Shown here one piece after another: positions 1 to 64,000 of a DNA stretch of 64,000 bases. The stretch is from positions 62,001 through 126,000 of the forward strand of contig NIVC01001197.1 in the NCBI GenBank assembly GCA_002269645.1, in the 5' to 3' direction. Under the pieces are notes generated by a model. That model was not told the DNA's origin. It was given only the letters and a program-made list of their open reading frames with translations, and did no database searches. The position numbers were made by a program, and so were the translations under genes. This stretch comes from Macrostomum lignano. Its lineage: Eukaryota. Position 1 is the stretch's first letter. Each line of letters begins with the position of its first letter.

Positions 1-1283
1 GTGCTCGACCGGCAGTTCATCAACGCCATCGCCCTCGGATCGACGCCACAAGGTCTCAGCTTCGAGTCAATCAAGCAGGCGGCCAGGCTCGACGGTGTCA
101 CTCAGGCAGCCATCTCGGCACTTCAGACCAACCAGTGGACCAGCAACGACCATGAGCTCCGTGCGCTTGCCTGCATCCGGCAAGAACTGTCGGCCCACGA
201 CGGCGTTCTGCTTCGCGGTTCTTCGATCATCGTGCCAGCGAGTCTTCGGCGAGTAGTACTCCAGCTGGCGCACAAAGGCAATCAGTGCTGGCGGAAAACT
301 CTAGACCGGCTTCAAACGAAGGTGTGGTGGCCAGGCATGAGGATCGACTGCCAGGTCTTCGTGCAAAGCTGCCTCGCCTGCCAAGCAACGTCGCCTAAAA
401 CGACCAATCCGCCACCTCTTCAGCCCTCGCAGCTCCCCGACGGAGCCTGGCTCGTCCTCGGCATGGACTTCTACGGTCCGGTGCAGGACAAAATGCTGCT
501 AGTGACAACAGATCTTTACTCAAAGTTTCCAGAGATCAACATCGTCAGTTCGACCTCCGCAGAGGCTGTGCTGCCACACCTGAAAACTCTCTTCAGCAGG
601 TACGGCATCCCACAAGAAATCATCAGCGACAACGGCCCACCCTTCAACTCTGCAGAGTTCCACAACTTTCTCGCTGAGCACAGCGTCAAGCACCGCCGCA
701 TCTGCCCGCTGTACCCGGAGGCCAACGGAGCGACCGAGCGCGTCAACCGATGCGTCAACAAGGTCGTCAGGGCGGCCATCGCCGAAGGCCGCAGCTGGCG
801 CAGTGCCCTAGACGACTGGCTCCTTGCATACCGCGTCACTCCTCATTCGGCAACCGGAGTCGCGCCGGCCGAATTGCTAATGGGCCGGACCTTCAACGAC
901 ACCGTCCCGTCGGCGCGCCCCTCGCAGCCCGTGTACCATCATCGCACACAGCTGACCCAGCGACACTCGGCCTACACCAGAGCGATGGCCAGGGACTTCA
1001 ACCGTTCCCGGAGGGCCAAGGCCTGCAGCATGAGGCGGAATCAGCGAACAAAGACTCAGAAACCCTTCGAGGTCGAGCCCTGGACCGTCGTGGACAGGCG
1101 AGGTGACTCCTACGTGCTGTAACAGGGCGACCGCACCTGCACTCGACACCTGACGCACATCCGCCCGCTAGTGGCGGCAGAGGGCGCTGCGGCGAACGCG
1201 GAACCGACGCCTCCAGATTGCGGCATTGCCTAGCGGCCGCATCCCCGCGCGGCCAAAGACAAGCCAATCAGCTACAAGGATTG
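1..1283 (+). mobile_element. Ty3/Gypsy LTR retrotransposon pol 3' end (integrase zinc finger and core), degenerate
   Basis: ORF 1-1122 has a zinc-finger region (LAHKGNQ...CLACQ), core motifs LGMDFYGP and ISDNGPPFNS, and ANGATERVN. The frame appears to continue past a premature TAA (1120-1122) as QGDRTCTRHLTHIRP, and a downstream segment reads KDKPISYKD* (stop at about 1283). Family assignment is from recognised motifs, not a database search. Confidence 0.92.
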
Positions 1284-1380
1284 ATTTGGGGTTGGGGCTG
1301 ATTAAGGACTGGAACTATTGTACGAGTACTTCGATGACTGTCATTCGAGCTTTTATCCTCTCTTTGTTTCTTTCTGCTTT

Positions 1381-1499
1381 GGGAGAAGTGTTATTGCCAC
1401 CTAGTTGAATTAGCCTAGCAGGGCGGTGCCTGTTCCTAGCGCTCTCTCTCTCTCTCTCTCGCCCGCTCTGTCCTAATCAATAGCATCAATAGCGTAGCA
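1381..1499 (+). repeat. Putative polypurine tract and short 3' LTR of the Gypsy element
   Basis: GGGAGAAG (1381-1388) is directly followed by TGTTATT; the candidate CA end is at about 1499. The 5' LTR is outside the window, so the end cannot be confirmed. Confidence 0.4.
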
Positions 1500-1692
1500 A
1501 TGTACATGTTCATGAATGTACGCATCGTTCACTGTAGCCTAACAAATTTTTATGTATTGGGCCCACGGCCATATGGGGCCTTAAGCCTTTCGTTTCGCGC
1601 TCACACTGCCGCCTTCACTATCGCAGTCTTTACAAGGACCACTTTCTAAAAATATACGTGTACATACAACGATTGGAACTGTCTGCTTTCAG

Positions 1693-4600
1693 GTGTAAAT
1701 AATACGTGCGGCACGATCAGCTATGCATATTTATCGAACGTGACAGGAGTAATCGAGAGCCACAAGGGCTACAAAGCCATAACCGAATCAGAGCCGCGTA
1801 TTATGTCAATATACGCGCCCAATTTAACCTGTCTGTGGATACTGCCCAAACGCCTTGGGTTCTACATACATCTCTTTATTAAAACCTACTACCTTGCCAT
1901 GGGAGACTGCATTAAAATTGCAACAAAGCACTCTTCAAATACCAGCGAGCCTGGCAGTGATAGAGATTTGCAGTATTGCAGTAACTATTACGGATATCAC
2001 GTTCATTGGGTGACAACAGGAGACGCGCATATTTTATTTACAACTGACAATATTTATGAATCAATGGGATTTGCTATTAATTTTTACTACGAGCAAGGTT
2101 TGGTTAATTTCTCAAATTGAAGTCTATCGATAAAAAACCCAAGAAGAAACTTTTGTTCGTTTTTTTTATCATGAACATCATTTTAGCTTGTCCAAGCGTT
2201 CAGAAATGGGACTTCGACAACGGTGAAGTAGTTAGTCACACCAACGCTGGACAAACGCACTACTTAAACTCTTTAACGTGCAATTGGCAAATTTCTGTGT
2301 CGCCAGGGAAACAAATAATCGCTTGGTTTACTAGCGTCAGAATCAGTAATGGGCACGACATCGTCACATTATACGATGGTCTCAACGGTTCAACATCATT
2401 GATCACCCAATACTCGTATAATCTGTCACCAGGCTTCAGATACCAGTCCAACACAAGCAGCATGAGGTTGAGGTTCACAACAGGTACCACTGGGCATGAC
2501 TATGGCTTTCGAATGCGATACAGCATTGCTGAGAACTGTAAGTGAGAGTTCATTAGAGGACATCCATTATAGAAATAAAAAAATCAATCTTTCCCTCGGT
2601 TTCTAGTTTGCAACGGTTGGAAGATTCTGAGTGCCAGCCAAGGCGAGTTTTTCGACCACAATGACTCATCATCACCTAAATATCTGAAAGGTATGAGATG
2701 CTACTGGAGAATTATCGCGCCCATGGGATACAGAGTAGTGGCTCAGTTTAAATCATTCAGCCTCTACTACAAGGACTATGTCGCAATATATGATGGACTT
2801 CACCCAAACCGCTCACTGACAATCGCAAGTTACAACGGAAGCTTTAAATTTCAGTCTGTCAGTTCAAGAATTTTTGTTTCAAAGTCAAATGCGATGCTTG
2901 TATATTTTGGATCGAATACGGATCCAAACTTTCCAACAGACTCTGGCTTCGGGATGAAGTACAACACAACCGAAAAATGTGAGCAAATATTTTCGTTGTG
3001 ACTTAATTCGATTACGATTCGTTTTTGATTACCAAGAGCAGTCTAATCCCCAAAAAACTAATGCGTCTTAAGTTTTGGCTCAAAAAACGAAGTATAGATC
3101 TGTTAAAATTGTAAGCCGTGTTGCAATGCCAAACGATGGATACATGTACATGCACGCTTATACTGTTAAACTATTGATATAGGAATTTCAAATTCTTGGA
3201 AAGGGTTCGCTTCGCATCTTGCAGCAGCATTTTTTCTTTTAATTTACCAACAGTCTGTCAAGGCACGGAGCTCCTGACCAACGACACTGGAGAGCTGGCC
3301 AGCCATTCGTCTGCAGGCATTATGGGCTTCTTGGTCAGCTCGAACTGCTACTGGGTGATCAAAGTCTCTCCGTCAAAGCGATTGGTGGCTCACTTTACCT
3401 TTTTTAACCTTACTTCCCGCAATGAAAGCGTCACTCTGTATGACGGAGCCAATGGGTCATCTGTTCTAGCCACCCTATCGAGCAACTTCTCGGACACAAC
3501 GCGGGATTTCATAACGACAGAAAACGTCTTGACCGTGCATCTACACATTCCAGAGAGTAGCTATCGATCACTCGGAATCAAAATAAAATACGAAGCTGCT
3601 GATAACTGTGAGTATTTGTTTTACTATATTGGGTCTGCTAAAATATGTCTATTTAAACTTACATTAATGCTTTGCTACATGCTGATTAAGTTTTACTAAT
3701 TTCTTCATGTTTATTTTCTCTGTAATAGTAAGGAAGTGCTACGACGCATCATTCCTAAACAACGTTCTAAAAAATCCGCAGTGCCAGCAACAACCAGTTC
3801 AGAGCAGCCGTCTCGACCTACCACAGCACGCGCTGTTTTCAGCAGTCCAAATTCGCCATCAACTGCAAAAGTTATACCAGAAACAAGCTCTGCTCCTGAG
3901 TCGGCTACAACTGGTGGAAAACTATCCCAAACAGGTAGGAAATTCATTTCAAACAATATTTTGTTGATGTTCTCTGTAATATTGTAAGTGTTACGACGTT
4001 ACATGTATGCTCGTGTTAAATATAACTTACTTAAAACTAATGTTCTTAAAATTTCGCAGAACCGGCAACAACTAGTTCAAAGCAGACGACGCCAACTACA
4101 ACACGGGCTGTTGTCAGCAGCCCAAGTTTGCAAACAACTTCAAAAATGATACCAGAAACAAGTTCTGCTCCGGAGTCGGCAACAACTGAAAAACTGTCAC
4201 AAACGGGTAGGAGATTCATTTCAAGCAAACTTGGCTAATTATATCAAAAGAGGAAGGCGAAAATCAACATTTATAGCGACGCGTTTCGCACGTAACTGTG
4301 CATCTTCAGGCTAGGTATATTTTGAGCAAAAAAACGAGTGAGAACGGCAATAAATACAGAATTTTGGGGTTATAAATTCAATCAATATTTTATATTTATT
4401 ATTTAAAGTACATGTTTGTCCAAAAGTCGAGAGGCGAAGTCCAGGGACGGAATGGTAGTCGAAATAGTTAGAAGTATAATAGGCCTAATGTACAGCCAGT
4501 GCCCCCGGCCTTCCCTCATTTTCAGAAATATTGATTGAATTTATAACCCCAAAATTCTGTATTTATTGCCGTTCTCACTCGTTTTTTGCTCAAAATATAC

Positions 4601-5467
4601 CTAGCCTGAAGATGCACAGTTTCGTGCGAAACGCGTCGCTATAAATGTTGATTTTCGCCTTCCTATTTATCGTACTTGCCAAGCAAGCAACTTTACCAAT
4701 ATAAAAAGATTTAAACGTTTGCGTGCATAGTGTAGTAAACATTAAATTATTGAAACAATAAAACACTAAAATATATTTGATGAGTGCTATTTTCTAATAG
4801 CGCAGCTAGTAAATTTCTTTACAAAATGACACAAATCGACTCATCCATGGTTTTTTCAGAAGCCAAAGAATCTTTTCCGACTTATGTTCTCGTCTTAGCA
4901 ATCGCTGTTCCCTTGGCTGCAGTTGCAATTAATGCTGCAATTGTTGGAATTGTCATCCACAAGGTTTTATTTGCGAATTTTGAAGTAATGTTCTTTAATT
5001 TCATTTAATTAATTTAATATTTACACCATTTGAAAATATTTCAATCATTCTAGTATCTTCAGAATCTGAAGCGACTCAAAACTCCAACTTATTCTAATAC
5101 CGAGGTCTGAAATTCACGATTTTGCTGTCATGCACTCTCACACTTGCAAATGATGCTACGAGTATTTAAATTTCAATTACGTTTCTAACAAATATTTCAG
5201 GTTAGAGACGGTTCATATGCACCTGAGACAACGTCAGCTGGAGATGTAACTATCATATTTCCCGCAATATTTTACCTATAAGTAGTTTTGACTAAGTCGA
5301 CAACAGCTCCCTAAAAACTGAAATTATTATTCTTTCAGAATGAAAACGACTATTCAGTAGCCGACAAATTATACAACACTACACAGAGGAATCTCGGCGA
5401 GGACGACTACTACGACTCTATTGGCACGTTGTCGCAAGGAGACCCACAGCTCAGCACATTTAAATAA
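1693..5467 (+). CDS. CUB-repeat/mucin-stalk/TM receptor, paralog P1 (3' portion; 5' exons lie upstream of the window)
   Basis: Hand-spliced GT-AG exons. CUB: 1693-2097, 2187-2537, 2607-2978, 3254-3607 (all phase 1-1). S/T-rich: 3782-3934, 4060-4206. TM: 4860-4963 (VLVLAIAVPLAAVAINAAIVGIVIHK). Tail: 5054-5104, 5201-5245, 5339-5467 (ends DDYYDSIGTLSQGDPQLSTFK*). The frame is open throughout and colinear with P2. Confidence 0.9.
4274..4313 (-). ncRNA. Minimal type I hammerhead ribozyme motif (antisense copy)
   Basis: The minus strand reads TAGC-CTGAAGA-T-GCAC-AGTTAC-GTGC-GAAAC-GC-GTC-GCTA: CUGANGA core, 4-bp stem II, GAAA, palindromic minimal stem III, GUC cleavage triplet and a TAGC/GCTA stem I. 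Confidence 0.75.
4602..4641 (+). ncRNA. Minimal type I hammerhead ribozyme motif (sense copy, in P1 pre-mRNA)
   Basis: TAGC-CTGAAGA-T-GCAC-AGTTTC-GTGC-GAAAC-GC-GTC-GCTA; predicted cleavage after 4637. Confidence 0.75.
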
Positions 5468-6979
5468 TATGAGATGCGAAGGCAGGGCTAGAGGTTGTTT
5501 GCGTCGACTGTTTAGACAAAAAAACACTGGGCACGTTTTCAACTTTTACTTATAATAGCCAGTAAATATTTCATAGGCTCGTACAAGTACACGAAAATAC
5601 ACAAGCTACTCCAACCCAGGTTTGCAAGCATTATGGTGCTTTAAAACTGAAAGTAGTATATTTTTATATTAAGTATATAAAGTATTTATAAGTATATATA
5701 AGTATATTTTTATCTGTTTGCTCGATGGAAATAAGGATTATTATAAAGGTCAGCTCCCGGTCTCAGACGTCACTTGTTAAGCTATCATTGTTTTATTCCT
5801 TCTTATGTGTTCTTACATCCTCCTCCATGAGTCATCCCACCTTATTATAACAGTTTGTAACAATTTCATAGAAATTATAAGGCTATCATGCAGCTTTAAG
5901 TCGTCAAGTTTGCAAGAAATTTTTGTATTTACTCTAGCTATTATAGATTCTGTATAACTCTCTCATTCATTTTTTTCCATTTTCAGACTTTTTAACTTGA
6001 GTAGAAACATTGTTTTAATCAATTTTTCCTGTTATCGCATTCTCCTCCCACACTTTCTTAACAGTTCGTAACATATTTCATTAAAATTTTTAAGTCATTG
6101 CCCAGACACAATGAATTGTCAGGTTTGAAATATAATTTTTTATTCTCTGTATATTCAATTCTGTGTAAATTCCTGCATGAAATTACTATCCAAGGTTTTG
6201 ATATTCAATTTTTTTATCTTTGTCGCAGTTTTCAAGACTTTCTCTCATGAAGTTGCTTCAAATGTTTTGAAACTTTGATGTTCCCTTTATTAAAATTGTC
6301 CCGCGAAATTTCACAACCACTGACTAGTAATAAGTATAGAGAAACAAATTGTTTCCTGCTAATTTTATTCTCGTTTGCTGTGCTTTTTAATAATTATTTC
6401 TTCCTATTTATTTCGTTATTCGTTTGAGTGTTCTAATTAAAGTGGAAATTACAAGAACATTAATAATATTTACTCCAAAGATACGGAAATTTCCCGTTTA
6501 ACATAACAAAGAAAGAAAGCATGAAAAGGAGAAGTGTCTTTTTGGAAACAGTAGCTAAACAATGTCTTCTGCAGTATGGTTTGCCTATTTAGAATGGATA
6601 CTTTCATACGACATAAATTTCATAACACCTAAAATCACCATACTTCACAACGCCTTATTTTCATCCAAAATGTGAAGGAGCTTCCAGAGATTTTAAATGT
6701 TGTAAAATTTAGGCGATATGAAATTTAGGCGATATGAAATTTAGGCGATGTGAAGTCATTTGCTTTGGCGTTGTGAAATTTAGGTCTTGTGAAGCGCCTC
6801 CGTTTAAAAGAACAATCTATAGAAAGGAGACTTGATATACCGGAGGGTTAGAGAGTAATTGTGAGGGTTAATTGTTCATCTTGTTTGCGCGGTCCAACAC
6901 CCCATACGGCATCGCAGGCTGTAATGGACTTTTAGAGGTATACCGGTAGAAGATTAGTCAATAAAATAGTACTTTTCTA

Positions 6980-9330
6980 TTATTATTTTTATTATTATTA
7001 CTAAACAGCTGAGTCCAGCCTAGCTGCAGATTGAGGGGTAAGACCATGAGCCTGTACGAGCCTGTCGTAAATCTGAGAGAAAAGTGTCAGTCAGAGTTGT
7101 GCAGCGAGCTTGGCCCCGGCGGAGCCTTCCACAGGCCGGGCTGAGCAGCAGGTCGGCGAGCGGGGGCCTGGTGTCCCATGCGTGAGCGCAGGTGCTGTGG
7201 CCGATAAACATCTGGTGTCGCCTCTGCAGGGTGCGGCCCAAAGGCGGCTTGCGGGTCCAGGTCACCAGCTCTGCGTTGCTCAGGCGCTTAGGGAACCGGA
7301 TGCAATGGGCATTGCGCAGGAGGTGGTGATGACAGGCCTTCAAGCTCGCATCACGATTGGCAGTTATGAGAGCAGCTTCCAGCCCGTATGTCAGCACCGT
7401 CTCAACTACCGAGCGGAATAGGGCAACCTTCAAACTGTCGGTGGCAAGCCGGCAGTTGAAATTGGAGCAAAAAAGGTAGAAGGTCCACCACTCCAGCTGC
7501 GGTTCTTAACAATGGCATCCGGGTCAGTGACCAGGACGCCCAGATGCTTGAACTGGTTGCTCGGGGCGTTGGTGTGGCCGTCAGGTAGAAAAAACAGTGA
7601 AAAGGGGTTGGAAAATGCCAACATGCAGCATTCCTGTCTTGCCGTAGTTGATGTAGAGAACCACGCGCTTCCCCTCGTCAGCCAGCCGACTCAACGCCCT
7701 CTGCGCAGCTTCAGGCTGCAGCAGGTCAGCGCCAAGTCGGCGGCGTAGGCGAGGCAGGTCAGCTTGACACAGGGAAAGCGGGAGCTGCGGCGAGGCACCA
7801 CTTCATATAGCCGTCTTTGTCGTGCAGAGCCAGCTGCATGACGTACTGATGTGTGGCTGCAAACAGCCACGTATTAGTTTATGGGTAAACGCTTGGCTTA
7901 CAGGCCCTCAATTGATAAAATGCGTACGAGCGGCAAGATAGATAGGAACAAGCGCGAAACGATTGACGAGCTCTTGCTTTATTTCAACAAATATACGAGT
8001 AACGAACCAACGATTTGAACACGACTCCCAAACACATCACGTACATGTAGTCGATCCAGATGACCAATACAAATGAGAATAAGACGTCGTCTTGCAAGAC
8101 CCTGGAGGTGGTGGCAAATTCAGCGCTGTAGGGCTGTGGTCAGTCTAGACAAAAGCCTTGGGCGAGTTGTTAAGGTCCATGATTGCTTTGACCAGCAGCT
8201 GAGGAACTCCGTGTTGCTGGAGTAGCCAGAAAATGGCCACCCGGCTGGCTGACGGAGTCAAAAGTTTTGCAGAAATCTACAAAGACAACTGGCATCACCT
8301 TTAGGCTCGCTTCGCAGGTGTCAATGACGCAGAGGATCGCAGTCACTTATTCTGCTGTTGACAGTCCAGGTCGAAAGCCGCTCTGGGTGTTGAGAAGCCT
8401 CTGGTTGATGATGGGTTGAATTCGAATAGTGGTAAGGAATTTGTCCAGAGTGCACTCCACGGCGATGCCACACAAGCTGTCAATGCCGCTGGAGTCGCTC
8501 TTAGGGACGGCCACGATTTTACTCGTAGAAGTTCTCCAAGGCTCTGTGGCACTAGCAGTTGAGTCCCCACCCAGGCAGCAAGAGTGGTTGAGGATTCCGG
8601 TGGTGACAGGTACAATAGCAGCTCGGGGCGTCTTCAGGACACGCGGTGAGATGTCATCGATTCACGTTGCTGCATCAGTCTGCATGGTCCTTTGGGCTTT
8701 GGAGACTTCATCGACGGAGATCGGAGCGCAATTGAACAGATGGAGAGTCGGCAAGCGTGCAAAGGGCATTGCTGCGAGCGGGGGCATTGAGCACAAGATA
8801 GAAGTGGCCCGCAATCGTACGAAATGCTGGATGGAATCAATGTTGTTAATGATAGCATTATGTGTGGCTCGTCGTCATGTGAGGCGGTTGATTGTGCGCA
8901 GCATGACGGCAGTTGTCAGTAGCAGCCTCATGGATCTTCGTCACAGCTTCTTGGGTAAACAGCTCAGCAGCTTGGATGTGGGCAATTCGCAGCGCTTCAG
9001 CCGCGGTGCAAGAAAGCATTGCTAGCAGTGTCATGCTGTACAACTGCGGCTTGCATTTCTTGCGGGGCTCTGATGACGTCCGGATGAGAGTTCCAGAGTG
9101 CACCCGATTGCTATATAGTTGCCTCCTGGGAGCGCAGCTGTAGAGGAAGCGACTGCTGCAGAGAAGCTGTCGTCGTAGCTGCTGTCAAGGCGGAGAACGG
9201 AGTCCTTGAGTTACTGCAGGAATTTGATTTGATTTTAGAGATGTTATTTGCACCCTAGCAGGGCAGGGGACTGGCCGGCTTCCCGAAGCGATGCCAGCGT
9301 AGCTCCAGTCTGCGGCAGGAGAGTGTGGCT
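6980..9330 (-). mobile_element. Degenerate RTE-like non-LTR retrotransposon (RT remnants, TAA-repeat tail)
   Basis: Minus-strand RT motifs FVDFCKTFDSVS (about 8250-8290), FATTSRVLQDDV (about 8090-8125), LTCLAYAADL (about 7730-7765) and KVALFRSVVETVLTYGLEA (7020-7433 ORF). A (TAT)n tract at about 6980-7000 marks the 3' tail. Many stops and frameshifts; about 7810-8080 looks like an unrelated interruption. The 5' boundary is approximate. Confidence 0.75.
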
Positions 9331-9379
9331 GGATGGGATGTATTTCAGAGTGATGTTACGAGAACTGCTCTATCCGGCT

Positions 9380-9930
9380 CGTTCGAGCATGTGAGGACAT
9401 GGCGATCGCCTTTTGCAACAAGGCAAATATCAAAGCTCTAAAGCCGACTCCAACTCAGATTTACCAGTTCATCAACTTTCTCATGCATCATTGTCTGTCG
9501 CGACAGTCGAGTCTGCAGGCATTCATCAGCTCCAATGACTTGGGACTCGTGCACTTGGCTATTCGACGTGCGCAGCGTTTGCTGCGTGGCTGCAGCATCT
9601 GCTGTTTGCAAGGGCCCGAGTCATTTGCTGCGACTTTCTGCTGCTGCTGTGAGACCGGCCTTGGAGCTTCCCTGTGGAGCTCATCTTAGCCGGCTGCTGG
9701 GCGATGCTACTGGGGGCCAATCTTTGCGCTGTCAGCCAGGCGAACCTTAACAGGGCGATGCTGTCAACGATCGTCGCCTAGGTTTAAAGTAGCCCGGATT
9801 TGCGTTCGACTGTCCAAGACGAATCAATTCGGTGAGCGCCGTCATGCTGTTAATCTGTCCTGCATCCGCAAGAGTGCGGCTGCTCCGCTGTGTCCACTTT
9901 GTGCGCTCCAACATAATTTCAGCCGGAACT
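9380..9930 (+). mobile_element. DIRS/Ngaro-type tyrosine recombinase fragment (decayed), copy 1
   Basis: AIAFCNKANIKALKPTPTQIYQFINFL..., LWSSSxAGCWAML..., KTNQFGERR... These resemble DIRS/Ngaro YR motifs. Homologous to 31560-32130. Confidence 0.6.
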
Positions 9931-9938
9931 GACTAGAC

Positions 9939-10171
9939 CAGGGGTCGGAAACTTTTTTCTCCTAATGGCTAGATAGAGAAGGAGATTATTAAAAGAAGAA
10001 AGCTTTCAGATTTCAGACTAAACTTGAGCCGACTGGATTGCAATTAATTTAGTTAAGTTTTAATTAGGTTTTATTTTAATTTATTTTAATTAAGCTTTCA
10101 TGGACCCGAGGCCCGGATGCAGAGGTTTCTCGGGCCACATGCGGCCCGCGGGCCGGAGTTGGCCGACCCCT
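9939..10171. mobile_element. hAT (Charlie/MER5-like) MITE
   Basis: Ends CAGGGGTCGGAAACT and AGTTGGCCGACCCCT with subterminal GGCCCGCGGGCC. No intact target-site duplication found. Confidence 0.55.
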
Positions 10172-10949
10172 ACGCCTGCACTAAAGACATACCCCTCCTA
10201 CATGGCCCCTGTTTTCCACCCTGCAGTCAGGGGAAATTGATGAGCGCAACTGCAGCTTGTAGCCAGTGTGAATTGTCTTTGCTCTCCCCACCAGACTGGC
10301 CTTCCGAGAAACCACCTTTCAATACACAACCTGTGCTGAGGCGGTGCCAGCTACGCCAGGCGTGCGGGAATCGCGAGCGAGGACATCAAAGACATTGGCG
10401 TTTGGAAGAGCAATGCGATTCATTTCTACGAGGGCCAGCAGCCGCAGGTAACGCAGCTGTGCTGTTTTTCGCATCGGGGCAGCGGTGCAGGCAGCGGATT
10501 GACTGATTGCTTGTCTGCGATCTTTTACGAGTAGTTTTAGCTCCTTGCTTTCTTTTAGTCCTGGATTTTACTGTCCTCTCCCCCCGTTTTGTGTTTGGAA
10601 TTTTTTTTCGTGCCTCCTCTAGTTTTGCGCTCTAAATATTGCTTGCTTTCTTAGTGTCTCTCTTTCCACCATGTTGGTCGGAACTCGTTATAACTTGTAA
10701 GGTCGCTTAAACTGCGGGGCGGGAGTAAGTTGGTTGGCTGAGGGTGGTGCTGTACATCTGACGTTGATGCGTTAGGGGGGGCGGGGGTGGTTGGGCTGGG
10801 AGAGCTGTCGAGCGTATGTGCTATAATTTAGCTTTTGCTCAGTTTTTTCTTTTGTAATTTTCGACCATTTAATTTTTGAAGCAAAAAATTACTCTGAAAT
10901 TTTTCGTTTCGCACAGACGATTTCTTTTGTACCACCTGGTTTAATTAAT

Positions 10950-12390
10950 AAGTTAGTACATCTTTAATGTCTGTGCTCTAAATTCTTAATTCAGCTATGA
11001 ATCTGTTTAAAATTACGGATTCTGCTTTAAACCGTTTTCCAAGTTCAAAAAGTTTAGCCTAGCAAAATCGCCTCATTTTCGTAGAGCAGAAGCGAATTAT
11101 ACTTTGTTTGCTTCTTGAGCTAACAAAGTATAGCTTGCTTTTTAAGTATAGTTTGCTTTTTGAGCTTCTATGTGAGCTCAAAATCGGCTAAAATACGAGA
11201 CCCCGATAGTGAACAAATGCCTTGAAACCACTTTGAAAAACAGCTCTTTCATCTCTTTCCTTCGACCCATTTGAAGATGCTTCGTTTAATTGTTTGTAAA
11301 TTTCTGTGTAAGCCTGGGTGAGAGTAGCTAAAAGCATTGGTGCACGCTATGAGAAGGCCTAGCATCCGTGTTTCTAATACTTTTTTTATATATTTGTTGA
11401 GTATAAAGCAAGCCTTCCTTGCAACTGCGTTGGTCGTAAGGGCATTTAAGATGGGGGTGAGGTGGTTGGCTTGGTTGGGATGTGGTGCGTGCGACGTTGG
11501 TGTGTTGGGGGGCGGGCGCTATTTAGTCCAGTCTCCGCTTGTGCTTAAATTTTTTTTCTGTCGTTTTTCTTCGACCATTCAATGCTTAGCAACAATAAGT
11601 TTTGAATCGCACAGGGGTTTTGTTTTCGCCCACCTCTGGTCTTGCGCTTTTCCTTTCCCGCGGTCAAAGTAGAATTGCACCGAGCTTTGATTATTAAGTC
11701 GATTATGGCCATCATGTCTGTACTGCATTTGATTTGTTTGCTGCTGTATGCCACATTTCGACCTTTATTTAAAAGGATGAGAAGCCACCATGTTTCATTC
11801 AATAAAATATGCAGCTTTCAGAGACGACTTTAAAGCCTGTCTGTTGGTGTCAAGTTATTAATTAACCATTTAAATTCTTTGCTCAAGCTATCAACAACTT
11901 TATGATGGTTGCACGACTGTACCTTTACACGTCTGTGCTCTTAATTGAGCTATGAACCTGTTTAGAATTACGGATTCTGCATCACAACTATATTGTAAAA
12001 CTTCATAAAGTTTAGCCTTGCAAAATGGTCTCAGTTTCGTAGAGCAAAAACGAATCATAGCCTCTTTGCTTCTTGAGCACTAGCTACTTGTGTTTGCGCT
12101 CTCAAAATGCTACAATACGAGACCCACTAGCTATAGTGAACAAACGCCTAGCTTGAGAACCCCATAAAAATATCTTTTCTTTCGACCAATTTAAAGATGC
12201 TTCATTTAATTGTTTGCTAATTCCTGTGTAAACCCTAAGTAAGCCTGGGTAAGAAAAAACGCATTGGTGCACGCTATGAAAAGGCCTAGCATCCGTGTTT
12301 CTAATATTTTTTTAGTATATAGCAAGCCTTGTTGTGAGAAAATCTCTCAGAAGCCAGTGCAGCAGAATTTTCTTCCGATTTCGAAAAAAC
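10950..12390 (+). promoter_or_regulatory. Duplicated CUB-gene upstream/promoter region (two tandem modules about 0.95 kb apart)
   Basis: Colinear with 33300-34860 upstream of P3 and partly with 17290-17760 upstream of P2. Shared blocks include TTACGGATTCTGC, GAGACCC...TAGTGAAC, GATGCTTC.TTTAATTGT and GCATTGGTGCACGC...CCTAGCATCCGTGTTTCTAATA, plus a TATA-like TAGTATATA (about 12315) versus TAGTATAAAA (about 34780). Promoter function is inferred from position. Confidence 0.6.
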
Positions 12391-12447
12391 AGGGCATTCA
12401 AGGCTTTAAATTAGTTGCTATCTGTAAGGCGCTCTATCGTGATCCTA

Positions 12448-14388
12448 ATGGGCAGCACAACCGAGACAGTCGACACAACCAGCTCAGTTACTGAGATGCT
12501 CTCCAGTCCCAGTAGGCAGTACGAGTTCTTGTCGACTTCCACTGCTGCGCCGCAGGCAGCGCAACATGTGATAATCGGTGCGTTAGCAAAACTATTATCT
12601 GTTCTTATTAAAACCAATCACACCGTGATGTTGTACTCGTTTCAGACATCAGTGACAGATACGTGGGCATGACCATCATCATTGCCCTGCCAGTTGCCGC
12701 CTTCATTCTTCTACTGGGTGTCATTCTGCAAATTGTCTTGGTTGCTGTTGCCCTGCGCAGGGTGAGTTCTGAGACGAGGAGAGGGGCTTTAGCACCAGGG
12801 GCTTTAGCACCAGGGGCTTTAGCACCAGGGCTTTAGCACCAGGGGCTTTAGCACCAGGGGCTTTAGCACCAGGGGCTTTAGCACCAGGGGCTTTAGCACC
12901 AGGGGCTTTAGCACCAGGGGCTTTAGCACCAGGGGCTTTAGCACCAGGGGCTTTAGCACCAGGGGCTTTAGCACCAGGGGCGCCAGCACCAGGGGCGCCA
13001 GCACCAGGGGCGCCAGCACCAGGGGCGCCAGTACTAGGGGCGCCAGCATTTGAGCACTGTCATTTGAACACTGTCAACAAATTTCAGCCTGGTGTCAGAC
13101 TACGAGTAGCAAATGGTAAATGAGAACTCAGCTCTCATATCATATCTTTGTACCAACAAAAACGTCCCACGGAGCTCTTGAAACTGTAACTTGGCTTACA
13201 AAGAAATTTCCTTGAAGCTGTTAAGCATCATAGAAATTCGCTCTACACCTTTTTAGCAGTGTAGAAGTTCTAGTGCTGAAACAAATAAACACGGATCTGG
13301 GTTGTAAAGTTAAGATAAGAATCCGTTTTCCATTCAACACGCAGATCAACAGCATTGCAAGGTTGCTGTTGAAGCGGCCCGATCAGAGCTCGAGTTCAGA
13401 CTGGCTCACCAAGGAACCCGAAGCCCATTTCCAGGTCACCGGTGACGTAAGCTGGATTGCGAGCTCAATTTGCTTCAGTTTAATAATAATTATAGTATTT
13501 ATTGAGAAAAAATCAAGAAAATCTCAAGACCCTGTTTGAATTTTCTATATTTTCAGCTATGGCAAAAGGGGAAATTCAAATTGAGCACTTTACTACCACC
13601 TGAGACGCTCCCTATGAGCTCTAGACCAGCTGTTGAATTCCCTCTATGAGCACTTGAACACGTGAGAACTTGAACACGTGAGAAATCCCCTATGAGCACT
13701 TGAACACGTGAGAAATCCTCTCTGAGCATTTTAACACCTGAGAAGTTCTCTCTTAGCATCTGAAAATCTGGATCATAAATTTCATTCGAGCACATAAACT
13801 AGAGTACATGTATCAGGTCATTCAGGTGATGAACTCAACATCTGCCTTCAGACTGAACGCAAAAACATGTAAATATTTGCCAACGTTCCCTAGGCTGCAG
13901 CAACTCCGCTTCCAAGACGCCCCGAGGATCATCATACTGAGGTAGGAACTGGTATCAGTAAATTAAAACAAATGGAAATTTGTGAGTAGTTTGTTTAACA
14001 GCAAACAACTTTTACTGTTTCGTGAAAAGGCCTCTACTGTCGCCAAGAAGCCAGGTGAAAGGTCACGAATTTCGTTTTTTACTGATGGAAAGTCATCTGA
14101 TTATCTTGAGGTTGGTTCCCAACTTGTTTGTAACCCGGTATTGACCAGTTTACGATGCAAAAGTTGATGAAATTTTGTAACCGTTGACCAACCCACAGGA
14201 ACCTAAGAGATCAGTACGAGTCTCTTGTGCGGTAATTTGTCCAAAAATATTTTCCCTGGATTTCGATACTAATTGGTATCTTACTGAGGTGTTCAAATTA
14301 ATTCTCACCTTTCATGTTTCTTTAATTATTTCAGGCTTATGAAGACACAGTATACACTATGGCCGATGTCAACGAAATAACACATTAA
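12448..14388 (+). CDS. Small single-pass TM protein without signal peptide (about 115 aa; S/T-rich N-terminus, TM, Tyr-containing tail)
   Basis: Exons 12448-12577, 12646-12761, 13894-13941 and 14335-14388 join in frame with canonical splice sites: MGSTTETVDTTSSVTEM...II|DISDRYVGMTIIIALPVAAFILLLGVILQIVLVAVALRR|AAATPLPRRPEDHHTE|AYEDTVYTMADVNEITH*. The start codon is uncertain and an upstream exon is possible. Confidence 0.65.
12783..13049. repeat. 15-bp minisatellite (GGGGCTTTAGCACCA / GGGGCGCCAGCACCA) in an intron of the small TM gene
   Basis: About 18 directly visible tandem units; CTTT-type first, then CGCC-type. Confidence 0.95.
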
Positions 14389-14885
14389 ATACAGTCTATG
14401 CTAAAAAATGCAAGTTGGACTCAGAAGCAGTCTAAGCTTTATTGAATCAGCGAAAATGCTTACTTTGCTTGGCCACTGCTTCCTCGATTCGAAAGTTTGT
14501 CTTGTTATTCAATAAATTATTAATACGAACTATAAATCCGCGATTGACAGAACACAGTTGCTGCACAAATACTGATTCGAGTTTAATCGGTTTAACAAAT
14601 ATTTTCCGTCCGTTTCAAAGTTTCGTTCGTTCTGCATCTGTTATTATTGTTTTGTTGCTTTTGAATTTGTGGTTTTTTGCTTGTTGCTTTTACAATTTTT
14701 TAGATTCTTAACTTTTAGAAATGTCTAAGCAATGAAGATAACAGATGTTTAAGCAGGTGTAAGTGCATCCGACACTTTCTGGTGCCTTTTGAGAGGCCAC
14801 GAGTTCATTTTAATGTAACTAGCGCTATTTCGACTAGAGTTAAGCCCTTTTATTTGGAGAGGGCGCCACTTTAATTTAATGGGTT

Positions 14886-16456
14886 ACAGCAACAGGGGCT
14901 TTAGCACCAGGGGTTTTAGCACCAGGGGTTTTAGCACCAGGGGCTTTAGCACCAGGGGCGCCAGCACCAGGGGTTTTAGCACCAGGGGCGCCAGCACCAG
15001 GGGCGCCAGCACCAGGGGCGCCAGCACTAGGGGCGCCAGCACCAGGGGCGCCAGCACCAGGGGCGCCAGCACCAGGGGCGCCAGCACCAGGGGCGCCAGC
15101 ACCAGGGGCGCCAGCACCAGGGGCGCCAGCACCAGGGGCGCCAGCACCAGGGGCGCCAGCACCAGGGGCGCCAGCACCAGGGGCGCCAGCACCAGGGGCG
15201 CCAGCACCAGGGGCGCCAGCACCAGGGGCGCCAGCACCAGGGGCGCCAGCACCAGGGGTTTTAGCACCAGGGGTTTTAGCACCAGGGGCGCCAGCACCAG
15301 GGGCGCCAGCACCAGGGGCGCCAGCAACAGGGGCTTTAGCACCAGGGGTTTTAGCACCAGGGGCTTTAGCACCAGGGGCGCCAGCACCAGGGGTTTTAGC
15401 ACCAGGGGCGCCAGCACCAGGGGCACCAGCACCAGGGGCGCCAGCACCAGGGGCGCCAGCACCAGGGGCGCCAGCACCAGGGGCGCCAGCACCAGGGGTT
15501 TTAGCACCAGGGGTTTTAGCACCAGGGGCGCCAGCACCAGGGGCGCCAGCACCAGGGGCGCCAGCACCAGGGGCGCCAGCACCAGGGGCGCCAGCACCAG
15601 GGGTTTTAGCACCAGGGGTTTTAGCACCAGGGGCGCCAGCACCAGGGGCGCCAGCACCAGGGTCGCCAGCACCAGGGGCGCCAGCACTAGGGGCGCCAGC
15701 ACCAGGGCGCCAGCACCAGGGGCGCCAGCACCAGGGGCGCCAGCACCAGGGGCGCCAGCACCAGGGGCGCCAGCACCAGGGGCGCCAGCACCAGGGGCGC
15801 CAGCACCAGGGGCGCCAGCACCAGGGGCGCCAGCACCAGGGGCGCCAGCACCAGGGGCGCCAGCACCAGGGGCGCCAGCACCAGGGGCGCCAGCACCAGG
15901 GGCACCAGCACCAGGGGCGCCAGCACCAGGGGTTTTAGCACCAGGGGTTTTAGCACCAGGGGCGCCAGCACCAGGGGCGCCAGCACCAGGGGCGCCAGCA
16001 CCAGGGGCGCCAGCACCAGGGGCGCCAGCACCAGGGGCGCCAGCACCAGGGGCGCCAGCACCAGGGGCGCCAGCACCAGGGGCACCAGCACCAGGGGCGC
16101 CAGCACCAGGGGCGCCAGCACCAGGGGCGCCAGCACCAGGGGCGCCAGCACCAGGGGTTTTAGCACCAGGGGTTTTAGCACCAGGGGCGCCAGCACCAGG
16201 GGCGCCAGCACCAGGGGCGCCAGCACCAGGGGCGCCAGCACCAGGGGCGCCAGCACCAGGGGCGCCAGCACCAGGGGCGCCAGCACCAGGGGCGCCAGCA
16301 CCAGGGGCGCCAGCACCAGGGGCGCCAGCACCAGGGGCGCCAGCACCAGGGGCGCCAGCACCAGGGGCGCCAGCACCAGGGGCGCCAGCACCAGGGGCGC
16401 CAGCACCAGGGGCGCCAGCACCAGGGGCGCCCGCACCAGGGCGCCAGCACCAGGGG
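14886..16456. repeat. Large 15-bp minisatellite (about 105 units), same family
   Basis: AGCACCAGGGG followed by CGCC, TTTT or CTTT. One 14-bp unit near 15705 shifts the phase. Confidence 0.97.
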
Positions 16457-17044
16457 CTATAGTGTAATGCGAGCAAAATTTGTTAGACAATTTGCTTGTA
16501 TTCTCCTAATATTCCGACTCTGTGACAGTGACGTGTGACCGTATATAGTTCTATCACGAATATAAAAAAATGCTCAATACTACTGTCGATGGAGCACTGC
16601 CAGTGTGAGGCACGGGGAAAATCAAGTTAATTGTCCACCGGGTTGTTATAATTTTTCTTCTAGAACTTAGTAGGATCGCAAAAGCAAAGTAACAAAACAC
16701 TCTTCCGAGCAAAAGGAAGTAAAATAGAGCATCCCAATAATTCTGTTTGAACGCTGCTCCGGAAACCCAAACAGCCCTTCGATTTATCAGATAGCGCAGC
16801 GCACTATCACAGCACAGTTTAAACAGATGCATTTAACAGAAAAGGATTCAATGCGTCTGATAATTAATTCAAATTACGTAAATGCATGAGCTTAAAATAC
16901 TGTGTTGTTTGACATTGTCATACTTACTAAAGTTGAATTAGTTTCCGGCAAAAACTTCAACCTGGCTATATTGATTGTACTGCCAAGTGCGTCGATCATT
17001 TTGATTCTGAGAATCTGGTTGATTCTGATTAGTTAATTACATAT

Positions 17045-17099
17045 TTTTATTGTATTTATTTATTTATTTATTTAGTTAGTTAGTTAGTTATTTAATTAA

Positions 17100-17162
<63 letters not shown>

Positions 17163-17280
17163 GTTTGTTTGTTTGTTTGTTTGTTTGTTAGTTAGTTAGT
17201 TAGTTTGTTTGTTTGTCAGTAAGACAGTTAGTCGTTTAGTTCTTTAGGTCGTTAGGTCGTTCGTTCGTTAGTTAGCTGTC
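17045..17280. repeat. Compound microsatellite (TTTA)n(TTAG)n(TTTG)n
   Basis: Directly visible tetranucleotide runs. Confidence 0.95.
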
Positions 17281-17878
17281 CTGTATTTCTTATGTTTGTG
17301 CTCTCAATGCGGCAAGGAGTCTGTTTAGGGTTACGGATTTAGCTTAAAAACATATTGTCCGAGTTCATAAAGTTTAGCTTTGCAATATGGTCACATTTTT
17401 ATGGAGCAATAGCTTCGAGTTGTTATGTATCTTGTATACCATACCTTTGTCGCTTCATAAGAAAGTCTGTTTGCGTGTTCCAAATCTACAATATTACAAT
17501 AGAATAGAGACCCACTATAGTGAACCAATTCCCTGAAACCCGGTCTAGCCCTGTCAACTCTCTCTGCGCCCCATTTGAAGACTCTTCATTTAATTGTTGC
17601 GCAAAACATAAAATACGAGAATGTGTTTAAGGTTTGTATCCGTATTTAAAACAAGATTTTATATTTATTGTTGTATAAAGCTGTCATTGTTGATAAAAAA
17701 TATCTCAAAAGCAACTGCAACAGAAATTTCGTGCGATTTCTAAAGCTCAAGAGAGTTCTGAAACATTTTAACATGGCCTACCAGGAACACAGTAAGTTAC
17801 GAGTACTCGTAAATATTCGGATTGAAATAGCAAACTTGGTTATAATTTATCCATGTTTATGTATTTTTTGTCACAGAA

Positions 17879-20800
17879 ATGATACTTTGGCAGCTTGGCT
17901 TCGTTGCTTGTGCCTTGTTGATCTTTCTGCCTAAGTGCGGCTGTCAAACTGCATGTAGGTTACTCATGATTTTGCTGATAGCTCGTATCTTGCATTTTAT
18001 AACAAACATTTTTTCCAGTTTAACTTCTGCATTTTCATCACCGTAGTTAATCTACTTTAGCTCTTGAAATTTGCCTCAAAGTTACTCAAGTTAAGCATCA
18101 CGACCAGCTACTATATGATACTCCATCGATATCAGTAAGCCATTAGTCCTTCACTAACTAGACCAACCATCTCCAACCAGACTGCAGCGGCGGGCTCCAG
18201 CGGCTGTCAGCTGAAGCAGGTGGCGAAATCGCCAGCCACAGCGGAGTCGGCACAACAAACTACAGCAGCAACTCGCAGTGCTACTGGCAGCTCGATGCGC
18301 CGCCTGGCAAAAGAGTCATAGTCCGGTTTACCTACATGGATCTCGAGTCGCCAAACGACAGAGTGACTCTGTACGACGGCCTGACAACGTCATCCGAAAT
18401 TGCAGTCGTTAGCGCGAATGACTCAGTTGGCTACGAGTCGCCGAAGTTCGTTTCGTCTGCAAATATTCTGACAGTGAATTTTTATTCGAATGGCCAATGC
18501 ACCAGAAAAGGATTTCGTTTAGAGTACAATGCCACCGTATCAGGTAAGTTTCCCTGTGTTATCGGATTGTGAATCACTGAATCATAATCAGTGGCGTAGG
18601 GAGGGGGGGGGATCAGGGGGGATGTATCCCCCCCCGAAGAGCCTGACCAAAACTTTTTTGTTGCACTTTTTCGCTATACATGCTACCATGTGAGCACTTT
18701 TACCTTGGTGTATCCCCCCGTAGGAAATTCCTGGCTACGCCCCTGATCATAATATCATATAGGTGCGATTAGAAGGGTAAATCAATGATGCTTTCGATTT
18801 TATTTTTGTTAACCTTTGAATGACTGGAAGACATCTTCCTTAATCTAAATTTCTCAGCTAACAGCAGCGCGTGCGGACCAGTCACGTTTGATGACGCTTC
18901 CAACTCTTCCGGAATGATTGTCAGCCACCCCGGCTACGACCAACACAGTTTATACGCCGCAAGCATGTCCTGCAGCTGGACCTTGCCATCGGTGTCCGGA
19001 AAGTTTTACCAGCTCTTCGTTGGCAACGTGTCTCTCGGAAATGGAGATTGTCTGTCTGTAAATCAAGGCACAGCGTCAGTGACAGGTGGCAGTTCGAATG
19101 TGAATTTGTGCGGCTGGAAAGCTGTCACTGACATGACACTTCAGGTGGATGGCAACTTCATCATCAGGTTTAGTTCCAATGAAGCTTATGAGTCCACGGG
19201 CTTTCAAATCAAGTTCGAATTAGTAAACTGTGAGTTCTATCATGAGATTCGATTATTACTCAGCTATGCATCAGGTTTTGTGAACTCGAATTCGCTGTGA
19301 GATGTGAGTTTATAACCAGTAAAATAATAATGTGAGGTAATTCTTTTAAGTATTGCCAGCCATGCAGAATTCACAGTTAAGAACTCGAAAATTGCATCAT
19401 ACGCCCTCTGTGTAGCAACATAGGATAAAAGAGGAATATGCAGTACTCGTAACGCTGTGGGATGGTCTGTATTATTCAAACATTTATGAAAGTTCATCAT
19501 AATCCGTAATTGAAGTACTTTTGATTATAAATTGTATTTGTATTGCTTCATTGAATAGAAATTTATGCAAATTTCAGACTGCCCAGACAACCGCAACTTG
19601 ACTAATAGCACAGGTGAAGTAGTTAGTCACAATGGCGTCGGAGAATACTATTATTGGAACAATGCACAGTGCGTCTGGTACATTACGGCACCGCCTGGTC
19701 AGCAGGTTTGGTTCTGGTTTTCCTATTTTAATTTAGGGTACAATGACTACGTCAGCGCTCAAAACATAGGAGTGTCTTCGACCACGATTGCAACGCTCCG
19801 TGGGGGCTATTCGCCTTCGCCGTCAGGGTTTCAATCCACAGCAAGTGTTGTAAGCGTAACATTTACTACAAGCAGCATGTACTCAGGTCTCGGCTTTCGA
19901 CTTCATTATAACTTTACCCAGTTATGTAAGTTTAAAGTTTTGAAAACAATTTTCTTAATATTTTTGCAACTAATTATTAACAACTGAGGCAGAAAGACGC
20001 TATGACCGCAAACTTAAAAATAATCGAGACGGCAAATTTTAATTTTTATCGAACGAAAATCACAAACGTCTCGTCTTCCCGGTTTTCTAGTTGCAAACAG
20101 AGCAAGAATATGTTCTTTGAATAAGAGCAAATTATGAACTTTGAAACAATAAACCAGGGACTACTTAATACTCCTTGCAATTAACCTCTGAAAATTAGAA
20201 TACTTCTTTAAAAGAGATTCAGAGCTTTCCGTCTCGCTAACGGATTTTAAGTCGAAATTGGCAGAGTTTTGAAGTATAATATATTTCTACCTTAGTTGCA
20301 TTATTCATTTTATTAGTTGTTTATTTATCCATGTACCAAATACAGTCCCCGTTGGAAGTTTTCATATATTTAAACATATTTTTTTCAGATTGTTACGGTT
20401 TTGAAAACGTGACAGCAACAAAAACGGGAGGTCAAATAAGGAGTCACTACGGTGTTGGTTCAAAACAATATTTAAACAACATGAGCTGCTACTGGTACAT
20501 AAGGGTTCCTGTCGGACAGAGAATCGCTTTTCGTTTTACTTACTTTAATACACAGACAAATGATAGAGTGACAGTGTTTGATGGCTCCAACGCTTCAGCT
20601 GTTCTGTTCAGTACTTCCGGCAGTAATTTTAAAGGTGTTATTGTATCCTCAGCAAACACAGCCACTGTGCGGTTTAACACGGACAGTGTCAATACAGGAT
20701 ATGGGTTTGCAGTGTGGCTTCAAGAAATTGACAGCGGTAAGCAAAGCCCTAGTTTTTAAATATGACTTAAACAGAGTAGCTAAATATAAGACATAAAAAG

Positions 20801-23800
20801 TTGTATTTTTACTCAAAAATCATTCGTAGTAAACGCTTTAAACAGCCGCATGGTTTTATCCATTGGATACCGATGGCGCACCTAACGATAGAGATATTGC
20901 AAATGGAGGCGCGTCTATTATACTAATTGTTTTTATTCACAGATCTTAAAGGTAGTTGCTATTATAATTATTTGTTGCAAAAATGAGACTATTTAAAAAC
21001 TTACATAAGAATTAACGCTAAATATGCTCACGCAACAACATTAAAAAGTCGCCACCTTTGAGAGTGAGCAGTAAATTTTAGCTCAGTATTGGCAATTGAA
21101 TGACGCAACTTGCGCCACACGAAGTCGAGTTGGGCTGGGTGAGGAGGGGATTAGAAAGAGAGCAGAGATTGGATGAATTGAGGCTTCCGCCCCCGGTTTT
21201 CATTGTTTTTTAAAAGCATTTTTCGATATCAAAATGGTTTGCCAGGTGATTGGTCAAAAGACACTGCTCACTGGGGCAAAGGGTGGCAACTGTTCATTGT
21301 TGCTAAGTATACATGCATGGCGACAAATTTTTTAACGCAAATTCATTAGCCGATTGAGGCAGCCATTAACGTTAATAACAAGGGTTAAAAATATTACCGG
21401 TTATTAACAGACTCTTGCACAGTAATTCCAAACGGTAAAATAAACAACATAGCAACACCAACACACAAGATAAGTCACTTTGCACTAAAGCACCACTTTC
21501 TAATACATTATGCGTACTATAAAAACTAAAATTACTGTCCTCTTTCAGCCGTTAACAACACATGCGGAACGATCAGTTATGCAAATTCATCCAACGTGTC
21601 TGGAGTCATCGAGAGCCACAAAGGCTACAATGCCACCAGCATGTCCGCATACGCGCCCAATTTAGCCTGCCTGTGGACACTGCCCAAGCGACCTGGATTC
21701 TACATCTATCTCTTTATCGAAACCTACTATCTTAGCAACGGGGACTGCCTAAAAATGGTAACGAAGCTTTCCTCAACTGCCAGTGAGTCCGGCAGTGATA
21801 AAGATTTGCAGTATTGCAATACTCATTTCGGCCAAAACGTACACTGGGTGACAACAGGAGACGCGCATATTTCGTTTACAACTGACAATCTTTATGAATC
21901 AATCGGATTCTCTATTCAGTTTTACTACGAGCAAGGTTTGGGGAATTTCTCTAATGCACTACGATTAAAACCCATTAAGAAACTTTACTTTGTTTTCTAA
22001 ATCATACGTTTCATTTTAGCTTGCCCAAGCGTTCAGAAATGGGACTCCGACAACGGTGAAGTGGTTACTCACACCAATGCTGGAACAACGCACTATTTGC
22101 ACTCTATGACATGCAATTGGCAAATTTCTGTGTCGCCAGGCAAACAAGTAATCGCCTGGTTTACTAGTAACAAACTGTCGAGTCACGGGTATTCGTACGA
22201 CAGAGTGACATTATACGATGGTCTCAGTGGTTCAAACACTTTGGTCAGCGGCACTTCTATTCCGACAGAGGTCGGATACCGGTCCATCACAAACAGCATT
22301 AGGGTCCGGTTCACATCAGATGCCACTTGGCATTCCTCAGGCTTTCGAATGCGATACAGCATTGCTGAGAACTGTAAGTTAGAGTTTATTCAGAGGATTA
22401 GAGGACATACACGATAGAAAAAACCTATCATTCTTTCGGTTTCCAGTCTGTGACGGTCGGAAAACTCTTCAAGCCAGCCAAGGCAAGTTTTTCGCCCATG
22501 TGAACTCATCATCCCCTAACTATTTGAGACGTATGATATGCTACTGGACCATTACGGCGCCATTGGGATACAGTGTAGTGGCTCACATTACATCATTCAG
22601 CCTCTACCCCAATGACTATGTCAGCATATCTGAAGGAATTCGAGGCTCACCATACATCGCAAGATACTACGGACGGAGTGAATTTCAGATTGTCAGTTCA
22701 AGAGTTTTCGTTTCACAGTCAAATGCGATGCTTGTATATTTCACGTCGGGTGGAACAGGCTCTGGCTTCGGGGTGAAGTACAACACAACCGAAAAATGTG
22801 AGCAAAGCTTTCAGTTGTAACTAAGTTTTTCGACAAACAAGCACAATCTAATCCCGCCTTAAGTTTTGGCTCATAAACTGAGTTTTGATTAGTTAAAATT
22901 GTAAAACGTGTTGCAATGCCCAATGATAGATTCATGTACATGTCCGCTTGTACCGCTTACACTATTGATGCAGACACGTCACAGTCTTGAAAAGAGTTCG
23001 TTTTTCACCATGAAGCAGCGCTTTGATATTTTTATTGACCTATACTTACCACCAGTCTGTCAAGGCACGGAGCTCCTGACCAACGACACTGGAGAGCTGG
23101 TCAGCCACTCGTCTGCAGGAACTATGGGCTTCTTGATCAGCTCGGACTGCTACTGGGTGATCAGAGTCTCTCCCTCAAAGCGAGTGGTGGCTCGTTTTAC
23201 CTTTTTTAACATTACTTCCCGTTATGATAGCGTCACTTTGTATGACGGAGCCTACCGCTCAACAGTTCTGGCCACCCTATCGAGCAGCTTCTCGGACACC
23301 ACGCGGGATTTCATAACGACAGAAAACGTCTTGACCGTGTATCTGCGTATTCCATATAGCAGCCAATCACTCGGAATCAAGATGAAATACGAAGCTTCAG
23401 ATACCTGTGAGTTTTGTGTACATTTGGATCTGCTAAAATGTGTCTTCGAGAATGTTTAAACGTACTCACGGTCGTACATGTACATGTACAGCCTGCCGCT
23501 CCTCTCCCTGCCGCTTGTTCATTCTGGTCCGTCCCTCATCTTAAAGCTGCAATTCTTGTTGTCCTTTGGTTTTCTTGTTGCTGTTCCCTTTCCGTTTCTC
23601 TCTCGTTTGGGCTCGTCCAATCAGGTCTCTAGCCGCAGAGGCACCTGATTGGCTAGCCTTCCCCCTTCTCTCTCTCTCACCCTTCAACTCAGTGAGTTTT
23701 CCCTCCCACTTCCAGCCACCACATGGCTTAGCCCCACTCAGCCCCTTTCTCATTCCACCTTCTCACCCCACCGGTTGCAGTATTTACGAGCATATACACA

Positions 23801-26128
23801 CCCGGCTCTCGCCCCCTGCTCTCTTTCTATCCTCTAACCCTTCGCATGCTTAAGTTAGTGAAAGGAAAATGAAATATTTATTAGAAATATAGAAGCGAAA
23901 CGAAGTCAGCTATCCCGGTAAGACAAAGCGTTATGCTCTTCGTTTATTTTTCTATCTCCTTCTAAATTCTTTCTTCCCCTCACAGTCTTCACTCGAGCAT
24001 GCGAAGCGTCTGTAGCCTCCACAAAAGTGTCCAGCTCTCTGGTGCTGCTGAGTGGTAGCCTTATCATTCGCACCTCCCTCTTGTCGTAGGGCTGGACGAG
24101 TTTCAGTAGGCTTTCTGTACGACTCAGAGGGTCTTCGCTCTCACACCTAGGCAGAAAGACCCCCTGGGCAGTCCAGTACCCCAACCCAGATCATCCCGTG
24201 TGCTGTCCGCACAGACGGAAGCGGGAAAATACAACACAATTTTAATATAGATTGTACGTTTACTGATTCAGTTCAAAGATGACATGCTTTGTAAAATTAC
24301 TTCAGTTTGCGAAAGCTACAAGCTGATAACCGATGGCAGTGGTGAGATCAGCAGCCACCAAGGCGCAGGTGCATTGCCTTACATAAGAGGAATGTCATGC
24401 AAATGGCAGTTTGTCGGTAAACCTGGAATTCAAATCTCAGCTAACTTGATCTACTTGAACTTGACGTCCAACTCTGACTCTATTGCTTTGTACGAAGGGT
24501 CAGACGACACTGAGTTAGTCACAATTCAAGGTGGCGCCTCCACATGGTCTACAAAGTTTTTGACTGTGTCAAACATCTTGACAGTGGTTTTCACCACTGG
24601 AAATGCTGCTGTAAGTAGTAGCAAAGGACTTGGTTTTCGGTTGCAGTACAGCGTTGGTAATAGTGTTGGTGCGTTAAAATGTTTTGCGTAATGTTCTCTG
24701 AGATATGGTGAGTGCTACGATGCATTATTCAATCGTAACTAATGCTCCTGAAATAAATGTATCCGCAGAACCAGCAACAACCAGTTCAAAACAGACTTCA
24801 TCAAGCACTGCACGCGCTGTTGTCAGCAGTCCAAGTTCGCCAGCAACTGCAAAAATCGTATCAGATAACAGCTCTGCTTTGGAGTCGACAACAACTGGTA
24901 AACTGTCACAAACTGGTAGGCAATTCATTTCAAACAATTTCCGTTTACGTTCTCTGCAATACGGTAAGTGTCACGACGTGTTACTTGTAGCTAATGTTCT
25001 TAAAATATCCACAGAACCAGCAACAACTAGTTCGAAACAGACTTCATCAAGCACAGCGCGCACTGTTGTCAGAAGCTCAAGTTCGCCGGCAACTACAAAA
25101 ATCGTATCAGATACCAGCTCTGCTCCGGAGTCGACAACAACTGGCAAACGGTCACAAACGGGTAGGAAATTACTTTTAAATATTCTTTTTGTTTAAGTTC
25201 TTTTCAAGATGGTGAGCGTTACAATGTATTACCCGCAACAAATGTTATTGACATATCTGAAGAACCGACAGCAACCAGTTCAAAGCAGACGTCAGCAACC
25301 ACAGCGCGCGCTGTTGTCAGCAGCCCAAGTTCGCCAGCAACTGCAAAAATTGTATCAGATACCAGCTCTGCTCCGGAGTCGGCAGCAACTGGCGAACTGT
25401 CACAAACGGGTGGGAGATTCATTTCAAACAAAATCCGTTAAAGTGAAAAGATTTTAATGTTTGCGTACATGCACACTCCTACATAGGGTTTTTATTTGTT
25501 GGTAAATATCTTTGCAAAATGACACAAATCGATTCATTCCTGATTTTTCAGAACCTACAGAATCTCTTCCGACTTATATTATCGCCTTAGCAATCGCTGT
25601 TCCCTCGGGTGCGATTGCATTTACTGCTGCAATAGTTGGAATTGTCATCCACAAGGTTTTGAGAAATTATGAAGTGATGCTTTAAGTTCATTAGTAAATC
25701 AATTTTTTGCACCATCTGACATTGTATATTGATCGTTTCAGTATCTTCAGAACCTGAAGCGACCTAAAACTCACACAAATTCTTATACTGAGGTAAGAAC
25801 CTTGCAATGATTTCGGCTGTCGTGCATTCCCGCACTTCACTAAAATATCCTAAAAGAAACTACTTGAATTTCGTTTATCTTTAACAAAAATTGCAGGGCA
25901 GCGCCGGTCCATATGCACCTGGGACAACGTCAGCGGAAGATGTAACTATCATAAAAATATTTCCTACATATTTTGTCATCTCGACCACGGCTTTCAGTAA
26001 AATCCTAAATATCATTCCTTCAGATTAAAGAGGACTACTATCTGGAAGCTGACAACGCTGCACAGAAGAATCCCGATGAGGACGACTACTACGACTATAT
26101 TGGCATGAATCCGCAAAGAGACCCATAG
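17879..26128 (+). CDS. CUB-repeat/mucin-stalk/TM receptor, paralog P2 (complete, about 1348 aa)
   Basis: Signal exon 17879-17954 (MILWQLGFVACALLIFLPKCGCQTA). Nine phase 1-1 CUB exons: 18181-18543, 18858-19229, 19578-19925, 20389-20736, 21549-21935, 22020-22373, 22447-22797, 23056-23406, 24306-24656. Mucin exons 24769-24915, 25015-25161, 25263-25409. TM 25552-25655. Tail 25742-25792, 25897-25941, 26024-26128 (ends DEDDYYDYIGMNPQRDP*). Total 4047 nt with an open frame. Confidence 0.9.
18589..18745. mobile_element. hAT MITE in P2 intron 2
   Basis: TIRs CAGTGGCGTAG / CTACGCCCCTG with an exact 8-bp TSD ATCATAAT (18581-18588 and 18746-18753). Confidence 0.9.
24700..25430 (+). repeat. Tandem exon-plus-intron triplication (about 247-bp period) encoding the mucin stalk
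   Basis: Three 147-bp exons (EPATTSSKQT...SQTG) with homologous intron segments. P1 has two such units (3782-4206). Confidence 0.9.
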
Positions 26129-27588
26129 CTCAGCGCACATTGCTGCGCCTTGAGTAATATGAGATGCAAATCAACGACTGGAGTTTGCTCGGACTGTTTA
26201 AACTGAAACACTAAACTCGTTTTTAACTTTTTAGTTTCTACTCTAACTCAGGTTTGCAAGCAATATGGTGCCTCAAAACCGAAGTGTTTTATCTGCTTAT
26301 TCGATAGAAAGAAATATTCTGCCATCGGCGCTACAGCTTAAAGTTTCCAACCAAGTTAATTGAGCAGCTAGCTAAGTTACTTTAGGTGGATTCTAAATAA
26401 TATTAAAATCATTGAATCTTCTTTATTCCCTTGCGAACTTGAAAAAGTTGCCTTCAGCAATCAGCAAGACTTGTATTCTCAGTGGTCACTTAATTAATAT
26501 TGTTGAAATAACCTAAGTAGAAATAAAGATCGTTGTAATCAAATTTTTGTCGGTTCTGACAGGCTCCTGCTACCCTTTCATAGCAGTTTGTAACCATTTC
26601 ATAATAATCGTGATTTCTATCACAAGGACACGCGGTTTGTATTCACTATGCTATCGAATAGGTATTCCTAAGTACATTTTATTTCTGCCTGGAGTTTCTC
26701 GCCAATATGTTTCGATATTCAGACTTTAAATCTTTGTCTCATGCGGCTATGAGAGGTTTTCTTTATTATAAAGATGATTTCAAATGAAATGTTTATTGAG
26801 CCTCTGATGCTTTCTTTCTTTTCAACTTATTTACGAAAGTTCAGAAACACTGCTATAGCTAGTATAGCATTGTAGAATAGAGAAAATCTAATACGAACTG
26901 TTTCTTGTTAATTTGCTCGTATGTTGTGTTTGCGTGTTTTTTAAAGAAGTATTCCTTTTATTTATTCCGTTATTCGCCTGAGGGCTTTAATTAAAGTGGA
27001 AATACAAAAACTTTGAAAAAATGGTAATCATACTTCTGATCAACATAACAAAGAAAGGCGTCTTTTTGGTAATACTAAAAATGTCTTCTGTAAGGTTTGC
27101 CCATTTAGCAGAGCAAGACGTGGCCATGGAGACGAGAAGACAATTTTCCGTGCACTTTTCAAGCTGTAGAATTGAGACAGCGGAGGGTTGGAGTTGGAGA
27201 GTCGGGAAGGAAATGGAGACGAAATTCCTCTCGTCCGCACTGTCCAACACCCCATACTGCATCAAATGCACTCTGCGGGTCTCTCTAACTCTCCGTCTGT
27301 GCTCAGCGTCAGCCCCAAGTACACTAGACAGTACAAGACAGCAGTCATCTACCTCAAATTCTCTGCGCCTCTGCTTGCTGAGTGACTATAAGCGCGATCT
27401 GTATTGTTTGTTCTCATGGACGCGCAGTGTACAGGGGAGGAGTAGCTGAGCTAGAAAGAGACAGAACTATGATATACGAGTATACGAGTATAGATGCGCT
27501 TCAAGGTAGTTTGCAGCCAAAGTATTTCGGGTGAGACCGCTTTGCCGCCGATGAACCTTTCCTTTTTCGGGGTGATTTCTCAGTAGTT

Positions 27589-29123
27589 ATGACAATGATC
27601 GGTCGTATTAGTCAGCACCTTACGTTTTTGTTACTACTACTATTGGCAATTGGTGAGTTTTCTTGGCATTTTGTCTATAATATATTTTTGGATGAACTTT
27701 TAAATTGGTCAAGCATTTAGCATTTTACATGTAGCTACAGCTAGTATATGAAGATCGGTTACATGCATATTGAGATTTTACCAGAGGATTCTTTTAGCGA
27801 TTAGACAAACCATGAGATAACGAATTTTAAAATGATAGCAGAATTTTTGTTTGGTTTTACATAAAACTACCGGATTCAGGTTGCGCTGCTGTCACCAAAA
27901 AGAAGGGAGCAGACTGCAAAGCGAACACCTGCAAAAACGGCGGTACCTGCAACACATTCACGCCCAGTCCGCTGTGTATCTGCGTGCTGCCTTACATTGC
28001 GCCGAACTGCGCTACCGCCGCTGACTACTGCAAAACCCTGCAACCTGACAAGAACATCACAGCGCTGCCTGTGTGCCAAAATGGAGGCGCCTGCACCATG
28101 ACTTACACTGATCCGTTCTTTAATTGTACCTGTCCGCCTGAGTTTTACGGTGAACATTCGGATTTTCAAGTACTGTGTTAAATTGCATACCTATCTACAA
28201 TATGAGCTACGTAACTTTATTGAGGTGCAATCAAAACTCGCGGTTCTAGCGAAAGATTCGTTATTAGAAATATCTAGACTATAAATGAATTCAGCAGGTC
28301 CTTATCTTTTTTTCTTACAGGAATTCGATGTCAATTTAGAGTGACCTCCGTTGCTCCAACAACGATGGAAAGAACAACGGATACTTACGGAGGCGCCACC
28401 AGCTCCAGATACTCTGACGGAATCAACGCAACGCTGATGCCGAGTACCAAAAGTCCAGGTAAGAATTATGCTAGAAATCTGCATCTTTTGAGAAACTGCT
28501 GCGATCATGAATGGCCGCATCTGTTCTACTTTTAGACCCAGTCGACTCAAATCCGTTCGACAGCCTACTGGTGAAGTCCCTTGCCATTGGGATTCCATCC
28601 GCGATCGTTCTAGCACTGATCATTGCTGGCGTTGTTGCTCTGATTGTGAAATGCCGCAACTGCGGAAAGGTAAAATTACGCAAGTAACACGTCGAAATGG
28701 AATTCGTTTAAGCACCAACATGAACTTTCTCTTCAAAATGCATTGGTAGGATAGGCATTCTTCAGTTTTAGCTACAGCACTTATTTGTGAAGTATTTCCC
28801 TAGCTACTAGTATCTGCTCTCCAGAAGATCATTTGAAGAGCTCATACATGTATGCACTAGTTAGTACGCTATCTTTCCCTTAACAGTTAAAGTAACAATT
28901 CATATGGTTCTGGGGTTGATTTACTAAGCGAACTTTTATCAGTAAGTTTAAAATTTAAGCATTTATAGTGTATATTTTCATTTTTAGTATATTGGATAGA
29001 TATTTTACTCAAATATTTCTAAGGTGACATTTAATAGGGAAAATTTTAAAATTATTGATTATTTAATAACAGCTTCCCTTCAATCTAATCTGATTTCAGG
29101 GCTCCGGAAGCAGATACGTTTAA
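27589..29123 (+). CDS. Signal peptide-2xEGF-mucin-TM protein with a very short tail (209 aa)
   Basis: Exons 27589-27652, 27880-28149, 28321-28458, 28536-28669 and 29100-29123 (630 nt). EGF1 is CKANTCKNGGTCNTFTPSPLCICVLPYIAPNC. EGF2 is completed across a phase-1 intron (CTCPPEFYG|IRC). TM is LAIGIPSAIVLALIIAGVVALIV and the tail KCRNCGK|GSGSRYV*. Confidence 0.88.
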
Positions 29124-30024
29124 GAAGACGTCAGACCGAGTCTTTATTTGCAAATGAGGAATTAAAAACTGATAGCTGATGCCTATAAAAAATATGAATG
29201 ATAAACACGTACGTCAGTTTGAGGCAGGTATTTGACTTCAAACAGGTTTTAAACCCGCCCCCGCAGGCCTAGCCTCGCTTTGGTAGGTTGGTTGGGTGCA
29301 GGTGCTCTGCGTGCGTGCGGGGCATTGAGCTGCCTCCCCTCTCCACTCTATGCTATTTAGCCTCGCGTCGCGGCCAAGGAGTCGACGTAATTTTGGCAAA
29401 AAACTCTGAATTATAAACAATTATTATTGAATTGTTGCAAATGAACAGTTCTTTTTATATTGTAAAAAAAACTATTGAAGTTATAAAAAGTGTGTCAACT
29501 TTGTTAAATCGACATCATTCCTATTTTATACTCTGAATGGTTCTCTCTAATGCTTATTTTGCTTGAACTCTCTCATTTTTTTCAGGTCTACTAGCTCTGC
29601 AAACAACTAAAAGCCAGCAAGAATATTCGTTAATTTCATACTCAAAAGAGATCGGAAATCGAAGCAAAGAATCGCAATAGATTATATATATACACCTTAG
29701 ATAGCAACAGGTAGCCAAATGCCCACTATACTTATTTTTTCTTAAATTACCGCATTGACTCTGTCTCACACCGTTTTAAAATATTTTTGCCTATATACAG
29801 TGTTAGCTCGTTTTTATCTGTCTTAATGTTATTGTTTTATTCCTTGCAAACTTTTGCAGCAATGCCTTTGATTGTAAACTGGAATCTCTGATTTAGTCAA
29901 TAAAATGCTTTGATTTTCTGCATGCGAATGCGCCAATTTTTTCAGTAGATGATGGCTCTATGCTAAAAAAAACTGCAAGTATTTTGGGTGCCTTTATTTT
30001 GATTGCGGGCTTTAGATCCAGTAA

Positions 30025-30165
30025 GTTTAGCACCGGGGGTTTTAGCACCAGGGGCTTTAGCAACAGGGGCTTTAGCACCAGGGGCGTCAGCACCAGGGGC
30101 TTTAGAACCAGGGGCTTTAGCACCATGGGCTTTAGCTCCAGGGGCGTCCGCACCAGGGGCATTAG
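30025..30165. repeat. Short degenerate copy (about 10 units) of the 15-bp minisatellite
   Basis: TTTAGCACCAGGGGC variants, more diverged than the arrays at 12.8 and 14.9 kb. Confidence 0.9.
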
Positions 30166-31559
30166 GACCAGAGAGATGCAATTAGTGAGTCACTTCTGGA
30201 GTCCCAGCGAAAGCGCAACTAGCAAGTGGAGCTAAAAGACAAAGACTATAATTACAGCTTAGATTAAAGCAACGAGGTAAGTTTGACGCCCAGTGCCTGG
30301 GCATCAACCGTAAGGTGCTGCCACGATCGTCTGATTCGGCATGTCTTCTCCGACGCCTTGGCCCGTGGCCCTGGAGACTGACGCCTGCATCGGTGGCGGC
30401 GCAGCCTTTTTTAACAGTCGCTGCTCAGCGATTGGTTTTTCTTTGGTTTCGACTCGAACATGGACGGCCGCTTGGCCGATCTGCGCATCAATTTTAAGGA
30501 GGCTGTCATCGCTCGCTCTCGCTTTGCTGCTGCGATTTCGCAACAGCAGTGTTCGGAGTGACGGTTTGCTCGACTTTTCTAGAGGTTCACATGCAGGTAT
30601 ATTGCGTGAGCAACTAGATAGCCACCCCGTTGAATATTCTGCTTTCTGTGTGATATAAAATTGAAAAAAACAAACACAAAGAAGAGAAAATGCCTATATG
30701 TTCCTTTCCATGTTTTACAGTTTTCAGTTTAAATGTCTTTTATCTTGCAGAAATGTTTTACTGAAAATTTTGTTGGAAATTTTCTTTCACAAGAACACAG
30801 TCACATAATCAAACACAAACACAAGCTATTATAGTATAAATTATAGTATATAGTATAAATTAATTCAAAAGAAAAACCAAAAGCCCATAAAATTGTCACT
30901 TTTTTAGAATTTTCCGCAGCTTGCTCGCAGGGATCACAGTAACCCCCGAGCCATCACCAGCTCATTCGCCTTCGCTTTAGCACTTCCTTCGGCTTGCTGG
31001 GCTGCCTTGCGCTTTTGGAGGTGCTCACGTTTCTTACGCAGAGTTTCAATATCTTGCTCACGGCTTTCAGTGGCCTCCGTGCGCTGAGCAGACGCTGATT
31101 TGCCACCTCTTTCTCTTTTAACTTCACCTCTATCTCCTCCTTCTCAACCAGCTTCTCTTCCAGAAATCTGCTTACAATAATCGGCGACATTGTTACAAAT
31201 TTTGCGCATTCGCGCCTGTCAGCACCAGATTCGCGACTGACACGAATTCGCGCCTCGCTTCGAACACTGCGCGTCAACAGGCTTCATCAGGACAGGTGAT
31301 TTTCTACAGCGACAGCAGCTGTAGATCACCTTCAAAAACTTTTATCTGCCCGGTCACCGCCGGCGATCCTTGCCAACCCCGACTCTCTTCTTCTGACGGG
31401 AGCCGCTGCTCTGATCGATTTTGGCTCTCGGTTCTGCAGTCATTTTTTGATTGATTCCTTTTAATTTGCTTTGCATGCCCTGGGACCTGCTTCCGCATCC
31501 ACCCTGTTTTCCAAGTGCCTTTTGGCTGCCAACCGAGCTGTTCTCCATGGTTTGTGTCG

Positions 31560-32130
31560 CCTTCGCACCGGCGAAGCTGTGGTCGAGGTAACAAATGTGG
31601 AGGACGTGGCGATCGCCTTCTGCAGCGAGACAAAGATCAAAGCTCTCTGAAGCCGACTCCAACTCAGATTTGCCAGTTCATCAGCTTTCTCATGCGCCAT
31701 CGTCTGTCACAACAATCAAACCTGCAGGCACGCATCAGCTCGATCGCCACTCTGCAGCGACTCAGCGACTGTCCGGTGACGACAGACTCGGGACTCGTGA
31801 GCCTGGCTTTTCAAAGCTGCGCTGGATCCGAGTCGTCTGTTGCGACTGCGGTGGCCTTGAAGCTGCTCTGTGGAGCCTCATCTTAGCCGGCTGCTGGGCG
31901 ATGCTACGGGCGGCCAATCGTCAGCCGCTGTCAACCGGACGAACATCGGCAAGGCAGTGCTGGTCAGCGTTCTCCGCCTTGGCGTCAAGGAAGTCCAGAT
32001 TTCGGTTCGCCTGATCAAGACAAATCAGTTCGGCGAGTGCCGTCACGTTGTTATTTCTGCCCCGCATCTGCAAGAGTGCTTCGCCGTGTCCGCTTTGTGA
32101 GCTCCAAAATCACTTCAGCCGGAACTCACT
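31560..32130 (+). mobile_element. DIRS/Ngaro-type tyrosine recombinase fragment (decayed), copy 2
   Basis: LKPTPTQICQFISFL..., ALWSLILAGCWAMLRAAN and VRLIKTNQFGECRHVVISAPHLQECFAVSAL, with frameshifts. Confidence 0.65.
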
Positions 32131-32671
32131 AGACCAGGGGTCGCAAAATGTTCTAGAGAATCTAGTGTATAACTGAGGAGGGTAGAGGAGAAAAGAGGAG
32201 GGGAGAGAATGGAGAGGAGAGAGAAGAGAGAATGGAGAGGAGAGGAGAGAAAATCTGCAAGAGACTTCACAATTGATACGCTTCTGTCCCAGAGATATAG
32301 CCTCGATTAGTTGCTCTAACTAACCACAAAATCTTTTGAGGCTGCTCCGAGTCTGAGGTTTCGGCTCGGATTTTACGCTTATATTTATAGTCGAAATTTT
32401 GGCATATACTTAGTAGCGCGACTCATATTTCATCAGATTTCAACTTATTTCATCATATTTCACCATAGTTGCAACATATTTCACCATAGTTGCAACTTGT
32501 CTCATGCTTCGTGGTACGTTGTATTCACAGTCTTAAAATGGAGCATGACAATTTGCAATTTTTATAACATTCAGGTTTTTCGCATTTTTGTGTTACTACT
32601 TACAGTAGTCTACTTGTATTGTTTCTGGAGATCTCTACACTGGTTACCGAACTAGCAAGCAGATCAGCAAG

Positions 32672-33025
32672 ATGTGCGGCCTGAGCAAGGGATATACAAA
32701 CCACTGCATCCGCGTCACTCGCATTGCTGATCTGAAAGAGTCAGGCTATTCTGTGTCTGCCATCATGAGCATTACTGGCCAACAAACGGAGTCTACTGTG
32801 CGGCGGTATCTCTCCCGGATGCGTGACAGCGCCATTCGAGACATGGCAACTACTGTGGATGCTACGTTAGAACTACGCGGTGTGAATGCCGACAGCAGCG
32901 GTACCTGCGTCTCGACTAGCAGCAAAAGCATCATCAGCCACGAGACAGCAACTGTTCGTGAGGATACCAATGCTGCAGTGTTCTCCAACTGCCAGTTCGC
33001 AAATTGCACGATCAATATCAATTAG
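32672..33025 (+). mobile_element. Crypton-type (DUF3504-like) tyrosine recombinase C-terminal fragment
   Basis: YTNHCIRVT (HxxR), ITGQ (ITGH-like, degenerate), STVRRY (catalytic Tyr) and a terminal FANCTININ typical of DUF3504/Crypton proteins. Confidence 0.7.
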
Positions 33026-34989
33026 TAGTAGGAATACGTAACAGGGCAATAACATCTGTGTTCACCACGTTTTGTTGTACCAACATGAGTCGTATTTGTT
33101 TCGCTTTTTGCTTGTTGTTCTCATATTCATATTTTTTCCTGCGCAACTTGTTTGCACGCAATCGTTGAACGCGTAATACTCGTACGAGTACGAGCCAATA
33201 AATATTAGACCAAAGTCTATGGTCAAAATATCTGCTCTAGCGTGTGACAATCAAAAGCGTTGCCAGTAGGCTTGATCTATTTGACAATAAAGAAAATTAA
33301 TAACCTATTGCCTGAATTAAGACAGCATTACTTGGGCGCATCAGCCCCAAAACAGAATACAGAGAAAACTTTCAGCCTTTCTGTTGGTGTCAAGTTATTA
33401 AAAAGTTTAAATTCTTTGCTTAGGCTATTCGCAACTTTTGTGAATATCATACATGCTAAATCTTTAATGTCTGTGATCTTAACTGAGTCTTTTTAGAATT
33501 ACGGATTCTGCTTCAAACTATTTTTTCCAAGTTCATTAAGTTTAGCTTTACAAAATGGCCGCATTTTCGTAGAGAAAAAGCAAATTAATACTCTCGTACC
33601 TTGTTTGCTTTTTGAGCACTCCTTTTGTTTGCGCTCAAAATCGGCTAAAATACGAGACCCCACTATAGGGAACAAGTGCCTTGAAACCACTTTGAAAAAC
33701 AGCTCTTTCATCTCTTTCCTTCGACCCATTTGAAGATGCTTCGTTTAATTGTTTGTAAATTTCTGTGTAAGCCTGGGTGAGAGTAAAAGCATTGGTGCAC
33801 GCTAGAAGAACGCCTAGCATCCGTGTTTCTAATATTTTTTTCTATTTTGTTTGTGTAAAGCAAGCCTTTTTTGCCACTGTGTTGGTCGTAAGGGCATTTA
33901 AGCTGGGGGGGGGGTGAGGTGGTTGGCTTGGTTGGGGTGTGGTGCGTGTGACGATGTGTTGGGGGGGGGCGCTATTTAGTCCAGTCTCCGCTTGTGCTCA
34001 ATTTTTTTCTCTCGTTTTTTCCTCAACCATTCAATGCTTAGCAACAATAAATTCGTTTGCAAGTTTTGCTTCGCGCAGAGGTCTTGTTTCGGGCCACCTC
34101 TGGTCTTGCGCTTTTCCTTTCCCCGCGGTTTAAGTAAAATTGCACCGAGCTTTAATTATTAAGTCGGTCATGACCATCATGTTTGTACTGCATTTGATTA
34201 GTTTGCTGCTGCATGCCACATTTCGACCTTTATTTAAAAGGATGAGAAGCCGCCATGTTTCATTCAATAAAATATGCAGCTTTCAGAGACGACTTTAAAG
34301 CCTGTCTGTTGGTGTCAAGTTATTAATTAACCGTTTAAGTTCTTTGCATAATCAGTTCACAACTTTTTATGAATATTATACAGGCTATATCTTCAATGTA
34401 TGTGCTCTTAATTCAGCAATGAACCTGTTTAGAATTACGGATTCTGCTCAAAACAGTTTTCCAAGTTCTTAAAGTTTAGCCTTGCAAAATGGTCTCAGTT
34501 TCGTAGAGCAAAAACGAATTATACCCTGTTTGCTTCTTGGGCACTACTTGTGTTTTTTGCGCTCTCAAAATGCTGCAACACGAGACCCACTAGCCATAGT
34601 GAAATGCCGTGAAAACCCTTTGAAAAAGCTCTCTTATCTTTTTCCTTTCGACCCATTTAAAGATGCTTCATTTAATTGTTTGTGAATTTCTGTGTAAACC
34701 CTGGGTAAGCCTGGGTAAGAGAAAACGCATTGGTGCACGCCATGAGAAAGCCTAGCATCCGTGTTTCTAATACTTTTCTAGTATAAAACAGGCCTTGTTG
34801 TGAAAAAATCTCTCAGAAGCAAGTGCAACGGAATTTTCCTTGCGATTTCGAAAAACCCAGAGAGTTCTGAAATATTTTAATATGACCTACCAGCAGGAAT
34901 GCAGTAAGTTAATTGGGTTCGAAATAACAAAACTAGAAAATAACTTACCCATTTATTATTACTTCTCTTTCAATTTTTTTGTCGCAGAA

Positions 34990-37900
34990 ATGACACTTTG
35001 GCAGCTTGGCTTCGTTGCTTGTGCCTTGTTCATCTTTCTGCCAATGTGCAGCAGTCAAACTGTCTGTAAGTTACTCATGTTCTCTGCTGATAACTCGCAT
35101 TTTATAACAAAAATTTTCTTCGCTTTCACTTCTGCATTTTCATCACCGTGGTTAATCTACTTTAGCTCTTGAAAGTTGCCTTAAGGCTACTCATAAAGAG
35201 TTAGCTCACTAGGGGAGAAAGAGAAAGAGACAGAAAGAGATAGAGAGAAATAACGTCTAGTGTCAAACGCTTGAACTCCCACTTCCAGACCGCAAGTCTG
35301 AGCACAGAATTTGGGAACAGAGTTGTCTCATCTTTATCGGGCAGATTCTTAGAGCTGGTCTCGTTAACGTCGCTTCCTCCGAAGTTTCTTGAATCCTGAA
35401 GTCGGCTCGGTATGAGGGCACTTTAGTGAACGTAATAACTTAATTATCGACGTCACTGTATTTTTCGAGATAATTATTTAGAATCAGAGATGCGCCCTAA
35501 TAATAAAATGAGTTCTATAACAGTGACAAGGTCCTCCAGAAGGGCGTCTTCTTAAAGAAATACCAGAATCGGAGTCGTGTATCCCTATCTGTTACTCAAG
35601 GGTACCAAAAGTCAAAGTAGTAGGCATGATGACAGTTCTGGCACAAAATTGTCAAAATCCCCTTTAGATCAACATCTACTAAGATGTATTGACACATAAT
35701 GCGCTTACTTCTAAAATCAGCTGTCACCATGCAATGATGCAATACCTACAACCACTCATCTAAGGGGGATAAAAAAAGTCAACCACCCCCCATCCATAAA
35801 ACAACCTAATCCCACCTAGATAGACATCTACTAAGATCTACTCAGACACAATGCGCTTACAGTTATAATCAGCTATCACAATGCAATACCTACACCTGTT
35901 AATCTAAGGCAAAAATGAACAACAACCCAAATTAAAAAACATTCACATCCCAAGACCCAACACTACATGCCTACACCACCCTTAGACTTAAAATAATTTC
36001 TTTGTAACTCTTTCTGGTTTTAGTCATTGCATATAAAAAAGTCATGCACAGCTCTCCACAGATGTCACTGTTAAGATCTTGAAGTATAAAGTCTGAGCGG
36101 TAAATTTTTTGCCCTTTTAGAATAGTAGTATTTATGTTGGTGGAGTAATTGGCGGCTATAATCCCCTAGTTCCACCAGTGAACGAGCCGAGCCCGGCGCC
36201 GCCGAAGGCGGCGTCGGGCGAGAGCGAGAGAACCCGAGGCCCCGCCAGGGGCCGAGGGCGAGTGAATAATTTCTACCCATGGCGGCCGAAGGCCGACATG
36301 GGCTAGAAAGTATTTACGAGTAAATAAGTTAGACTCTAATGCATTTTGAAATTTCACGTTTTTTCGCCAAAAAATGCTCCTGTTTTGCAACCACTGCACC
36401 GATTGAGTTGAGTGAGGTGTCGATCGATAGAAAACTTTTAAATCTATCGAATGAATATACTTTTAAGTGCAGAGATTTTATTACTAAGCCGTAAATTAAG
36501 TGGAAAGACAATTTTTTCAAAAGTGCTTCTGGGAGATCTCAAAATTCTGGTACACCTTACGAGATACGGCTTCGACATCTAAGGATCAAAGTTGTAAAAC
36601 TAAATTTCCTACAAAATGGTACATGGCACTTTAATTTATTTCGGCGTCTTTATGCAGTTTTGGTGGGTTTTTTGGGTAAAAAAATGACCTTCATTTTATT
36701 ATTTCGCCAATTTTTCCTACGAAGCTTTTTGAGTTTGGGCTTCAAAGCAGTGCAGTTGGATGCGCAATGCAAAAATCTACAAGTGTCTAAAGTTTTGTTT
36801 CCCTACGATTCTGCAGTGCTGAGAAAATCGACAAAAATTGATTTTTCAAAAAATCACATGACTTTCGCATTATTGCTCATTATAATTTTGAGAACATGGT
36901 GCGAATAAGCCAATATCGAATTTCTATAGCATAGTTGCTGTACTATATTGGTGTAAATTGCTGCCGTCTGCTTTCGCTGCTTTCGGATTGAAAAATCGAT
37001 CAGAAATCGATAATTTGTGATTTTTGGCTGATTGGGTGCCAGAAAAATGGGTGATTAAAATTTTAAAAGAATGCTAGATCAAATGCGGATACTGCAACGA
37101 GTTGTACTAATGTCTGGCTAAAATTGACCAAGTTTTTGAGTGTCTGCAACAAGTGCTCATGTGTCAAAAGTGATTGGAAATCGATCAGAGTAGTGATTTT
37201 TTAATATTTTGCTTGAAATCAGGCAAAATAACGCAATAGAACGACAATATTTTTATGAAATCTGATTTCCCACATAATGAGGCATATTTGCGTGCAATTT
37301 CTAGAGATTCAGTTCATTGGGTAAAAAATTATTGATAAAAAACTGAAAAATTGATCTTATTACTCTTATGTTAGTTTCGGGGATATTTAAACTGGAAATG
37401 GTAGGAATTTCGTACTGAAACCAATGCACAGTGTTCCATATAGGTAATTTAACAAATTTCTTGAATTTCATAACCATTCCATGTTTTTTTCATGTAAAAA
37501 ATGCCTTTTTTGCATCGAAATTCATCACATTAAGCTGCATATACCGCTTTGCATAATATGCATTTGCATGTGATTGCTTGCATGGCTTTGGCATTGGGCT
37601 GAGTTAAGCTGGTTAGAAAGGAAGGAAAGGAAAGGAAAGGAAGGAATAATCGTACATACAATGTACACACCCATCCCTTCCAAGTGGGGTTGTGGCAACG
37701 CGAGAGGGCTTGGCGGCTTGGTTTGGAGGGCGTGTAATAGAGCTTCATTTGACTCGCACACAGACCAAGGGAAATTAGATCGATAAACGGGCGTCACGTG
37801 ATTAGAATTTCGTATTAAATTTAGCTCTTTAACTGCACATTTGAATTGCAAGCCCAGTACAAAGTTTGTCGGGCGCAAGATCCAAGTCACTACGTGTACA

Positions 37901-40136
37901 ATCCTCCCCCGACTAAAAAGTCAGGCGATACGGCTTCTGAAGTAGGTATGTACAGTGTTTTGGAAAGACTTTATTTATAGCTTTCTTTGCAAAATATAAC
38001 CCTGCTACGCTCTGGAGTCATTAGAAATTTTTTTATATCGAGGCCTTCTAAAGCCTATTATAGAAGACTCGATTCCAGCTCATGGCTGCGGGTCAGATGA
38101 GAGAGAAAGAGAATAGAGAAGAGATAAGACTAAAGAGAAGATAAGAGATAAAACGAGAGCTAGAAGCGAGAGGAGAGGAGAGGGGAGACTAGAGAGAGAT
38201 TAGAGTGGAGAGAAACAGAACAGACAAAGAGAGAAAATGGGAGAAGTAGAGATTTACATTTTTATTGAGCTTCTCAAAGTTCTTTTTCATCGGTACAAAA
38301 CTAGGTTTATCAAGTAGTATGAAGACCCACGTCTAAAAAGAAGCCCGTTCACTGGTGGCAAAAAGACGTGTGCGTCTTCATACTACTTGTTTTAGTTAGC
38401 ATATTGAAATATATTTCCATACCTTTTCTTGCATATAGTGGGAAAGTAAAGTCTTAGACACTGTCTGGTTTTGGGCACAGTCTGGTTTTCGAGTGAGAGA
38501 GGGCAGAAGAGCAGAGAGAAGTTCGCCCAACCTTCAAGTTTACCCAAGGCCGCAGCCAGTATCAAAATCTGCACACTGCCTAATATGGCGAGTGCACTTC
38601 TCGCCTCCGAACCTTCTTGCTCTGTACCTAGAGAAAATCTCTTTCCTCACCTCGTGTTCCTCGAGAGGGTCGCCCACAGACCGGGGCCGCCATTCTATGC
38701 TCCTTGCTTCAAGTTGCAAATCTTTTCAAATTGTACACTCAGCTATATCGATTATTTTTCTTAACTCCCCGCATGCTTGACTCCAAGATTGTATGCACAG
38801 CTTAGAATTTTCTGGAATTTTCGACTGCTAGCTGTATTTAAAGCCACACTACTAGAAGTTAAGTCAAGCACAATATAATTTTTAAGGTATGGCAAGGGAT
38901 TAGCTTGTCAGCTGCAGATAATAAGATATTTGTCTTTGACGACAATACTAAAAGTCTACCCTTTGGTCATTCCCTTACTGCCAGTTTATGTTGTACCAAT
39001 ATTGACAGTATTGCATAGATATTGCCGTGACATTTTATGTTTCAGCTACATTGTAACTGTGTGACTTGTGACTGTCATCATGCCTACTACTAGTCAATCA
39101 AATTAATCCACCTATACTAATTCTCTATAATAGTCTAAGAGCATCGGAATCGGTCCAAACGGATCCTGTCCAATCCCTAAGATTAGGATTAGGATTTAGA
39201 TAGGGAGGCCTTTAATTCATTAAATCAACAGAAATCAACAGATTAATCACGGCCGGTAATGTCTTAGCTCTCATTAATCAAATAACTGTGACTTCAACAA
39301 ACTCTGATCTATGCACTTCTCTCAGAGATGTAGCTTCGTAGTTTTTGATAAGTCTTGAATTCTCCTAAGGCTGCTCCGAATCTGGGATTTCAGCTCGGAT
39401 TATGGACTTATATTTCTACGCAATTTTAAGACGGTTTTGGCCTAAACTGAGGCTAGGTTTTATGAGTTTACGAAAGGAATTTTATCATTGGACAGATAGG
39501 GTTTTTGAATAGAAAGGGTGAGACTAAGGTCATTTTTAGGTTAAAATTTACCATTATTTAAAATTCTAAAATTTAAGGTTGAAAACCCGTTTTTCGCACA
39601 ATGGGATGGTCACTGACTATTTTTGTGATATTACAAAAAAATGAGGGATGTTGTACGCGTATGAATTAAAAATTTGTATTTGACATATTTTCATCTCACT
39701 ACTTCTAGTAGTCTCAATTAAGTAGTATCAATAAGACATAATTCCTTCACTAACCGGACCAACCATTGCGCAGACTGCAGCGGCGGGCTCCAGCGGCTGC
39801 CAGCTGAGGCCGGTGGCGAAATCGCCAGCCACAGCGGAGTCGGCACAACAAACTACAGCAGCAACTCGCAGTGCTACTGGCAGCTCGATGCGCCGCCTGG
39901 CAAAAGAGTCGTAGTACGGTTCACCTACATGGATCTCGAGTCACCAAGCGACAGAGTGACTCTGTACGACGGCCTGACAACGTCATCCGAAATTGCAGTC
40001 GTTAGCGCGAATGACTCAGCTGGCTACGAGTCGCCGAAGTTCGTTTCGTCCGCAAACACTCTGACAGTGAATTTTTATTCGAACAGCCAATTCGCCAGAA
40101 AAGGATTTCGTTTAGAGTACAACGCCACCGTATCCG
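34990..40136 (+). CDS. CUB receptor paralog P3: signal exon and first CUB exon only in this window
   Basis: Exon 34990-35065 (MTLWQLGFVACALFIFLPMCSSQTV) and a 363-bp exon 39774-40136 nearly identical to P2 18181-18543. Intron 1 is about 4.7 kb (226 bp in P2). No further CUB exon was seen up to 64000. Confidence 0.8.
36160..36320. repeat. GC-rich multi-hairpin element, probably a non-autonomous transposon end
   Basis: Stems CGCCGCC-GAA-GGCGGCG and CCCATG..GGCC-GAA-GGCC..CATGGG in AT-rich surroundings. Family not identified. Confidence 0.5.
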
Positions 40137-40999
40137 GTTAGTTGCCAGTGTTATCCAGTTGAATCATTGGATCAGTACCGTATTAGCACATACATGTACA
40201 TGCAATTAGAAGGCATGATCTCGGCTTTAATTATTTTGTTAGTCTGAATAATTCTCACAGAAAGGTGCACCGCCGACGACTGAGGGTACACAGGGAGGGG
40301 ACACGCTTTGTCCTTCCGCCCAACTACCCGGCAAAAAAACGTTGAATACTTGGAAAGTAGACATTGACAAAACGTGACAAGTACCAGTACTCATACTTTA
40401 AAAGTTTTCCATGTTGGTATGAAGTACTTCCAAAGTACCGCATGTATAGACAAAGTAACCAGTCCTGACTTTCGAAGTATCCCCTGCTGGTACAAAGTAA
40501 CCACCCTAGTTGACAATGACTTTAGCAAACTTGTCAGGTCTTACTTGAAAATTCGTATAATTTTTGCTAAGAAAGTATAAGATCTGACTTGAAGTTTTTT
40601 CGCAGATCTGATAACATCTGGCAAGATTTCACAAGAAAGTTTTAAGGATCTTTTAAGATTTCACAAGTGTTTCTCACGATCTTGCAAGATATTTCAAGTT
40701 TGTCGCTTGATGTATGGCGACCTTTTGGCATTCCTCTGGCCTACAGACGACTGCACAAATTGTCTCCCGCATGCCATAACTGCTTCTGAATGGCTGCTTC
40801 TGTGCTGAGTCCTGGCAGGTTAAAACATTAATCAGCAACAACAAACTTGTCTCTGGAAAAGTTCTTGAAGTTAAAAGAATGAAGAAATAATATTTTAAGT
40901 CATTCAGATAATTTAAATTGCTTTATAGCTTGCCTTTTAAAATCAATTCACAGCATACAAGCTTCATTTTTGAATAATTTTAATATAAAGATAGAAATG

Positions 41000-43247
41000 T
41001 ACATCCAAATCACAACAATACAAAACAATTTTTTTCCTCTCTCCCCTCTTCTCTCGTATCTTCCCTCATTTCTCTTCTTTTTCATCTCTCTTATCTCATT
41101 TCTTTTCTCTTCTTTTTCCTCTCCTCCCACTCTTCTCTCGTCTTTTCCTTCACCTCTCTTCTCGCTCGTCTTTATTTGCGCTCTGATCTCTCCTTTCTCT
41201 TCTCTTTTATCTCTTTTCATTTCTCTCTGCTTCCCCCTCTCTCTCTGCTTCCCCCCTCTCTCTCTCATGCTTCCCCCTCTCTCTCTCTGCTTCCCCCCTC
41301 TCTCTCTGCTTCCCCTCTCTCTCTCTGCTTCCCCCCTCTATCTCTGCTTCCCCCCTCTCTCTTATCTCTCCTCTCCCATCTTTCTTCTCCTCTCTACTCT
41401 TTCCTCTCTACTCGCTCCTCTACTCTCTCCTCTCTACTCGCTCCTCTACTCTCTCCTCTCCACTCGCTACTCTACTCTATACTCTCCTCTCTACTCGCTC
41501 CTCTACTCTCTCCCTCCTTCCTCTACTCTCTCCCTCCTTTCTCTTCTCTCGTCTTTGCACTCTGCTCTCTCTTCCTTCATCTTCCATCTCTACTCTTTCA
41601 GCTTTCCTTTCATCTCTCTCATCTCATCTCTTTCCTCTCTCCTCCTCTTCCCTTTACTCTATCATCTCTCCTTTCTCCTCTCTTCTTTCGCAACTCTATC
41701 TCATCTCTCTCCTCTCTTCTCACTCCTCTCTCCCCCTCTTATCTCCTCTCTTCTTTATCCTTTCTAATCGCTCCTCTCAATCCTCTCTCATCTCCTCTCT
41801 GTTCTCTCATGTCTACTCATCTCTACTCTCTTCTCACTCTTCTCTACCCTCCTCTCTCATCGATTCTCTGTCTCATCTCTTAACCTCTACTCTTTCCTCT
41901 CCTTCCTCTATCCCTCCTTTCGCTTCTTCCTCCCATATTCTCTGCTTTCTCCTCAACCCCTCGTCTCTCTTATTATTTTCTATCTTTTCTCTGATCCTCC
42001 TCTCGCCCCTCCGCTCTTTCTAATAGTCTATTCCTTCTCCTTTTCACTCTCATATGGCCCGCAGCCATGAGCTTGATTCTTTATCTGGCCTTTGACGTAA
42101 AAAATCTGCCGATCCCTGCTTCGAAAGCCAGTTTGTGGGACATAGTACTATCATGGTTGTTATCATTTCTCACGCTTTAATCACGTCATCTTTCTGGCCA
42201 ATTAGTAGCCCTGAGAGGAATTTGTGTATCTCCAGCTCCACCACCACAGTCTGCAGCAGTCTAACAACCAAGGAAATACGCATTTCTTAGGAGCCATTTA
42301 AATTTTAAAGTACCTTATGCTAACTTAATATTGAACTTTTCATAATGTGCGTAACTAATTTAGTAGGATTGCATTGTAATCAGTTATTCATTAATTTTTC
42401 GCTATTTTTACAAACCATCCCATATCGCCTTGATTTGACATCCACTGTTAAACTGCTGCAGACTGTCTATACAGAGAACAGTGGTTTGAATCTCTCACTA
42501 AACTGTCTCTCCTCTCCACGCCCCTCCACTCGCGGGGTACAGAGAAGGCTATTCCAAAACACTGTACATTCGCTATTTACATTGAGCCCTATCGCCTGAC
42601 CCTTCGTCTGGGGGAATGAGTTGAATGAGCGGCAAACAACAGAAAAAGCAGACAGACTTCACATGCCTACAGTTTCTGTTCTGATTGAGATACAGAGTTG
42701 AGACTTTACAATTAGACAGAGAATAAGTCAATAAAGAATTGTGTCAAATTTGAAGTTAATCGCTTCACGTGGAGCAAACTTATAGCAGTCGAAAGTTAGT
42801 CATTTAAAACCTATTTACACCCTTTGTCCAGATCGGGAAAGAGAGGCAGGCGGGCGGAGGTTGGGGTGGCTGCCTCGCTGAAAAAAAACAGCCTAACTTT
42901 AAAAGTGCACAGCGCCGTTCAGGATTAACTTTAAGACTCGAAATTTTACACGATTGTGTCAAAATAGTTGAAGATTGAGTGTGTCAAGTTTGAAGAGAAT
43001 CGGTGGAAGTGGAGCGGCGCTAGCAAGGATTTAGTGAAAAAATGGCGCATTTTGAGTTGTTTTTTGCACTTTTAGGTGGGAAGACTCAAGTTTAGGAAAT
43101 TTTAAGGTAGCCTATGACACTTTCTGTAGTGAATTTAGGGTGGGTGCAAAATTTGGTGTAATTTGGTTGAGCGGTTTGGGAGTCTATAGCAAAGTAATTT
43201 GTACACAGACACACAGACACACAGAGTTTTGATTTTTATAGTTAGAG
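41000..43247. mobile_element. Helentron/HINE-like non-autonomous repeat, copy A (left end lost or diverged)
   Basis: CT-rich tract, then a conserved block of about 1.2 kb ending (CACAGA)n-GAGTTTTGATTTTTATAGTTAGAG. Joined head-to-tail with copy B. The family label is inference. Confidence 0.6.
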
Positions 43248-46206
43248 ACAAGCTGTTGAAACCCGCGGAATTTGAACCCGGGGAATTCCAATCCCCGGAA
43301 CTATTTTTGCATGTATTCTGAAATCTGAGCCCATCTGAAACAAAAACTTGTTAATAGTTAGTTAGTAGGATAAAGGTAAACAAAAATGGAGTACATTCGC
43401 ATACAATTTGGATGTGAGGCAAACATATTGTTGGCTAGGGGTGCTTTTACTTTAAATAGGCAATTAATGTCTGTCTGACTCTAAAACATGTATTGGCAAA
43501 CTCTGGCCTCTGCCTCTGACTCTCCCTACGTCCCTTGGATCCTTTGAAACTTCTATCTTCTCTTCTGTTTCCTCTCTTCTCTCTCGTCCCTTGTCTCTTT
43601 TCTCCTCTCTTCTCTTTTTTCTATCTCCTCTCTCCCCTCTTCTCTCGTCTCTTCCCTCATTTCTCTTCTTTTTCATCTCTCTTATCTCATCTCTTTTCTC
43701 TTTCCTCTCCTCGCACTCTTCTCTTATATTTTCCTTCACCTCTCTTCTCTCGTCTTTATTTGCTCTCTGATCTCTCCTTTCTCTTCTCTCTCTTCTCTTT
43801 TATCTATTTTCATTTCTCTCTGCTTCCCCCTCTCTCTCTGCTTCCCCCTCTCTCTCTGCTTCCCCCTCTCTCTCTGCTTCCCCCCTCTCTCTCTCTGCTT
43901 CCCCCTCTCTCTGCTTCCCCCTCTCTCTCTGCTTCCCCCTCTCTCTGCTTCCCCCCTCTCTCTCTCTGCTTCCCCCTCTCTCTGCTTCCCCCCTCTCTCT
44001 CTCTGCTTCCCCTCTCTCTGCTTCCCCCTCTCTCTCTGCTTCCCCCCTCTCTCTCTGCTTCCCCCTCTCTCTGCTTCCCCCTCTCTCTCTCTGCTTCCCC
44101 CTCTCTCTGCTTCCCCCTCTCTCTCTGCTTCCCCCTCTCTCTGCTTCCCCCCTCTCTCTCTCTGCTTCCCCCTCTCTCTGCTTCCCCCTCTCTCTCTCTG
44201 CTTCCCCCTCTCTCTGCTTCCCCCCTCTCTCTCTCTGCTTCCCCCTCTCTCTCTGCTTCCCCCTCTCTCTCTGCTTCCCCCTCTCTCTCTGCTTCCCCCT
44301 CTCTCTGCTTCCCCCCTGTATCTTATCTCTCCTCTCCCATCTTTCTTCTCCTCTCTACTCTCTCCCCTCCATTCTCCTCTTTTCTCTCCTCTCGCCTCAC
44401 TCACTTCTCTCTCCCTTTGTCTCTCCTCTCGTCTCTGTAATCTCTACTCTCCCATCTCTCGTCTGTTCATTTTCGTCTCTGCTCTCAGCTCATCCCCCCT
44501 CTTTCATCTGTCATCTTTACTGTCTTATATGTTCTCTCATTCTGTCCACTCTGTACTCTTTTCTTTCACCTCTTTTGTCTCCTCACCTTCCTTTCTCCTT
44601 TCTCCTCTTCTCTTCCCTCTTCTATATACTCTCTCCCTCTCTTGTCTCGTCTCTTCTCTCTTCGCACTCTCCTCCTTTATCTCTCATCTCTCATTTCTCA
44701 TCTCTCCTTTTTCCTCTTTACTAACTCCTCTCTGCTCTTCTCTCTGCTCTCCTCTCATCTGCAGCTCTCTGCTCTCTCCTCTCTACTCGCTCCTCTACTC
44801 ACTCCTCTACTCTCTCTCTACTCGCTCCTCTACTCTCTCCTCTCTACTCGCTCCTCTCTATTCTCTCCTCTCATTGTCCTCGCTCCCTCATCTCTCCTAT
44901 TATCTTTTATATTTTCTCTTATTCTCTCTCTCACCTCTCCTCTCTTTTCGAATCGTCTATTCCTTCTTCTCTCCACTCTCAACTGCCCCTCAGCCATAAG
45001 CAGGATTCTTTTCTGGCCTTTGAGGTAAAAGTCTGCCCATTCCTGCTTGGAAAGCCAGTTTGTGGGACGTAGTACTCTCATGGCTGTTCTCATGCTTTGA
45101 TCATGTAATTTTTCTTGCCAATTTGCAAGCCCTGAAAATAATTTGTGTATCTTCATTCTTCAGCTCCACTGCAGTCTGCATCAATCTAACAACCAAGGAA
45201 ATACGCATTTCTTAGGAGGCCATTTAAATTTTAAAGTACCTTTAAGAGAAACCTTAAATTTCTTCCATGATGTGACTAATTTAGTAGAGTTGTATTGCAT
45301 TGCATCGCCTTTTCATAAATCTTTCGCTTTTACAAACCATGCTGGATTACCCTGATTTGCCATCCACTGTTAAACTGCTGCAGAGTTTGCCTATACAGAG
45401 GACAGTGGTTAGAATTTCTCACTAAAATGTTATGGATGGCTAAACGTAGCCTCTCAACGGGGGGTGCAGAGAAGGCCATAAACAAAGCTATTCCAAAACA
45501 CTGTACATTTTCTATGTACATTCAGTCCTATCGCCTGATCCTTCGTCTGGCTCTGGGGGAATGAGTGAGTGAGTGGCACAAACAACAGAAAAAGCAGACA
45601 AACTTCACATGCTTACAGTTTCTTTTTCGGTTAAGTTACACAGTTGAAACTTTACATTTAGATAGAGAATGAGTCAATGAAGAATTGTGTCAAGTTTGAA
45701 GTCAATCGCTTTACGTGGAGCAAACTTATGGCAGCTGAAAGTTAGTCAATTTTGAAACCCTTTTACACATCTGGGCCCAGATCGGGAAAGAGAGGCAGGC
45801 GGGCGGAGGTTGGGGTGGCTGCCTCGCTGAAAAAAACAGCCTAACTTTAAAAGTGCACAGCACCGCTCAGGATTAATGTTGAGATTTGAAATTTTACACG
45901 ATTGTGTCAAAATAGTTGAAGATTGTTTGTGTCAAATTTGCAGAGGATCGGTAGAAGTGGGGCGGCGCTATGGAGGATTTAGTAAAAAAAATTGCGAATT
46001 TTGAGCAGTTTTTTGCACTTTTAGGTAGGAAGACTCAAATTTAGGAAATTGAAAGATAGCCTAAGACATTCTCCGTAGTGAGTTTAGGGTGGGTGTAAAA
46101 TTTGGTGTCATTTGGTTGAGCGGTTTGGGAGTCCATAGCGATCAAAATTGTCCACACACAGACAGACAGACAGACAGACAGAGTTTTGATTTTTATAGGT
46201 AGAGAT
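43248..46206. mobile_element. Helentron/HINE-like non-autonomous repeat, copy B
   Basis: Starts ACAAGCTGTTGAAACCCGCGG with a CCGGGGA...TCCCCGG hairpin, has an internal CT tract with a CTCTCTCTGCTTCCCC minisatellite (43810-44320), and ends (CAGA)n-GAGTTTTGATTTTTATAGGTAGAGAT. Confidence 0.7.
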
Positions 46207-46650
46207 TGAGTACAATCACTATAACAAATGGGGGTGCTGGCAAATGAAAACTTTAAAAACATTGCCTTGAACATGACTGCTGTTTTGGCACTGTTACATG
46301 AACTGGAAATATTAGTACATTTTATATTTTATCTAGCTTAATAATAAACACCATGTATTCAAATCATAATTTTTACCCAAAAGCTTTTAAAATAAAACCA
46401 ATGACCAATGTTGTCCCATGATTTTACGGGCCGCACGGCCCACGGAATCGTCAATTTGTGCCCGCGATTTTAGTCTATGGCATTTATTATTAAGCGTAGA
46501 AAAAGATAAATTTATCGAAGTAACAGTAGATGCTAGCCAGCATAACAAAGTACATTTATAAACAATAAGTCAATAGCAGAATAGTTCATCAATGGTTCAT
46601 CAAAAGCCATGCAGCGTTAAAGATAGAAGCTGAGTCTTACACCGTCTTTC

Positions 46651-47061
46651 TCAAGCACTGTTTGTCTCCTTTACAAATCGATGGATACTAGCCCGAAAGC
46701 CACGAATCGTATCCGGTGCATAGGTCTTCGTTCCAAGCGCAGGATTAGCTCGCAGACTTACGTACCAGAGGCGCAGATAGCCGTCTAAGTAGCGCACTGG
46801 CATGCTTTCAATGTCATCAGGCAGGTTTTTCTCTCGAAGAAATTTCTTGAACCGATTAATTTGATTCTTAGTGGTTGCTAAGGTGGATGCCAACTTTGAC
46901 GACTGTTCAAGTCGTTTGATGTCCTCTAGTTCTTGTACATCTAAGTCGCGATACGAATCTTCCTGAGTCCGTAGTTCCGCCAAAAACGTTTCCACGTCAT
47001 TGAGGTCCAGGATTGGCAATCCCGACCACTGATCGACAGACGTCTTCGCGCTCATGGACAC
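46651..47061 (-). mobile_element. Crypton-type recombinase N-terminal fragment
   Basis: TTKNQINRFKKFLREKNLPDDIESMPVRYLDGYLRLWYVSLR...YAPDTIRGFRASIHRF resembles the N-terminal domain of Crypton/DUF3504 proteins. Truncated. Confidence 0.65.
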
Positions 47062-47787
47062 AGTTTGGACATGAATTCCAATTCAGCACTATCCAAGCCA
47101 CTAATATCGCCAGTGGCGATTCTTTGAAAATTGATGATGCCTCGTGCTCAATAAGTTGTCGTGCTTGTTGACTTCCATATATATATTCGCTCTTTTCTTC
47201 AGGATTCTCTCAGCTGTTACAAAAATACAGTTTTAAAAGCCTGAGTATTACCACCGACTAAAGTGGCTGGCAGGAAAGATTTTGAACGCGGGCAGGAATG
47301 AATTACGTGCCCGCTAGTTTCGTCTATGGTTAATGCTTAGTGGCTCCCTCGAAATGATGAGACAACACAGTTCTGTCTATGCATTTTCGGGCAAAAAAGG
47401 GTAACTTTTTGGTAGCGTTCTGGTAGCTTATGGGTAGCTTTTTGGTAGCGTTCTGGTAGCTTATGGTCTGAGCAGTCTACTACTGGTACATGTATTAGTG
47501 AATAGTCCTAATCGGGCGTTTGCCAAGATTAGAGGGTCACAGCACAACTCTCTCTGAATCCTCTTTGTATATTTTCCTAATCCCTTCTCTTAGTAAGTTT
47601 CTGAGCACTATTACTCTCTCTTTCCTTAAAATAACTAACTCAATATAAGGTTTCAAAGTTTATCTGAGAATATAAAACGAATGAGCTAAGAGCAAGCAGC
47701 AAGTTAGCGAGTTTAGCAGGTTACCTTTATTTGGGCAAAAATTGACTCGTATATATACTATTTTAGATGGCTATGTTTATAACAAAA

Positions 47788-48488
47788 ACAAGCTGTTGAA
47801 ACCCGCGGATTTTGAACCCGGGGAATTTCAATCCCCGGAACTACTTTTGCATGTATTCTGAAATCTAAGGTCATACACAAACAAAAACTTGTTAATAGTT
47901 AGTAGGATAGAGGTAGACATAAAGTGGACACATTCGTGTAAAATCAGGATTTGAGGCAAAAATTGATATTGTTGGCTGGGGTACTGCACAGAATGTCAGG
48001 CAATGTCTGTCTGACTCTAAAACATGTATTGGCAAACTCTGACCTCTCCCTGACTCTCCCTATGTCCCTTGGATCCTTTAAAATTTCTATCGTCTCTTCT
48101 GTTTCCTCTCTTCTCTCTCGTCCCTCGTCTCTCCTCTCTCTTCTCTTCTCTCATATCTTCCCTCATCTCTCTTCTCTTTCATCTCTCTTATCTCTTGTCT
48201 CTTCTCTCTACTCTTTCCTCTCTCTTTCCTCTCTACTTTTCGTTTTCTCTCTTCTCTCCTCTCTTCTGTCTCCTCTCTACTTTTCGTTTTCTCTCTCCTC
48301 TCCTCTCTCCTCTCTTACTCTCTACTCTTTCGTTTTCTCTCTCCTCTCCTCTCTCCTATCTTCTTTCGTATCTTCCCTCATCTCTCTTCTCTTTCATATC
48401 TCTTATCTCTTCCCTTTTCTTTTCTCTCTCCTCTCCTCTCTCCTCTCTACTTTTTCGTTTTCTCTCTTCTCCTCTATCTGTCTCTCTG

Positions 48489-48553
<65 letters not shown>

Positions 48554-50508
48554 TCTTTTCTCCCATCTCTCTTCTCCTCTCTACTCTCTCCCCTCTTCAT
48601 TCTCCGATTTCCTCTTCTCTCTCCCTGTCTCTCCTCTCTCCTCTAGTCTCTGTAATCTCTTCTCTCTTATCTCTACTCTGTTCTCTCTACTCTCCCATCT
48701 CTCGTCTGTTCACCCTCATCTCTGCTCTCTCATCTGTCATCTTTACTCTCTAATACGTTCTCTCACTTATCTCCTCTGTACTCTTCTCTTTCACCTCTTC
48801 TGACTCCTCTCTTTCCTTACTCCTTTCTTCTTTTCTCTTCCCTTTTCTATACTCTCTCTCCTCTATTATCTTCTCTCGTCTCTCTGCACTCTCCTCTCAC
48901 CTTTTTCATCTCTCATCTTTTCTTCCATCTGTCTCATCTCTACAATCTCATCTCTTTCCTCTCTCCTCCTCTTCCCTTTACTCTCTCATCTCTCCTTTCT
49001 CCCCTCTTCTTTCACCACTCTCTTATCTCTATCTCTTCTCTTCTCACTCCTCTATCCCCCTCTTATCTCCTCTCTTCTCTATCCTTTCTACTCTCTCCTC
49101 TCTAATCTCTCCTCTCCTCTTGACCCTCTGTCATCTTCTTTCTGCTCTCTCATCTCTACTCTCTTCTCAATCTTCTCTACTCTCCTCTCTCATCGATCCT
49201 CTGTCTCATCTCTCCCCTCTTCTCACCTTTACTCTTTCCTCTCCTTCCTTTCTCCCCTCCTCTCGCTTCTTCCTCCCTTCTTCTCTGCTCTCTCCTCACC
49301 ACTTTTCCTTTTCACTCTCATCTGGCCCGCAGCCATGAGCTGGATTCTTTATCTGGCCTTTGAGATAAAAATCTGCCAATCCCTGCTTCGAAAACTATCA
49401 TGGGACGTAGTACTATCATGGTTGTTATCATTTCTCATGCTTTAATCACGTCATCTTTCTGGCCAATCCACCACCACAGTCTGCAGCAGTCTAACAACCA
49501 AGGAAATACGCATTTCTTAGGAGGCCATTTAAATTTTGAAGTTACCTTATGCGAATCTTAATGTTAAAATTTTCATGGTGTAACTAATTTAGTAGGATTG
49601 CATTGTAATCAGTTATTCATTAATTTTTCGCTATTTTTATAAACCATCCCACATCGCCTTGATTTGCCATCCTTGTTTAACTGCTGCGACTTGTCTATAC
49701 AGAGGACAGTAGTTTGAATCTCTCGCTAAACTCTCTCCTCTCCACGCCTCTCCACTCGCGGGGGTACAGAGAAGGCTATTAAAAAGTTATTCCAAAACAC
49801 TGTACATTCGCTATGTACATTGAGCCCTATCGCCTGATCCTTCGTCTGGCTCTGGGAGAATGAGTGAGTGAGTGGCACAAACAACAGAAAAAGCAGACAA
49901 ACTTCACATGTTTACAGTTTCTGTTCTGATTGAGTTAGAGAGTTGAAACTTTACATTTAGATAGAGAATGGGTCACAATGAAGAATTGTGTCAAATTTGA
50001 AGTCAATCGCTTCACGTGGAGCAAAACTATGGCAGCCGAAAGTTAGGCATTTTAAAACCTATTCACACCCTTTGCCCAGATCGGGAAAGAGAGGCAGGCG
50101 GGCGGAGGTTGGGGTGGCTGCCTCGCTGAAAAAAACAGCCTAACTTTAAAAGTGCACAGCGCCGTTCAGGATTAACTTTGAGACTTGAAATTTTAAACGA
50201 TTGTGTCAAAATAGTTGAAAATTGTCTGTGTCAAATTTGAAGAGAATCGGTAGAAGTGGAGCGGCGCTATGGAAGATTTAGTGAAAAAATCGCGCATTTT
50301 GAGCAGTTTTTTGTACTTTTAGGTAGGAAGACTTGAGTCTAGGAAATTAAAAGGTAGCCTAAGACATTCTCCGTAGTAAGTTTAGGGTGGGTGTAAAGTT
50401 TGGTGTCATTTGGTTGAGCGGTTTGGGAGTCCATAGCGATCAAAATTGTCCACACACAGACAGACACACACACACACACACAGAGTTTTGATTTTTATAG
50501 GTAGAGAT
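47788..50508. mobile_element. Helentron/HINE-like non-autonomous repeat, copy C
   Basis: Same termini and conserved blocks as copy B; the internal CT tract (48060-49320) differs. Confidence 0.7.
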
Positions 50509-52469
50509 ATTTATTGATAATATTTTGCGTAGAAAAACAAATGCTAAAATCAGTTTCTAGTTTGCGCGCGAATTTAACATGGTTATTAATCGGCTATTTT
50601 ACATGTATGAATCGTAATAAGCATTTTATCAGGTCAGACACAAAGAATAGTAAAGGTAGTTAATAGAAGCATACACTAGCACACATACTATACATAACAT
50701 AGCTAATCTAAAATAAATTAAACCACTAGAAAATGTACAAAAAGATATATAAGCTAGGCCTAATTATTTATTAACTAGTGTAGCAACTATAAAAGATGCT
50801 AGTCTAACTGCTTCTAGTCTAGCATAAGCATTTTGTTCAGTTTAGAATTAGATACATATTTTGTAATTTTGCCTAGGCCCCCTAGGCTACTATTTGAAAT
50901 TTAGATAGTATTTTAGATATAATAGGCTAGGCCCCATAATTGAGATTGAAGACTAGTTCAGAGTTAACAAATTAAAAACTTAATACTAGAACTAGGCCCT
51001 AGTTGGTTATGCATTGTTTAACCAAGAGGGAGCTATGAGATGCTATAGACTGCCAAGACTGGGCCTGTGTGTGAGTTATTCTGGCAAATGTGAGAGGCTA
51101 TATAGTAGCTCTTTAAAGTCCAAAATATTAATGATAAGGAAACCTATAATTAACCTACAAACATAAGCCCTAGTAAAGAATCTATCCTCAAAGCAATAAA
51201 CAAGCCCTATAATATAATTTATTTAAAGTTATTTAACACTGAACAAAAACGAAAAATCTTTAATATCACTTTTAAAAGATCGGCTTATAGAATGGTCACT
51301 TTATAAAATAAGCAAATAAACAAATCGATAAAAAAGTTATTGTTAAGAGAAAAAGAAGTATAAAAATCATATTCCAAAATTTTTGCCTTAAATAATATAA
51401 ATTATGGCTCAGTCTAGACTCTAGATTTGTTCAGTTTTCTAAGTCGTTACTGTTACAGTACTATAATTATCTAGTTGTTAGGGCTAAAAATCGTGTGAAT
51501 ATAATAACTTACTTTAATACATCGTTACCTAAATATATTAAAACATATATTAGGCCTAAGCATTACATGCTTTAAAGTTTTTTAAACTTGATTTTGTTCA
51601 AAAACTTCCAAAGTCGTTGTGTTGTGTGCATGCAGATTTAAGAAGATATAGAGAATATACTTTGAAAACTTGTCAAGTACTTCGAAGTAGAGACGGGCAA
51701 CAAAACTTTGAAAACTTGTCAAGTACATGTAATTAATTATTTAAAATTTATATGGTACCATACTATTAATATTACTATTAATTTGAATAATATTTCAAAT
51801 CAATTTTATGTCTGATCAAGCGACATCACATACTTGCCAAGTACCCTGTGAAAAAAAAGCTAGCGAAGCGCCAGCGAAATTTTGCTCGCGAAATGCTTAC
51901 AAGTTGTCACTAATATTTCATAACGAAACGCCAGCGAAATTATCCTGCAATTCGCCACTATTTTGCCAGGATTTAGCTACCCTTCAATTTCTTTAGGAAT
52001 TCACTTTTATTGATTTGATTTGCATGAGAAGCAATTTTTTATGTAATATTATTGTTGTTTGTATTCAATCTACTGTTTATATGAGAATTTAAAACCCCTG
52101 CTTAATTCCCTTTTATCTTCAGCCGAAAAATAAGCTTTGAAGTATAAGAAAAATTGCTCTTACATTATCAAACGTGTATTAATATATCGGTAATTGTAAA
52201 GGTTGGTGAATTATACCTGATTATTTTTAGATTATGATTTTTGATTTTCATTATACTTGTCAGCTATAAAAATGCCATGAAAATAGAATTAATATATACT
52301 GTATATTAGTTGAATGATTCGTTGCACATAAAAAATTATATTACAAAACAGCCACCACTCAGCCACCATCCAGGTCCCAGATCAGTAGTCTTCAGTTCCA
52401 ATTGTCATCACCGTTATCGCCATCGACATCCTCACCGTCGGTCTCGTGCTCTGAGTTGCTCGTCGAAGT

Positions 52470-54589
52470 GTCAGCACTGCGGGCCACTGCCACGACTGTT
52501 CGATCTCGTCGGTGTAGTCAAGATGCAACTCGCAGCAGCAGTGCCACCTTTCTTAGTCTTGTATCGAGCTCGGCCCTTCGCCCCCTTCATGCACCTCCGA
52601 ATGAATTCCTTCACATCACTCTCCGTTGCCTGCGGTCGCGATTTCCTAACAGCATCTGTAAGATTTAATGGGGGGAGGCATTCTGGGAGGGGGCGCACTG
52701 AAGGAACCGGGAGGGCACTTTGAAGGACCGAGTCGCATTCATGGTGCAAAAGGGCGCATGGAAGAACGGGAAGCGTAGGGGCAGGAGGCGAATCTATTTT
52801 AGCGCCTCTTTGGGGGAGGGGGAGCTATACTAACCGTGTTGCTCCCTCTTACCGCGAGTGTGAGTATATTTTAGTTTTGTTCTAACGGCAGCCAATTTTA
52901 CTTCACATTGCAACATTTGGGAGCAGACGGCTTGCTAAGTTGCTGTTGTTACTGAGTAAGCACCCCCTTTGCACAACAGTTTGTTTTTTAACTGAGAAAT
53001 GGAGTTTTAAAAAGTGTAAATTTCTTACCAACAATGACCTTCGTCAGTGACTCCGGAAATGCAGTCTTGCCACAACTGCCATCCGAATTAAATTGTAACA
53101 GCAGATTGTCAGATACAAGCCGTCGAACAGTTGAAAACACATGGTCACGTAGGTCGGAACCACCAACAAGGGACAGTGACGACACCTGGATAAAAATGGA
53201 TGTGTGCTTCACTGTACAAACAGTTGCTATACAATAAAGTGGAAGTAGTGCTCACACAGAAAGACACATTGTATGGACACAGACGCGATAGGTAATGTAA
53301 CATTTTAGTAGCAGTTAGCGCCTCCAGCGATTATAGTTAATAGAATTGTTATTACACTGCCTAGAATAACGGGAATTCAGTGGCGCAACCAGGGGGGGGG
53401 GGGGGGCGGTCGCCCCCCCCCCTTAGGCGGAGACCCAAAAAAAAATCGGAGGGGAGACCAAGCGAATTTTCGCCAAAAACAGAGCCTCCCCTCCGCCCCC
53501 CCCCCTCCCGGGACTTTACCTTCCAGAATCCGCCCCCCCCTCAAAAAATTTCTGGTTGCGCTACTGCGGGAATTTACCTTACATTTTAATGCTTCACGTA
53601 TAGCCACGGTTCAAGACATCAATTTAAGACAGGTTCAACTACATCTTTTATAGCTGACCTTGCACAGAAACAGTAAATCAATTGCAAATACACCAAGTAA
53701 CTTACCAATTCAAGGTAAAACTTCCGAGATTCCTTAGCACGTGCCTCAACATCCTTCAGTGCATCTTCACGTGTGATTGGCAGCTTGTCGATCAATTGGG
53801 TTTCAATGCTGCCTATTGCTCCTCCTCTTATGCTAGCTAATTGAGAATGCAAACTTCGCACATGTTGGCAGAGAGAGGTAAGCTGAGACGACATGAGTTC
53901 CTGGCGCCTAGAAACTTCGGTGACAGTTCCTGCTAGGACGTTCATCTTGTACAAGATTTTCTCTTGGATTCCTGCACTGCACGGATTTTGGCACCTGCAC
54001 TTTCCCCTTCATTGGCAGGGGGCATCCGCTTAGAACTGATCGCAGGAGACATTTCTTCATGTTCCTGTGATGCAGCAGTGACCTCCAGATCCACAGAAGG
54101 GGGTTGAAAGGCGTCCAGTTGAATGGGTGGAAGTTTAGTCTTCGAACTGTTTGTACTTCCTGAACTGGCACCCTCACGTACGTTGTTTCTCTTTGTATTC
54201 TTGGGTGTGGTATCTGACTCCTCTGTAAAAATGTTCTAAAGGGGCTCATATCGTTAGCGCTTCCCATTGTGGAATCTAGGCAAGCGAGTCAGTAGATCAC
54301 CAAGCTTTTTTTTCTTTTTACGGAGTAGATCGACACATCTGTCTTCGGTAACATCTAAATCTGCAACTGTCATGCCAAGTTGGATAACAACACCCTCGCG
54401 TGTCGCATCGCCATCCTTTATTAGTATCTTTGTTTGAACACGGGGCTGGTCAATAATCTGACGATGTATATTCTGTGAGAAATTGGTGTCCTCCAAGTCT
54501 GTGATGGTGACCTGAGAATCGTTCAGTAGGAAAACGACAGCAAACTTGCACTGACTGAGTGGCAGCATCTGAAACATGATTGATTGCAA
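52470..54589 (-). pseudogene. Second, intron-containing ORF of the EnSpm/CMC element (DUF4806-like C-terminus)
   Basis: Minus-strand pieces 54254-54589, 53908-54267, 53619-53954, 52988-53212 (LVSDNLLLQFNSDGSCGKTAF) and 52471-52749 (KSRPQATESDVKEFIRRCMKGAKGR) lie directly downstream of the transposase. The domain label is from memory. Confidence 0.55.
53378..53566. mobile_element. hAT MITE nested in the EnSpm/CMC element
   Basis: TIRs CAGTGGCGCAACCAG / CTGGTTGCGCTACTG with an exact 8-bp TSD CGGGAATT (53370-53377 and 53567-53574). Confidence 0.9.
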
Positions 54590-54597
54590 ATTGCGTA

Positions 54598-57500
54598 TTA
54601 GTCAGCATCATTGTTGATGACGGGGATAAGCAGAAATTCACCACGCGATGGCATGCAAATACAGCTCTGCAGTGCCTTCGCTTTTGTCACATAGGTTCTT
54701 GACATGGAGTAGTACCCCATTCGGAGATAGTATGAGTCATAGGGAGTCATGTAGAGACTTCTTGAGAAGTTCAGGCGAGTTCCACTGACAAGATCTCCAT
54801 CACTCGTTGCTACAAGCACAATTGAGCCATCATTTAATAGTGCACAGTTATTTGCTCCATCTGAGAATTTTAGGCCTGGCAAGACATTCATGGACAGTGG
54901 TAGCAGTTGCATGTCAAGTATCTTGTTTATTGTACGCTCAAACGTGTTTGAACCTGGTGCTATTCTGCGTTTCAGGATTCCTAGAAAGTTCTCAAAAGGA
55001 AAAGCAGAAAATGAGTCCAGATTCCCAAACTGCTTTACATATTCAGCAAGGTGAAGGCAACAGTGGATATTATAGCTCATGGCTTCGTCCCCATAAAGAC
55101 TGGCAAAATATTCTACAAATTTTCTTAAACAACTTTCTGCTTGACTATAGTAGACAGCACTACTAAGGGCCGGCAGATCCGCCCTTTTTGGAGGTGGGGT
55201 GGGTGTCAACCCTCCTCGCCTCTCATTGGCTGGCGCGCGCGCCGCAGGCGCTTGGCGCCAAGCGCCAATCAGGCGCCCATGCCGCTGGCGCACCCTCCCG
55301 ATATGTGCACCCTCCCGAGCCGCAGGCGACCCTCCCGATATGTATGCCGCAGGCGACCATGCCGCAGGGGTACCCTCCTGATATGTATGCGCACTCTCCC
55401 GATATGTACACCGATATGTATGCAGCAGGCGCCCATGCCGCAGGCGCCCCGAGTGTACACTCTCCCGAGCCAAAGGTACACTCTCCCAATACGGGTGTAC
55501 ACTCTCCCGGCATAAAGTGTACACTCCCCCAAGTACACTCTCCCCAGTACACTCTCCCCAGTACACTCTCCCGATATGTGTGTACACCGATATGTAGTCA
55601 ACGATACGTGCCTCTTCCCCTCTCTCACCCACATCTCAACTAGCGAAATCGAACCCAGGTCGCGCCCATACTAGGCCACTACACGGTTGTGGGGTATAGG
55701 GAGCGAGAAGTTTCAACCCTAACGCTGACGCCGCCCTGTAGCAGGGGACAGATAACAGGCGGCCCCCTGTAGCAGTATGAGGTGGGGGGTACAGAGAGAC
55801 ACGGGGTGCTGGGACAGAGAGGCATGTACGGGCAGAGAGGGGTGGGTGGACAGAGAGACGGCCACTAGGTTATTATACTGTTGAAGCATAGGGAGCGAGA
55901 AGTTTTAACCCCGATGCTGACGCAGCCCTGTACAGTGAGTGTGTACGGGCAGAGGGTGGGTGGACAGAGAGATGTGAATAACACAACCTGCTGCAGGAGC
56001 CGGATAGAGAGGCGCATGCTAGGACAGAGAGGCAGTGTGAGTCACACACCCCCACAGAGAGAGCCGTACAGAGGATAGAGAGCTCCCTCCCCAGTTGCAG
56101 GGGACAGAGAGGCAGGCAGGGTATGCAGGGGCATGCGAACAGTCAAGGGGCCACGCGAGGATAGAGTGGAGGAGCAGAGATGTGTATGGACAGAGAGCAG
56201 GCCACGCGTGCGTAGTGTGAGGGAACAGAAACATATGGAGCAGGAGGGAGATAGGGCGCAAACGCGCTGGGTAAGGGAGCCACACAGGGCGGTACAGTGA
56301 GACACAGGCAGGGGTGGAGCCGTGCGTGGACAGAGCTGAACGGCACGGTCGGCTGCAGGAATAGGATGATAGAGAGGCGCGGAGAGGAGGGGACAGAGAG
56401 CAGTGTGCAGGTGTAGGCAGCCACGCTGGCAGGGGAACAGAGGCGCGTGTAGCCAGTTGCAGCCCGGGACAGAGAAGTGTGAAGGGGGCCTGGGCAGAGT
56501 TCCGAGCAAGGCACAGAGAGGTAGGGTCCGGTAGCCATGTATAGACAGGGACCCACGCGAGGGCAGGACAGGGGAGTAGACATGCAAGTTGCATGCAAGG
56601 CCAGAGAGGTGTGCGCGGAGGGAGACAGAGAGCAGTGTGTAGGGGTAGGTAACAGCAAACTTTAGTAGAGGTGCGTGCGGGGACGGAGAAACCAGTCTGA
56701 GCGTACAGAGACGTTACAGAGAGGTACACAAACATAGAACAAAGCGAGCAGAGCACATGTGTAGGGACAGAGACGTGAGGGAGAATCGACCAAAACACAC
56801 TATGTATTTCCAAAAGTTGGTTTTAGTGCAACATATTTAATAGTGGGTAGTATAATAGTATGTACATAGTAGGTATAATAGTAGTAATAACAGTAAGTAT
56901 ATTAGCCCAAAAGGTAGGCTAAAACAGGCTAAACTGTGTGTACGCATCCTCATCACCCCACAAGCCCCTCTCCCGCCAGACTCACTCTTCCAAACCCTCT
57001 TATATTGCTGTATGAAGGAAAATATAGTGTAAAAATACAGATGTTAACCGTTAGACCGCTGAAATCAGGGCACACTAGAGAGGGGTTTCGGGGTCTGCAT
57101 GCTCTATGTAAGCTGCTTGAGGAGGTTCCAAGGGCGTTGGGCGGGTTTCCATTATGTTTAGAAAAAAACTAGGGGCTTAAATACAACGTTTTATTCAAAA
57201 AGTAGGTTATTTTAATGAAATAGCTGACACAATCATTGTAGAGAGTAGAAATTTTTATAAGAAACCAGGCATTTTAGCAAAAATAAACCTTCAAACCACA
57301 TAATATTGAATAAAAAGCAGACATTTTCAATTATAAACCGCAAGTATTTTAATAGAAAAGTAAGCAAACAAGGCACAAAACCAGCAAATTTTACCTTTTT
57401 TATTTTAATGTTACTGATAAGGTAGAGAGTAGAAACTTGTGAGCTGTACGGAGTTAGAAAGTATTAACCAATATGTATCGTATGAATTATTAGTTCAGTA

Positions 57501-60500
57501 CCAGCCATTGGTCAAGCGAGCATTTATGAAGTTATTACGAGTGATGAAGGATAGAGAGCTATATACAGGAAGACAGTATCCTTCTAAACCACCACGAACA
57601 GATTGCTAATAGAGATAAGCTTTGTCTGTGTGCAGTATGAGTAAGCGAAGGCGGGGCAAATACTTTTCCACATGCCGGACAGAACAGTATTGTGCTAGGA
57701 TTTCTCTCGAAATCGCGGTACGTTACTAGTTTTTATCACACCATCCAGATGCGTCAACTAGTCAGCAGTAGTCATTTATATGTTATTAGAACTTACAAAC
57801 CCAGGTCAGGTAAATATTACAAAGAGTATATTACGTACACACGCCAACTCCGAATACCAAGCCATACTAGTCTACTTGCAGTGCTCCTGGAGGGAAGGGA
57901 CGGTCAAGAGTTACACAACAAGAATACATTCACACAAAGAGTACACCACTCGAGCCCCGTCCAGGCGCCCCGATATGTATGATGCAGGCAACCCTCCCGA
58001 CATGTACCCCGACATGTACACCCCACCATATGGCACTCGAGCCACAGGTGCCAAGCGCCGTCCGGGCCCCCCGAAATGTACGCCGCGGGCGCCCCCCTCC
58101 CGAGCCGAAGGTACACTCTTCCAATATGAGTGTACACTCTCCCAATACAAGTGTACACTCTCCCAATACAAGTGTACACTCTCCCAATACAAGTGTACAC
58201 TCTCCCAATATGTGTGTACACCGATTTGTAGTCAACAATACCTATTAACACAAAATTAGGCTAGTGAAAACTACTTATAGTAGGTGAAATTGCGTATATT
58301 TACATAAAAAGTAAGCAAAACACATATTAATCCCATCAGTAGGTGTAAATATCGGTGCATAATACATATTACGAAACATATAGGTGTACGGACATATAGA
58401 ATTAAGCATATGGGCAGCAAAAAAAACACACAATGTAGGTGCATTTTATCGATATTTTGGCAGAAAAGTAGGTGAAATAGACAAAATAGTAGGTATAATA
58501 CACAGCACCTACTCATTAGTGTAGTAGGCGCTTGTAGATGCTAGTATATTGTAAGACATAGGTTGAAATACACATACGCACAGTAGATACAAGTATAATG
58601 CAGGTGCATATGCACACACTGTAGATTCAAATTATGTAGATGCATAGGCTAAAATACACACATCGTAGAGGCAGAAGCAGGCATAATGCAGGAAAATTAT
58701 GATATATATTAGTGCGTAAAAGTATCATATTATGACACACTGTAGCACATATTGACATAATGCAGGGGGAAAATATTGACAGAAATAGTGCACAATTGTA
58801 GAGGTAACAACCCGCCAACTAGTAAGGGCATCCGGCACTTGTTCAGGTTCTTATTATTTCGAGACGAGTGTCATGCCCCCACAAGAGATCTTATCAGAAA
58901 TTTGTTGAACTCCACTGCAACTCTCCCCAGAGCCTCCAAATGCGAGTTTTTAACCCAGGGTCGAGTACAAAGGGCCCGCCCACTCTTAACCCCAAGGAGG
59001 GATCCTAGCCGAAACCAAGTGTACGCAATAAATGTACGCAATTTCCGGTATATAGGACCACATGTACACAAAGTACACACACACACAAACAGGCGTATTC
59101 ACAGCAAGAGCTTCCTGCCGATGGCGCCATCGCCTGCAGCGCATCCTGCAGCACCGATCATAATTCTATATGTCCGTACACCTATATGTTTCGTAATATG
59201 TATTATGCACCGATATTTACACCTACTGATGCGATTAATATGTGTTTTGCTTACTTTTTATGTAAATATACGCAATTTCACCTACTATAAGTAGTTTTCA
59301 CTAGCCTAATTTTGTGTTAATAGGTATTGTTGACTACAAATCGGTGTACACACATATTGGGAGAGTGTACACTTGTATTGGGAGAGTGTACACTTGTATT
59401 GGGAGAGTGTACACTTGTATTGGGAGAGTGTACACTCATATTGGAAGAGTGTACCTTCGGCTCGGGAGGGGGGCGCCCGCGGCGTACATTTCGGGGGGCC
59501 CGGACGGCGCTTGGCACCTGTGGCTCGAGTGCCATATGGTGGGGTGTACATGTCGGGGTACATGTCGGGAGGGTTGCCTGCATCATACATATCGGGGCGC
59601 CTGGACGGGGCTCGAGTGGTGTACTCTTTGTGTGAATGTATTCTTGTTGTGTAACTCTTGACCGTCCCTTCCCTCCAGGAGCACTGCAAGTAGACTAGTA
59701 TGGCTTGGTATTCGGAGTTGGCGTGTGTACGTAATATACTCTTTGTAATATTTACCTGACCTGGGTTTGTAAGTTCTAATAACATATAAATGACTACTGC
59801 TGACTAGTTGACGCATCTGGATGGTGTGATAAAAACTAGTAACGTACCGCGATTTCGAGAGAAATCCTAGCACAATACTGTTCTGTCCGGCATGTGGAAA
59901 AGTATTTGCCCCGCCTTCGCTTACTCATACTGCACACAGACAAAGCTTATCTCTATTAGCAATCTGTTCGTGGTGGTTTAGAAGGATACTGTCTTCCTGT
60001 ATATAGCTCTCTATCCTTCATCACTCGTAATAACTTCATAAATGCTCGCTTGACCAATGGCTGGTACTGAACTAATAATTCATACGATACATATTGGTTA
60101 ATACTTTCTAACTCCGTACAGCTCACAAGTTTCTACTCTCTACCTTATCAGTAACATTAAAATAAAAAAGGTAAAATTTGCTGGTTTTGTGCCTTGTTTG
60201 CTTACTTTTCTATTAAAATACTTGCGGTTTATAATTGAAAATGTCTGCTTTTTATTCAATATTATGTGGTTTGAAGGTTTATTTTTGCTAAAATGCCTGG
60301 TTTCTTATAAAAATTTCTACTCTCTACAATGATTGTGTCAGCTATTTCATTAAAATAACCTACTTTTTGAATAAAACGTTGTATTTAAGCCCCTAGTTTT
60401 TTTCTAAACATAATGGAAACCCGCCCAACGCCCTTGGAACCTCCTCAAGCAGCTTACATAGAGCATGCAGACCCCGAAACCCCTCTCTAGTGTGCCCTGA

Positions 60501-63500
60501 TTTCAGCGGTCTAACGGTTAACATCTGTATTTTTACACTATATTTTCCTTCATACAGCAATATAAGAGGGTTTGGAAGAGTGAGTCTGGCGGGAGAGGGG
60601 GCTTGTGGGGTGATGAGGATGCGTACACACAGTTTAGCCTGTTTTAGCCTACCTTTTGGGCTAATATACTTACTGTTATTACTACTATTATACCTACTAT
60701 GTACATACTATTATACTACCCACTATTAAATATGTTGCACTAAAACCAACTTTTGGAAATACATAGTGTGTTTTGGTCGATTCTCCCTCACGTCTCTGTC
60801 CCTACACATGTGCTCTGCTCGCTTTGTTCTATGTTTGTGTACCTCTCTGTAACGTCTCTGTACGCTCAGACTGGTTTCTCCGTCCCCGCACGCACCTCTA
60901 CTAAAGTTTGCTGTTACCTACCCCTACACACTGCTCTCTGTCTCCCTCCGCGCACACCTCTCTGGCCTTGCATGCAACTTGCATGTCTACTCCCCTGTCC
61001 TGCCCTCGCGTGGGTCCCTGTCTATACATGGCTACCGGACCCTACCTCTCTGTGCCTTGCTCGGAACTCTGCCCCAGGCCCCCTTCACACTTCTCTGTCC
61101 CGGGCTGCAACTGGCTACACGCGCCTCTGTTCCCCTGCCAGCGTGGCTGCCTACACCTGCACACTGCTCTCTGTCCCCTCCTCTCCGCGCCTCTCTATCA
61201 TCCTATTCCTGCAGCCGACCGTGCCGTTCAGCTCTGTCCACGCACGGCTCCACCCCTGCCTGTGTCTCACTGTACCGCCCTGTGTGGCTCCCTTACCCAG
61301 CGCGTTTGCGCCCTATCTCCCTCCTGCTCCATATGTTTCTGTTCCCTCACACTACGCACGCGTGGCCTGCTCTCTGTCCATACACATCTCTGCTCCTCCA
61401 CTCTATCCTCGCGTGGCCCCTTGACTGTTCGCATGCCCCTGCATACCCTGCCTGCCTCTCTGTCCCCTGCAACTGGGGAGGGAGCTCTCTATCCTCTGTA
61501 CGGCTCTCTCTGTGGGGGTGTGTGACTCACACTGCCTCTCTGTCCTAGCATGCGCCTCTCTATCCGGCTCCTGCAGCAGGTTGTGTTATTCACATCTCTC
61601 TGTCCACCCACCCTCTGCCCGTACACACTCACTGTACAGGGCTGCGTCAGCATCGGGGTTAAAACTTCTCGCTCCCTATGCTTCAACAGTATAATAACCT
61701 AGTGGCCGTCTCTCTGTCCACCCACCCCTCTCTGCCCGTACATGCCTCTCTGTCCCAGCACCCCGTGTCTCTCTGTACCCCCCACCTCATACTGCTACAG
61801 GGGGCCGCCTGTTATCTGTCCCCTGCTACAGGGCGGCGTCAGCGTTAGGGTTGAAACTTCTCGCTCCCTATACCCCACAACCGTGTAGTGGCCTAGTATG
61901 GGCGCGACCTGGGTTCGATTTCGCTAGTTGAGATGTGGGTGAGAGAGGGGAAGAGGCACGTATCGTTGACTACATATCGGTGTACACACATATCGGGAGA
62001 GTGTACTGGGGAGAGTGTACTGGGGAGAGTGTACTTGGGGGAGTGTACACTTTATGCCGGGAGAGTGTACACCCGTATTGGGAGAGTGTACCTTTGGCTC
62101 GGGAGAGTGTACACTCGGGGCGCCTGCGGCATGGGCGCCTGCTGCATACATATCGGTGTACATATCGGGAGAGTGCGCATACATATCAGGAGGGTACCCC
62201 TGCGGCATGGTCGCCTGCGGCATACATATCGGGAGGGTCGCCTGCGGCTCGGGAGGGTGCACATATCGGGAGGGTGCGCCAGCGGCATGGGCGCCTGATT
62301 GGCGCTTGGCGCCAAGCGCCTGCGGCGCGCGCGCCAGCCAATGAGAGGCGAGGAGGGTTGACACCCACCCCACCTCCAAAAAGGGCGGATCTGCCGGCCC
62401 TTAGTAGTGACAGCGGTCAGCTTCTTCGAGCAGAATACATAAATTGCAAAATGTAGCAGAAGAAAGTGTTCATAGAACTCTTTTTGTAGAAAGTCTTTAA
62501 ACAAATATGGTCCAGCATATAGGAGAAGGGTACGAAATTCAGCCGCCTTGAAATGTGCCAATTCAGCAAAGGACCGGAGTTTCCTGCAGAAGGAGGATGG
62601 CAGAAATTTGGAGAAGTCCTCCGTCTTCTTTGACAGCTATTCAATTAGTTGCTGAGACACTCTGCACCTCATTCGACTAGGTAGAAAAAAGAACTTGCAA
62701 AGCTTTCGCATAACACCAAGCAGTATTAAATGCATATACTCTGGAGGAAATGCCAGTCGAAGTGGGACGATTTCAATTAGAGGAGAGATGCACAGTTGAT
62801 TGTTTTCCTCTCCCTTAGCATACTGACAGTCCTCTCGCTGCATGCTATTGGAATCAAGGAATACAACTCTGTTTCCGCAGTATAAGCCATTGACTCGGCA
62901 ATAGCCACAACCAGAGTAAGCAGTGTGCGACTTGATGCATTGGATGAAGGATCTGCAGGAGCATCACAGATGAAAACAATCTGTTCAACCAGGAAACAAA
63001 TGCCATTGATAAAAAAGGAACTACCAAAATCCTTTAATTCACGAACCAGAGGAGTGATAAATGAATCCAGCTCAGGTTTCCCAATTCCAGCAAAAACACC
63101 TAAAGGTAGAGGCTGTGAGTCATTTATGATGACCAAAATGGGCCAGAGACCAAAGTTTGAGCCATTAAAAAGTGGCACTCCATCAATGTTCAACTTTAGC
63201 TTTAGATGCACATAGCCATCATTGAGATGCCTTTGAAAAAATTGCGTGAAAGAAGATTTGAAATTGTGTTTTTCAAATAGAAGTGCATACTTTCCTCTTC
63301 CAGAAATGGATCTAGTTACACTGGAAAGATGTTTGCATGACTGCCGCAGCTTGTAGACACTTGGTTGACAGTCAATGTTGTGACGTTGAAGAATACCTAG
63401 GAGGTATGTCATTGCTGCCTGGCTGATGTTAACAAGATAAGAAAAAGTAGAAGCTCTTCAGCCAATGTTGATTTCCTAGAATTGCAATTCTCTTTCTTTG

Positions 63501-63749
63501 CTCTCTTGGGTTCAGATGGTTCCTCATTGCTGTCACAATAGTCAAGAAAACATCACTAACAAGCTCAGCAGTGGCAAAATAATCAATGCCATCATCATTA
63601 CCATCTTCAAAAGGCTCAAAACCTCCATCCTCCTCATCAGAGTCACTAAGATCAAGATGGTCTGCAGGTCCAGAGATCAAAGTTCTGAACTCCAACAAAT
63701 TAGCCTCAGTTTCAGCCCTTGCCTTTCGATACACACTTCGTGAAGGCAT
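54598..63749 (-). pseudogene. EnSpm/CACTA (CMC) transposase of the animal type, disrupted
   Basis: Motifs LKLNIDGVPLF..LWPIL, ICDAPA(R)SFIQCIKSHTAYSGCGYC (1-nt frameshift at about 62950), PEYMHLILLGV, an in-frame TAG at about 62637, HFKAAEFRTLLLY, YNIHCCLHL and FSAFPFENFLG. Split between KLTA and VYYSQ by the 55158-62409 insertion. Confidence 0.88.
55158..62409. mobile_element. 7.25-kb non-autonomous foldback element with about 3.25-kb inverted arms; CAC...GTG ends and 4-bp TSD (Chapaev/CMC-like)
   Basis: 55158-58404 is the reverse complement of 59161-62409. Mirror-ORF coordinate sums shift from 117567 to 117565, implying two 1-nt indels; one substitution is visible near 58330/59230. Spacer 58405-59160. 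Ends CACTACTAAGGGCC / GGCCCTTAGTAGTG. ACAG is duplicated at 55154-55157 and 62410-62413. Confidence 0.92.
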
Positions 63750-64000
63750 TAGTTATTAATTATCGAATCAATAACTTACTTGTACACTTGTTTGAAAATA
63801 TTTGGCTTAGCTAATAGACAAAGCTTCCAATGAAGAATAATTGCTGCCAAAACAGGCCACAGAAATCTGAAATAATGTTAGGCATTAGGGTTGATAGGAA
63901 AAGTTCCAATTCAGGCATAACTTAAAAACATATTTTAATGCCATTACTATTGAAGAAATTCAATTGAGGGAAACTATTAACTAAATAATTGTAACAGGGG

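What the first reader, a model, noticed from the sequence alone, without database searches (positions are those of the whole stretch)
1693..40136. Tandem cluster of structurally variable CUB-array receptors alternating with small TM genes: candidate invertebrate recognition or immune-receptor locus
Seen: the order is CUB receptor P1, small TM gene, CUB receptor P2, EGF-TM gene, CUB receptor P3, all on the + strand. The receptors have a signal peptide, up to 9 CUB exons, a mucin stalk, a TM and an acidic Tyr-rich tail with no enzymatic domain. Established: clustered, diversified ectodomain receptors with Tyr-signalling tails are how invertebrate recognition loci are built (e.g. Ig-type Alr genes in Hydractinia, sea urchin SRCR families). 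Inference: this may be an analogous system built from CUB domains alone. I do not recognise a named family with this architecture; cubilin, neuropilin, CSMD and tolloid all carry other domains.
Basis: partly seen in the sequence, partly recalled or inferred. Interest (0 to 1): 0.82.

Follow-up and report, generated by a model that had tools for sequence, protein, structure and literature searches.

The report
Flatworm tandem cluster of CUB-array membrane proteins
This is a real tandem cluster of fast-evolving, Macrostomum-specific cell-surface proteins built from strings of CUB domains, but nothing here shows that it is an immune or self-recognition locus.

Summary
The window is Macrostomum lignano (free-living flatworm) DNA. 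The core observation holds. The + strand carries 14 one-domain CUB exons in three gene copies. P2 (17879-26128) is complete: signal peptide, 9 CUB domains, three Ser/Thr-rich stalk exons, one TM helix and a 66-aa acidic, Tyr-rich tail. P1 (1693-5467) is only the 3' part of a gene: 4 CUBs, 2 stalk exons, TM and tail. A retroelement fragment lies directly upstream of it. P3 is only a signal exon plus one CUB exon, followed by more than 10 kb of repeats. The EGF-TM gene is real and its position is conserved in paralogous loci. The "small TM gene" has no support. The family has close relatives only in M. lignano, as uncharacterised "CUB domain-containing proteins". Paralogs differ at dN/dS of about 0.5 (about 1 in CUB6 and CUB7), and one homologous copy is a frameshifted pseudogene. 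CUB-only single-pass proteins with Tyr-bearing tails exist elsewhere (human CDCP1; sea urchin, krill and mussel proteins), so the architecture is not unprecedented. The immune or allorecognition reading is neither refuted nor positively supported. It is most likely a ligand-binding surface glycoprotein family with Tyr-motif signalling or sorting.

The parts
1..1634 (+). Retroelement fragment. The integrase ORF is at 1-1122 and the element's 3' part follows. It abuts the first in-window P1 exon.
   Evidence: Pfam Integrase_H2C2 3.5e-15 and rve 1.2e-12. Similarity of P1 to P2 begins only at 1634.
1693..5467 (+). P1, the 3' portion of a CUB-array gene, 702 aa. CUB exons: 1693-2097, 2187-2537, 2607-2978, 3254-3607 (homologs of P2 CUB5-8; no CUB9). 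Stalk exons: 3782-3934, 4060-4206. TM exon: 4860-4963. Tail exons: 5054-5104, 5201-5245, 5339-5467.
   Evidence: Model with AG/GT at every junction. 73-77% nt identity to P2. Matches UniProt A0A1I8GDA1 apart from model differences. The ORF is intact although random substitution at 8-10% leaves 0 of 4000 copies stop-free.
12612..12833 (+). Not supported as a gene.
   Evidence: The ORF runs into the minisatellite at 12782-13040. No protein match in the database. No similarity to the EGF-TM gene.
14887..16457 (.). 15-bp minisatellite, 105 copies, 1.4 kb upstream of P2. Shorter arrays lie at 12782-13026 and 30026-30171.
   Evidence: TRF. It is translated as 'STRGA' repeats in the database model A0A1I8G0Q1.
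17879..17954 (+). P2 exon 1: start codon and signal peptide MILWQLGFVACALLIFLPKCGCQ.
   Evidence: Model. The same junction (..QTA|YCS..) appears in the database model P0164. 79% aa identity to the P3 signal exon.
18181..24656 (+). P2 CUB exons 1-9, one domain per exon, phase 1-1: 18181-18543, 18858-19229, 19578-19925, 20389-20736, 21549-21935, 22020-22373, 22447-22797, 23056-23406, 24306-24656.
   Evidence: Own HMM. Splice sites. Pfam finds 9 CUB stretches, E=1e-88. The domains are 20-38% identical to each other, in a 2-Cys type and a 4-Cys type (CUB2 and CUB5).
24769..25409 (+). P2 stalk: three 147-nt phase 1-1 exons (24769-24915, 25015-25161, 25263-25409) encoding a 147-aa segment that is 48% Ser+Thr.
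   Evidence: 248-bp tandem repeat. Model. Composition.
25552..26128 (+). P2 TM exon (25552-25655) and three tail exons (25742-25792, 25897-25941, 26024-26128 including the stop codon). The tail reads KYLQNLKR..GPYAP..EDYYLE..DEDDYYDYIGM.
   Evidence: Model. Tail alignment with P1 and L001 shows the invariant residues KYLQNLKR, YAP, AD, YDxI and DP.
27589..28669 (+). EGF-TM gene: signal exon 27589-27652, two-EGF exon 27880-28149, Ser/Thr exon 28321-28458, TM exon 28536-28669. The last short exon was not mapped.
   Evidence: tblastn with PAA91831.1 gives 95-98% identity over the mapped exons, apart from the read-through ends of one HSP. Pfam EGF 2.3e-8. Exon boundaries. The same gene follows the CUB gene in L002 and, decayed, in L001.
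34990..35065 (+). P3 signal-peptide exon (MTLWQLGFVACALFIFLPMCSSQ), GTAAGT donor.
39774..40136 (+). P3 CUB1 exon: 91% nt and 93% aa identity to P2 CUB1. It is the last CUB in the window.
   Evidence: Collinearity with L002 stops at 40325, which is 184 bp before the point where CUB2 lies in L002.
41035..50507 (.). Three tandem copies of a roughly 3-kb CT-rich repeat that follow the P3 fragment.
   Evidence: Self-BLAST and TRF. The same repeat family fills a 13-kb intron of the paralog in L001.

Best explanation
The locus is a young tandem duplication of a Macrostomum-specific family of type-I membrane glycoproteins. Each full-length member is exported by a signal peptide. It displays a rod of 8-9 N-glycosylated CUB domains on an O-glycosylated mucin-like stalk. 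It spans the membrane once and ends in a 66-77-aa acidic tail without any enzymatic domain.

Inferred mechanism: the CUB array binds extracellular protein or glycan ligands. The tail couples binding to the cell interior through its conserved tyrosines (G-P/S-Y-A-P, and an acidic E-D/F-D/E-Y-Y-D-x-I motif that reads YxxI and, in two copies, YxxM). These act either as phosphotyrosine docking sites or as YxxPhi endocytic sorting signals.

The one-domain-per-exon, phase 1-1 gene structure lets CUB and stalk exons be gained or lost in frame. Tandem duplication, pseudogenisation and repeat insertion then produce copies of different length. The gene structure and architecture are shown. Surface location, ligand binding and tail function are inferred.
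For: - Architecture and gene models. P2 carries 21 N-glycosylation sequons in the ectodomain and a stalk that is 48% Ser+Thr.
- Coding constraint: dN/dS is 0.5 between paralogs at dS 0.31-0.38. P1 keeps an open frame over 699 codons although 0 of 4000 randomly mutated copies stay stop-free.
- Tail: four tyrosine positions and the motifs KYLQNLKR, YAP and YDxI are invariant in P1, P2 and the L001 paralog.
- In-frame exon gain or loss: P1 lacks CUB9 and one stalk exon, and L001 has 2 stalk exons.
- The CUB domains are canonical. A profile of the nine domains hits cubilin CUB5-8 at 1.2e-39, followed by enteropeptidase, PCPE-1, neuropilins and MASPs.
- Database gene models of paralogs use the same exon junctions.
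Against: - No transcript, protein, localisation or ligand evidence could be reached.
- The database models are predictions and are fragmentary or fused (P0004, P0010).
- The tail evolves about as fast as the ectodomain (dN/dS 0.45-0.85), which is unusual for a conserved signalling module.
- The acidic triad of Ca2+-binding CUB domains is incomplete in all nine P2 domains. Only the central Asp is invariant (the rule for the triad is my own knowledge), so cubilin-like ligand capture is doubtful.
- The P2 homolog in L002 is a pseudogene and P3 is truncated in the window, so single copies are dispensable.
Confidence: 0.6

Rival explanations
1. One reading: the cluster is a non-self, pathogen or allorecognition receptor locus. 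Diversified CUB ectodomains recognise variable ligands, and the Tyr tail signals through kinases, as an ITAM or hemITAM does.
For: - The family is lineage-restricted, with no cross-phylum ortholog.
- It is tandemly duplicated, with gain, loss and pseudogenes.
- dN/dS is about 1 in CUB6 and CUB7 in all three paralog pairs.
- Divergence between the window and the collinear locus L002 is 3.5-16% and mosaic. Genome-wide divergence between M. lignano subgenome copies is about 2.2% (PMC10733133).
- The tail has an acidic stretch before YxxI, which resembles a hemITAM (the resemblance is from my own knowledge).
Against: - Overall dN/dS is 0.5, and no domain is clearly above 1.
- In the more divergent 5' half, exons are still more conserved than the surrounding DNA (dN 0.03-0.06 against about 11% overall divergence). 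This points to older or converted sequence rather than diversifying selection.
- Only about 8-11 distinct copies were seen, not a large repertoire.
- M. lignano is solitary, and no allorecognition is known for it (own knowledge).
- No infection, expression or polymorphism data exist.
Confidence: 0.12
2. Reproductive surface proteins. The family acts at sperm, egg or female-tract surfaces and evolves fast under sexual selection and conflict in this reciprocally mating hermaphrodite.
For: - The family is fast-evolving, genus-restricted and tandemly duplicated.
- Reproduction-related genes evolve faster in Macrostomum (title and abstract of PMC8662610, listed).
- CUB-only proteins such as spermadhesins act in fertilisation. 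They appear among the PDB matches of the domain profile, for example 1spp and 1sfp.
Against: There is no expression evidence of any kind. Spermadhesins are small secreted proteins, not TM arrays. The PDB matches to them are the weakest in the list.
Confidence: 0.15
3. Endocytic or scavenger uptake receptor. This would be a membrane-anchored functional analogue of cubilin-amnionless, in which the CUB array captures ligands and the YxxPhi motif in the tail drives clathrin-mediated internalisation in gut, epidermis or protonephridia.
For: - The best solved-structure match of the domain profile is cubilin CUB5-8 (1.2e-39).
- YDYI/YIGM-type YxxPhi motifs sit in an acidic context and are conserved in the paralogs.
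- The tail is short and has no catalytic domain.
Against: - The Ca2+-binding acidic triad that cubilin uses for ligand binding is incomplete in every domain.
- There is no EGF region and no cubilin orthology; identity to cubilin-like proteins is 26-30%.
- Nutrient receptors are usually conserved, single-copy genes, unlike this family.
Confidence: 0.15
4. The cluster is mostly dead DNA: partial duplicates and pseudogenes left by segmental duplication and transposon activity, with gene models that only look intact.
For: - P3 is reduced to two exons in the window, and P1 has no visible 5' end.
- The P2 homolog in L002 has 1-nt and 13-nt frameshifting deletions. The 13-nt deletion is visible in the independently annotated protein P0164.
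- The region is full of retroelement, minisatellite and CT-rich repeat sequence.
Against: - P2 is open through all 17 exons with canonical splice sites.
- P1 is open through 699 codons at about 20% divergence, which random mutation never preserves (0 of 4000).
- dN/dS is well below 1 for most exons.
- The L002 homolog of P3 is annotated as a 1216-aa protein.
Confidence: 0.05

Closest known systems
Human CDCP1 (CUB domain-containing protein 1, Trask)
   Same: Type-I membrane glycoprotein. The ectodomain is made only of CUB-type domains, and the non-catalytic tail works through tyrosines phosphorylated by Src-family kinases (own knowledge). It is the nearest named analogue of the architecture and of the proposed mode of action.
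   Different: There is no detectable homology. P2 gives no hit to Pfam's CDCP1-specific CUB models at E<=0.01, whereas sea urchin and mussel CUB-TM proteins do. No CDCP1 chain appears among the PDB matches. This family has 9 canonical CUBs plus a mucin stalk, and its tail is shorter and unrelated.
Uncharacterised invertebrate CUB-only TM proteins: Lytechinus variegatus 'cubilin-like' XP_041484739.1, Meganyctiphanes norvegica CAL4115917.1, Potamilus streckersoni KAK3588078.1
   Same: They have an array of 5-8 Pfam CUB domains, one TM helix near the C-terminus and a 50-78-aa tail with Tyr motifs. So the architecture class recurs across phyla.
   Different: They are only 24-34% identical in the CUB region. 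Their tails are unrelated, no mucin stalk repeat is evident, and they are not orthologs. Their functions are also unknown.
Cubilin
   Same: Long arrays of canonical CUB domains. It is the best solved-structure match of the domain profile (3KQ4, 1.2e-39).
   Different: Cubilin has 8 EGF and 27 CUB domains and no TM segment, and it relies on amnionless for anchoring and endocytosis (own knowledge). The proteins here have their own TM and tail, no EGF in the same protein, and an incomplete Ca2+-site triad.
CUB-TM auxiliary subunits of ion channels (C. elegans SOL-1 and LEV-10; NETO1/2)
   Same: Single-pass proteins whose ectodomain is dominated by CUB domains. NETO2 appears among the PDB matches (7f56, 7.5e-9).
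   Different: They have 2-5 CUBs, usually with an LDLa module, are conserved across phyla, and are neither clustered nor fast-evolving (own knowledge). No LDLa is present here.
Invertebrate recognition clusters (Hydractinia Alr, Botryllus FuHC/fester, sea urchin SRCR families)
   Same: Clustered, lineage-specific, duplicated single-pass receptors with modular one-domain exons and gain or loss of copies.
   Different: Those are built from Ig, EGF, sushi or SRCR domains, not CUB. They are defined by extreme polymorphism or very large repertoires and by a demonstrated phenotype. None of this was shown here.

Membership tests
CUB domain superfamily (Pfam PF00431) | Sequence match to the CUB profile above the gathering score | tested here: met
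   Nine stretches in P2, 293 bits against a cut-off of 21.4. Single exons also match. The domain profile hits solved CUB structures.
CUB domain superfamily (Pfam PF00431) | Ca2+-binding subtype: Glu/Asp/Asp triad in the loops (own knowledge of the rule) | tested here: not met
   Only the central Asp is invariant. No P2 domain shows all three acidic residues. Seven of the nine domains lack the second disulfide loop.
CDCP1 | Homology of the ectodomain to CDCP1 CUB domains (Pfam CDCP1_CUB models) | tested here: not met
   No CDCP1_CUB family is listed for P2 or P0003 at E<=0.01 or 0.001. The sea urchin and mussel proteins score 132.7 and 48.6 bits.
CDCP1 | CUB-only ectodomain, single TM and a non-catalytic Tyr-bearing tail | tested here: met
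   Architecture of P2. This is resemblance in kind only.
CDCP1 | Tail tyrosines phosphorylated by Src-family kinases | not testable with these tools
   Needs phosphoproteomics or kinase assays.
Cubilin | N-terminal EGF repeats followed by 27 CUBs, with no TM segment | tested here: not met
   P2 has a signal peptide, 9 CUBs, its own TM and no EGF. Cubilins are 26-30% identical hits only.
NETO / LEV-10 / SOL-1 channel auxiliary proteins | CUB domains with an LDLa module (NETO, LEV-10) and cross-phylum orthology | tested here: not met
   No LDLa. No relative above 50% identity outside M. lignano.
Invertebrate allorecognition or immune receptor loci | Clustered, lineage-specific paralogs with gain and loss | tested here: met
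   Tandem P1, P2 and P3. Paralogous loci L001 and L002 include a pseudogene. Genus-restricted.
Invertebrate allorecognition or immune receptor loci | Diversifying selection on ligand-binding domains | tested here: inconclusive
   Pairwise NG86 dN/dS is 0.50-0.56 overall and 0.59-1.02 for CUB6 and CUB7. Pairwise averages over three or four sequences cannot detect site-specific selection.
Invertebrate allorecognition or immune receptor loci | High allelic polymorphism, and a recognition or infection phenotype | not testable with these tools
   No population or expression data are reachable. The divergence between the window and L002 cannot be assigned to alleles, subgenome copies or older paralogs.

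The most novel reading that the evidence does not exclude
The cluster is a hyperdivergent recognition locus of a flatworm, for pathogen, gamete or self/non-self recognition, built from CUB domains alone.

On this reading the copies in the three subgenomes are kept unusually different: 3.5-16% divergence against a genome average of about 2.2%. Paralogs exchange segments. The membrane-proximal CUB6 and CUB7 evolve near neutrality or under diversifying selection. The acidic YxxI tail works as a hemITAM-like signalling motif.
Probability: 0.12. Interest if true: 0.75.

Novelty: new member of a known kind. Interest (0 to 1): 0.3.

Why it matters
If the proteins are expressed as modelled, they are a genus-specific family of large surface glycoproteins in a transgenic, regeneration-competent model flatworm. 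They would be a convenient case of in-frame exon-level domain gain and loss.

They also belong to a little-noticed class of CUB-only single-pass receptors that recurs in sea urchins, crustaceans and molluscs, and none of those has a known ligand. As it stands, the finding corrects several fragmentary or fused database gene models. It does not open a new question in immunity.

Tried and rejected
- Spliced P2 could not be handed to the exhaustive HMMER search or to the contig look-up because it is not a literal window translation. The paralog P0003 was used instead.
- I tried to retrieve the 1216-aa homolog of P3 by querying with its CUB1-2 sequence. It was not returned. Only five further N-terminal M. 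lignano fragments came back, so the full downstream structure of that gene remains unseen.
- A chimeric query of P2 TM+tail plus the two candidate 'small TM' ORFs found nothing. There is therefore no evidence for the small TM gene, and none for other proteins sharing the tail.
- Three literature searches for this family in Macrostomum or flatworms found nothing relevant. The whole-word 'CUB' hits were Current Biology DOIs.
- I considered that P1 is a dead partial duplicate and rejected it, because its open frame cannot be explained neutrally.
- I considered that the array arose by recent internal duplication and rejected it. The nine CUBs are only 20-38% identical to each other, so the array is old and only the gene copies are young.
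- The tRNA scan was empty.
- I did not run structure prediction. The Pfam and PDB profile matches already settle the fold, and a model would not discriminate between the functional hypotheses.

Full report
ORGANISM AND SETTING

The window is eukaryotic and rich in repeats. A spliced protein from the finding matches only Macrostomum lignano proteins closely. UniProt A0A1I8G0Q1 (P0004) is 100% identical to window P2 over 205 aa, and A0A1I8GDA1 (P0007) corresponds to window P1. So the window is M. lignano DNA. In that genome about 85% of the sequence is present in three subgenome copies, which differ by about 2.2% overall and about 1.1% in coding sequence (PMC10733133). This matters when counting 'paralogs'.

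WHAT IS THERE

A profile made from the window's own CUB-like ORFs finds 14 CUB exons. All are on the + strand and none lies elsewhere in the window. Four are at 1650-3696, nine at 18162-24688 and one at 39722-40138. Pfam confirms CUB for the single exons.

I built P2 independently from splice sites. It has 17 exons at 17879..26128, all AG/GT, and every CUB and stalk exon is phase 1-1. It contains:
- a signal peptide (MILWQLGFVACALLIFLPKCGCQ);
- nine CUB domains (Pfam: 9 stretches, E=1e-88, no other domain);
- three 49-aa stalk exons that are 48% Ser+Thr;
- one TM helix;
- a 66-aa tail with 8 Tyr and 13 Asp/Glu.

The ectodomain has 21 N-glycosylation sequons. The nine CUBs are only 20-38% identical to each other. 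They fall into a 2-Cys type and a 4-Cys type (CUB2 and CUB5). So the array is old and only the gene copies are young.

P1 (1693-5467) has ten exons and gives 702 aa. It is the paralog of P2 from CUB5 onward, at 73-77% nucleotide identity. It lacks CUB9 and has two stalk exons. Its upstream end coincides with a retroelement fragment (integrase ORF at 1-1122), and similarity to P2 starts only at 1634. No signal exon is visible. P1 is nevertheless open through 699 codons. Random substitution at 8-10% per site left 0 of 4000 simulated copies stop-free. I therefore infer that P1 is a functional gene whose 5' exons lie beyond the window, with a retroelement in the intron.

P3 is a signal exon (34990-35065) plus a CUB1 exon (39774-40136; 93% aa identity to P2 CUB1). 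No other CUB is found up to 64000, even at tblastn E=10. Three tandem CT-rich units of about 3 kb follow it, at 41035-50507.

BETWEEN THE RECEPTORS

The EGF-TM gene is real. Its mapped exons are a signal exon at 27589-27652, a two-EGF exon at 27880-28149, a Ser/Thr exon at 28321-28458 and a TM exon at 28536-28669. It is 95-98% identical over these exons (apart from the read-through ends of one HSP) to M. lignano PAA91831.1, an 'EGF-like domain-containing protein'.

The 'small TM gene' between P1 and P2 is not supported. The hydrophobic ORF at 12612-12833 runs straight into a 15-bp minisatellite. It has no signal peptide, no similarity to the EGF-TM gene and no counterpart in L001-L003. It has no match among 5.8 billion proteins.

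RELATED LOCI

L002 (NIVC01000070.1) is collinear with window 17029-40325, covering P2, the EGF-TM gene and P3.
- Identity is 96.5% over 21387-28842 but only 84-89% over 17029-20815.
- Its P2 homolog keeps all 17 exons and splice sites but carries a 1-nt deletion in CUB1 and a 13-nt deletion in CUB2. The 13-nt deletion's frameshift is visible in the independently annotated UniProt fragment P0164. No gene is called there. It is a pseudogene.
- The homolog of P3 is annotated as a 1216-aa CUB protein. Its CUB2 lies 184 bp beyond the point where the window's homology breaks off, at 40325.

L001 (NIVC01002128.1) carries an older paralog, P0003, with CUB4-9, two stalk exons, a TM and a tail; the locus lies near the end of its contig and the model is annotated as partial. 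A 13-kb intron in it is filled with the same CT-rich repeat family. A decayed EGF-TM remnant lies downstream.

L003 holds a distant M. lignano paralog (29% identity) with about 11 CUB exons, a Ser/Thr segment, a TM and an unrelated tail.

The unit 'CUB gene followed by EGF-TM gene' is therefore ancestral. Copies have been duplicated, truncated and inactivated.

EVOLUTIONARY RATES (NG86)

Between the paralogs P1, P2 and L001:
- dS is 0.31-0.38;
- dN/dS over the CUBs is 0.50-0.56;
- CUB6 and CUB7 reach 0.59-1.02 in all three pairs;
- CUB5 and CUB8 are at 0.24-0.50;
- the stalk is at 0.27-0.46;
- TM plus tail is at 0.51-0.85.

Between P2 and its L002 homolog, dS is 0.058 and dN/dS 0.35. The CUB3 and CUB4 exons (dS 0.07-0.14) are older than CUB5-9 (dS 0.03-0.06). 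This fits a recombination or gene-conversion breakpoint in the CUB4/CUB5 intron, the same intron where P1's homology ends. In the divergent half, exons are still more conserved than the surrounding DNA, so this is not evidence for diversifying selection.

DISTRIBUTION

An exhaustive HMMER search of 1.84 billion representatives with P0003 found relatives above 50% identity only in M. lignano. The next tier, at 26-32% identity, consists of CUB arrays of Aureivirga bacteria, a choanoflagellate, metagenomes and, at 26-30% identity, sea urchin cubilins. There is no cross-phylum ortholog.

I saw roughly 8-11 distinct family sequences: P1, P2, P3, L001, the two L002 genes, and P0001/2, P0161, P0063 and P0163. 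In a tripled genome this is a small family.

Among the 150 best hits, a few other animals have CUB-only arrays with a C-terminal TM and a short Tyr-bearing tail: Lytechinus variegatus XP_041484739.1, krill CAL4115917.1 and mussel KAK3588078.1. The architecture class is therefore not unique.

HOW IT MOST LIKELY WORKS

Shown: these are secretory-pathway type-I proteins with a long glycosylated CUB rod on a mucin stalk and a short non-catalytic tail.

The tail alignment of P1, P2 and L001 keeps these elements invariant:
- KYLQNLKR at the membrane;
- G-(P/S)-Y-A-P-x-T-x-S-A;
- a Tyr before a conserved A-D;
- E-(D/F)-(D/E)-(Y)-Y-D-x-I, followed by D-P.

The last motif reads YxxI in all three copies and additionally YxxM in P2 and L001.

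Inferred: the ectodomain binds extracellular ligands, and the tail recruits either SH2-type adaptors after phosphorylation or AP-2 for endocytosis. I cannot tell which.

The domain profile is closest to cubilin CUB5-8 (1.2e-39), followed by enteropeptidase, PCPE-1, neuropilins and MASPs. However, the Glu/Asp/Asp Ca2+ triad used by those ligand-binding CUBs is incomplete in all nine domains, and only the central Asp is invariant (the rule itself is my own knowledge). Cubilin-style binding is therefore doubtful.

COMPARISON WITH KNOWN FAMILIES

The nearest named analogue in kind is CDCP1: a CUB-only ectodomain, a TM and a Tyr-phosphorylated tail (own knowledge). P2 does not match Pfam's CDCP1-specific CUB models, although the sea urchin and mussel proteins do. 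It is therefore an analogue, not a member.

Cubilin, NETO, LEV-10 and SOL-1 fail on architecture or orthology (see the membership table). Recognition clusters such as Hydractinia Alr share only the genomic style.

VERDICT

The exceptions are the small TM gene and the completeness of P1 and P3.

The immune or recognition interpretation survives its own refutation test, because there is no conserved ortholog and evolution is not slow. But it has no positive evidence. A generic 'fast-evolving surface receptor or adhesion glycoprotein family' is the best-supported statement.

The family is already in the databases as uncharacterised, partly mis-modelled 'CUB domain-containing proteins'. Interest is moderate to low unless expression or polymorphism data point to recognition.

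Noticed in passing
window 12782-13040, 14887-16457, 30026-30171; L001 32007-32502: A 15-bp minisatellite (consensus about CAGCACCAGGGGCGC, up to 105 copies) recurs in the intergenic stretches of the cluster and of its paralogous loci. In UniProt A0A1I8G0Q1 it is translated as a long 'STRGA/QHQGR' N-terminus fused to P2 exons, which is a gene-model artefact.
   Followed up: partly
window 55158-58404 versus 59161-62409: A 3.2-kb inverted repeat with 99.9% identical arms, separated by about 750 bp. It carries 21-bp tandem repeats and long ORFs without Pfam hits. It is either a transposon with very long terminal inverted repeats or a palindromic long-read assembly artefact.
   Followed up: partly
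window 41035-50507; L001 12376-25222: A CT-rich repeat family of about 3 kb is present as three tandem units after the P3 fragment. The same family fills a 13-kb intron (between CUB7 and CUB8) of the paralog in L001. It appears to insert repeatedly into introns of this gene family.
   Followed up: partly
L002 1208-1569 and 1726-2084: The P2 homolog in NIVC01000070.1 has a 1-nt and a 13-nt deletion in CUB1 and CUB2 but keeps all 17 exons and splice sites, so it is a young pseudogene. The 13-nt deletion's frameshift is seen in UniProt fragment A0A1I8GL86.
   Followed up: yes
window 17029-40325 versus L002: Identity to the collinear locus is mosaic: 96.5% over CUB5 to the EGF-TM gene, and 84-91% on both sides. 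This is well above the roughly 2.2% divergence reported between M. lignano subgenome copies. Either these are older duplicates, or paralogs exchange segments. A breakpoint lies in the CUB4/CUB5 intron, where P1's homology also ends.
   Followed up: partly
L001 30373-30704: There is a decayed copy of the EGF-TM gene downstream of the CUB gene. It has a stop codon in the second EGF, its Ser/Thr exon is missing, and its TM segment is still recognisable.
   Followed up: yes
window 9389-9951 and 31595-32147; 32609-33022 (+): A repeated element occurs in both intergenic intervals. The ORF at 32609-33022 gives a weak, sub-threshold Pfam hit to the tyrosine-recombinase (Phage_integrase) family. This may be remains of a Crypton- or DIRS-like transposon.
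   Followed up: no
proteins P0155, P0134, P0149: Sea urchin, krill and freshwater mussel each have an uncharacterised protein with 5-8 CUB domains, one C-terminal TM and a 50-78-aa tail with Tyr motifs. Two of them match Pfam's CDCP1 CUB model. This is a recurrent, unstudied class of invertebrate CUB-only receptors.
   Followed up: partly
proteins P0009, P0011: After the Macrostomum family, the best-scoring relatives of the flatworm CUB array in 1.84 billion proteins are giant CUB-domain proteins (2494-3405 aa) of the flavobacterium Aureivirga sp. CE67. It is unusual for a domain regarded as mainly metazoan.
   Followed up: no
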